Positions 1 through 64,000 of a DNA stretch of 64,000 nucleotides are shown one piece after another (position 1 is the first letter of the stretch; each line of letters opens with the position of its first letter). The translations under genes and the position numbers were made by a program. The notes under the pieces were generated by a model. It did no database searches. It was not told the DNA's origin and was given only the letters and a program-made list of their open reading frames with translations. The DNA comes from Octopus sinensis (taxonomy: Eukaryota): the NCBI RefSeq assembly GCF_006345805.1, contig NC_042999.1, positions 123,256,001-123,320,000 on the forward strand, written 5' to 3'.

Positions 1-525
1 TGACTAGGTACTTTTTCCTATGACAGCAACACAAGTGAGGTTACCATGTAACTAGGAACTCTAAAAATCTCCCATAGCTGAAAGAAAAAATAAATGGGAG
101 GGTGAGACATTAAAGTATGCTGACAGTGTGACAATTTTCCCATTCCATGATGGTAGGCCCTTCATCTGGAATTCCACATGCTGTGACACCATCTCCAGTA
201 GCAATTTAGTGTGTTTCACCCAGGCTCTGTTGCTTGTCAGTCTGAGAAAACAAACTGTCAAGATATTGGTTGCTCTCTACCTTTGACAGTGGAGACCTCT
301 AGCATTTTTGGATCCTGGAGCATATCTCTGCTGACCACTATCAGAGTGGAGATGACTATTTGCAATTGTGAGCCCTCTGAGTCAAAGTGGCTATTTCAGC
401 CCATCTCCCTTGCCATTGTCTGGGATAACATCTTCTCCATTTTGTCTGTGGGACCATGAAGCAGTCTGAATTACAGGTCACCTGATGAGACACAAATAAT
501 AATAATAATAATAATAATAATAATT
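1..525 (+). mobile_element. Decayed 3' end of an RLE-type non-LTR retrotransposon (CRE-like) with (TAA)n tail
   Basis: Frameshifted PFHDGRPFIWNSTCCDT and TVETSSIFGSWS...EPSESKWLFQPISLAIVWDNIFSIL resemble the C-terminal restriction-like endonuclease of CRE-type elements. (TAA)n at about 498-523. Confidence 0.6.
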
Positions 526-1569
526 TTTTTATTAGCCACAAGGCTATTTCATAGGATGAACTGGTTTGTTGTTAGAAGTTGTTTGTGGAGACACTAAGAG
601 AAACTGTTAGAGAAGAGATTTATAGAAAGGAAAGAAAAACAGTAGAGCAAGGGATTAGTGAAAGAGTGGGAGGGTAATAAGGAGGTCTGGAGTGGTTTGA
701 ATAAAATGAAAGTTAGTATTACTCTCTACATACATACATACATGCATTCATGCATGCATGGAAGGAGTGGTACTAGAAATGGAGACATACACATTCCATA
801 AAATATAGAAAAAAATTAATGACTATGGGTTTAATCATTTAAATTTGCTAGATTAGTCTCAGCATTTAATCCTCCTAGTCAGTAAAAGAAGTGTATGTAC
901 TTACATACATACATGCACACACACGTGCACAACAGGTTTCTTTCAGTTTCCATCTACCAACTCCACTCACAAGCCTTTGGTTAGTCCAAGGCTATAGTAG
1001 AAAACACTTGCACTAGTTACCTTGCACATAACACATAGCCATGCCAATATATACATATGCAAGATATTTAGTTGTTTGTTATATTTCAGCTAGTAAAAGA
1101 TTAGTTTGAACATAGATTAATAAAACACTCTTCAAAATGTAAAGTAAGTTAATATTAGACTATTCCTTAATTGATAAATGATAATCGCTGATAAAGTCCT
1201 AAAATATTCTTTCATCTTCATTTCAACTTTTTTGGTTTGACAGACAGAATACTCTGTTTATACTTTAACTTTCTATATCTTTATACTGATTTTACACATT
1301 AATGTTCTTTAATCCTCCCATCAAATATTTCTGTTTACACACTTTACAATAATTCTTGTTTTCCATTTAATCCAAATAATTTCAGTTTTGCTATATTGGT
1401 ATTTTCTCTTTAATTCCTTTCCAGCAATACATACAGGCTTCTTTTTTGTGTGATGAAGAGAGAGAGAGAGATAGAGAGGGAGAAAGAGTGTGTGTGTGTG
1501 TGTGAGGGAGAGAGAGAGAGATGAATGTGTCATTATATTTAGAAAAGCTATTGTTGTATCCCTAAAGGA

Positions 1570-1950
1570 GACAGAATGAAATTACAGCTCTGTGCCAAGT
1601 CAGGCATTAGAAACACCGTTGATACTGCAGAACATTCATTTAACAAAATATTTAAAGACACATCCTACAAACATATCCCACAAGGCACCATGAAAAATAG
1701 AACCCCAGTTATGTATCAGAAATAACCAGACTGATAAAAAACAGGAATAAAGCTCAAGCACAATATACCAACACCACACTCAGTAGAAATGAATTCAGTG
1801 TCATTGGTAGAAAAACAGAAAACTAGCAAACTTTTATATTCAATATAACCACTAAACAAAGAAAAGCATTATATAGAATAATTAGCAGCATCAACTACAG
1901 GAAGAATGACTACAACACTGGCCATACCACATCACCTGTTACAATTGCAA
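1570..1950 (+). mobile_element. Old LINE internal fragment (between endonuclease and RT)
   Basis: A-rich degraded reading frame (KHIPQG...EIT.LIK.RN-like) with many stops. Confidence 0.3.
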
Positions 1951-2352
1951 CTTTAAGTAACTGTTGTTATCGGGAAATAACTTTATTAATTTATTTGCAT
2001 TACATCTTTAATATCATTTAACATTTACTTGCTCAATATTATATAATATGGCAAACTAAATATGCTATTGATTACTCCATTGTTGTCTTCTCTACATGCA
2101 CAGATGTGTTCCTAAATAGTTTCTATTTGAAACATGATTTTTCTGTCTTCCACTTCTACAGTAATGTGTGAAGACTATGTGCCATCTACCTTAAGTAATA
2201 ACTTGGAGATATTTTTTATGCTTAATTAAACTGAATGCTCTTTCTTTAATATTATTAAAGAATGGGATCACATGTAAATCTTCTAGGATTCAAAACAGAT
2301 ACTTAAACCTATTCCAACCATTTTTCTGTGAAAATGATTGTAAATAGCTCTT

Positions 2353-2518
2353 TTAAAGTTCAGGTCTCTGATTCTCTGTATTGCAATCATTCATACTTGC
2401 TATTACATTTGCATCCTCTACATATGTAGAAACTAGAACTTCATCCCAAATGTCTTTGAAAATGATGTTATCTGGTAGTCTTTGATAATCTGGAAATTTA
2501 TCATAAAGCTGATTGGGA
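2353..2518 (-). CDS. Probable terminal coding exon of an unidentified minus-strand gene: PNQLYDKFPDYQRLPDNIIFKDIWDEVLVSTYVEDANVIASMNDCNTENQRPEL*
   Basis: Strong minus-strand acceptor (tttcttttcttttccttttgttgatgttttttgatcttgttttag|). Phase-2 entry, then 54 open codons of protein-like composition to TAA at 2355-2353. AATAAA on the minus strand at about 1987-1982. Upstream exons not established. Confidence 0.55.
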
Positions 2519-3479
2519 CTAAAACAAGATCAAAAAACATCAACAAAAGGAAAAGAAAAGAAACTTGGGTAAACTTAACTTTTTAGTAATTAATAAATAT
2601 ATTCCATAGGAATTCACACTTTGGTAGCATTTTAAGAGACTTTGTTACAACATTTATTTAAAAAGCATAAACAGTTTAGAACACTCATATTTACTCAAAT
2701 CTGAAATATTGCTTTCATTGTACATTGTGAATTTAGTTTTAATCCCACTGAAGATGTCCTTAAAACACAGATGATTTTCTTTGGCTTTTGCATCATCATC
2801 TTTCAGACAGAGTATTTAATTTAAATTAGTATCAAATTTCAAAAATATATCAAAGAAGTTCTTAAAAAAGATTGTATTTCACTTTCTAGTGGCTTAATCA
2901 ATGATGAGATTGATGAAAGATAGCAGAGCAGCTTAATGAAATAGCAAATATATCTAAAATAGGATTTGAAAGGGTTGCTTTGTATGACTTGTTGTAACAG
3001 GATATGAAGAAAAGAAAATTGAACTATAATAAAAAGTAGAAAAACTTAAAGAATAGCCTTTTCCAGACCTGACCACTTTCTTAACACATTTCTCAAAATT
3101 TCTCAGTGTCTCAAAAACAATAAATCCTTTCTAGCTGTCCTTTCCATGTTTGTATTGCTATCAAATAAGTAAAACAAGTCAATGCAAAAGTCTTCTAGAC
3201 TGAAACAGCATACTTCCCAAAATTGAGCTGAAGCTAAAGAAGCAGAACTATGTACCAGAGGACATCAAAATGTGATTGGATATACCTTCAAAACAATGCC
3301 TTTTTTTTAAAACCTACTTCAAACTAAGCAGAAAAACTGAATTAAAGATTATATAATATTATGAATATAATATTTGTAATAATAAATATTATGAACCAAA
3401 GATTTAATAAAAATTTAATAAAAGTATTGTACACATGGGAGAATGTTTAAAATGCAGTAATTTTTATTGAAATGTGTAA

Positions 3480-3800
3480 ATGTGTGAAGTGATGCCAAAA
3501 CCAGAAGTCCTTACATAAATTAGGAAGGTAGACAAGCCTGATATTTGGGTGATGATGTTTTAGAGAAAGTGTTATCTGTATATGTTGCAGTTTACTAAAA
3601 CATTTTGTATTGATACATAAATCTCAGCTGTTGTTTTCATTTCATTATAATTTCTTGTGGTTTCATCCCCAAATTCTGTGTTATATTATCATTGCAATAT
3701 GATTATAGCAAACTTCATCTCTTCCCTTTCACCAGTCTCAGTTATTCTACAAAGGATTATAGTTGCTACCCATCCTCCTGACTAACTGATAAAAAGAAGT
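3480..3800 (-). mobile_element. Possible decayed pogo/Tigger transposase fragment
   Basis: Minus strand reads HHHPNIRLVYLPNL, similar to the HPNIKxVFLPPN motif of Tigger DDE domains. Otherwise degraded. Confidence 0.25.
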
Positions 3801-4339
3801 TTCATTTTTTTTTTTAAAGACTCTACCTGAAAGATCAGAACTCACTTTTGTCTGTTTTTGTCTGTTTATATATTTATATATCTTATTCTTTGTTCTTTGC
3901 TGGCATAGACTAGTGTTAGTTTCTTTGGTCTCTAATTGTTGTATTTAAAAAAAAAATTTGTAAGTCATTCTACAGTTAAATGGCCTTTTCTTCTATAAGC
4001 TTTCATTCAACTAAAGGACAATCTATTTTTATAGTGTTAATTACTACATTAGTATTTCATAATAAAGACCAAAATTATTATTTATGTCAGTCTATTTCAT
4101 CCTCAAATTATCAAATGACTATTCTTTGACTCATTAACACCATATTTTCTAAAATTAGTCCAAATATTTTAGGACTATTATTATCACCAGACAGTTATGA
4201 CTATTTTAATCATGAGGCACTAATTTCTCCAGCACCACTAAAACCTTTAATTAGCAAAATATACATCTGACTATCAACCTTTTAAATTGTTCTAAATATC
4301 AACTTCAGAATATGTCATTATTATCATCTCAAGTTTTCC

Positions 4340-4550
<211 letters not shown>

Positions 4551-4659
4551 TTTCGTTTGGGGATTTGGTTTGCAGGTTTCTTTATGTGAGTTAATGTGTT
4601 TTACCGGTGAATGTGTTAAATTATATGGCACAAAAAGAAAGTGACTCTCTCCAGACACA

Positions 4660-4712
<53 letters not shown>

Positions 4713-7700
4713 ATATACATATATATCACCCAGTGTAGTTAGTATGACAGAATGGTCAATGCCAAATTTTAAGTTAATGGCACTATAGATCCCATCTAAA
4801 AGAAATATATAAGCTCATACTTGATTTCACTTATCTGAATAGTGCATAAATTTTAAATCCCTCTCTCACACATTCTCTCATCTCCCCATATGTGAACAGT
4901 GTATGTAATGCGAAATGTAAACTGAAATAAAATCCAGTGTCTAAATTCAAAAACCAACTCTGAAAATAAGCCTATTTTGCTGCTTCAGCAATTCACGGTG
5001 AACAATGAAATCCTTATGGTTGATTCTTCTTGTTAGATTAATGACTTCATTATACGGTTTGGTAGTTCTACTGCTGTATTGAAATGAGTTGCTACTTATA
5101 CCAATTAGGCTATATATTCTTATGTTTTACAGGGCACACTGCTACATTATTTTGCATTAGTAGTTCTATGCTAACAAAGTGTGACTTGTAAATGTGTAAG
5201 GTTTGAATCACTTCATTTAAAAACAATGTTACACTATTCAAGTGAGGTGATTCAAATCCATGTAATTTACAGGTTAAGTTTGCTGTTGTCAGCACATTAC
5301 TTGTTTTAGTAGAAAGAGCAACAATATCTTCTTAAATCAAATCCTATTGTGTATGCAAAAACGAAACACTGTCATCCAGAATACACTGTTTTGGTGGTTG
5401 GGAGATGGTTACAGGATGTGTGTTTCTTATCATATATCACCTAGGTCAGAGCTGACTTTGAGGCTACACAGCAACAGTGTTCTTGGTTGATTTAATGTGC
5501 CTTGTAAAAATCTCAGTTCATGAGCTGTTTGTGATTGAGAAGGGTATTAAAATGGTCTAGTCTACACTTCATTGGTTATCTGTTTCTGTTCATCAGAGTC
5601 AACAAAGAAAAAAAAATGAAAAACTGTTGTTTTCAGAGACAACGATAAAAAAAAATGTTTGATGGTTTATAATAAATAGCAGAATCTCATATAATGTCAG
5701 ACAAATTTTGATGTACATTCAGAAATTCCTCCGGGTCCCTGAAAATAATTCTTTCAACAAGTAGCAAAGAGTATAAAATTTGTTTAAATGCATATGTTTT
5801 TGAATGTTACAAAGCAGGAAGGACTTGTTTCCAATCATTCTTTATTAATATTTCATATTAAAATAGAAAAGACAAAATGGCATGATAATTAAATGGCAGT
5901 ATTTTTATTAACCATTCTATTTATATTATCCAAGATTCTATTTATAAATAGAATCAATCACTTGGTTTTTGTATCCAATCATAGCTTGCATGGTTGTTTA
6001 GCCCTATTGATTTATATTTTGGGTAAGATGAAAAGCTGTGACATTCATATCTTTCTCAAAGGCAAAATGAAGTGAAATAGCAATAGCTGTGAATCGAACC
6101 TAGCAAGACCTTCTACTGTATAATGCATACTTAATTTTTTTTTTATAGTTTGTAATATAAAATTGCAAAAATGTATAAAGAAATTTTTAAAAATCTTGTA
6201 GTATTATTGTTCCTTTAATGCATGCTTTCAGTGATTAAAAAGTATACAGCAATTATAATACACAATCAAATATCCTATAATGTTCCTTTGCAGTATGTTT
6301 GATCAAATCATCCATCCTCTTATTAAATGATTGTATCTTTTACACAAAAGCATCTTTCTCTCATGCTTCATAAAATATTGCTCCTTTTCTCCCCTATATC
6401 ATAAAGCCTGCTTCTGACTCATTATTCTATTGTTATCAGCATCTCTAAGGTCAATGAAAAGATAAAAGGAACCTGTTATCTTTGAACTTATACCTCCTAT
6501 TTTGAAATTGCCAGTGACTTCTGCTCGAGAGGATTATTGGTGTTTTCTACTCAATGCCTTTCAAAGCAGTCAATTTCTACTGAATCACACTTCATAATAA
6601 TCTTTTAATGTCTAAAAGAACATAATCTATTCAAACATTCTAAATGTGATCTCTCTTTATCCATTTTAGTTGTTGCATTTTTTTCCCTCATACATAAGTA
6701 CATGTACACACAGGCACATACATGTACATCCACAGTTGAAAGGCACTTGAAATATTGCACATTGTGCAATAATTAATTTCCAGTATTATCTTTATAACTG
6801 AATATTAATCATTAATTTTGACCTTTTAAAATATTCTTTGAACAGAAAGTTAGTTTCAGTGAGTTGAATTGAAAAAGTGATTCATGGTCAGAGAGAATTT
6901 CACTTGCACTTTGGAAGAACACGGACATCACAAATGTTTCAGCATTAATAGGACTAAATACTCATTGACTGATGCAACTGCTTGATTGAGATGCACAAAA
7001 TATTTATGAGTGATTGAGTGAAGATGAATAGACTGCCTGCTCAGACGTCATGTATTTATGCTTGCAGTAATTGTTTGCTTGTGGACATTTATTATATATA
7101 TCAGGACATTTATTTTATTATATATATCAGGACATTTATTTCCTATGTGTCTTATTTCCTTTATTCGTGGTGAGTAGGATTTTTATAGATATACCTGTAA
7201 TATACTGGAAGTTTCTCCAGTGGAAGATTTATATCTCATCTATTAAACATGACTGAATTAACAATAAAGGCAGCAAAAGTGCTGCCTTTGTGATCTCCTG
7301 CAGCTTTTGAGAGACATTTATCATTAATATGCATTTAATCTGAAAAATGTGCAAATCAGTCTCAGCATAACATCTAAAGTTATCCTAATTTGAATAATTT
7401 TCTGCTCTATTGCTATTTAAGCATGACAAATATGAAATTTATTGTCATTAATAAAACCAGTATCATATTATCCGTAATCCTTTTGCACTCTACTATCATT
7501 TAAAAGCTTTATTGCACCATTTCAATAATCTCTTTTGACAATCCTAAAATCTCAAGACCATGACCTTACTATGCACAAGATTTACTTTCTTCGGAAGAAT
7601 TTACAGATATCACAACTTGATTCAAGATCACCGATGATGTTCAATCACTAATATTTGCTTCTTAACACAAACATTGCTTTCTATATCACACTATCACCTT

Positions 7701-8606
7701 CTATTGATGGGCAATCATGTTTCTCTCCCACATTCCCACTCAGACATTTTCTATCATCTCTCAACTTCTAATTGACTTATACAATCTTCTTGCTTTTACA
7801 TTATTTATAAATTTTCATTTTTTTTTAAAAAACTTTTAATTCAATACAATGAATATATATTTTAAATATTTTTGGCAGATATATAATTTTTAAAGTAGAT
7901 ATTTGAAAGTATATTCTATGACTTATTATTTCAATAACAAAAGAAAAACATCATTTATACATCATACAGAAACTTTCATGTATTCTTTTCTACAGGTAAT
8001 ATTTTTCAGAATATCCTACTTTGAGTTGTTAAATTTATTATTTTATAAGAACACATAATTAAGAAGAGGATGTGACATTAGCTGCTGCTACTGCTCTTCC
8101 TCCTCCTAGTTGTAGCTGTTGTTCCAAAGTCTTTCAAATCATCAATGTTAATTAATAAATTAGATTCTACATTTCTTCCTATCTAAATCCTTTCTTACCT
8201 AATCTCCAGTCAACACTGTATTGACATTTAAGGTAAAGTTTTAAATATGACCTATCTCTGCCAATTGTCGACTTAAAATGTCATAGGAAGTTGTAGCCTA
8301 TTGTTTACTAATGAGACTGTTTCTCTTTCCTTTGCTTCATTAGTAATATATACATTGTTACTAATTATAAGTTTTAAAATAACTATAAAGATATTTTTGA
8401 AGATCATTACATTCTAAAATCAGATTGAATGGAGCAGATCTATTTTCTAATATATGTTGCAGTTAATATATTTAATATTAATACTTGATATTTTATAAGC
8501 ACAAAACTCAAGAAATTAAATATCTGAGTCTTCAATAATCTATTTTGCTTTAGAATTAATTTTGTAGCAAAATACTTGTATAAAATGAAGTTGAAGATTT
8601 ACTTAC

Positions 8607-8636
8607 CAATACTTGGAAAACAATAATGATTACTAT
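8607..8636 (-). CDS. Candidate 30-nt micro-exon (DSNHYCFPSI in phase 1, or IVIIIVFQVL in phase 0)
   Basis: Minus-strand attatcattttcag| ... TTG|gtaagt with length divisible by 3. No homology support. Confidence 0.25.
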
Positions 8637-10202
8637 CTGAAAATGATAATTTTAGACAACATTTGTACATCTACATCATATTCTCTTCATCTATAATGTT
8701 GTATTTCTTGGTGATAATTCTTTTCTTTTTTTTTTTTAATTCTCTTATATTGAAATATATTTCAAGAAATACTTCATTTTAAGGCTTCACAGGAAATATA
8801 ACCAGGCTCCTAGGTAATAGAAAAAGAAAATTAATGTTTATTACGATATCATTTATTGGTTTCACAGATGCATCTTTGAAAAGATAAAGTCTTTTTGATC
8901 TGATAGAAATTCTGATAATAAGAAATAATGAATTTAGCATGAAGTAAAAGAACGTATGTAGATAAATGAATATATAAGATCTTAAAGATTGCATTTGAAT
9001 AGACCTTATTAAAAATATATTCAGTTTGTTGATGGAACGGATATGCATTTCAGCCTACCATATTGCCATCTTTTATTCAATTATACACTACTACAGAAAT
9101 TTTCAGCTTTTCATATTACTTTTTTATTTTCAATAAATTTGATTAGACTTATCTTGTCGGACTTAGCCTAGCATAACCAATCTTTTCATATTGCTGGTGC
9201 TGAATCTGAAAACCTCATTTGCTTTTCCAGTTCAAAAAGCTGCTTTAGTGCTAGTAGTTTCCAATGATTAAGGTGATATCATCGTTTACCATTAAAAATT
9301 CCTACCCTAATGTATTATAAGCTGTACTCTAAAGAATACAACAGTACACTTTCTTTACCATCAGATATTTACATTTCTGTCTTGTTTTAATGGTTTCGTT
9401 TCATATACTAATGACTTACATAGATTTTCCATCTTTTGTCATATTATTTGGTTATGTTAGATCTCATAGACCAGCCTCATTTGAAGTCTCACTCAACTTG
9501 TTTGACTAACAAACCAATGTGTCCTGCAGTATTTATGTACAAACACGCATATTATATATTATTATTATTATTATTATTACAAATAAAAAATATTTTACAA
9601 ACAACATGCTTTGCTAGTTATTTGTAATAAACAATTAGGAACTCATCCAAACACTTAGAAATTCATCTTTTATCAGTATCTCCCAAACATAACTTTAAAT
9701 CATCTTTTTCTTTTCTTTTTTTTACTAAATAGAAGTATGCATGTGGTAGGGATGCACACAGTGTGGAAGTACATTAGCTAATACTTTCCTTTTAAGAAAA
9801 ATGGAAGTGCTAAGATTTGTGCAGTTAATAGTGTGAAACATCGTAGAAGTAAATGTGGATAAATATACCTTGAAAATGAGTTTAAGATTCAAAGAAATAG
9901 GTGAAACTGTAGATGATAAATAGATTCTTAAATGTTATTACTTTTATTATTTTTTTATGACTAGTTATTTATGTATGTTCTCACTTAGCATATAAATGAA
10001 ATCATTAACTTTTAAATGTTTTCCTAATTAAATTACTGGCAGCTCACTGTGCCCTTCTCTCTTTGATATCCATAAATGATCAATACATCAATTGGACATT
10101 AAAGTCTATCTAAGTTTGTTTTTATTGATGCTTTAATTTTTCTTTTCTGCTTTCTGTATATATTTACAATATATTTAAGTGGGAATTTTATTTATATATA
10201 TA

Positions 10203-10375
10203 TAAAGTAAATGGTATTTGCCAACATAATGTGGCTGTCCTGAAAGGGATGATATTACTAGCTGGCTATACAACACACTATCTGTGTCCTTATATTTTCA
10301 TACAGGGGCTAAAGCAACAGTAGCATCATCCCTTTCAGGACAGCCACATTATGTTGGCGAATAGCATTTACTTTA
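10203..10375. mobile_element. Small fold-back MITE with 57-bp terminal inverted repeats
   Basis: 10203-10259 is the reverse complement of 10319-10375 with 4 mismatches. Confidence 0.7.
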
Positions 10376-11024
10376 AAGAACTGTTACTGAATGTTTCTCT
10401 TTGAGAGATTTAGAAATAATAATAATAATAATATATATATATATATTTATATATAAAGTTACCTTAAAATTTTAACCAAGAAAAAACTCATTACATAAAG
10501 TTAAATTAAACATTTATTTTTTTAAAAATGATGACAGTAACTTCAAAGTTGCACCAAAACTGGCTCCTCAGACTGTATTGAAATAAACAAGATTAATCAC
10601 TTTTAAATGTTAGGTATGTGCCAGTGTAGTGCGTTAGTTAAAAGGTTGTTGCAAAGTAAAGGCTAGAAATAGAAAAAAACAATTCTGGAATAGTGGAGAT
10701 TAAACTGAGATTACCATCGATAAAGAATGGAAGAGAAGAAATACAATTACATGGAAGAAATGTAGGAGATGGTGGAAGTTGTGTGCGAGCTGGGATAACA
10801 AGGGCATTCCAAAGATTTGTGATTATGCAAGTTATTTTGAAAGTTAAAAATGGAAAATAAAGTAAATAAAAGTCAAGACCCAGAATATTTAAAGGTTCCT
10901 GAAAATTTTAGCAATAGTTGGTAACAGAGGATTTTAAGCTAAAGTAAACTTTAGTGTAGAGTAAAATCAGCTGTTTTTGTATGGAATCTACAGAAAGTTT
11001 ACATATATATTTAAAATAATGCTA

Positions 11025-11750
11025 TGATAGTGACATGGTTTCAGGTTCAGTCCCGTTAAATATATCTTCTGTTATAACCTTGGGCCTACCAAAGCCTTGT
11101 GAGAGGAAACTAAAAGAAGCTCATAATATATTTATGTAGGCATGTTTCTATTTGTCCCCTCCCTCAATTGACAACCAGTGATGGTTTGTTTACACCCTTG
11201 TAACTTGGTGAGTTTGGAAAAAGAATCAATAGAATAAGTACCAGACTTTAAAGATATGTCTTGGAATTGATTTATTTGAAACACCTAATGAGCTGGCTGA
11301 ATCATTAACACACCTGGCAAAGTGTTTAACAGTATTTTGTTTGTCTTTATATTCTGAGTTCAAATTCCACCAAGGTCAACTTTGCCTTTCATCCTTTTGA
11401 GGTTAATGAAATAAGTAGCATTTACCCTCTGGTGTCAATGTAATCAACTTATCCCCTCCCCCAATGTATCAGGTCTTGTGTCTATAGTAGAAAGTATGAT
11501 TATTATTATTATCATTATCTAGTTTATTATTATTATTTATGTGATGAGCTGGCACAATCATTAGTACATCAGGCAAGATGCTTTGTGGCATGTCTTCTGG
11601 TTTTACATTTTGAGTTCAAATTCTACCAAAGTTAGCTTTGCCTTTCTTTCAGGTAAGATGAAATAAATACCAGTTGAGCACTTGGGTTTACATAATCAAC
11701 TGTTCTCCTCCCCTAAATTTCAAACCTTGTGCCTATAATATAAAAAAATT
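11025..11750 (+). mobile_element. Tandem SINE cluster: one decayed family-A SINE followed by two family-B SINEs
   Basis: Family-A motifs (ccaaagccttgtgag, ttgacaacc, gaataagtac), then two copies of gagctggc(a)gaatc...ctgagttcaaattc...gcctttcatcc...aataagtaccag with ATT tails. Confidence 0.8.
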
Positions 11751-12936
11751 ATTATTATAGTATACAATGTCATGAGGTTTGTACTGTTTGTCAAGTCACA
11801 AGGAACTCAAACAGACAGTACTTTATGCAATATGCATGCAGTTCCAAGTAATGCCAACTTTTGCAATACATCTAGATTGTAGTGTATTTCTAAGGTTTTC
11901 AGATGTTTTTACAGATTGGGCGGTATTGAACCCAATGCTCCAACGACAATAGGGATAACCTTTATATTCAACTCTCATAGCCACATCTTAGCGATCTCAA
12001 TTCTCAGGTCTCCATATTTATCAACTTTTTCTCATTCTTTCATGATGATGTGTTGATCTCCTGGCACTGCTACGTCAATTATTAGGCACTCTTGTTTGTC
12101 TCTCCTGAAAGTTATTATATCCAGTGCTCTAACATGTTTGTCTATCTGGAAATCAAAGTCCCAGAGGATTTTTGCCTTTCCTTCATTACCTTTTCCAGTG
12201 TATGTTGGTACCAAGCACCTGTAACCTCATATCAATAGTTACATCATAGTAGCCAGTGGAGGTTTTGGATTACTTTGTTGTGTCTATGCTTGTACTCTTT
12301 CTGTGCAAGACTTTCACAAGCACTAACAATGAGTCACACTTTCGACCCTCTTCCCACACATTCTGCAGATGTCTGTTGCACTTGTGTGGTATATATTCTT
12401 TTTCACTGAGTTGGTATTCAATGCCTGGTCCTGGGCTGCAATGATTAGGCTTTCAGTATTCTTTTTTTGGTAGTCCTTCTTAAACCACCTGTTGATGCAC
12501 TCCCATACGCTAATCAGCCCACGTCCACCCTTACCTCACTTCATGTAGAGCTTGTGTACAGTTGTCTTAGGGTGGAGGGCACCATGCATTGCCATTGTCT
12601 TTCAGGTAGTGCAATCAAGTTGGTCAATCTCCACTTGTGTACATCTCAAGATAGGTGTACTATAGTGGACTACAGCACCAGCCCACATGTTGATGGCAGT
12701 CACAAGGTTCCTCAAGTAGAGCTTTGATTTGAGGCATTTGAAATATGCAGTGGTGACGTTGTCTTTCATTTCTCTGTGCAAGATATTGTCCAGCTCCAGG
12801 ACCCCAAGTGTACCTGTCATCATCATCTGGGTCTTCCATTCTCACTCTATTTGGCAATTCTATGCCCCTACAATTTACTCTTTTCCCCTGCTTCAAAGTA
12901 AGCACCACACACTTCGAGATACCAAATTCCATCCCT
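11750..12936 (-). mobile_element. 5'-truncated R4/Dong-like RLE non-LTR retrotransposon (RT C-terminus, CCHC knuckle, PD-D endonuclease) with (TAA)n tail
   Basis: Minus-strand MEFGISKCVVLTLKQGK..GIELP, KSKLYLRNLVTAINMWA, CRMCGKRVESVTH, ILWDFDFQID...LIIDVAVPGD, KYGDLRIEIAKMW...IPIVVGALG. Contains stops and frameshifts. Confidence 0.88.
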
Positions 12937-13330
12937 AATTATTATTTTTATTATTATTATTATTAAAGCTATTACATGCTACTTTCGTTAAGAGGGGTGA
13001 AATTTGGTGACAATAAGTCGCCTCAAATCTCAAGAATCTCCCTTAGGATTCTTGCAAAATACAGCATTGCACTTCTCTCCCAGTCTACAATGCAGTTCTC
13101 AATTCCAATATCTTTCAGCATTTTAAGGAGCAGACTGGATGTTGTGCCAAATGCACCAATTACCACAGGCCAATTGTCACTATCATCTTCCACAATCCCT
13201 TTGTCGCTCTTTCTATGTCTTGATATTTTTTAATATGTTCAGCTCCTTTGGTATCCACTCTGTTGTTCTGTGGAGAATAGATAGGTCAGGATGTTTAACC
13301 AACAATATTTATGCCTTTAGAAGAGTGTGC
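12937..13330 (-). mobile_element. Second, divergent R4-like 3' fragment with (TAA)n tail at 12937-12964
   Basis: Minus-strand KKYQDIERATKGLWKMIVTI/PVVIGAFGTT...ERSAMLYFARILREILEI*, followed by a short 3'UTR and TAA repeats. Confidence 0.75.
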
Positions 13331-13874
13331 TTTGTAACATAGGACTAATAGATTTGTTGCCCTTTTTACTGTTTTCCAATCATTGTTCTATACTAGCATA
13401 ATTGGATTTGAATTTTCATGGAATCATTATCTTAAAATCACAATTATAACTTCTCAATCAGCATTCAATTTTGCTGAAAATGTTTTGGTGAAATGTTAAC
13501 AAGAAGTAGGAACCATACAAGTGGAACACTAACACTTTTAATTTTATAAAAGGTAGAATTGAAGTAATATAACATTCTTGTTGTTTGTGGGGGTGTTTTT
13601 TGAAGACTTTCAACAGCTGAAGTGGGCAGTCTTCAAATGGCTTGTGAGGTCAGCTCACCACATTATTTTTGTCTCTTGCTTTTAGGTGTTTGTCACTTTT
13701 TATGAACTAATTTTCAAGTTCAGAATATTGTCACTTGCATTAAAAAAAAAAAGCTTGCTTTAAATTAAATTTGTGTAAATTAAAATCTTTTTTTCAAAAT
13801 CATGAATGAGGAAGCAGCCTATAAGTTATTTCAGAAAATCTTCTCTAAATGTATTATGGCTATATGTGTGGGTG

Positions 13875-13948
<74 letters not shown>

Positions 13949-13949
13949 G

Positions 13950-14006
<57 letters not shown>

Positions 14007-15599
14007 GTATGTATAGATAGATAGATAGATATAGATATAATCACTTGTAATACTTAAAAAAAAAATCAATATCAATATTTGGATTCATCCACTAAAGATT
14101 GCAGGCTTTCTTCTAGAGCAGTTAACTACTGTGTTGACCTTTTAGTTGATACTGCATGATCTTCTCCAGTTTACTTCCAAGATAACTTCACTATTTATCA
14201 GTTTTCTTTTCGTTTTATGCTATCCAGAATTACTGCACATGTTTAAGCTGACTAGATTCTAAATTCTATAGGAAAGACAAGTACTTCCTGATATTTTCTT
14301 TTTTGTGTTCAGCGTTATTGCACTGATTAATCTACAGCATACTCCTAAACGTGATTCTTTTTTCCACTGTAAGGGCTCACATAAATAGAAATTTTTGTTT
14401 TGTTTTTATTTATATGCTCCATCACATCAAAATAGATAAGTGCATAATATTTACTAAAGATTGGTTTTATTGATCTTGCAGTAGCAGTAATGTTATAGTT
14501 CATATAATGTAAAAACAGTACAGCAGGCAAGAATTTGAATTGGTTGAAAAAGGGACTGGCTTAGCAAAGCACAATGATCAGCTATTTTCAATGAATAAAA
14601 ATGGTAGTAATCCAATTATAGATATATTATTGCATCAGAATTCTGATCATAGTTTTGCAGTGAGAACCCTGAATGTAACTGTAAAAATAAATAAAGAAAG
14701 AAGAAGAACTGAAATTTTATTAGGTATTATTTATTGTTGCTGTTACTTAAGCTTTGAAACCTAGCACTTTCATTCGTTGCTATCATCAGCATCACCATCA
14801 TATTTCATGTTCATTTTTCAACACTGGCCCGGGTTGTGTATATTTGCAAAATATTCTTGCAAAATAGCTGCCTTTCACAAGGATCAATCTCAAATGCTTG
14901 CAACCCTTTCATGTTCTGATGCTCACTTTTTCAATATATTTTTCATGTTTTGAACTGCTATTTTTCAAAATAAAAACTATAATCAGCCATTAAAACCATT
15001 GTAGACACAAATTTAGTTACCCAAAATGTACTTCACCAAAGAATTTGACATTGCTACGCGAATAAATATTTACACAAGAATTTTCAAAGATTTAAATCAG
15101 GTGCAGGTATGGCTTTGTGTTTAAAATGTTGCTTCCTTCTAATCATGTGGTTTTAGATTCAATCCCAATGCATTACACCTTCGGCAAGAGTCTTCTAATA
15201 GAATCAACCAATACATACATGTATATATATCTGTATATATTTATATGTATGTGTGAGTTAGTGTCACTATTTGACATCATGCCATAGATGTAAATGAGTG
15301 CAACTATTATACAAATGGCATCATTTGTTTCCTGTCTTCTATGAAAATATGTCCTGTCATGGGTAAATGTTACCTTGTATGGAAACAAGGGTTGGTGACA
15401 GGAAGGGCATCTGGCCTCAACAAATTCCCTCTGACTCATGCAAGCATGGAAAAGTGGACATTAAAACAGTGATGGTGATGATGACTGTGGTGGTGGTCGT
15501 GGCGGCAGCGGTGACAACGATGACGATAGCGACAATGAAAATACCCATATTCAGTTCTTTATGAAACTCTCCTTGTTGTGTATTGTGACCATTTACCAA

Positions 15600-15990
15600 A
15601 CACTTCCAACTTAAGCCACATTCCACAAAGGCCCCATAAAAGTATCACCGGTAATACTAAGACTTGCACATCTCTATTCACCTTCAAATTTCAAACACAC
15701 AGCGTCACATAGTACAATCTCAAACTACCAACCTGGCTTCATCATCTAAATTCTTTAGTCACCAATACCATTAGATGCTCACGCACTGCAACATCAGCCA
15801 ATAAAGTATTTCATCTTCAAATAATGCACCTCAGAATCATTTTTTTCGATTTCATCTTATCTGATATCTTAACCAATCATTCAAATGTTCCCACTCTCTG
15901 TTTAGGGAGACAACAGTTGAAACTAATTATTATTTATAAGGTATCACATATACGTTGTAATTTCCCAAGAGCTGCATTCCTCATCTGAAG
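15600..15990 (-). mobile_element. Possible decayed L1/Tx1-type LINE 3' region
   Basis: Composition and fragmentary motifs only. Confidence 0.25.
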
Positions 15991-16939
15991 CTACAATTCA
16001 GGATACAGTAACTGAACAAATAATGAACACAGTTTAATGAAATAGCCTATAGTTGAAGCTGAGTTGAACCAGTAGGTAATTTTTGATATTTATTGATTCC
16101 CTTTTGATACCAACCTACCTGAGACTGTCCTGAATCTGTAATGCAAAAGAATAAAAGCTTACTGTTTTAAAGAAATCTAAATCAAAAGTAACCCTCTAAA
16201 TGTTCCAAACGCTAGTCTAATATTGACTACATAAGTTTGTTAAATTCTTCAGGATTTTTCAAACAGTAAATCAAGCAAAGGTAGTGTATTTCAGTAGAAA
16301 TATAGTAAAATGTTTAAGCTTTCTGCAACTATCATGGAAGAGTTCAGCCTACAAAGAACTGAAAATAGATGAAATGGTATCACAGTAGTAGTGATAGGCC
16401 AAACTGTTTATCTTTAGAGTGTTTCAATGAATTACTACAAGCAATAGTTTAAGCAGAACGTTAAGGGTATCAATCTCACTGTGAAGACCAAGTAAATAAT
16501 TAGTTAAGAAGAATAATCCTTTTTTTGTTTCCTGATGGGTTTTTTTCTTTACTTTTATTTTTTTATTGCTTTCAATCATTGAATTACAACTAAGTTCCCA
16601 CTGCACAGACATACACATATATACATATATGCACAAGTATACAGATAAGCAAACATGTCTGCAAATATATATGTATGTCTATGAGTGTAAAAAGCAGTTA
16701 TTCTTCAGAGTATATACAGGAGTTCAACATATTGAGCAAATGTTGATTGAAACCATGTACAAAAGTGTGATCACATCATTTTGTTGATATGTTTTTTTTG
16801 TTAATTTGGTCTTTAAAGTATTTACTATTGTATTTATTAATATTTGCAGATGCACTCACACACACATGCACACAGTGCATGTTCTTATGCATGAATGTGA
16901 GTATATGTAAGTGTGTGTGTATGTATGTCTGTGTATGCA

Positions 16940-16976
<37 letters not shown>

Positions 16977-17164
16977 TTATAGAGAGAAATGGATAGATAA
17001 ATAAACATATAATACCTGTATAAAATCAGATAATAGATACTGTAATATGTGACTATGCTCAGTATTATTTAAACGTTACATCAATCGAAGAAGCACATTG
17101 TGACCAGTGGTGTATAACAGCATCTGATAGTCTGATTGATACAGTGACACACACACACACACAT

Positions 17165-17199
<35 letters not shown>

Positions 17200-18034
17200 A
17201 TGTCAGGTAGTGGGGATGACAGGAAGGGCATCAAATTATAGAAAAATCTACCTCAAGAAATTTCACCTTGCAAGTGTGGAAAAGTGGCCATTTGATGATG
17301 ATGATGATGATTTTTACACACACTAGATCTAATAGAATTTGCAATAAAATTTCTAATTTTTTCTGGCCCTTATATTTAATTACCATCTTTGTTAGTGTTT
17401 CTTCAGTTATTTCCTTTCTACTTCTAATTCATTTTCCTTTTGCTGACTGTAATGAAATAGCAAGCTCAAATTAGAGTAGCCTTCAACCTTATTGAAATTT
17501 AAAATATTTACAATACCTATATCTTTTTTTAGACTTAAACCTAACCTTTGGACTCTTAGGTCTAGCAAATTAGAGTAAAACTCTATTCTAAGAAATACAA
17601 TACCATTCATTTAGATACAGTACATTGTAAATATATTTTAATAAACTGTAAACTGACCCTTGGACATCCATAGAGCAAAAGGTGTAAGGTTATTAAACTA
17701 TCTACACCTAAATAAATTTCAATGATGAAAAGACATTCAGTTATAATGGAGTTGTTTAATTCCAGCCAAAGTACAATACACACCTAAAAATATCATTGCC
17801 CACTCCCTCACAGAGTTTGCAAAATATTCACCCTGATACATCTAACTTTATTTGAACCTTATATAAACTCCAATTTTTTCTCATCTTCACAGTCATGAAC
17901 AGCCCATCTAAGAGGGAATCTCAGTGGAGACTGTCAACTTTGATATAATACAAATATTTATAGCTATACCTCTCTGTCTATCTATCTGTCAATCCCTCTC
18001 TCTCTCTCTCTCTCTCCATATATATATATATATA

Positions 18035-18846
18035 TACAGGGTGTGGTGAATAAACTGTCGTCTAAATTATGCAAAAATGAAAATAACACTGACATCTCAT
18101 TTTAACAGATGTATTTGCCAAAATTACATACAAATATCTTGAAATACTAAAGAGTAAATTTATTCAATGAAATCGCTATAGGCTTCAACCATGGCCTCCA
18201 GACAACTTTGGAATCTCCTGCAACTCTTCTGGACAGTCTTCTTGTTTAAGTTGGTGAATGCTGCAGTAATCCTTGCCTTCAGTTCATCTTTGGTGTTGCA
18301 AGGAGTTTTGTTGGTCTTTCATGCAACTGTGCCCCACACATAGTAATCAAGGGATTGCAGTCTGGGAAGTTAGGGGTGATGTTGTCACAGAAATTGTCTG
18401 ACAGCCATGACTGGTTCTCCTGCTTGTGTGGCATGGTGCAGAGTTCTGTTGCTAGACAGGGTCTTCCAGCAGCCATAATGTAGGCCTCTACGTTGAGTCT
18501 GAAGCTGTGTGGAAAGATGAATGGGGGCATAATGTCACCATCACAAGTGATCACTCCATTCACCATGATGTTGATTGGATGTTTGATTTTCATCGCTCTT
18601 AGTACATGTCCTCATATTGACACCCAAACACTTCAAAATGTTTGCATTCAAGCTTCAGGCATGAATGCCAAGCAGTACAGCATGTTTCCAAATTTCTGGC
18701 AGAATGAATTACATCATAGGGCTGTTATTCTCACAGACGGTGCCCAACCGACCCTATTATACTGTGTAGTCGACAAAATCAAAAACAATGCGCATGTGCG
18801 AAATTGAAAATATAAAAGGGCAAAAATTTACCCATTGTACCCTGTA
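18035..18846 (-). mobile_element. Internally deleted Tc1/mariner element (maT/DD37D-like)
   Basis: TA-CAGGGT... and ...ACCCTG-TA ends. The minus strand encodes KIKHPINIMVNGVITCDGDIMPPFIFP, SWLSDNFCD..TPN..PDCNPLDYYVWG and NTKDELKARITAAFTNLNK with frameshifts. Confidence 0.85.
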
Positions 18847-18848
18847 TG

Positions 18849-18886
<38 letters not shown>

Positions 18887-19432
18887 TGTGTGTATGTGTA
18901 TATATATATATATATATATATGCACATGGTTGGCTCACTGGGAACTGCTACTTATAGGGATAGAGAGAGTGTGCTATGTAAGGGGAGGGAATCGCTTGTA
19001 TTTATTTTACATACATATAATATACTTGTATGTATATATATGTGAATGTGTGTGCATTTACATGTACATACATATGCATACTTACACATGCAAATACTTA
19101 TGTGTATTTGTATATATAAGCATTATTTGTGCATGGGAATGAGGACGCTATGTACCACCACCATCATCTTCATATTTATGTCTTTTTCCATGCTGGCATA
19201 GCTTGTACTAGAATTATTGAGGCAGTGTCTTCTCTCCTGCCAACCATTTCCTGTTTTTCAAGTATGGTACATTTTACTTCATTGATCTTGTCATCAAACC
19301 AGACAGAACTGCCCTGCTACAGAATATATTGCTTACGGATCATTTAAACATGACATCACTGTTGCTCCAGCAATGTCATTGCTCAGTTTCACCATAAAGC
19401 ATGCATGTGTGTGTGTGTGTGTGTTTATAAAA

Positions 19433-19470
<38 letters not shown>

Positions 19471-19522
19471 TGCATTACTCCATATCAGTCTGGCATGTAA
19501 TGCACAGCTTTTTTTTTCTGTG

Positions 19523-19565
<43 letters not shown>

Positions 19566-19786
19566 TCGTGTTTGTTTTCCCCATTGTCCTGTATGTTCAT
19601 TAACTATTTCCAGTGGCTTTTTGCCACTGGCACCACCAAAACTGAACAATATTAACATTAAAGGTGCAAAATTATAAGGATCTTTTGGACTTTGATGAAG
19701 AATTTGCTACAAATTTTCTGTTTGTTATGTTTTTGTAAAATTTTCCATTTGTTGTGTTTTTGTTAAATTTTTGAAATATATATATG

Positions 19787-20461
19787 TATGAGGGGAAGTC
19801 AAAAATTATCTACACTTTTGCCATAGCGTATCTTTATTATTGTCACACCACCTTCTGCGCATGCATGCTTACAGTTGGTACTATTGTGGTCATGTGATCA
19901 AAGTTTGAGCCTGATTGTGCCATTTCTCTTTCTGGCTTTACAGTGTAAGCATGGCTGCTCTACCAGCAATGTGCACCAAAGAACAACTAAGAGCATTGAT
20001 TGGAGAGATGGTAATGGTAAACTGGTTCACCATTACTATCTCTTGAGCCTGCTGAGTGTTTTCATCAGTGGTGGAGGTTGACAGGCATCATGCTCCTTCT
20101 TTGTGCAGCCATTCTAAACTTTTCCAGCCACTTCTAAAGTTTTCCATCTACTCATAGACACTTCTACATGGTAGTGCACTGTTCCTGTATTATGCTAAAA
20201 GCCTCCAACAAATTTCAGCATCTGACACACCTTTTGACAAGAGAAACTGAATCACTGCCCTTTGTTCTTAGGTGCACATTGCTAGTGGAGCAGCCATGCT
20301 TACACTGTAAAGCCAGAAGGAAAAGTGGCGTGATCAGACTCAAACTTCGATCATGTGACCAAAATTGCACCAACTATAAGCACGCATGTGCAGAAAGCAG
20401 TGTGACAATAGTAGAGATATATTATGCCGAAAGTGTGGATAATTTTTTACTTCCCCTTGTG
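19787..20461. mobile_element. Mariner-type MITE with about 200-bp terminal inverted repeats
   Basis: TATGAGGGGAAGTCAAAAATTATC... at the left and ...GATAATTTTTTACTTCCCCTTGTG at the right. Arms 19787-19986 and 20262-20461 are reverse complements throughout. Confidence 0.85.
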
Positions 20462-21904
20462 TGTGTGTATATATATATATTAGTATTAACTGACTTTTGA
20501 AATCATAATTAATTTAAAATATTTTAATCAAGGGAATGATCCAAATTATATCATTAATCTGTTATTATTACATAAGGAATGTTGCTGATGACGATGATGA
20601 TGATACTCGTGAAGATATTTATCACTAAAATTCTTAAAATTTTAGTGTTCAAGACTTATTCGTAGTCAGTTGAGAATTGCTAAAATTGTTTAAATTCACT
20701 AATTAATGTGTGACATTCATTAAGCTTGTAACACTTCATAGCTGAACTCCTTGATTATAAGTGTCACCTCTGTTAAAATCTAAAGTGGCTAAGAAGTAAA
20801 TCTAATAACAGAAATTGAAGTGAATTAGAAGGGCAGGTGTGAAGTTTCATGTGTAATAATATGTTCACCTTTTGATCTCCTATTCTGTCTTTCTCCTTTG
20901 GATCATAGAGGAAATGTGGAGTAAATAATCAATAACAGCTGATTTGTCCCAATTAACTTGCTGTCATTAACTATTGCTGTGCTGTCACTTTAAGAATCAC
21001 TTCAAATATTTAGCCTCTGAGTCCTAAACTAGATTTTATCTTGATAGATATGCTCAACTGTGAACTTGAAATCTAGTTTTAAATTGATGGTCATCTTTTC
21101 TATTCTAGCTCATACATACAAACATACATACTTACATACCATATCTAGTCTATGGTTGAAGTACTGAATTTGAGATCCAGTGGCCAGGTATTGAAGAGCT
21201 GCTCTTCGAAATTATTTGTTGTCCTTTGAATAAATTCATTGTTAATAAAGCAGCTGTCTGTGCATGTGCGCACGTGAGTGTATTTATTCCTAATATCTGA
21301 CTTGTTGGAATAAACAAGATTATGATTAAAGAGACTGAGTAATTAAACCCGGCATCTTTAAAAGTGTATATGTGAGGATGCTTAATGATTTTTGATAAAA
21401 ACAGATATTGGTTCAATAAACAGGAACCCACTAGAGATGATCATATAGTTGTTAGTCATCTCTGGTGAGTATCTGGTTTTTCTAATCGTCCTTTGTTGCT
21501 CTTAACTGTTAATTCAAACTAACAGCTACTGAATATAAAACAAGTGTCACTTGACTAATATTCTGTCTGCCTACAGTCATTAATGTTACTATTGATAAGA
21601 TTTGTGTGACACATTTTCATGTATTTTCAGACATCTAGGACTTCTTCATCCAACTTTTACAATACTAGGGAGTTATTTAACGAGAATTTCATTGCTAATT
21701 CTGATACTTGTTTTAATGTAAGGGTTGGCAACTGGAAGAGCATCCAGTCATAGAATATTGCCTCAAAAACTCTCATACAATCTTTACCAGCCTGGTAAAA
21801 GCAAATTTTATACAACATAGAAACTCTCCTAATGGCTTATTTTTGAAATATTGTTTTCTCTAACAGTAGCTTACAGGCTACCATAATACTTCCTCTAATG
21901 GTAA

Positions 21905-22270
21905 CTTATATGGCTGAGTGGTAAGAAGCTTACTTCCCAACCTGGTTCCAGGTTCAGTCCCACTGCATGGTACCTTAGGCAAGTGTCTTCAACTGTAGTC
22001 TTGGGCTGACCAAAGCCTTGTGAGTGGATTTGGTCGATGGAAACTGAAAGAAGCATGTGTGAATCTGTCTTTGCCCCAGCACCGCTTGACAACTAGTGTT
22101 GGTTTGCTTAGGTCCCCATAATGTGCAGTTCAGCAAATAGAGACCATTAGAACAAGTACCAAACTTAACAAAAATAAGTACTGGGGGGGTCAACTTATTC
22201 AGCTAAGTAATTCTTCAAGACAGTGCCTCAGCATGGCCACAGTCTCATGACTGAAACAAGTAAAAGGAAA
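21905..22270 (+). mobile_element. Family-A tRNA-derived SINE. Other copies: ~931-1010(-), 15100-15200(+), 22760-22900(+), 23265-23405(-), 27740-27910(-), 45955-46320(+), 47422-47795(+)
   Basis: Shared consensus tggctgtgtggtaagaagcttgcttcccaaccacatggttccgggttcagtccc (A/B-box-like head) ... ccaaagccttgtgagtggatttgg ... internal microsatellite ... ccagcatggccgcagtcaaatgactgaaacaagtaaaag. Resembles the tRNA-derived octopus SINEs, but I have not assigned a family name. Confidence 0.85.
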
Positions 22271-22465
22271 AAAAATATAGTCGCCATAAAATACTTGAGT
22301 TTCCACAGTTTTTTTTTTTTGTTAGTTTTTACTGTGCATTCTTTTATCTCAAATGAACATTTTCCAAACTGTGATAAATACTTGACATTGTCAGTAGAGA
22401 GAGTGAAAATGGTATCATGTTCTCTGATAAAAGTTAAGTCACATATCCATCACTTTCTAGGTGAC

Positions 22466-22500
<35 letters not shown>

Positions 22501-25500
22501 ACAATCAAGGAACAGCCATAATAGGCCATTCACCCACTAGAAATAACAGCCAAAGCTTCAACCGCAAATAAAATTCTACAAAATTTTTTTTGGCACCCTA
22601 TATTGATTAATTATAAATATATATATATATATATATATAATGATATTAGGGAGTATAACTCCAAACATACAGGGAAAAATTCAATTTAGTATTAAATCAA
22701 ATTTCACAGTATATATATATATATATAAATTACTCTGTAGATCACCTATCATCCTATTCCTTCACATTATGGTTGTGTGGTTAAGATATTTGCAATGCAA
22801 CTACATGGGTTTTGGGAAGTGGGAATGTACCTGTGAGCAAGTGTTTTCTTCTATAACTTTGGGTTGACCAATGCTTTGTTAATGAAATTGGTAGACATAG
22901 GGTGTGTGTTTGTTGCGAGAGTGTATGTATGCATGCATATTTTCCCCATTTGTGTCTTATTGTTTACATTCTTAGGCAATGGTCATTGTTTGCATCAATT
23001 GTGAAAATATGTCCAAAAGTTGAGCAGTTTTGTCATGCCAAAAGATAAACAAGCAATTTACCAAAAAAAAAAAAAAAACAGTATGGCATCCAGCCATAGT
23101 GTGCTGCCTCAACAAGTTTCATGCAACCCATGCTGCATGGAAAATGCAAATGTAAAAATAGTGATAATGAGAAGGAAGATCATTTTGATCCATTATATGG
23201 TGTGTATACAAGAGTACACACTAACAAGCATGCAAATATGTGTGCACACACACAGACACATAACAGGCTATTTTCAGTTTTCATCTGCCAAATCCAGTTT
23301 TTTGGTCTACCTGGAGCTATAATAGAAGATACTTACCTAAGGTGCCATGCAGCGGAACTGAACCCAAGACCATATGATTGGCAAGCAAGCTTCTTAACCA
23401 TACAGATATATAGTTCAAATCTCACCAAAGGGCCTATCTTACTTCTTATGGTTTTTCGAATACTTAATATCCATTACATTAAAACCTAAATATTTTATAT
23501 GCAAGATAGTTTATGAAACACTAGGCTTTTGTAGATTTCATCCCTGTAAATCTTTATATTTTATTTAATCATCCTGTTTTTAATAATATTAGGATAATAC
23601 CCTACTTTTAATTCATTTTGTCTTTAGAATTCAGAGTAGTTTTGTTGTTTTCATTGTTGGCATCAGGCATATCAGTTATAACGATACACACACACATGCA
23701 CGCACGCACGTATGCACACACACGCAACATCCAGTCATAATAATTAATGCTAGGTTTTTAAGTAAAGAGACTCTTTCTTATTTATATCTAAGAAAATAGC
23801 CAGTTACAGAAGGAGTTTGGTTATAGGTAGCAAAATTATAGGGTGGACTTTTCAATGTATAATGCTTAGCAGTCTTTTATGCATGATTATTTGACGTCAG
23901 CTGTGTCATGTGCACAGATTGTTTATGAATGTATTTATGTTTGCGTCAGTGCATTGCATTTCATTTCATCTTATTTGTATATAAGTGTAGAAACTGAGAT
24001 GCCTATGTCACAAGTAAGCCACCACCAATGATTATCTATATATTTTACACACATTCACATGCACACACAAACAAGTGTGGTTTGTGTGTGTGTGTGTAGC
24101 TATCTTCCACTCTGTTTCTCCTTCAGTGTATATTTATTAAAAAAAGTGTTTTTTGAATAAATAGAACCAACAAATGTTGTTGTCATGTACAGTTTATTTT
24201 TCATACTGGCATACATTGTTCAGATCTCTCAGCATTTCACAGTTTGGTATGGTCCTTTGTCATTAGTCATCCACAACAGGAAAAACTGGCTGTCTTTCTT
24301 GTGTATGCCCTATTTTTATGCATAGTTTCTATGGATGGATGCCCTTCCAATTACCAATGATTTTACAGAGTGAACTATTGATACACACACACACACATAC
24401 ATACATTTTGCAGAACAGGTAACTCTTCAACTAGAATATCAGCCTCACTGAATTAATGTATAGCTCATTTCACATTTTAATTTTATCATTCTCTTAAAAG
24501 CTTTCCTTGGTCTTTGTATTTAATACTTCCATCCAGTTTTGCAGTCTGGGCATTTGCTTTTCTTTGCTTGATCTAATTAAGTCATCTGGTTATGGAAGTA
24601 ATAGTTGTTGTTTTTGTAGTAGATGATATTTTCTCCACAAACTGATTTTGCTATAAAATTGTGGTATTGAACTAAGATACTTCTTAAAATCTCTATTGAG
24701 AAGATTGTTCTATTTTGCTTTATCATCTCCTTCTTTTCAGTTTTGCGTGTCATGTGAGACAACTAAAATTCTTTTATGAAGTTTATTTCTCTCTTTTTTT
24801 CTCCTGATTTATATGTTCTACATTACATGTTACATTCTCCTTAGTTTATCTTGCTGGAAACAGAAAATCGTTGTTAACTACTTTCATCTACTTAATAGTT
24901 TGCTTCTATTTTCTCAATAGTAAACAGCTAGTTTTCAACCATCATAAACCCAAATGCTTTCCTTCTTAAATATATAAGATTCAAACTTAAACCTTGCAAT
25001 TGCAATGACAGCCATTAGAATTACCAGTAGTCAAGTGGAATTAGCTTTCACTAATTCATTATACAAGCTTTTACTTCTGCAGTACTAAGGGGGAAAAAAA
25101 TAAAAAAGATCTTCATTGGTATTGAATTATAAAACATGCATATAGGGAGTTCAACAAGCACTAATCTTTGTCATTAAACAAACAATCCATTTCTGGCTAT
25201 TATTTTCATGTTAAAATAACTTAAATCAGTCTTTGTGACAGTTTTTTTGGTTGTTTTACTGCTCAGTGTGTTCCTTTTATTTCCTATTGTATTTATTTTT
25301 TATTGGTTATCATTTAGCTCAAAATAGATCAATTACACTTCAAGCATTTCTTTTAAGTTTTTTACCATGATTGTAAAATTTTGATTCTTCTGGTCAAATT
25401 TTTGAAAGTATACTTTCAGTTAATATTCATATGAAAAATCTTTATAATTTACAAAAGAAACTTTCTCTTTTAGAATTGAACTAAAACCATCTAGAACTCA

Positions 25501-26404
25501 CGATTGCATTTTTACACATTTTGAAATAGTCTTTACTTTAGTAATTTCCAACATGACCTAGAGTAATTTCTCTTATAAAATTCATTCTCATACATGTTGA
25601 ACCAGAAATTAAAATATGCTAACATACTGATTTAGTAATCTAAAAAGAATATAAGCTATAGAAAAAAACCATACAAATTGCATTCAGTTTATAAAATATA
25701 ACATGTTCTGAGACTTTACAGTGTAATATTCCTTGGAATATATGTTTATTGCTTATAATACATTACTTACAACACTGAATTAAAATTTTCAAATTTGAAA
25801 TACACACATATGTGTTATTACTTTCTTGGTGAATTTATGATGTACACATTTCAATTGATTCCTGTTTTATCATAAATTTTTCTTTTCTTTTACCTGCAGT
25901 CATTGTAACCTTTCCTTATTTCCTTACTCAGATTAGTTGGTGGGAAAATTTTATATTAAAGTAATTTCATACAGACCTAGATTTACTCGATCACCCATCA
26001 CCTCTACAATTTAAAGTTTATCTTAAAATTCATTAGGAATTTAGAATTAGCACATTGGGGACTGTTATTGATTTACTGTTATTTTATTCCATTTAATGTC
26101 TTTTGTAATCCTTTATTCTTATGTAGGAGAAAAACTGATTTAAATTGCTTCATTTCTGAATATTTAAGAAATGTTTTTAATACCTATCTATAGATGTTAA
26201 ACTGAATTTATAAGACTAATACTAAATGTTATATACTATGCTAGTGATTTCTGTGTGGCTGACAATGTCAGTTTCCAACTATCTGAAAAACTTGTCAAAT
26301 TATTATTATTGTGAATTTATTGATCGTAAAAGCTGAACAAATGTCTGATGCTACTAGATGTTACAGCTGAAAAATGTTGCAGCTAAACAAGAAGCTATAG
26401 TTCA

Positions 26405-26560
26405 TTGATGACGTCAGTCATTGGTACCCCTTATTTTCCAAACTACCAGCACGCGACAGAATTTGCCTGTTCGTTTTCTCATTCTTTCACTCATTTTCTC
26501 TCTCTCTCTTTCTCTCTCTCTCATACACACATGCACACTTTCTGTTATTCTCAGGTACTT
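26405..26560 (+). promoter_or_regulatory. Possible promoter or untranslated first exon: CRE (TGACGTCA 26409-26416), ATTGG box (26420-26424), CpG cluster, (CT)n, candidate donor CAG|gtactt at 26554
   Basis: Motif co-occurrence only. A second perfect CRE plus CAGCTG lies at 23892-23903. Confidence 0.25.
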
Positions 26561-26584
26561 AGAGTTTTATATATAATGAATTTT

Positions 26585-26622
<38 letters not shown>

Positions 26623-27520
26623 AATATAGACAGACAGATAAATAGATGAATATAGCTTGTGTGTGTGTGTGTATGTGTGTAGATATGTATATACGCATAT
26701 ACGCATGCATATAATGGTTTGGACCTTATATCCTTATTATGGGAATGATAGAGATAAAAAATGTAAATAAAATGCATTTTAAAACCCATAAATATCTTAC
26801 ATAATTAAGAGAGCTAATTACACTTTGAATTTAAAATTCAAAGATAATTTTAGAATTTATCAAATGCATCTTATATGATAGTTAATGTATCCATAATTAT
26901 GAAAATTCAGGCAAAATTTTCATTGTACAATGAGTATATATAATTATTTCCAGAAATATATTGGGAGTCATCAAATATGTTTTAACTGTTAAGATGTTAT
27001 GATTTATCTTTGATAAGGCAGCTACTATTTTGTTAAGACAATACTGCTATTGCTTATCATTTTTTTTTTTGCTTTTTTTTTTTTTTAGCATTAGCTTTTA
27101 TAATTCCTCCTATTTTTCAAAATACTTTTTTAGGAATATTCTCTATATAATGAGGTTTGTGTTAACATATTTCATATCAATACTACTATTATAGTAATGT
27201 ATTTATTTTAATATTTTCGTATCATCAGCCTTGATCATGATGAGTAGTTGAATTCACATTCATATTTTCTTCATTCCATGATGAGAGCTAATTTATATGA
27301 GTCGTCATAATCACCAGCATACAGCATCCTTTTCCATGCTTGCATGGGTCAGAGAGACTTTACTGAGACACATTTTCTGTCATCAGCTTTTACTTGTTTC
27401 TGAGTAAAGTGATATTTCTCATGGTCTGATATATTTTTCATGGAAGATTGGAAATGAAGAACATGCTCATTTTCAACCATTATGTGGTGTCAAGACAAGA
27501 GTACGTATACACACACACAC

Positions 27521-27736
27521 ACAGGGTACTGAAAAGTTCCAGGCTTTATGGGTATCACAAAAGGCCTTGTTGGAGACCAACCTTCTGAGTTCTTTTACAG
27601 GGCTTAGTAAAACTGAAGGACTGCTGCAATAAGTGCATAAATGTGAGAGGGGAATATGTTGAATAAAATCATAATTGACTGATCTTCCTGTATTTTCTTT
27701 TACCTAAAGCCAGGAACTTTGCAGCACACCCTCATA
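27521..27736 (+). mobile_element. Short mariner MITE retaining the transposase 3' end
   Basis: TIRs cagggtactgaaaagttccaggcttta / taaagccaggaactttgcagcacaccctcata. The interior reads ..KLKDCCNKCINVRGEYVE*. Confidence 0.75.
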
Positions 27737-28095
27737 TATGGCAGGTCTCTCTCAGTTTCCATCTTCCAATTCCACTCACAATGCTTTGGCCAGCCTAAGG
27801 CTGTACTAGAAAACACTTGCCCAAGGTGCTGTGCAATGGAAGTGAACCCATAACTAAACAGTTAAGAAGTAAATTTCTTAATGACACAGATATACATGTG
27901 CATAATGGAAGTGGCAGACTTTCATTATTGCAAGCATGCCTGGCACCCTGGCATGCAACCAACTGGTCAATGATACGTGGCTTGCAAGGGAGCAACTCTG
28001 CTGCTGAGACCAGCAGCCCATGCAAAGTAATGTGAAAGCTGTCACTTATGTATGTAAATGTATATAAATGTGCATAAGGAATGAAAACTTGATAT

Positions 28096-28322
28096 TTAAC
28101 CCTTTTGTTACCATATTTCTGTTGAGATGCTCTGTGTTTCTTTCAAATGATTTTAAATATAACAAAGAATTTAGTAAAATAACTTAGTTATCATTAAGCT
28201 AGTGTTATGAACATAAATTGTGACTAAGGTTTGGTGGAAGATTTTAATTCAAAACTTATGAAAACAAGACTATACTACAGTGCCAGAGGCGGTTTTGGCC
28301 GGGTTGGTATCAAAAGAGTTAA
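28096..28322. mobile_element. piggyBac-type MITE with TTAA target duplication. A related partial copy lies at about 16097-16340.
   Basis: TTAA-CCCTTTTGTTACCA ... TGGTATCAAAAGAG-TTAA. Confidence 0.75.
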
Positions 28323-28889
28323 GAACTGATATAGCTGTGTAGAGTGCAATTTAGTTCATATTTTTCCTTGACAAATACTTTTACTACATACAGTATAGTT
28401 TACGTTATTCATCAATACTACTTTCTGTAAACCATATCAAGTATAAGCAAGTTAGTTGTATTTCGTTTTCCCAATCTGTATCCTTAAAAATTGTGAAACA
28501 TGAAATGTTCTTACAAACAGATTTCAAGTGTAAATGCTGAAGTAGTAAGATACACTATATTGAAGCAGTTTAGTTTTTTTTTATTTTTAAATAATTAAAT
28601 GTCTTTAGATGTCTATAAAATCACATTCACAGTCAGCTATTAATCCTAATGATTTTTATTAGATAGCAGTTCAAACTGATTGCAAGAAATAGTTCTAATG
28701 TACATTACAGATGTACTCTGTTTGAAAACTGAAAAACATTCTCAAATATACTTAATATGCAGATAATATTGTTCTTATTGTTGAGAACAAGTTGCATTGA
28801 TAGGGCATGCTTAGCTCATTAATGTCAGAAAGTACAGCCTGGGATATCATTTCTCTTTTTCATAAGGAAACCTCATTATCATTGTAATC

Positions 28890-29930
28890 TCATCATCATC
28901 ATCATGTTTTCCATTCCTTATTCCATTCTTGTATTCTTTGATGAGTCTTTTCCAACTATATTTTGGCACTTGTTGCAGCCACTCATTATTTCTTTTGTAA
29001 GATTCAGTATCCTGAGATCAGTTTTCACTACTTCTCATGTCTTCCTCAGTCTTTCTTTTTGGATCTCTTAGAACTTCTTTACTAAACAGTCATGCTCCCA
29101 TACACATAACTATACCAGTGTGGTCTCTCCTGTTGCACATTACTGCTGATGTTTCTTATATCTAGTTTTGCTCTCAGTTCATTTGTATTTCATTGTTGAT
29201 GCACACCATACAGCAGAGCATATTAACCTCATTTCTTTTTCAGCCTTTCGCACATCCTCTGCATTTGATGCCCATATTTTCTACCACACAGCACTGTACC
29301 CTGTACACCAATATCATATAATCTATTCTTGCTTTGATGAGAGAATCCCTTTATTGTCAAAAATGACAATAACTCCTTAAAACATTTAACCTTGTTCTTA
29401 CTTAGGCTACTATGTTTCCAGTGCACTCACTTCCACTGTAGATTATGTCTTCTAGGTAGAGAAGCTATCAGTCTTTCCTAAGTATTTACTTCATGGATGC
29501 TCTTACTGCTAACTACTGTGTTATAGCTATCACATTCAAAGACTTCCTCCTTCTCTGCCAGCCTGCTTATGATCCCACTGCATTTCTTGTATATCCTTAA
29601 TTTATAATAGGGATGTTAAACAGAACACTTACCTACAAGAGTTGGCAAGCATTTCTCAAATGGCAGCAAAATATCTTCTTTCTTGTGGACTTTTATCTTT
29701 GCTAGATTTATTTTGAGGCTTCTTGATTTTTTATTCAGAATTTCTTCTGTAATCTGTGATTGATGCAGCTGTGAGACCTAGACTGTTGGCTCATAGGCAT
29801 TCCCATGAGAAATTAGGCTTACACTCCTCCATAATTACTTGAAAAACTATGATAAACAGGTGGTTGTGGTGGTAGTGGAGGGGCTGAGAACTGAATCCAG
29901 GGTCTGTACAAGCCATTTATTTGTAATTGG
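28890..29930 (-). mobile_element. Decayed RTE LINE 3' portion with (GAT)n tail
   Basis: (CAT)n at about 28890-28905 on the plus strand. Minus-strand RT-thumb-like fragments (KCFKELLSFLTIKGFSHQSKNRLY...). Confidence 0.65.
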
Positions 29931-31059
29931 TTTTCTTAAAGATGAAATGATCACTGGACTACAGAGCATAGTACCTGCTCTGAATCAATGAATGCTAGGT
30001 AAAATGGTTTACTCTTAGCTAAGAACTTGCCTTTTAGTTATCTACTAGGAAAAGGGTGTTAGTATCAAAAGGGGAAAAAAAACACAGGTACTGATATGCT
30101 TAATAATTGTGGCTGATATCATGGCAAGGCAAATTCTCATTTCCAAACACCAAAGCAATATCAGTTAATTAGATTGAAATATCAAAAAGGGAATCTTAGA
30201 AGCAAAATTAACAATCACACAAATTGAAAATAATAATAATAATAATATAATAATAATAATAATAATAACAATAATAACAATAATAAACTGAAATGTTTTC
30301 CTTCAAGTAAGAAAGTAAGCTTTCCAAACTTGCCTTTGTGAACGATTGCAAAATTACCATGCTAAATGGAAGTTTGGAAAAATCCCTGCTAGCAAGAAAA
30401 ACATTGATGTCTTTACAGAATATTAAAAATCCATTAGAAGGCAAAGAAGTTGAAGAAAAACATCAAGAAATAAATAAAATAAAGATATTATATCAAATTC
30501 TTTGAAAATACTAGGCAACATTCACATGATGATATGAGCTTGTTCAGCTCATCACTCTAGAGAATTAACCAAGGACAAGTCATTAGAGAGAGAGAGATAG
30601 GGAGAAGTAATGATGTACATTCAACTGCTCACTGCTTAAATCTGAATAACTGTATAGCAAAAACTAAATAATGATGATGATAATAATAATAATAGCATAA
30701 TTATTCGTGTGTGTGTGTGTGTTTTTATACAAATAACTATTGTTGAAGTTAACAACAAAACTCTGTTTGATCAGAGTTCAGATCCCACTGTGGTTGAGTT
30801 TCCTTTCTTCTTTCTAGGATTGATAAAATATGCACCACTCATATGATAGAATGGAAGGTAGGAAGGCAACAAAATGATATAATGGGTTGTACCCACTCCC
30901 TTCAAAGTTTGTGGCCTTTTGCCAATATTAGACTTTAAAATCATTTTTAAGGTTTCATAAGATACTGCTGTAGAAAAAAATAATGTAGACATATGGTTTC
31001 ATCTCTTGTTAAATCTTTTCCTCTTTATTTACATAACTAACGTTCTAGGCAAAAGTATA

Positions 31060-31480
31060 AACATGTCCACTTTAAATGGATAGTGCCAGAAACAGTTGTG
31101 ATAGGCAGTAATGAAACAGCATGAATCATATCAGAAGTTGATCTCTTTCACTGGTTTCTGTTTTCAGCTGTGGGTGTCAGTCTCATATTGTGTCTAAAGA
31201 TATCCTTGTATCTGAGGTCTACCTGAATTTTCATACTACTTGATGATTCTGATAGAGTATTTGTTGTGACATCCAGGTTTTTTTCCATTTGTTGGACATG
31301 CTCAAGTCTGTGGATGTTTTGTTGCACCAATATCTCTTCCATGTGAGGGACTGGCTTTTTCTAGGATAACAATGTTTCTGCTCTTATATCTCCATATGAT
31401 GTTGATAGTTTGTCTCAGATGTCTTATCATAAATACATGCAGTTTTTTTCTCCTGCTTTTATCGGTTTGTGGCATAAAAT
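31060..31480 (-). mobile_element. Decayed RTE (BovB-like) LINE fragment
   Basis: MEEILVQQNIHRLEHVQQM...LRYKDIFRHNM resembles the RTE consensus SIE..L....LRW.GHV.RM...LRYKD. Confidence 0.6.
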
Positions 31481-32812
31481 GCCTGCCTCTGACCTACAGA
31501 ACAGACAAGATAATATTGTTTGCATAATTTACTCTTCACATAGACTGACTTGTGTTTGTTGTTTCACAGTCACTTACTCAACATTTTGATTGTTGAGCTG
31601 GTTTTGCTCATTTTGGAAATTCGTTTATCTTTGAGCTTCTCTAATCAACAATTATTGCCTATGATAATTACTGCTGCCACTGTCTTCTTAAAGTGAGCAT
31701 GTAATATTCATGCCTTTGCCAAGAACATTAGTTGTGTAAATAAAGAGTAATAGATCTAACATGTGTCAGTATTCGTCTGATAAACAGCTTAACTATTCCA
31801 GATGTTATTTTTCCAACCAAATGGTTTCATGTTAGTTCAACACACATATACAAATGTAATACTTGAATACATTGTCAGCATTGTATCCTGGAGATTACTG
31901 GGTGTTTCAGGTCTTACAACTTAAACCCTCATCCAGGCAAACTGACCTAGGTTGATCAAGCCTAGGCCTAATTCTGTGTCCAAGTAGCATTCTACTGACC
32001 CTACCAATCACCCCTTTTCAGAAATATATCCTCTTCATCATTATCATTTAACATGCTTTCCATGCTGGATGGTTTGACCAGAGATGGTCAGCTGGAGAGC
32101 TGCTCGGGCTCCATGTCTGTTTTTGGCTTGACTTTTATGACTGAATGCTCTTCCTAACTCGAACCACTTTACAGAATCTACTGGATTCTCTTACATAGCA
32201 CCTGCACAGGTGCTTTTATGTGGAACCAGCACAGGTTCTTTTTACATGGAACTGGATCCACAAGTCCAAAAGATGAAGAACACTCAGCTGAAGAGGGATG
32301 CTGGATACATGCCTGTGTGCAAGAATGACCATGTATTTTAATTCTATAAACCCCCAAATAATGATTAGCACAAAGTCATAAGGCTAAGTTTTGTACATGA
32401 TAAGCATAATCAAATAAATGGACATCATCACATGCCTGGTACTTATTTTTCCATCTTCTGAAGGATAAGAGAGAAAGTCAACTTTTGATGGGATTTGAAA
32501 TCAGAATATAAATGATCAAAACATAATACTGTAAAGAATTCAGTCTGACATTGTTATAACAATACAATATAAAACAGGTTCAAGAATATCAATGTGAATC
32601 CTCCATTTCGTAATTCTTATATGCTTATATACATACATATATAGAGAGGCATCACTTTCTCAATTTTTCCTGCCATATTAACTTGTTTTTCATGCTGTTG
32701 TTTTGCTTTTATTACTATCACATAGAACTATTTTTATATCATTTGATGTTTTTTGAAAAATAATATCAACCATTTTTACTATATTTTTGTTTTGTTTTTT
32801 TTTCTTCTCCAG

Positions 32813-33158
32813 GATGAAGATAATGATGAGGGTCCAGTAGATGGTCCCTATGTAATTCCAACTCAGATTGGTAAAGAGACACTACGTATTGGGAAGAGCT
32901 TGGATAGAAGGGACCCATCATGGAGTAGACAGAATGTCGTAACCATGACAGCAGAAAGCAGGGGTGAGACGGGGTGTGATTCTGGGTCTGGAGAACGTCG
33001 CAGTGGTGGAAATCGAAGACCTGGAAGACTACTTCCGCCTACTTCTGTGATGGTAGCGCTGTCCATTGTGGCAATGGCAACAGCAGCTTTGTGTGCGTAT
33101 TGTTCAATGAGTGGATCCAATGTTCTCACTGTCAGCATTCCTTCAAGTGCCCTCTTAC
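32813..33158 (+). CDS. Exon A of an EGF/TNFR-repeat type II membrane protein: N-terminal tail plus signal-anchor helix (DEDNDEGPVDGPYVIP...MTAESRGETG...RRPGRLLPPTSVMVALSIVAMATAALCAYCSMSG...SALL)
   Basis: Long pyrimidine tract ending ctccag at 32812. The frame is open across the whole exon (ORF 32753-33220). Donor is C|gtaagt at 33159 (phase 1). A hydrophobic stretch at about 33047-33106 is preceded by Arg-rich residues. In-frame ATG in good context (accATGa) at 32945. Confidence 0.85.
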
Positions 33159-33244
33159 GTAAGTTATATGCTTCTTATTTTAAATTTTTCTTTTTACATC
33201 ATATTTATACTGACTGCTGAATTAGTACAAAATATTAATTTATA

Positions 33245-33455
33245 ACATTGCTTTCAAATTTTGGCACAAGAACATCAATTTCAGTGGAGAGGGTAAGTCA
33301 ATTACACCAATCTCAATACCCAATACTTACTTTATTGACCCTGAAAGGATGAAAGCCAAAGTTAACTTCAGTGGAATTTGAGCTCAGAATGTGAAAACAG
33401 ATGATATACTACTAAGCATTTTGCCCAGCATGCAAACAATTCTGTCAGCTTGCTA
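33245..33455 (-). mobile_element. Family-B SINE antisense in the intron after exon A. Other copies: 34485-34650(+), ~42300-42480(+), 63785-64000(+)
   Basis: Reverse complement of gcaagctgacagaattg...ctgagctcaaattccactgaagttaac...ctttcatcctttcagggtcaataaagtaag. Confidence 0.8.
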
Positions 33456-34174
33456 TCTATATTTATTCCTAATGTTATTTTACAATACATACTGCTAAAA
33501 TTGTGCCTCTGGTTCAAATTCTGCCTGGATTTTTATATGTCTGATGTATAATTAACTCCAGGTTAGATTAGCTAAACAAGATAAAAAATGGAGTCAAGGA
33601 CAGGAAGTTAAACCAATTAGATGTTATAGTATCAATTTTACAGTTCACAGTCAAAAATGACTTCCAAGTCCTGGAAGAGGTAGTTTTCAAAAACAAACCA
33701 TATCTCTCACCTTTCTAAGAAACCCAAACATATAGTGCATAGTTGACATTTTAGAAAACAAAAAAATTACTTCTGTGTAGCATTTCAATTAAAATATATT
33801 TAATAGAATGCTGTATGAGTTTTTCTTTCATTTTTCTTATAATTGTTTCCAGTCTCTCTTTGATAAGTTAGCTTGTAACACAAATGAAGTTCCATGTTTT
33901 GACTACTTTTAACATTACAATTCATATTACAAAAATTTATAGAGTTGATAATTTTTATAATAAACATTATACTTTAAAATTGAACTCATATTCTTATATC
34001 AATGTATAATATTTCATGCATAGTACCTATGTGAAAAGAAGCACTCAGAACTTTTTTTATATCTATATTTTCATAAGTCAGTCTGTCAAATATTTAGAAT
34101 CAGAATCTTGAACCAGATTATAATTAAATAAATTTAGCCAGTCTTTAACAAGAATTTATCATGAAAAGTTTCAG

Positions 34175-34875
34175 GCTTGGTTGAAGTGTGGTAAAAAGTT
34201 TGCTTCCCAACCATATAGTTTTGGGTTCAGTTCCACTGATTTGAACCATGGGTTTTTAAGGTATGGCTGTGTGGTTTTAAAGGTATGGCTGTGTGGTAAG
34301 AAGTTTGTTTTCCAACCACATGGTTCAGGGTTCGGTCCCATTGTGTGGCACCTTGGGCAAGTGTCTTCTACTATATCTTCAGCTTTGTACGTGGATTTTA
34401 GTAGATGGAAACTGAAAGAAACCCTTTGTATGTATATATATATATATATATAATATATATATATATATTATATATATATATACAGGGTGGCAAGCTGGCA
34501 GAATCGTTAGCATGCTGGTTGAAATGCTTACGTTCTGAGTTCAAATTCCACCAAAGTCAGCTTTGCCTTTCATCCTTTCAGGGTCGATTAAATAAGTACC
34601 AGTTACACACTGAGGTCGATGTAATCGACTTAATCCCTTAGTCTGTCCTTTTGTGTCTGTGTGTGTCCCCCACCACTGCTTGACAACCAGTGTTGGTGTG
34701 TTTATATCTCCATAACTTAACAGTTTGACAAAAGAAACTGATAGAATAAGTATTAGGCTTTAAAAAAAGTATGAAGTAAGTTCTGGTGTCAATTTGTTCA
34801 GCTAAAACCCTTCAAGGCAGTGGTCTAGCATGGCTACAGTCAAATGACTGAAACAAATAAATGATAAAAGATAAA
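34175..34875 (+). mobile_element. Family-A SINE with duplicated head, split by a family-B SINE inserted in its internal (TA)n
   Basis: A-head twice (about 34175 and 34270), A 5' half to 34430, (TA)n, B copy 34485-34650, A 3' half 34655-34875. Confidence 0.8.
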
Positions 34876-37167
34876 TTGTGTGTTTGATGAAATTGAATTT
34901 TATTTGAAAATATTTGAGTTGTTTCTTTAATCTTGGACATCTATAACCCTATTACTGGTTTATTATTAACAATTACCCTTCTCTATTCAAAAATTATGTT
35001 TTTCCTGGTCAATGTTCTCTAATATTAAATTTGTTAAATTTTTTTTTAGCTAAAAGAAATTAATATTTAATCATTCCAAAGTAAAAAATTGCAAAATTAT
35101 TTCAATATCTTGTTGCTTTCAAAATTGGCTTTCACTTTCTTATATGCATATCATAAAAGCCATTTATGCTTTTATTAAATTTTTTAAAAAAACAGTCATT
35201 ATGTCTTAACTTTTCAGATAAAAATTAAACTATTAACATTGTAATGCTTTTTCACTTTATGATTTTTATGATCTTTTCATATGTTGACAGGGGATTTGAG
35301 GGTTCTCTAAATTTAGACATTGCCATTAATTAATGGGTAGAAATGTTAATAATTATAATTTTGTTTTAGTTCTGCTTTCAATGAGTACATGTAGAAAAGT
35401 AATGTGACTCTAATACTAGGAATCTAGAAAATTACTTTTAAATCTACAAAAATCAAAAATTAAAAAAATAAATAAGTTATAGATTTTTCTTCTTTTAATC
35501 AGCAAACATATTCCAGCAGTTGCCTCCAAATATTTAATTTTTATTAAAGCAACAACCTTAAAATTCTTTGGTTTTGAAACCTAATACTGAGAAACAAACA
35601 TATCAAGATCACTCACATTCCTTATACCTCCAGATCTGAATATAACAAGTAGATTATATTTTCGAAGTTTAATTTTTTTCTTATATTAAACAGTAATTAA
35701 ACTATTAAAGAGGCTAAAGTACAAAATAAAGTCTCCATTTGTTCAGAGAGTTATTTTATTAGCAGTTATGCACTGACTTGAAATATGCAAGCAAAAGTTA
35801 TTCAACAAGTTTTACAAATTTTACAAAGCCAGCAGAATAACTAGTTCAGTTTGAGTTTGTGACCACTCGTCAGAACTTAATAAAGTTTGCTTGGTTTTTT
35901 AATAACATTAAAAGCATTCTGAATCCCTTTTGATAACTCTCTAAGAGAATGCTAAAGAAAAAAATCTGTTTTAAATCTGGGATAATTGCTGAAATTCAAG
36001 TAGTGAAGTGGTAGTCCTTATTAGCACTAATTTATTTGAGAAAAATATTTTTCGTCTCAGAATACCAAAATATTTCAATTTATGTCTACTTTGCATAATT
36101 TTTCATAATAACAAACTTGGGATGGTTATTCACTATTTATTGGAATTGAAGTGGTACTGGAAACTGGTAGTCAAGTAATATCCGGTGATCTCTTCTAAAT
36201 ATCACTAAATGTCAATTTAGCAAGTGTAGTATTTTATTGTTATGTTTATTGCCTAAATTCATACCCCAGAGAACAGTGGCCACATTCCTTTTCTCTATAT
36301 TCTTTTCTGCAATATAAGCATTATGGGAAAGTCTACTATTTAAAGCATGACAGTCGTTTTACATTAGACAGAAATTAAATATGGGTGGGAAACAAATTCA
36401 CTATAGGTTTATTTCTCATAAAGTATTCTTTCTTCTTAATGTTATATTCTCATATGAATCAAGTTATCTTACTGATAGTTTCACAAGTTCATTCGTCCCT
36501 TTCATAATACCCTTGTGATTAAACATGTGTAGCTAACTGGAAATTGATATCAAAGTAACCTTTAACCTTAAATAAATTTTACATTAGTTTAAGAAGCACT
36601 TAAATACTATTAGTTTTTTTAAAGAAATTATATTCTTGATAAAAAGATTTATATATAATTATTACAACATAATCAATTATGCTTTTTCTCTGTATTGCTA
36701 TATTGATATTTTATAACAATTATTTAACTTCAGTTTATACTTCCTTATGTAAACTCTAACTTATTCTTAAATAACTTAATTGTTGTTTTTTTTTTGGGCT
36801 TTAAAACAATGACAAACATTTCATATTGTTGAACACATGTCATAGTTTCAGTTGAAGAAAAGAATTCTTTAAATTTTAACCCTATCATTTTGTACAGTTG
36901 TTAATCATATAAACATTTTCCAATTGTACTATTGTCATTGTATTATGCTCTTTAGCGTATGATTATTGTTCTTCTTTCAATCTACCTTTCTTTAAAGGTG
37001 TTCCATTCCCATTAAATGACAATTGTTAGTGTCAGGCTATAAATCCAATTATATAATGTTGACTGTTATAAAAGATAAATCAATACTAGTCAACACCAGA
37101 AATAAGAAACAAGGCAGAATATATTTTATTTCTATTCTTAACATGTAGAGGCGCAAAAACTAATTGT

Positions 37168-37400
37168 AGAGGCGCAATGGCCTAGTGGTTAGGGCAGCGG
37201 ACTCGCGGTCGCAGGATCGCGGTTTCGATTCTCAGACCGGGCGTTGTGTGTGTTTATTGAGTGAAAACACCTAAAAAGCTCTACGAGGCTCCGCAGGGGG
37301 TGGTGATCCCTGCTGTACTTTTTCACCACAATGGCGGTGCCCCAGCATGGCCACAGCTCAAGAGCTGAAACTGGAAAAACAAACAAAACAAAAAAAAAAC
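37168..37400 (+). mobile_element. Young CpG-rich tRNA-headed SINE (family D). A second copy lies at about 53215-53400(-).
   Basis: GGCGCAATGGCCTAGTGGTTAGGGCAGCGGACTCGCGGTCGCAGGATCGCGGTTTCGATTC has intact A and B boxes but no tRNA 3' acceptor stem. 3' end ggcggtgccccagcatggcc...ctgaaac plus an A-rich tail. Confidence 0.85.
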
Positions 37401-37489
37401 ATAAATGTTTTTGCTGTTTTCATATTTTTTTTACTGTGTCCATTTTATTTAAATCTGTGTATTTATGTATAACTTTATTTTTCTTTTAG

Positions 37490-37576
37490 GTCGAGTGCGA
37501 AGTTTTACTGAACATCCGAACCTGTCTGAGTTAACTCTGAATATCACTACGCTACATGCAAACTTCAGAATTCTTG
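37490..37576 (+). CDS. Exon B: stalk with furin-type site (R)RVR/SFTEHPNLSELTLNITTLHANFRIL
   Basis: Acceptor tttcttttag|G and donor G|gtaagt. 87 nt, phase 1-1, open in the frame inherited from exon A. Contains two N-glycosylation sequons (NLS, NIT). Confidence 0.8.
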
Positions 37577-37895
37577 GTAAGTAAATTTACACTCATACTG
37601 ATTTTTACATTTTCAAACAGCAATTGTTGCACATGGTGCATTTGATGGACATACAACCTGAAATGGAAAGAATTGAATTCAAGAATATTTACTGAAATAG
37701 ATGGGAAATAATTTCTGAAATACCAAAATAACTATTTTGTAAAGTAAAAAGGTAAATTTACTGAATATTGTTTGAAAATACAGCCAAACTAAAACCTAAA
37801 GCATTATCATAATCATCAAGAAGAAATGTGTTGAAAATCAAATTTGGTCTTGTTACAAATATGTAAAAAGGAGACAAATATCGTTTAGATGCAAT

Positions 37896-39127
37896 TATTG
37901 AGTCATCCCATAAATAATGCAGTTTTTTTATACTGCTATTATTTTTCAAAATTAAGAGAAACAAAGTTCTTTTTAAACTAAAATATCCTCTCCTTCATTT
38001 TCTACAATGCTTTTCCATCTATCTGGTAGACTTGCAAGGCCCCTCTTACAAAATTCACTTGTCCATGACGAAAAATATTCCTCCAGTATTGCTCTGACCT
38101 TGTCTACAGAATTCATATTTTTTCCGTCCAAATGATTTTGAAGACTGCAGAATAAATGATAATGAGATGGGGGAATGTCTGACAAATATGGTGGATGGGG
38201 CATTGTTTCCCATTCAAACTGTTCCAGCCTTTAAAATGTCATCCTCACTGTATACAGCCGAGCATTATCCTGAGGGAAGAACACCTTTTGTCTTGAAATC
38301 AAAGATGGTTGTTTTTCTTCTAACACTGACTTAAGCCACTCAAGCTGCTCACAGAAGATTTCTTTTGGTTTGTGTTTAAAAGTTCAAAGTGGACTAAACC
38401 TTTCATATCCCACCAAACAGGTAACAGCACATTACGTGGGTGAAAAACCTTCTTTAGCCTGAAGTGCTGGTGTTTCTCCTTTCCCTACCTACTGTCTTCG
38501 GCACTTGACATTTTTATAGAGAACCCATGTCTCATCACCAGTCATTATTCAGTCCAAAAAAGGTTCACTCATGAGATGTGACAGCAAAGAAGAGCACACA
38601 TTCTGCATCTGATTAGACTTGGAAAGTTTGTGAGGAACCCATTGACCCAATTTGCTGAATGGTTGAATTACCAAATTCAAGCTTCTCTGTTAGTTCCTCA
38701 ACAGTTATGATGAAATTTTGTTCCACCGGGGTTTGCGGGATGTCCTCATCAAGCTCTACAGATCTTCCAGGACAAAGCTTGTCTTCTAGGCTGTAGTTTC
38801 CAGCTTGGAATTTCTGGAACCACTGTTGACACTAGCTTACGCTTGTTGTCCATTCCCCATACACTGCATTAATACTCTTTACACTTTCTATTGCATTGTT
38901 GCCTTTATTGAACTCAGAAAGTAAATTATGCCAAATATACTCTTTTGTCACTTCCATTATAGTTTTGCAAAAATGACTGTTAAAACTGAATTTGCACTAA
39001 GTATAAGGACAAGGTAAAATTACTACCTGCTTTTATAGCAAGATGATGCAGGTAGTTTATCCTGCCCCCTCCAACTTTTAGTTTATGCATTTTAAAAAAT
39101 ATGCATTATTTATGGGATGGCCCAATA
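37896..39127 (-). mobile_element. Full-length (about 1.23 kb) decayed mariner (DD34D) element
   Basis: TIRs TATTGAGTCATCCCATAAATAATGC / GCATTATTTATGGGATGGCCCAATA with TA ends. Minus strand encodes WWDMKGLVHFELL, QDNAR and HPPYLSDIPPSHYHLFCSLQNHLDGK with stops and frameshifts. Confidence 0.9.
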
Positions 39128-41299
39128 TAACGAACAAATCTGTACAAATAAACCTATCATTTACAATATATGGGAGTTATTTGTTGCTTAACTTTGTAAA
39201 TGTCATTTATGAATCAGGAACTCTGAATAGTATAAACAGTATTATTTCTCATTGCAGCAGAAATTAGTTATGTTTTTGTTAGCTCTGTCATGAAATAAAG
39301 TTTAAATAATATATAATAGAAGTATTTAATAATGTTTGTTATGTAAGAAAATTATAATATCTGACTTGTATAACAGAACATTTTTATACAAGAAAAACCC
39401 TATCCAGGTTTTATTGTTTCGTAGTGGAAAGTACTGTGAAATTTGAGCTTCTCTCATTTGAAATGATGGAATGAAATCAATATGGATAGGTGAGTTAATT
39501 AACATAATAAGCGATCGCATTACCTTCTAATATTGGTGCAGAATTGATAAATATTTCTGGTTGATTAAATCAAGCAAATTGAGGGAAGGTGTAATCCATA
39601 GTGGTTAATGTGACATGATGATAACAAAATGTATAACATTTAGACATCATAGTCATCATACTCCACATATGTTTAAGAAATCTAATGAGGACCATCCTGC
39701 TATGAAACTTACCATAAAGTGATGATCAAAATGTTGACAGTTACCACACTCAATATGTGAAAGTTGAAATTTCTGCATTAACACATCAGGACCAAGCAAA
39801 TATTACAAAATTTTGAAAAGCTGATGGGAATAGGACCTGTACTTGGTTAATGCTAAAATCATCCTAACACTTCAGATGACTAAAGCTGATGAACACTTTT
39901 ACATCAACGTATCAAACAGACAATTTGGTACCAATACATGATGTTTTGATGCCAATGTTTTATCTGAAGACATCATCAAAAATTAAACATCTTATCAACT
40001 GAACTGGTCACTTACAGAATATATTTAATATTAATTAGAAATGAGAATTAAAAAAATAAAAACTCATACCAAGTGTTAAGTATGTTTTATTTATTCATCT
40101 TATTAAGGAAAGCAAAGGAAGCTTTTTGATTTTCATCCAACAAAACTTTGTTTTCTTTCAATATTTCACACATCTAAAGTAAATTGGGAAGTTTTTCCTA
40201 GCATTGTAATAACATCTAGTGTACAGTACTAAACACCAACTTTCTATTTCCACTTACAGCTTTTATTATTTCTTTCCAAACACTTTAGCTGTAACTGTTC
40301 AAATTGCATTTACTATTTGATATAATGGAACTATTTATCCATTACAATTCTAAAGGTATCAGATTATAGAAAGTCACTTATTTCTTTCATTTAGATACAG
40401 AGCACGTAAACCATTTGTTACAAGTTCTCACATCTATTTGCAACATTGTAATTATACTTCTTACATAGATAAAGCTTACTTTTCATATTCATCATAGATT
40501 ACAAAAGCAGTGTATCATAAGTCTCAACATAGATTAAACTGAGTGAATTGGTACTAAGAGGCAGTTCAGTATAATGGCTTGTTTATCATGCAGGTAGTTT
40601 TTATCTAAGAGAGATTCAAATATTTTGTGAATGAGGCTGATGCATTAGTCAATATAAGGGAGAAATTCTGCCTGGTATTATACATGGAACTTTTAAGCGA
40701 TGAATATCTTTTCAGGAAGAAAGTACCTCTTGGCTCTTAAAAGTGCCCAATCATCTCAATAAAGCTTTTGCTTTGCTGAGTTTATTGGATTTCCAGGGTT
40801 GGTTAATAAAGTTACTCATACTATATGTAGGGTCCAAGTTGTACATAGAGAAGAGGAATTCCTGTAGGTGATTAATGTTTTAGATTTAGTCTTGTTAACT
40901 GTTAATTACCCAAACCACTTACAAGAGGTTCTTGTTTGTGGTTAGAAAGGAAATGAATAGAATAATGGTTGTTTTCATCAGCTCATAAGGGCTTTTAGTT
41001 ATCAACAATAGCATAATTGCAACTGAAATAGAAGAGGAAGAAAATCAGGAAGATATATTGATGATGTAGTGATTGAGTTTATCTTTTGCATATTCTGAAA
41101 TGGAGCGATCAGCTAAAACTTTTCTAATGCAAACAATTAAACCAACATAGTCCATAGGCTGAGAATTTCACCAAAGTATTTTCTTGGTAATCTGTCTTTA
41201 TTGATAACTATACCAGTGATGTTATGAAAGAGGACTACGGTGAAAGTCAGATGAATTGATGTATAACATATGAAAGCAGGTCACTTGTAAATCTGGAGG

Positions 41300-41700
41300 T
41301 TCCAAAGTAAGACATTTTGGTAACGGAAAAAAAGTAAAATTTCTGAGTAGGGCAGTGAGAACTGAGCTAGTCTTCACCTATGAAAGGATTCCACTTGCTG
41401 TCTCTTATCAATCAAAGCCATCTTGAACTAGTTTCAGCTGACATACCTATTTCTTTGATGGCTTTCTTCAGCTGTCTGGGTTCCAAACCTATTTTCTGCA
41501 GCAAACAGTGCTCTGATCCAGATGGAAAGCTCATCAGTCACTCCAATGGGGAATGATACTGCATACCTGTTCTCGACAAGGACCTCATTGACTAAGTTTG
41601 ATATTTCAATTTCTTTACCTGGTGGGAATTTTTTTTTCCAGGTAGTATTGAAATCTTTAAAAAACATTCAAGAAAAGAAAATGTCATGGTTTTCCAAAGC
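41300..41700 (-). mobile_element. Decayed HERO/NeSL-like RLE retrotransposon C-terminus
   Basis: Across frameshifts: TTWKKK...SNLVNE...YAVSFPIGV and LLQKIGLEPRQLKKAIKEIGMSAETSSRWL*LIRDSKW, resembling VPWEE..LV.EC..FPVEVG and L..IG......AIK....AE.AS.WLW. Confidence 0.5.
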
Positions 41701-44620
41701 ATTTTCTCTGTTTTGTAAATGAAATGCACTTTAAAAGGTTCAAATTATAAATAACTCAGGGTATTTGTTAGAAGATATCTATACATTCACACAGCTCACA
41801 CATAATCATCAAAAAGGTAGTTGGTTACTAAGGGCAGCTTAAAACCATAATAGTAGGAACACTAACCAGTAGATAGTGAAGATTATAGATGCCAATATAA
41901 ATTGGTGATCAGTTTTGTATCTTTGTATTACATAAATAGCTTGATTAATCAGATTTTGTAAGAAAACTGGAAAACTATAACAAAATAAGTGTAAGATTGA
42001 GTGAGACTTGATAGAATATAGTTTTGGTTTGTATCGGGATATGGTATGATAAATATTATAATACAATTATGAGAGATCATTAAATAAGAAGAAACAACTG
42101 TTTTTCTTTTATCAACCTAGAGAAATCCATTAACATGGGTTCCAACTTTATAACTTGGTGGACAATAGAATTTAAAATGGAAGAAATTTAACAAAATCTA
42201 CTTAGATTTTATACACAAAATCATCTGAAAGATTGACAAGAATTACTTTCTATTGTATATAAGAGCCAGTGTGTTGTATGTTAAGATCTTAGATAAAATG
42301 CCTTTGTGCATTTAGTTGCATCCCTGTCATTTTAAGGTTCAAAAGCTAGTAGAGCAGGCTTTACCTTTCATTTTTCAGGTGTAGATAAAATACGTACCTG
42401 TCAAGTACTAATTCATTGTAATCAGTTGTTCTCCCTCCGTAGCATATTTTGGCTGTGTGCCCATATTAGAAATCGCTATACATTGAGACTAGCTGTTTTT
42501 TTATGAAACAAATACAAAATTTCATAGGTAGTATTAGAACAAAGAACTGATGGCTGAGAATTGAAATTGCTATTAACTGCATAACCTTTACTTCAGTTTT
42601 GTACTGAATTTTCAGACAGGTTGAAAAAGCATTATGAGTCAGTGGGGGATGTTCCCAGTATGATTTCTTTTAGATAAGAATTTACTCAATCATTCTGGAA
42701 AAAATTTTGATGTACTATTTACTTTTATTCTGAAATTACCCAAAATTCTTATATTTTGTCATCTGGAAGCTATTTATTTTTTTACAAAAGCTATTTTTTC
42801 TTTATTTTTCTAATTTTAGAAATATTTTCATTTATCTTTCACATTGAAGGATAAAAGTAATGGGTAACCTCATATATTTTTCTATAGTTTGGACTTCAGC
42901 CAGTCTAGCTAAAAGTATGCTTCCACTATATCAAGCACTGATAGTGGAAGGATGGCTAATCTATAAGTCTAGGTGAAGATTTTACTGAGAATTACACTTT
43001 TGTTCAAATGCACTTCAAATATTGATATCAATTCACATTTTCAACATCATTATTCCTGAAATAGTAACACATGCTAATATATCAGCAATATTCTGATTTA
43101 CTAATCTTTGAAACTATTTTAGATTAATGTTATTACTCTTAAAGACAGTTTTCTTATAAATATTTAAGCTTTCAAATAAATAAAACAATTTGAATCTGAT
43201 TTTGCTGCATGTCTATTAAACATAAATTTAGTATTTTAATAACTTGTTTTGAAATTGTTATGCTTATAGTCTCTCCAAACTTCAAATATTTGACATGTAC
43301 TTTTTCAGTATATTTCTTTTGATTCATTCGTAAATCATGCATTCTAACCAATCTGACATATTATTAGTTTATTTAATAGAAATTATTTCTATAGGTGCTG
43401 AATCTGAGATGAACATAACCAGAACTATACTTTTGCATCTCTGAATTTTCTAAACCAGACAAATGAGGATGTTTTGCAATGAACATAACCATAACTGTAG
43501 TTTTCATCTTTGGTTTTTCATTCTATTAGACTCTTCTTCAATATACCTAATTTAATTATGTAGGAATTATTTCCTAATATTATTAACTGATAAATTAAGG
43601 TGGTGAAATTGGAAGAAATGGTAAGGCACTATACCATGATGCTTACACTGTTTAGATTCATTTCTCTGCAGCTGAGTTTGAAATTTATCAATGTTGAATT
43701 TGCCTTTCATTTCTTAAGGATCAGCAAAACCAGAAAAAAAGGGGTGTGGGAGGATACTAATAGTATACTTTTGTATACTTAATTCACTCCTCACTACTTT
43801 ACAAAAAAATTATCCTTCCTTGTCTAAAGATAAAATTTAATATATCTGAAAAGTTGATTTCGTTTACCTTCCTGCCATCTCTCGTATAAAACAATATTAA
43901 GATTCTTCAACCTCTTATAGATTTCTGTTTCACTGCTTTTTATTTTTGTTTTTTCTTCATGCTTACAGTGATTAAAAAATGCTTCTAAATTAGATATCTT
44001 AATCTTTTATGTAGCACAGACAGTCAGGAGCAATATTAAATGCTTAATGGCATTCAGTTATTGCTTAATAATATTGAATACAAATTTAATATTAACTTTT
44101 ATCAATCTCAGAGGATTCTATATAATATGAACCAATAATATAGCTAACTGTTAAATAGAAAAAAAAAAAAAAATAGGGTCCAGTGTGTGTCCAATGGCAA
44201 TAAATCAATATTACTATCATGATTTCCGAACTAGTGATCGATTTTCAATCCATATTAAACCAAAAGAAAAACAACACATGGTCAGCTAGAACCAGTACCA
44301 ACAAATAATTTCTATTAGTCTTCTCCCTGAAAGCTGATAAGTGTTATTATACACATAACATTAGAGATATATTGATTAAGAAAGCTATAGACTCAATGTC
44401 TGCATACATTATGCTGCTATTAACTTTGTAATTGTTGTACAAAAAAAAAACATTCCTTTTTCTTCTTATCTTACTATTTTAATTTTGTATTTTCAATCAA
44501 TAGTACTCTGAAGATGTGCCAGTTGGCAACTGAGAGGTATCAAATTTATGTTAAAATTGCTAGAGAATATATATATGTATATATATATATGTAAGTGTAT
44601 GTTTCTGTTTATATGTGTGA

Positions 44621-44653
<33 letters not shown>

Positions 44654-44660
44654 CACACAC

Positions 44661-44693
<33 letters not shown>

Positions 44694-45220
44694 TATATAT
44701 ATAAATACATATATAAATATATATATACATATATATTTATGCATATATATATACATATATACACATATATATATACATAAATATATATACATATATATAT
44801 ATATACACATATATGCTTATATATATATATATATATAGGGATGCTTTATGAAAATATATATATATATATATACATGATTATATTTTTGATCTGCTATATA
44901 GATGAAGATATTTCCTCTGTCTGGCTGCTTTTCTCTCTACAAAATGGAAAGTTACATTGCAGAACAGTCATTTTAAGGAGTTGTATTTATTTATCACTCG
45001 ACGAGATACATCTGCACCATCAGATGCTCCTGAACCAGTTGTTGAGTGTCCCACCCAAGAGGAATCGATGCTAGATATGTTGAAACAATTGTCGTGATTA
45101 GTAATAAATTCTCATATCTTCTGTTTTTCATTTGCTATATATATATATACATATACCTATACACATATATATATATATATCTATACACACACATATGTAT
45201 ATATATGTAAATATATATAC

Positions 45221-45255
<35 letters not shown>

Positions 45256-46549
45256 CAACAATAAGAACATCATCAGCATGTCCAGCAGTAACAACAATAA
45301 TAGCAGCAATGGGCGGCGTTAGCAGTTGCACCAACAATGTAAGATCAGTTACATGGAAATATGTTGGACCAATGAAGGGCCCCTTTAAACTGCAAGTATA
45401 TAACCACAGGCCCTCTCTTAAAATCTCAGAGAGGTGCAACATTTGCATGTTTGGCCAACTACATATGGCATTTAAAAGAAGTGGAAATGTCATACAGAAT
45501 TAAATGGAAGTATCTGCAAAACCATTGACCATAATTCATTGGGAGTAGATGATGCAAACTTTGCTTGACTAAGCAGGCAAGGATCCTAAAAAACCTGCTT
45601 GCTTGTTCCTTCTTAAATTCCAAAAGTGAAAAATTTAGTCAGTGTCCTCATAAGAGAAAGTTCATGTTGCAAGCATGGACTTCCCTCTTTGCTGATTATT
45701 GAACAGAAACCATATATAAACTAACCCTTTTCAAACACAACAGTAAACATTCAAAGTGAGATAGCACCATCTCACCTGGAAGGGGTTTTTTATTCAAAGA
45801 ATTTTGTTTCAGGGTTTTTTCCCCACAACCTTGCTGACCAAGACTGTCTTCTTACATCCATTAATAAAGAGTTTGTGTCTCCAGGTAGCAGGTCTGATTG
45901 GTTGCCTATATTGTAATGAACAATAATAGATTTGAAACAAGTGGTATCTTTCTGAATAGTGGTTGTGTGGTAAGAAGCTTGCTTCTCAACCTCATGGTTA
46001 TAGGTTCAATCCCATTGCGTATCACCTTGAGTAAGTGTTTTCTACTGTAGCCTCTGGCTGACCAAAGCCTTGTGAATGGATTTGGTAGAGAGAAACTGAA
46101 AGAAGCCCATTTTATATATACATGTGTGTGTGTGTCTTTGTGTTTGTTTTCAACTCCCCCACCCCACCACTTGACAACTTGTGTTGGTATGTTTATATCG
46201 CCACAACTTAGCGGTTCACCAAAAGAGACCAATAAAATTAGTACTGGAGTTGATTCATTCAACTAAAAAAGTTATTGAAGGTGGTGCCCCAGCATGGCTG
46301 CAGTATAATAACTGAAACAAGATGCATACACACACACATGCATATAACACAGCCATACCTGCACCTATAATATAAATTCTTCTTAAAATATGTATATTAA
46401 AATATATTCAGTCATATATTCAGGTTTAGGGAGATTATCATGTAAGTGTTTCTAATGTACACTGGTTTTTATGTGGAAATATATAGATATTAATAATGTC
46501 ATTATCATCAGACTTATCTGTGTGTTTGTTGCAGGAAATTTTAGTATCA

Positions 46550-47200
46550 TCTAGCCTGTTAGTAGGAACTTTTCTTTTAAGATTTTCAAGCTCTTCTTGT
46601 ACCAGGAAGATGAGGATAACTCGGTCATTTTTAATACATTTTATGTGCAGTTTGAACTGCTGAAAGTTAGCGGAGAAACATGAGCATAGTTGGTATCCCA
46701 GGGAGATGCAGTTTAGGAGCAGAATTAAGAAAAGTATATAGTATTAGTACAGGGTCTAAATGTGTTTCCCAGTGAAGATTATGGATAATGAAAGAGAAAT
46801 GGATAAAATCAATAGGTAGTGGAAATAATATACAGTTTCTTTGTTCAAAGGAGCTAGAATATTTGTAGTATCAGTCAAAAGAACAAGGTTGAGGGACACA
46901 GTTCAATATTGAGTCAAAGGTCATATATTGTGGCTTAGTAAAATGATAACAGTTGGGGAAATGAAATTTTTTTTATAATACAGACTGGTTATGCTTGCTG
47001 AAACATCAATGATATATGGGCTGAAAGCTAGTGTAAGGTTTACCTGTGCATTGAAGAACATAAGCAGATTTAAGAAAAGTGAGATAGAGATACATATTAA
47101 TCAAAGTGTACGATATTACCAATCTTACCAATTGGTTTCACACTAGGAATTCAATAGAGTGTTAGGTAACAGTCCGATTATGTAACCCTGCACTCATCAG
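46550..47200 (-). mobile_element. Very decayed CR1/L2-type RT fragment
   Basis: Minus-strand remnants resembling QGSVLGPLLF..Y...L..YADD. Confidence 0.35.
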
Positions 47201-50162
47201 AGGTAGTCATTATGAAATGGAATATGGCGACTACTCTCATATCCTGCAAGTCTGGAAACATTATAGCATATTGTGATTTATCATTATTTCTTGAAAAGTT
47301 TATCCTCAATATTTTATTATATATTTGGATGTTTAATTTTAACCATTCTCATATATCTTTCATTACTTTTCATTCTGTTTATTTTTGTGTTTGTCCTTAT
47401 TCATACATAAGATATATGTATAGGTGTGAGCATAGCTGTGTGGTTAAGAATCTTGTTTTGTAACCATGTGGTTTTGGGTTCAGTCTTACCATAAGACCCC
47501 TTGAGCAAGTATCTTCTGCTATAAGCCTGAGGTGACCAATGAGTGAATTTGATTGATAGAAACTATGTGAAAGCCCATAATATATATATATATGCATACA
47601 CCACTCGACTACTGGTGTTAGTTTGTTTATTTTCCCATGATTTAGCAACTTAACAAAAGTGATCAATAGAATAAGTACAGGATTAAAAATAATTATTTGG
47701 ACTTAATCTATTCCACTAAAATCCTTCAAGGCCGTGTCCCAGTATGACCACAGCCTAGTGACTAAAATAATTAAAATGAGAAATGATAAAAGATTAGTTG
47801 TAGAAATTCATGGGCCAAGTTCAATAAAAAGAAAATTGTGTTTGTGCTTTTGGAATTAAATTCAAGAGAAAAAATATGTAAAATATGGTAGAATTTATTC
47901 ATTCATTTGAAGCCATGGTTTCTTTCCATTTCTTGTTTCTTGTGTATTTTTCATATATGCATACATACATGCATTTAAGTTTCCATATAACTTCTCTGTT
48001 TATATGTCATTTATTTTCATATAAGTTTAGTTGCATAATTTGTTGTGCAGTTCCAAATGCATATTGGCCTGTTCTCACACACACATACACACACACACAC
48101 ACTAACAATTCCAGTCAATATATTTAATGTCTTCTTAATGTTTTGCAGTCTTGCATTAGAATCCCTCACAAATTGGTTTAATCCTACATTATTTATCCAA
48201 AGTCAATTAAGTAATAACCAGAAGTAGATAGATTATAAGCTAAGAAAAGAAATTTCTCTTGCCCTGACATCTTGGAAAGCAGCCATAAAAATAATGATGA
48301 TGACGGTGACAATTTTTATTATTGCTGTTATTATTACCCAGCAGTTACTTTTCATTGACACCTCTGAATGTGTGGATTACACTGCAGATTTTAATATTGG
48401 GGAAATATATAATCTTAATACTGAATGTAATTCAGTTCAATTTAATTTATTGTCATTTTATATAAACATAGTAAAAGCTATGGAAACTAAAACTACATAG
48501 ATCTATCTATACAGTTGCTTAATGGAAAGGAGAGCAATACACACGTAAGTAAATCTGTGTAGTAAAAGTATTGAAATTACCGTAAATCCTCTTCGAAAGT
48601 GTTATCTCTAGTATCTAGTAAGTAGCATGAAATGGGATAAGCCAAGAAACAAAATGTAGCTAAGGAATTAAACATGTAACAAATATTATGAAGCAGATTG
48701 TGATGAGGCTAGAGTTGAAAAGCATTTAAATGTATTGCATGTCAAAAGGCATGCAGCTAGCAAAGAGATCACAAATGTTAAATTCGTTATAAGACAGACA
48801 CCTGAGAGATAGTATTTAAACTATCAGGAAATTGTAATATGCATGTGATTCTGACTGTAGAAATAGGATAAGTGTAAATATATAGACAGAATGCATATGT
48901 TCCGTCATCTAGGTAATTAAAATGTCATACAGTATATCATAGCAGAGTGTCTAGACTACAAAGTGATTGGTAGGATTTGGAGAGGTATTCATTTTCCAAG
49001 GCTATTTAACTGATATCCTAACAAAACTGGGTTTGCATTATGCATGTGTAAGTAACATGATATGATACTTTCATTGAAACAGAAGTTGTGGGGAATAGTT
49101 GACTTGGAAGATTATACTCAGGGAAACGGTATTGCTGTCCACTGTTGATAATATTAAACTGACTAAGACTGAATGTGGTAATTATGCGTAGTGTTAGATG
49201 AGTTTTGTTTAAGTTTGTTTAGCACTCCTCTGGAAAAGTGAGGACATGCAAGATGCCAAATGAAGATTTAAAATGTTAAATACATGCATCAGATTTATAT
49301 TCCATATTTTTATCTGATATGGAAGTATAAATTTGTGTGTTGTGACAATTTCAAATTCCATCATTCAGATATTCTAGTCACAGATACATAGAAGATGTGT
49401 TTGTGAGAGTATGCATGTGCTGATCTAAACTTTTATGTATAATCAGGTCATGCATATTTAATAGGTTATATGTAGATAACAGAGTACATTTAAATAGTAA
49501 ATTGAATAAAAAATAACATGTAACATTTATTTTCAATTAGCCTTTAAAATGCAGTGTTTGTATCTTAGATAATATTATCTAATTCGTTACTGTTAATTAT
49601 ACTTTGATTATAATATATAATCAATATTCTTTAGTCTTAACTTTAATCAAGACCTGAATTTCACTATGAAAAGAAAAACACAGTGCTAACCAATTAGCTA
49701 GGCATTATTTAGAAAGGCATATAAGCAGTGTTCTGTTGCAATGATTACCATTATCATAAAAATGTACATAGTGGGTATATTTTTAAAAGTAACCAAATTT
49801 GAATTCCTTGAATATTTTTCTTTTGTTGTTTTATATTTTGTATATTGAATAACTTGAAAAACAAAGTTTCCATTCATATGAGATTGAAGCAGCTATTAGC
49901 TTTTCATAATGCAGCAGATGTGTTTGACTGAATTTCCAGATCAAATTTTGTCACCAACATATAAATTCAAAGTGAATGATTTTCTAATCAAGGTAACTTA
50001 AAATTTATCTGGGAAAATTTTTTTTGAGAAATACTTGGTTAGACAAATACCTTATTTTATTCAAATTCCTAGCTGCAAATTATTTTCTTGTAAAATCAGT
50101 TGTTTCTTTTTTAGTTTTATTTGTAATTTCATTACTTTCTTTTTATTTTATTTCATTTTCAG

Positions 50163-50285
50163 ATTCAGCTGAGTGTGAGTCTGATCCTTCAAAATGTACT
50201 ACCTATGCTGTTTGTGACAACCAACAGGGAGAAATGACATGCAGGTGTCAGAGAGGTTACTATTTGGATGGACAGAAGTGTCAAC
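50163..50285 (+). CDS. Exon C: EGF-like domain DSAECESDPSKCTTYAVCDNQQGEMTCRCQRGYYLDGQKCQ
   Basis: Acceptor tttcattttcag| and donor C|gtaata. 123 nt, phase 1-1. Six Cys spaced C-x6-C-x5-C-x8-C-x1-C-x10-C, typical of EGF, with a degenerate calcium-binding-type N-terminus. Confidence 0.9.
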
Positions 50286-51434
50286 GTAATATATCAAAGT
50301 TTCAATTCTTTCTTAGATGTGTTTGTGTTTCAGAATATAATTACTTCTAACAGATACAATAAAAATTAGGTTTACTACTAAATATGTATTACTTTTGAAT
50401 TTCATTTCAGCATCTGAACTAAGTTTCATCAAAATGAAATTACCCATTGCCATTTTAGAAGCATTTTTGAAATTATCAATAAATTAATAACAAGTACTTT
50501 AAGTAAGCTAGTTAATAACTTTGTTTGATAAGGTTTTCCTGTTCATGGTCATTAAGAGATATTAGAATGTTTATGTTTTTTTTTTCTTTTATTGTGAGAA
50601 CCCATGATTTTATAATGTCAGGCTTCAAACCAAGTTTATGAATTTCAATTCTTGTCAGTATTTTTGTCATAATTTTCTCTGCCTTAGTCAATTTGAACTG
50701 TCAGCTAATTTATATGACACGGTACATTGTAGTTGTAAAACGAATCGTATAAATATGTAGAAAATCAAACTCCAAGGTTTGAAAAACTTGATGTAAATTT
50801 GATATTCTAGAGTCTAGTTTTATACTTTGTTTTAATGACCTGTTATGGTTGGTTCTCACTAAGTTTATAAGATCCAAATTCAATTTGATGGCTTAATATT
50901 AACATTTAATTTGTTTTTCATTTTTCTAGTTGTACATCAGTAAAATGTATTTTAAATCCTTCAACAAGTCAAATAGGAAACATAGAGATGCTTTTAAGTT
51001 GTGTTATCAATATCAAAATCAATATCTTCAGTTTAAATATGTCTATTTTAAATCGATAATGCTGACAGTGATGTTCATTGTGGGAATGGTCATAGTTATT
51101 ATCAAACTAATGTCAGTTATATTTCAAAATGAAAACTTTTATAAAAACTGTTACTTTCAAAGAATGCCATTGAATTTTAGTTGATTATGTTAGGGCTTAC
51201 TATTATCAAATGTAGATTTTTTTTTTTATCTATCTCAAAAATTGTGGTTGAACTGAATATAAAAAATGTATAACAAGAAATCATTACTAGATTTGTTTGA
51301 AGTGTAGATAAATAATTCTAAGCAATTAGTTACTTACCTCTCTTTGAAATATTCAAACTTCTATTAGATTTTATTCCTCTGTTTTATTCTTTTAAATAAA
51401 TTCATCCTATAGGATTCTTTTATTAAAACAAAAC

Positions 51435-51497
<63 letters not shown>

Positions 51498-52925
51498 GTT
51501 ATCTAAAACAATGTAAAGAAGGCAAATTTGTAATCAAATGGTCCTTTGAGAGGAAACAAATGACTTAAATAAAATATTCACTATGACAAGTGAACTTCTA
51601 AAGATAACAGAATTTTCACGGAGCCCCTTGAGTAACAGACTTCTCTTTGATTCTTAGCTTGGAAACAATGAACCATTAAATTATTGTAAAAATCGCTATC
51701 TTCAGTATGTTTTGTGGCAACAGTTTTCTTATTTAACTTTTGATGTACTCTTCACTTAACTGGCTCTGTTCTGTAATACTTGCAGTAAATAATGCTAAGG
51801 GTTGATCATTGTCCTTTTTGTCAAGATTCGTATCAAATTAGAGTTAAATTTCTCCTTCAGTTCTTTTATTTCTTTCTCAACCTTTCTATTCAGTATTAAG
51901 AAATTTTTTGATTATTTAAGCTATTTTTTTATTTTTGCATTCTCCACATTCTCTTTTATAATCACCATCTTGTAACTTCAGATACACTGGCATCTCACAT
52001 TACCATCTCAGTCTTCTAGCCAGATGCACTTACCCACCCTTATATAATTTTGGTGTAGCCATGTATCTCCTCTATAGCAAAACACCTGTGCTATCATAAT
52101 TTAGCCTCCTAAAACCTGGCATAAAGCCACCTCCCTCTCTTTCAAATGTACTTCCCTACTCATTGAGGAGTCTTTTCTCTTTCCTTTTCTTGCAACTTTC
52201 TTGGCAAGCTCACTAGTACTGGTGGGGCAAAAAAGAAAATCACCCAGTACACACTGTAAAATGGTTGGTCCTAGGAAAGGCATCCAGCTATAGAAAACAT
52301 GCCAAAGATGACACTGGAACTCAGTGAAGTCTTGCTGCTCGTCAGATCTAGTGAGACCATCCAACCAATGGCAGCATAGAAAATGGATGTCAAATCATGA
52401 TGATGATGATGATGATGAATTTTATCCTAAGGCTTCTCTGCTTCTTCTTATCAAAGTCAGAATAACAGTTGACTTAACATAATGACATACAAGAAGTGAC
52501 AGTTCTGTGCTCTTATTCTACATGCTTGGCTTAGTATTTTGTATTATATAAAATTCTCAGTTGAATAACTTCTTGTATATTCTGGAATATCAGGCTAGAA
52601 CTAACCTAAAAGTGGCATGTTGATTTTGTTTATATAATTTACATTCCATCAGTCCTTTCTTTAGTATGTGCCTGACAAGTGTTAGGCTCTGTTTTCTAAC
52701 AATATCAGTTTATATTTAGATTAGTTACAGGATTCATTAGAATCTAGCATATCAACAAGTATGACACCAGGAATGGCTGGGTACTTAGTATTAAGCTAAC
52801 AGTAAGGTAAAACAACCCTTAGTTGTCATTTGTTGGCTGTATACTTGAAGTATGTACACACACATATATGTATGCATATATCTGTATGTGTGTGCATATA
52901 TATGTATATATATATATATATATAT

Positions 52926-52956
<31 letters not shown>

Positions 52957-53466
52957 TATGTAGCAAATCTAATATAAGCTGTAGATCCAACTCAGGGATG
53001 GTTCCAGGTGTGGTATTTGTATAAAACAACACAAGTAGAGTTGAAAATTTACAACAGCAGTTTCGATAACATTTTATTCATACATTCTCAGATTACATGA
53101 TAGGAAAAAAAAACTCACTATCATCAGATAAATTGTAAGCACTTAAACAAGCAAGAAAAAACCAGATGATCCATTTCCCAACTACTATCATGAACATGTA
53201 AGTTCATATAAGGGAAGAAAAAGTGAGAGAAAGTTGTGGTGACAGAATACAGCAGGGTTTGCCACCACCCCCTCCTGGAGCCTTATCGAGATTTAGGTGT
53301 TTTTGCTCAGTAAACATTCAAAAAGCTTGGTCTGGGAATCGAAACCGCGATCCTATGACTACGAATATACTGCACTAACCACTGGGCCATTGTGCCTCCA
53401 TGTATATATGTATATATATATATATGTTTATATGTATGTATATATATGTGTATATGTATATATATA

Positions 53467-54021
53467 TGTCAGGTCACTTTCGAGTGCTACTGGTAACACG
53501 TAAACCAGTACAACCTGTTGCATGGTCGGGTCGTTGGCGACTAAACCAGCAACCCCACCAAGCTTGCTTGGTGAGGAGGGTATTTATTGGACACCTTGCG
53601 GGATGAAAAACAAAACCCGTGAAAGGCCGGAGGAACTCTTGAGAGTCAACGGCCATCCAATAAATGTCTTTGGGCTGTATCATGCACGGGGACATAGAAA
53701 TGATCGGACTGAATACCCAATCATGTGATTAAACCATTGGGAGTGAAGGACTCCTTGCCTTTCTTAGGGCATCCTTCTAGGAGAAGGTAACTCAGGTAAC
53801 TGGGATAACTCCAGCATAAAACCTGCGGCTCAGTGGTTACCGATGATGTTGACTTGTTCTTCTTTTCGAATTATGGCTGCTGTTGCTTAGTGAGTGGGAT
53901 TGACTCAGTGCACAGCCTTTCCTCACTTTAAAAAAAATCTTCTTGCACAGGCATTGCATGATAACAACATTGATTAAGCTTCGTGCAATGGCCATACTCG
54001 ATAACGAGGGGGCAGCCACCA
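53467..54021 (+). mobile_element. CpG-rich 555-bp structured repeat inserted in a TA microsatellite (RTE-type 5'UTR fragment or solo LTR)
   Basis: Sharp composition change, TG...CA ends, internal AATAAA and several short hairpins. The gggcatccttctaggagaaggtaactc and cagcaacccca motifs recall RTE-like 5'UTRs. Confidence 0.5.
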
Positions 54022-54061
54022 TATGTAGATTCATATGTATGTATGATTGTGTATGCATATA

Positions 54062-54125
<64 letters not shown>

Positions 54126-55379
54126 TATACATATATTTATTTATTAACAATATTAATAATATAAATTACTACAAAGTTGCATAGCATTACCTTTAAATTC
54201 ATTAATTTATATACTGCCTTACATAGACCTACACATGTTTCAATTTCACCGATTAGTAACTGTTGCAATTAGTGCATTTTCTTCATGGTCTTTACTTAAT
54301 ATCCTTCAATTTGGCCATTTAAAGATTTTCTTTTATCTAATCTACATTGTATAATGTAGAGCTGTCCATTAAGTTAGACTCAAACAGTCTCCATCTGAAG
54401 TTTTTATTGGATAATTATTTTTAGCCCATTACTTCAAAACGTTCTATTGTTTAAATGAGTAATTATTACTTCTGAGTTTCAGCTAGCTAGGAAACGTATG
54501 TAGCCTGGATTTTACTTGTTCCATTCCCTCAATTTGGATATTTATTCATAGCAACCCTATTTGCTCACGGGAAACTATAAAATAACATTTTTGAGCTTTA
54601 TTGAACTTTGATATGAGAAAAACCTACACCCTTCAATGCCAATAAACTATTATTGTTCCTGAAAGTTGCTTTTTATACTTATTATGATTTGCTCAAAGCT
54701 TACTAACTTCTTACACCTAGGTGTGTAATAAGATACATATCCTATCTTCTTTACAATTCTGTGATTAAAAAGGTTCCTTTTCAACCTACTCTAGAATAAT
54801 TATAATAATTCAAGGCTTATTGTACTCTTAAAATATTCTCATAGTATTTGCCTATATTTTTTAATCTGATACATTCAAGTGTCCAATATCATAATAAATT
54901 AATTAAATACAAGGAATTAGTTTAAAAACCTGGCATTGCAGTACATTTCTCATATAAAATTCAAATTTTGCATCTACTAATTTGCTCAATTTATACACAG
55001 TTATATAAATGAGATGAAACAAAAATTTGTAAAAGGTTTGTTAGTCAAAACTGTCATTAGTCAGTATTAAGAATACTCACATAATGGAATTGTTACAGCA
55101 ATTTTAAATAAAATAATCAATACAAATTTTGCATATTGGTATTCTGCATACAAATTTGGAGTCAGAGAACATATGTGTGTGTGTTATGAATGTATGTCTA
55201 ATTCCTCTGATGCCACTAATTTCAGTGGAAGTGTCAATACTTAATTTTATTTCATTACTTCTCTCTTACTGTATGTATTTATATCTTAATCTTTATCTTT
55301 TACTGATTTTAGCCAAAAGCTGGGTCCATGCTGGGGCACCACTTTTCAGTGTGTTGGTTGTTTCTTTTTTGTACTGTTT

Positions 55380-56260
55380 TTTTTTTTTTATATAATAACA
55401 AGTTAGATGGAGCTGCTCTTCTTTGTGCTTCCTGCTTTGATGTGGGCTCATCTGGGATTTTAGATAGAAATTTGTCCACACGCTCTTGGAAGACGTCCAC
55501 ATCTACACCCTGCATATGTCTGAGGCTGTTTGGCAGGATGTTAAATAGTTGTAGACCCTTAAAACTCAAGCTGTTGCAGTACTGGGTCCTTATATTACAT
55601 AAAAAAAAAGTGTGATCTTTAGTATCATGCAGTGCCATCCAGTTCAGTGATTAGTGGTTGGCATACCTTTCATTTCCAAAGCTGGGAACCAGACCTTCAG
55701 GTTCTTCCATATGTATATCACTGCATATCTTTCACTCCTCTCTAGTTTCAGTTTTTAGAGCCTCTCCTTGTAGCTCATCTGTTTCATTGAGTCATTGTTC
55801 TTTGTGTAGTGGTGCTGGATTGCCTCAAGTTCTGCCATTAGTTTGATTGATGTTCTGTGGCAACCACAGTTAGAAGCAATAATCCAGGCAACTGAGAATA
55901 AAAGTTTCCCATAGGAAATACATGGTATCCTTTTTTTCTGGTTCTGAATGATCACAGAATCCATTCAGCTACATACCCATACCTTGTTGCCATCTTGGTA
56001 GTATGCACATGGAACTGTTTCATCATTACTCATGTGGATTCCCAGGTCATGCACTGATACAAACTCTGGGATTGCACTATCCCTAAGTCCTGTGTATTAT
56101 AACTGTAGTTTGTCTGTGTGCCAATCGTGGAGTACTTGAAACTTCTCAGCACTGAACTGCATGCTATTTTCATCAACCCATTTGTAAGATTCTAGATTCA
56201 TCTTGAGAAAACTACTTTTTATAATAGTTTGCTAATCAAGGAACTGTTTCATCATTTAGT
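55380..56260 (-). mobile_element. CR1-clade LINE 3' end
   Basis: Minus-strand MKQMSYKERL... and RTQYCNSLSFKGLQLFNILPNSLRHMQGVDVDVFQERVDKFLSKIPDEP...RAAPSNLL, followed by an A-rich tail. Confidence 0.85.
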
Positions 56261-57958
56261 GTCTGCTTTCTGTGGTGGCAAGGGTTAGATGGTTTGACTA
56301 AAATTGAAGAGATGCATCAGGTTCCAATCTGATTTGGCACAGTTTCTTATAGTTGGATGTCCTCCTAATACCAACCACTCCAAGAGTGTAATGGATGCTT
56401 TTCATGATCCACCAGCATGGGTGCCAGTTATGTGACACTGGCGAATTACAGTATATAGTGGGTAGTTACCTAAAGTGTCTGCTTATAAGCTCCAGTCACA
56501 AAATATAATTTACTACCATTTAGTATTTATCAGAAATAATAATATTACTTTTAGATATTGTTATGTTGGTAGTAGATTCTTTCTTAAGTTATCTCTGTGA
56601 ATGTTCCCATCTAATAGTTCACTAGCTTATTTTGAGGTAAAGCAAATAAATATTAGACTAATCCCCTGTCTAACTACTTGTTAAAAGACAAGTGATCATT
56701 GTACTATTGTCAGAGGATAAGGTTTATAATCTCCACTACTTAAACCCACTCTTGGGTTTTTGTTCGTTTTTTTTTTAATATTTTGTTTCATTTGCTCTCT
56801 TCTATTCTTGTCAACTTTTTAGCTTTCTATTTTCATTTATTTACTCTGCTCTGTTAACTTCTTCCCTACTAAATTCAGTTCCAAACACTTAGAATGATTT
56901 AAATATTAACTTCTATGAGTGTATTTTTCATCTCACTTTTCCTGCATTCCACTCTAATTTTTTCCCTTTATGTCTTTTTTTATTTTTTAAAGCCTTCTCT
57001 ATATTTGTGCAAATGTTGATTTTTCTATTCAAAACTGTGACACCTTCCTGATTATTGTATACAGTCCCCAGCAAACAATTGAGTACATTGTATTGTATAA
57101 AAGGCTAAACACTAGGTGGAATTAAGCTTACAATCTCTTTTTCAGTCCACTACTTTTTGTTACTGAAGGACATAAACTTCCTCAATGTCCATATACTTCA
57201 GTAATATTGATATTTTAACCATTTGTTTGCTTGTATGTTTATTTTACTTTTAATGCCCATGCAGTATTTGATAAATCATTTGTTTTGTTCACATTCTAGT
57301 CATCTCTGATATCCTACAGTATTACGTTTTTCCATAAATAAGTAGAAAAAAATCTAATAGACTTTTGTTATAGCCTAGCACATACTCTGGCTTTGTCAGT
57401 AACTCGATGGAGAAGTATCATACTTTTCTCCGTCATTTATAATAAAAGTTGGAGGATTTTTAATTAAACCGACTGAATATTTTACTTTGTATGTTACCAG
57501 TGGTTGGTTCTATATCATTTAAATATACTGCAGAACATCAGAAATGATGTTGATTGATTATTGATTACAAATCATTTTGAATGCCTCAGAAGAGAAAGTT
57601 CTTGAATAAAATTACCTTACATATAAAATTTGTACTGAAAAACAAAACAGGAATATCATTTATTATGAAAATTTCCATCTTATTTTTACTGCAGTATCAA
57701 ATTATATTCAAGAAATTTTTTTTAATTTTTTTTTTTTTTTTACCTAATGATCAATATGTTGATAATTTTTCTTGGGTCTATTTTTGACTGTTTGCACATC
57801 TAAATGCCTGATATTTTCCCTTCTTATTCCCTCCATTCCACCCAACCAAAACAAAAGAAAATGCAATTGAAGCAATATGATCATATTAACAAAAAATCTA
57901 CATCAGAAATAATATTTAGAAATATGTTCTACATTTGTAATTCCCTTTTTTCTTTCAG

Positions 57959-58033
57959 TTTGTCGAACATCTTGTCCACGTGGATACTATATGGTTAAAC
58001 CTTGTACGACTAAAAAGGATGTTGTATGTAAAG
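57959..58033 (+). CDS. Exon D: TNFR-like cysteine-rich module LCRTSCPRGYYMVKPCTTKKDVVCK
   Basis: Acceptor ccttttttctttcag| and donor AAG|gtaagg. 75 nt, phase 1-1. Pattern C-x3-C-x2-G-x-Y-x4-C-x4-D-x2-C resembles TNFR/NGFR repeats. Confidence 0.88.
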
Positions 58034-59170
58034 GTAAGGTATTCAATTGCAGTGAACACACTTGTGCTATTAGATTTTTACTACTTCATCAATAAAATCA
58101 ATATAAGCTATGACATAGCTATAAATCATTCTTCACAGGAATCATTATGAAAGTGAACGTTGCTTACATCACCCACAAAGAGATACTGTCTTTAAACCAC
58201 AAAACCAAAAAATGTTTCTTATGACTACAAACACACTTTTAATTGTGGTAGAGAAACTAAAGTTAGCTCTTTAAAAAAACCTCTAGATGTATTAATCGCC
58301 ATAGCAATGTTTTTGTTTAAAATGCTCATGTGTTACAGAAAGAAAACAAAAGATGAAAGACAAAATGTATAAACTCTATCAGCAACAATTTCAAAGCATT
58401 TCAAGTTGTACTGAAAAGTAGGACTGTCGACTTTAAGAATTGTTGCATATATTTCTCCTTTTCTACTGAGTGGATATCAATATCTTAACACTGTTTCCTG
58501 GAAATAACAGCATATGCTTTTCCAGCCTTAATATCTATGCATAAGTATACATCAATCAAGTTATCTATCTATGTGAACTGCCTCTGTAAGTGTGTGTGTG
58601 TGTGTGTGTGCATGTTAAGAAAAAGATAGGGAATGTAAACACACGCACACATATCTGTACACACAAGATGCAAGAAAGTGACTAAAGAAAGGATAGGAAC
58701 AATGAATATGACAGCAGACCTTTCAATTTGGCATTCCAAAAGGCCATAATTTACAGGAGTGTTCCTCATAGGTAGGCCTTCCAGCTTCATTTATTTTTTA
58801 ATGAATGCTTTCGTAATGTTATCAGTTAATCGGTATGGCATGGACTGTGATGAGAAGGTAAAGTTTAGAGCAGTGGATGTTAAAACTGATTTGAGCACTA
58901 GTGCTCAAAATAGTGATAGTGTTAATATCACACAGTTGGGTCCCTCATCATAAATGTCTTCCATACACAGTTACTGAGCTTTCAGAAAATTATTGACAGT
59001 CTATGAACATGCTTAGACAAAATATGTATTTACTAACAAAGCTACACGACACATGAAAATGTTCAGAATTTTTAATTAGTCCTGTATATATATATTGTCA
59101 TTTGTCTGGACCTCTAATAGGAAGTGCCTCGAGTGAAAATAATGTGACATGATTACAGACAGGCAATGTA

Positions 59171-59204
<34 letters not shown>

Positions 59205-59206
<2 letters not shown>

Positions 59207-59540
59207 CGCAGGAGTGGCTGTGGGTTCAGTCCCACTGCGTGGCACCTTGGGCAAGTGTCTTCTACTATAGCCTCGGGCCGACCAAAGCTTTGTGAGTGGA
59301 TTTGGGGGACGTCGTGTATATATATATATACGTGTGTGTTTGTGTGTCTGTGTTTGTCCCCTAGCATTGCTTGACAGCCGATGCTGGTGTGTTTATGTCC
59401 CAGTCGCTTAGCGGTTCGGCAAAAGAGACCGATAGAATAAGTACTGGGCTTACAAAAGAATAAGTCCCGGGGTTGAGTTGCTCGATTAAAGGCGGTGCTC
59501 CAGCATGGCCGCAGTCAAATGACTGAAACAAGTAAAAGAG
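59205..59540 (+). mobile_element. Young family-A SINE with head deletion
   Basis: CpG-retaining copy close to consensus. Confidence 0.9.
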
Positions 59541-59896
59541 TATATATATATATATATCTTATGTATAATAAAATACAATGTGTGTCCTGTTGGCCATGCT
59601 GGTAGGAGGCTAAAACAACAAACCAAGTGGGAGTGAATGAGTAACTGAACTGCCAGTTCGAGAGAAATTTGATTTCATTCAGCATTTGTTGTAGTTGGGG
59701 ATAATTTCAATAAATCATAAATTCAGTTTATATGCTAATATACCTTTTTATAATTTTTTGTCCTAATTCATGGCACATGACCATTTTTGAGCCATTTTCG
59801 CTTGGTTCATTTTTGTCATCTGTGAATGTCTGTACATGCAAACACGCAAACATGCACATATATCATATAGATATATGTATAGCATGCATACACATA

Positions 59897-59938
<42 letters not shown>

Positions 59939-60550
59939 TATTTGTGTTATTTATATATATATAAGTATATATGTTTATATAGATACATACAATGGGTGAT
60001 AAAATACTAGTTTAATTGTTATATAGGTAGTCACCAAGTGGAGCTACAGAGATCAGAATCATAAACTTCAGCTTGTTCACCAGGGTGAATTAGAGCAGAG
60101 GTAGAAAAGTCAGCTAGAAGAGCAATCAGAATGAAGCTGGTTTGTAAGTAGAAAGACAGACAGACATTAAACAGGTATAAGGAATATACTTATATGCAAG
60201 TTACATATACAATTTACATGATGTAATCAGTACATCTCTTTACTGCTGGTTTGGATGGTTGATGACTGGTTGGTATAACAATGCATCTTATGTAAGCAGG
60301 TGCAATACGGAGGCAACATTGTACATATGCATAATAAAAGCTAAGTGAAGTATCAGCTAGTATGGATTTTGATAGCTCAATGCAGCAGAATCACTGCATT
60401 CCCTTGAAGATGAAAGGAATAGATGTGTGTGTATATATATGTATTTATACACATGCACATATATATATGTACACACATACAAGCATAGTTCGACAGACTC
60501 CAAAGAGGTTGGTGTTTGTCTGCATTGGCAATACTTGTGTAGTTAAATTG

Positions 60551-60810
60551 ATAAAAAGAGTAGAGTGAGTTTGCTGTAAGGAGTGGAAAAATCAACATTT
60601 CATACCATGTCCCTCTTCAGGAAAACTTGAAAGGAAAGAAATAATTTAGAGACAACAGGGATTTACATCCTCTAAGTTAAAAAAAAAAAGAATTTAGAAC
60701 TCTGCTCTAACTCATTTATTTCTCTCCTTTCAACTTTTCCCTGCAGTAGGGCACTGTCTGAAACACTGGATTTTCCAATCCACACAGTAAGTTCACTGTA
60801 CTCTTTTTAT
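60551..60810. repeat. Imperfect fold-back: arms of about 95 bp (60551-60645 and 60715-60810) with a spacer of about 70 bp
   Basis: The reverse complement of the left arm aligns to the right arm along its whole length, e.g. ttttccactccttacagcaaactcactctactctttttat vs ttttccaatccacacagtaagttcactgtactctttttat. Confidence 0.85.
60747..60786 (+). other. Candidate 40-nt frameshifting (poison) cassette exon in the intron between exons D and E
   Basis: Acceptor tttctctcctttcaacttttccctgcag| and donor ACA|gtaagt. Inclusion gives VGHCLKHWIFQSTHL* with the stop early in exon E. Confidence 0.3.
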
Positions 60811-61029
60811 TGATTTTACTACTAAATATATAAGCAACATACATGTGTGTATTACATGTGTGTACATATATATACATACACACACAAACACTCACAAATA
60901 TATTATACACAGAATTCTGATGAGCTGACATTCAATTGTATCAATACAATGATACACCCTGAGACTATAGTTGCATATGTTATATAATAATATAGAAATA
61001 TTCTTGAGTTCAAATATGAGTGACACAAT

Positions 61030-61333
61030 TTATTCTTTTATTTGTTTGTCGATTGACTGCGGTCATGCTGGAGCATCACCTTTTAGTTGAAGAAATCAAT
61101 CCCAGGACTTATTCTTTGTAAGCCTGGTACTTATTCTATCAGTCTCTTTTGCCGAACTGCTAAGTTGCAGGGACGTAAATGTACCTACATCAGTTGTCAA
61201 GTGATGGTGGGGGGACAAAGACACACACATAAATATATACATATATATATACATATAAATATATATATACAAGCTTCTTTCAGTTTCGTTTGGTTAAGAA
61301 GTAAGCTTCTTACCATGCAGCCATGCCTGTACC
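61030..61333 (-). mobile_element. Family-A SINE, antisense, internally deleted
   Basis: Reverse complement of the family-A 3' module and head. Confidence 0.85.
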
Positions 61334-61461
61334 TGTAAATTAATGTAATAATTCAATTTTCTCATTATTTTATGATATATATATATATGTATGTGTATAT
61401 AGGTGTGTCTGTATATATGTTTATGTATGCATTTGTCTGTATACATGTGAATATAATATAT

Positions 61462-62090
61462 GTGTAGGTGTAGCTGTGTGGTAAGAAGCTTGCTTCCCAT
61501 CCAAGTGGTTCCAGGCTCAGTCCCACTGCATGGTACCTTGGGCAAGTGTTTTCTACTATAGCCTGCCAACCAAAGCCTTGTAAATGGATTTGATAGATGG
61601 AAACTGTCGTCTGGCACCTGTGTCGGTGGCACATAAAATCACCCACTACACTCTCGGAGTGGTTGGCGTTAGGAAGGGCATCCAGCTGTAGAAACACTGC
61701 CAGATCTGACTGGCCTGGTGCAGCCTTCGGGCTCACCAGACCCCAGTTGAACCGTCCAACCCATGCTAGCATGGAAAGCGGACGTTAAACGATGATGATG
61801 ATGATGATGATATATATAATAATAATAATAATAATATGAGGGAATATTATTCCAAACTCATATACATATATATATATGTATATATTTGTGTGTCTGTGTA
61901 TGTACCCACCACCATCAACTGATACTAGTTTGTTTACATACCTGAATCTTAGTGGTTCAGTAGAAGAGACCAATAAAATAAGTACTAGACTTACAAAGAA
62001 TAAGACCTGGGGTCAATTTGTTTTACTAAAACTGCTTAAGGTGGTGCTCCAGCATGGTCGCAGTCAAACAACAGAAACAAGTAAAAAAAA
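61462..62090 (+). mobile_element. Family-A SINE split by a (GAT)n-tailed family-C SINE (61610-61810). Other C copies: ~14780-14900(-), 15340-15540(+), 17185-17310(+), 19155-19300(-), 24260-24375(-), 27295-27500(-), 32025-32300(-), 52190-52420(+), 56265-56450(-)
   Basis: C consensus gagtggttggcgttaggaagggcatccagctgtagaaac...catgctagcatggaaagcggacgttaaac(gat)n. Confidence 0.85.
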
Positions 62091-62369
62091 AGAATGTGTG
62101 TGTGTATGCACAAAAGTGGAGGTATGACTGTAATTAAGATTTTGCTTTGCAACCTATTCGTTTTCGGTTCAGTCAAAAGCTTATCATATATCTACTGTGT
62201 GTGTGTGTGTGGATAGACTGACAGACAGTCAGATATGTAGCTGCATGCATATGTTTGTTTATACATCATTTTCCTGATTCTGAAAATATGAAACTCAGAC
62301 AAGCTTGTATAGCATGCCACATATTTCTAATCAATGATTCAGACTCTAGAGCCTGTATATGTATATATA

Positions 62370-62425
<56 letters not shown>

Positions 62426-62427
<2 letters not shown>

Positions 62428-62776
62428 CATAGGAGTAGCTGTGTCGTAAGTAGCTTGCTTACAGACCACATGGTTCCGGGTTTAGTCCCACTGCATGGCA
62501 CCTTGGGCAAGTGCCTTCTACTATAGCCTCGGGCCGCCCAAAGCTTTGTGAGTGGATTTGGGAGACGGAAACTGAAAGAAGCCCATCATATATATGTTTG
62601 TGTGTCTGTGTTTGTCCCCCCAACATCGCTTGACAACCGATGCTGGTGTGTTTACATCCCCGTAATTTAGCGGTTTAGCAAAAGAGACTGATAGAATAAG
62701 TCCTGGGGTCAATTTGCTCGACTGAAGGCGGTGCTGCAGCATGGCCGCAGTCAAATGACTGAAACTAGTAAAAGAG
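62426..62776 (+). mobile_element. Young full-length family-A SINE
   Basis: Near-consensus copy from ggcataggagtagctgtgtcgtaag to gactgaaactagtaaaagag. Confidence 0.9.
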
Positions 62777-62981
62777 TAAATATGCAATTAATGCTGGCTG
62801 CATAGCTGTCAAACAGTTTGGTATTGTATATACTCTAACTCTGAAATATGCATTCTACATATATATAAATGTCATCATTACATTTAGTAAGATCAAGGTT
62901 ATACAAATTCACGTGTATGCTTATCCAGCCCAACATTAATGATAATAATTTGTTATTTAAATTTTTGTTTGTTTTCTTCAG

Positions 62982-63053
62982 CTTGTGATGTATGTAAGGG
63001 GACGGAGTATGAAATCACACCTTGTCGAGCTGCCCAAAACAGAAAATGTATTG
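62982..63053 (+). CDS. Exon E: second TNFR-like cysteine-rich module ACDVCKGTEYEITPCRAAQNRKCI
   Basis: Acceptor ttgttttcttcag| and donor TTG|gtaagt. 72 nt, phase 1-1. Cys spacing C-x2-C-x9-C-x7-C parallels exon D. The gene continues past the window. Confidence 0.88.
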
Positions 63054-64000
63054 GTAAGTTAATTTACTTTTTCAAATTTAGGCAAATATTAAATCAGTTT
63101 GGAAAAACTTAATTTCACTTACCTTTAGGACTTCACTTGATTTATTAATTGTTTATTTTTATTTTTCAGCTTAGCTTAAAAATTGATGCTTACATTGGAA
63201 ACTTAAAATAAATCAGCAAGGAAACCTGTACGCAGTCACTTGACCTGCTAGAGATAGCGACTAAATCTCACCTTACCACCTTAAAAAAAGGAGTATATTA
63301 AATACACTGTTTCTGAAAAGAAGTCAGAGTGGTCATGACTGGAAAGTCTTTGCCAGTGTTCTCCTTAATCTAGAACAAACTTAAACAGCTTTTATTTATT
63401 TTCCTATCAGTTTTTCTCTAGGGCTTAATGACTACAACAAGGACTAAAAACATGAAATGTTAGCATTTTCTATATTCATTTTATTTTACATGTTGCTTAA
63501 CACTTCAAGGGCAAAATTGTTTAGCATAATATTTATCATCATGGTAAAATGCAATGATGTGTATATTGTATGTCAGTGATGACACAACAGGATCTAAAAT
63601 TTCATTGTAATTAATACAAAGACTGTAAATAAGCAATACTGGAAATGACTTCAAGAAATATAAGATTCTAAGGGCCACAGATGAGCTCTTTTATAGTTCT
63701 TAATAATTTTGGTGTCTTTGTAATTTAATTGTTGATGTTTTGTCAATCTATTGGTAGTTAATTGCATCATTCTTCCTTTCTGAGGGTGGTGAGCTGGCAG
63801 AATAATTATCATGCCAGGCAAAACGCTTGTTGGCATGTTATCTATCTTCACATTCTGAGTTCAAATTCTGCTGAGGTTGACTTTGCATTTAATCCTTTTG
63901 GGGTCGATAAAATAAGTATCAGTTGGACACTAGGGGCAATGTAATTGATTTATCCTCATCCTGAAATTGCTGGCCTTGTACCAAAATTTCAAACCATTCT

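What the first reader, a model, noticed from the sequence alone, without database searches (positions are those of the whole stretch)
32813..63053. Type II membrane protein carrying EGF and TNFR-like repeats in a ligand-like (N-in, furin-shed) topology
Seen: five exons splice in frame to tail - signal anchor - RRVR/S - EGF - TNFR-like x2(+). Arg residues (RRSGGNRRPGR) lie N-terminal of the only hydrophobic helix, and glycosylation sequons and disulfide domains lie C-terminal, implying N-in/C-out. Established: TNF receptors are type I or type III, with cysteine-rich domains N-terminal to the TM and a C-terminal signalling tail, whereas type II plus furin shedding is the design of TNF ligands such as EDA, APRIL and BAFF. 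Inference: this may be an uncharacterised invertebrate shed decoy or modulator, or a hybrid ligand whose effector domain lies downstream of the window. I do not recognise an orthologue.
Basis: partly seen in the sequence, partly recalled or inferred. Interest (0 to 1): 0.75.

Follow-up and report, generated by a model that had tools for sequence, protein, structure and literature searches.

The report
Type II EGF/TNFR-repeat membrane protein fragment
The window holds the middle of a real, conserved animal gene whose protein most likely sits in the membrane "backwards" for a TNF-receptor-like protein (tail inside, EGF and receptor-type cysteine modules outside and after the anchor), but both ends of the gene are missing, so shedding and function remain guesses.

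Summary
Five + strand exons (32813-33158, 37490-37576, 50163-50285, 57959-58033, 62982-63053) have canonical AG/GT sites and splice in frame. The 234-aa product passes Pfam gathering scores for EGF_3 and TNFR_c6. Two exons are under purifying selection in other species' contigs.

Corrections:
- "Exon 1" starts at a conserved splice acceptor. Its frame upstream of the first Met is conserved, with an in-frame 6-nt indel, so at least one 5' coding exon is missing.
- The hydrophobic stretch is therefore internal. With a 19-residue core and a +4 versus 0 flanking charge, this favours an N-in signal anchor over a signal peptide.
- The "TNFR x2" are two four-cysteine B2-type half-modules. The first pairs with the EGF C-terminal hairpin and mimics DR5 CRD3.
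- RRVR|S is only a minimal R-x-x-R motif, and it spans a splice junction.

The gene runs off the 3' end of the window, so a TNF-homology domain, a second membrane helix or a signalling tail cannot be checked. An exhaustive search of 1.84 billion proteins with exon 1 found no annotated relative.

Verdict: a real gene fragment, probably type II. The ligand-like or decoy reading is untested. Moderate interest.

The parts
32813..33158 (+). Internal coding exon E1 (phase 0 acceptor, phase 1 donor): end of the cytoplasmic region, Arg-rich flank, membrane anchor and start of the stalk
   Evidence: It has a Py-tract/AG acceptor and a GTAAGT donor. The acceptor position, reading frame and amino-acid sequence are conserved in L003-L010, while the introns are unalignable. 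After the Met there are 16 synonymous and 3 non-synonymous codon changes; before it there are 7 and 8 plus an in-frame 6-nt indel.
32813..32860 (+). Conserved acidic cluster and Tyr motif in the tail (DEDNDEGPVDGPYVIP)
   Evidence: The other species reads DEDNEE--VDGPYVIP. A functional reading as a sorting or SH2-type motif is my inference only.
32945..32947 (+). First in-frame ATG (Met45 of the partial model, context ACCATGA); a possible but less likely start codon
   Evidence: Sequence. The ORF and amino-acid conservation continue upstream to the acceptor.
32996..33028 (+). Arg-rich cytoplasmic flank RRSGGNRRPGR
   Evidence: It is identical in L003 and L009.
33029..33109 (+). Hydrophobic membrane segment LLPPTSVMVALSIVAMATAALCAYCSM (core 33047-33103)
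   Evidence: The Kyte-Doolittle 19-mer maximum is 2.18, and this is the only such peak in 234 aa. The amino acids are 100% conserved across species despite synonymous changes.
37490..37576 (+). Exon E2: stalk. It completes RRVR|S (33158 + 37490-37500) and carries sequons NLS (37519-37527) and NIT (37540-37548)
   Evidence: No cross-species data were available for this exon.
50163..50285 (+). Exon E3: one six-cysteine EGF module (cbEGF-like, D-S-A-E-C start)
   Evidence: Pfam EGF_3 30.2 bits against a cut-off of 28.5; EGF_CA is sub-threshold. The donor GTAATA is the weakest of the five.
57959..58033 (+). Exon E4: TNFR B2-type four-cysteine module CRTSCPRGYYMVKPCTTKKDVVC. Together with the EGF C5-C6 hairpin it forms a six-cysteine TNFR_c6 match (50246-58029)
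   Evidence: Pfam TNFR_c6 on residues 173-209. It aligns to DR5 CRD3 (CRKCRTGCPRGMVKVGDCTPWSDIEC) and to OPG. It is 75/75 nt identical in L001/L002 against 83-90% in the flanks.
62982..63053 (+). Exon E5: second B2-type module CDVCKGTEYEITPCRAAQNRKC. It ends in phase 1, so the gene continues beyond the window
   Evidence: No further cysteine-rich exon lies in 63054-64000.

Best explanation
This is the central part of one real protein-coding gene on the + strand, and both of its ends lie outside what can be seen. The protein most likely inserts as a single-pass type II (N-in/C-out) glycoprotein. It has a cytoplasmic N-terminal region of unknown full length, of which the last 78 or so residues are here. 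That region includes a conserved acidic/Tyr motif and an Arg-rich flank. Next comes a signal-anchor helix with a 19-residue core, then a ~47-residue stalk with two N-glycosylation sequons. Beyond the stalk are one EGF module and at least two TNFR B2-type disulfide modules, and the chain continues 3' of the window. SHOWN: the exons, the frame, the domain types, purifying selection on E1 and E4, the internal position of the helix and the charge asymmetry. INFERRED: the topology (from the positive-inside rule, the helix length and the location of sequons and disulfide modules), and the assignment of all five exons to a single transcript. WEAKLY INFERRED: release of the ectodomain by a furin-type convertase at RRVR|S, 19 residues past the helix. 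Given the TNFR-type modules, the most likely role is extracellular protein binding, either displayed on the cell surface or shed. Whether the partner is a TNF-family ligand is unknown.
For: Canonical splice sites and phase compatibility were found at all junctions. Pfam TNFR_c6 and EGF_3 score above their gathering cut-offs. OPG, DR5 and TNFR2 are the best PDB matches. E4 is 100% identical against 83-90% in the flanks. E1 has 16 synonymous and 3 non-synonymous changes with unalignable introns. The acceptor at 32813 is conserved, and in L003 an in-frame stop lies immediately upstream of it. The open frame before the Met has an in-frame indel. There is a single hydrophobic peak with a 19-residue core. 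The N-side flank is +4 net and the C-side flank is 0. No alternative ATG + hydrophobic + phase-1-donor first exon was found between E1 and E3. No extra A1-type exon was found in the introns.
Against: There is no transcript evidence. No SignalP or DeepTMHMM was available. The region before the Met is less constrained (7 synonymous, 8 non-synonymous changes), and Met45 has a good Kozak-like context, so a start at Met45 is possible. No upstream coding exon could be located in 32.8 kb. The 3' part is absent, so a second membrane helix cannot be excluded. RRVR lacks a basic P2 residue, and R-x-x-R motifs arise by chance. E2, E3 and E5 have no cross-species support.
Confidence: 0.5

Rival explanations
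1. It is an ordinary type I TNFR-like receptor. Translation starts at Met45 (32945), the sequence upstream is 5' UTR, and the hydrophobic stretch is a long cleavable signal peptide (cut near CSMSG|S). A transmembrane helix and signalling tail would lie 3' of the window.
For: Met45 sits in an ACCATGA context. Small residues follow the helix (AYCSMSG). Constraint is much stronger after the Met than before it. No upstream coding exon was found. TNFR modules are normally type I.
Against: The pre-Met frame is open in both species and differs by a 6-nt in-frame indel. It is 82% identical in nucleotides where the introns are unalignable. The n-region would be 33-34 residues with 6 Arg and the apolar core 19 residues, both typical of anchors rather than signal peptides (established knowledge, von Heijne rules). 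The homology block starts at the acceptor, not at the ATG.
Confidence: 0.17
2. It is a hairpin or multi-pass protein. The helix seen here is TM1, EGF and the TNFR modules form an extracellular loop, and one or more further helices follow downstream. The overall layout would resemble neuregulin-1 type III or astrotactin.
For: The gene continues in phase 1 beyond 63053, and nothing in the window constrains the C-terminus. A conserved cytoplasmic N-terminal motif suggests a signalling or sorting role.
Against: There is no positive evidence. Modular phase 1-1 cysteine-rich exon arrays usually belong to single-pass or secreted proteins.
Confidence: 0.15
3. The exons belong to two genes. E1-E2 would splice to something else, and E3-E5 would belong to a separate secreted or type I gene whose first exon was missed.
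For: Introns are 4.3-12.6 kb, there is no RNA evidence, and phase 1-1 compatibility is generic among extracellular module exons.
Against: E2's phase-1 donor needs a downstream phase-1 acceptor, and E3 is the next credible one. A scan of 33159-50162 found no ATG + hydrophobic + good phase-1-donor first exon. No other coding signal was found on the + strand nearby.
Confidence: 0.1
4. It is a decaying pseudogene or a chance assembly of ORFs.
For: No annotated protein matches in 1.84 billion representatives or in the 5.8-billion word-indexed set.
Against: E1 and E4 are under purifying selection across species, both Pfam hits are above threshold, and the splice sites and frames are intact.
Confidence: 0.03

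Closest known systems
TNF receptor superfamily ectodomains (closest solved: DR5/TNFRSF10B CRD3, osteoprotegerin/TNFRSF11B, TNFR2)
   Same: It passes Pfam TNFR_c6 above threshold. The cysteine spacing C-x10-C-x2-C-x3-C-x9-C-x7-C is identical in form to DR5 CRD3. It shares CR(T)(S/G)CPRG and a D-x-V-C-type ending.
   Different: The modules lie C-terminal to the membrane helix, the opposite of type I or type III receptors. After the first CRD-like unit the repeat is B2-B2 with no A1 module, and no A1 exon was found. An EGF module supplies the first 'A1' hairpin. The signalling tail, if any, would be N-terminal. No death domain or TRAF region can be assessed.
Type II, convertase-shed TNF ligands (EDA, BAFF, APRIL)
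   Same: The inferred layout is N-in/C-out with a short Arg-flanked anchor, and an R-x-x-R motif sits in the stalk.
   Different: No TNF homology domain is present in the window. The motif RRVR lacks the basic P2 residue that I recall for the sites of these ligands. The modules displayed are receptor-type, not ligand-type.
Teneurins (Ten-m/Odz)
   Same: Teneurins are the best-known animal family with an N-terminal intracellular domain, a single helix, a convertase site and then EGF modules (PMC6428715 for the architecture; the convertase site is from my own knowledge).
   Different: There is no Ten_N match even at E<=10. There is one cbEGF-like module instead of eight tenascin-type EGFs, followed by TNFR-type modules. 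Exon 1 has no teneurin hit in an exhaustive search.
Neuregulin-1 type III / astrotactins (hairpin proteins with EGF after an internal helix)
   Same: An internal helix with a cytoplasmic N-terminus is followed by extracellular EGF.
   Different: There is no sequence similarity, those proteins have no TNFR modules, and a second helix has not been seen here.

Membership tests
TNF receptor superfamily (TNFRSF) | At least one TNFR/NGFR cysteine-rich domain (Pfam PF00020) | tested here: met
   TNFR_c6 scores 41.2 bits against a cut-off of 29.4, E=2.2e-10, on residues 173-209. OPG, DR5 and TNFR2 are the top PDB hits.
TNF receptor superfamily (TNFRSF) | Tandem canonical six-cysteine CRDs (A1-B2 type) | tested here: inconclusive
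   One six-cysteine unit exists only by borrowing the EGF C5-C6 hairpin. E4 and E5 are adjacent four-cysteine B2 modules, and no A1 exon was found in the introns. More units may lie 3' of the window.
TNF receptor superfamily (TNFRSF) | Type I or type III topology: CRDs N-terminal to the transmembrane helix | tested here: not met
   The only helix in the window precedes the modules, and charge bias and sequons indicate N-in. A downstream helix cannot be excluded.
TNF receptor superfamily (TNFRSF) | C-terminal cytoplasmic death domain or TRAF-binding tail | not testable with these tools
   The 3' end of the gene is outside the window.
TNF ligand superfamily (TNFSF) | C-terminal TNF homology domain | not testable with these tools
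   There is none in the window. The gene continues beyond 63053 in phase 1.
TNF ligand superfamily (TNFSF) | Type II signal-anchor topology | tested here: inconclusive
   It is favoured by the internal position of the helix, its 19-residue core and the +4/0 charge asymmetry. No dedicated predictor or experiment was available.
TNF ligand superfamily (TNFSF) | Convertase site R-x-[K/R]-R in the stalk (in the shed members) | tested here: inconclusive
   RRVR|S meets only the minimal R-x-x-R form, and its conservation is unknown.
Teneurins | Ten_N intracellular domain and eight tenascin-type EGF repeats | tested here: not met
   There is no Ten_N or tenascin-type EGF hit at E<=10 and no teneurin among the exon-1 hits. 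The upstream tail is missing, so Ten_N was tested only on the last 78 or so residues.
EGF-module proteins | Six-cysteine EGF fold signature | tested here: met
   EGF_3 scores 30.2 bits against a cut-off of 28.5, and the pattern is C-x6-C-x5-C-x8-C-x-C-x10-C with GYY after C5.

The most novel reading that the evidence does not exclude
TNFR-type cysteine modules are anchored in the same (type II) orientation as TNF ligands. Such a protein could bind membrane TNF-family ligands in cis on its own cell. After convertase cleavage it could act as a soluble OPG-like decoy. If a TNF homology domain lies downstream, it would be a receptor-module/ligand fusion. Any of these would be a kind of TNF-pathway regulator not described so far.
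Probability: 0.1. Interest if true: 0.8.

Novelty: new variant of a known kind. Interest (0 to 1): 0.42.

Why it matters
TNFR cysteine-rich modules are known on type I or type III receptors and on secreted decoys. Surveys of invertebrate TNF/TNFR repertoires even filter candidates by type I topology (bioRxiv 10.1101/2024.07.27.603686, Methods), so an inverted-topology member would be missed systematically. If the type II reading is right, this gene would add a new way of presenting receptor-type modules. It would also be a candidate regulator for the lineage-specific TNF ligand expansions reported in molluscs. If it is instead a type I receptor with a long leader, or simply a modular adhesion or matrix protein, it is an ordinary lineage-specific gene.

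Tried and rejected
- **Orthologue search with the spliced 234-aa and 90-aa products.** The only hit was a spurious ORF over E4 from a related species. The word-indexed search also missed P0002, so its recall is imperfect.
- **Exhaustive HMMER search of 1.84 billion representatives.** It found one genomic ORF fragment (P0002) and a repeat-driven false hit to a bacterial protein (P0003).
- **Exact look-ups of the window's own exon-1 ORFs.** They are not on record, so no same-species contigs could be used to walk outward.
- **Search for the missing 5' coding exon.** I tried GC peaks, an ATG + phase-0 donor scan and a Pfam scan of all + strand ORF segments in about 22000-32812. Nothing credible turned up. 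The + strand ORF segments of 1-22000 were listed but not scanned with Pfam.
- **Missing TNFR A1-module exon.** The only motif hit, at 61117-61152, lies inside an interspersed repeat and has no splice sites, so I rejected it.
- **Alternative signal-peptide first exon for E3-E5.** None was found.
- **Teneurin identity.** Rejected.
- **Ephrin_rec_like/GCC2_GCC3 or furin-like repeat identity for E4/E5.** Neither was listed by Pfam even at E<=10, and the cysteine spacing differs.
- **Literature searches for a type II EGF+TNFR architecture and for the SRA run numbers.** Nothing relevant was found.
- **Rfam and tRNA scans of the window.** Both were empty.
Full report
**Setting.** The window is AT-rich (27-39% GC) and full of (TA/CA)n microsatellites and interspersed repeats. 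This fits a large-intron animal genome. The only relatives are short genomic contigs from public sequencing runs (Logan assemblies).

**Checking the observation.**
- Translating the + strand and reading the junctions gives five exons: E1 32813-33158, E2 37490-37576, E3 50163-50285, E4 57959-58033 and E5 62982-63053.
- Every acceptor follows a polypyrimidine tract. Four donors are GTAAG and E3's is the weaker GTAATA.
- E1 ends in phase 1 and E2-E5 are phase 1-1, so the joined frame is open for 234 codons.
- The product reads: tail, RRSGGNRRPGR, LLPPTSVMVALSIVAMATAALCAYCSM, a stalk with RRVR|S formed across the E1/E2 junction, the sequons NLS and NIT, a six-cysteine EGF, then CRTSCPRGYYMVKPCTTKKDVVC and CDVCKGTEYEITPCRAAQNRKC.
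- Pfam scores TNFR_c6 at 41.2 bits (cut-off 29.4) and EGF_3 at 30.2 bits (cut-off 28.5). The best solved-structure matches are osteoprotegerin, DR5 and TNFR2.

**Are the exons real?**
- A closely related species (L001/L002) has E4 identical at 75/75 nt, while the flanking intron is 83-90% identical.
- In a more distant lineage (L003-L010), homology to the window is confined to 32836-33174. That is E1 from 23 nt inside its acceptor to 16 nt past its donor, at 89% nucleotide identity, and the introns do not align.
- After the first Met there are 16 synonymous and 3 non-synonymous codon differences.
- Both results indicate purifying selection on coding exons. E2, E3 and E5 have no such support.

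**E1 is not the first exon.**
- 32813 is a splice acceptor, and the other lineage keeps a Py-tract and AG at the same place.
- In that lineage an in-frame stop lies immediately upstream of the AG.
- The 42-44 codons between the acceptor and the first Met stay open in both species. They differ by an in-frame 6-nt deletion: DEDNDEGPVDGPYVIPTQ against DEDNEE--VDGPYVIPTQ.
- This region is 82% identical in nucleotides where the introns are unalignable, although constraint is weaker (7 synonymous, 8 non-synonymous changes).
- I conclude, at roughly 80%, that it is coding and that at least one 5' coding exon is missing.
- I could not find that exon in the 32.8 kb upstream. It may lie outside the window.

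**Topology.**
- There is a single hydrophobic peak with a 19-residue apolar core.
- The 15 residues before the segment carry five Arg and one Glu, and the 15 after it carry no charge.
- The sequons and all 14 cysteines lie C-terminal.
- By the positive-inside and charge-difference rules, and because signal-peptide h-regions are typically well under 19 residues (established knowledge), this is best read as an N-in signal anchor.
- The internal position of the helix, at least 78 residues in, strengthens that reading.
- If translation instead started at Met45 (context ACCATGA), the n-region would still be 33-34 residues with six Arg, which is atypical for a cleaved signal peptide.
- No dedicated predictor was available, so topology stays an inference.

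**What the cysteine modules are.**
- E3 is a genuine EGF. It has a cbEGF-like D-S-A-E-C start and GYY after C5.
- The Pfam TNFR_c6 match covers the EGF C5-C6 hairpin plus E4. Its spacing, C-x10-C-x2-C-x3-C-x9-C-x7-C, has the same form as DR5 CRD3, and the two share CR(T)(S/G)CPRG.
- E5 is a further C-x2-C-x9-C-x7-C (B2-type) unit that follows directly, with no A1 hairpin.
- A scan for a skipped A1 exon found only a look-alike inside a repeat, without splice sites.
- The array is therefore EGF-B2-B2-(continues), one module per phase 1-1 exon. It is TNFR-like but not a standard string of full CRDs.
- Ephrin_rec_like and furin-like repeats were not reported by Pfam at E<=10.

**The proposed shedding site.** RRVR|S lies 19 residues beyond the helix, in an otherwise uncharged stalk. 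It satisfies only the minimal furin motif R-x-x-R, with Val at P2. No second species is available for E2. Shedding is plausible but unproven; I would put it near 30%.

**Relatives.**
- The spliced product found nothing but an ORF artefact over E4.
- An exhaustive HMMER pass over 1.84 billion cluster representatives with exon 1 found only the genomic ORF fragment P0002 and a false repeat-driven bacterial hit. Its cluster holds only one more genomic fragment.
- No annotated protein in those collections contains this exon, and the tail and anchor have no detectable homologue outside close relatives.
The ectodomain could therefore not be searched exhaustively or modelled.

**Comparison with known families.**
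- *TNFRSF.* The domain test is met, but the topology feature is not met as far as the window shows, and the tail cannot be tested. I do not file it as a TNF receptor.
- *TNF ligands.* The probable topology is shared, but the defining TNF homology domain cannot be tested.
- *Teneurins.* These are the classic type II + convertase site + EGF family (PMC6428715 for the architecture). They are excluded by the lack of Ten_N and of tenascin-type EGFs.
- *Hairpin proteins.* A layout like neuregulin-1 type III or astrotactin remains possible, because the 3' end is missing.
- *Literature.* Searches found no described type II EGF+TNFR architecture. One survey of invertebrate TNFRs explicitly filters for type I topology, so such proteins would be overlooked.

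**Verdict.** This is a real, conserved, apparently unannotated gene fragment. Type II topology is the best reading at about 0.5, against 0.17 for signal peptide/type I, 0.15 for hairpin and 0.1 for two genes. The ligand-like, decoy or hybrid function is speculation that depends on sequence outside the window. I rate it a new variant of a known kind, with moderate interest.

Noticed in passing
window 21908-22054, 45956-46262, 59222-59547, 61028-61606, 62434-62783 (also 27748-27849, 928-1026): There are many copies, about 77-85% identical and in both orientations, of one interspersed repeat of a few hundred bases (SINE-like). Their translations recur as '...AVGLNPEPCG...GRPKLCEWIWG...'. None overlaps an exon, but copies lie about 160 nt upstream of E2 (37169-37331) and about 200 nt upstream of E5.
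   Followed up: partly
window - strand 18250-18580, 19950-20400, 37973-38203: These are decayed, stop-interrupted ORFs that look by eye like mariner/Tc1-type transposase pieces (for example MPHPPYLSDIPPSHYHLFCSLQNHL). Pfam gave only a sub-threshold HTH_48 (Mos1 transposase) hit for one of them and nothing for the others. An inverted pair at 19791-19986 / 20262-20457 may be its terminal repeats.
   Followed up: partly
window - strand 12663-12938: An ORF fragment (GISKCVVLTLKQGKRV...DDDRY...) resembles the tail of a retroelement reverse transcriptase. There was no Pfam hit.
   Followed up: partly
window 32840-32860 (DGPYVIP): A Tyr motif in the cytoplasmic tail is conserved between lineages. From memory, pY-V-I-P resembles the preferred motif of PLC-gamma-type SH2 domains. 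This is a lead only and was not tested.
   Followed up: no
window 61117-61152: CKPGTYSISLFC mimics a TNFR A1 hairpin but lies inside the interspersed repeat and has no splice sites. It is a chance look-alike that could mislead exon finders.
   Followed up: yes
window 44493-45210, 52791-53032, 53928-54164, 59732-60010, 62255-62526 and others: Long (TA)n/(CA)n-type microsatellites generate many spurious 'IYIYIY/CVCVCV' ORFs on both strands.
   Followed up: no
tool behaviour (vs 27): The word-indexed protein search missed P0002 (96% identical over 71 aa to part of the query), which the exhaustive search then found. Negative results from the indexed search should therefore be read cautiously.
   Followed up: yes
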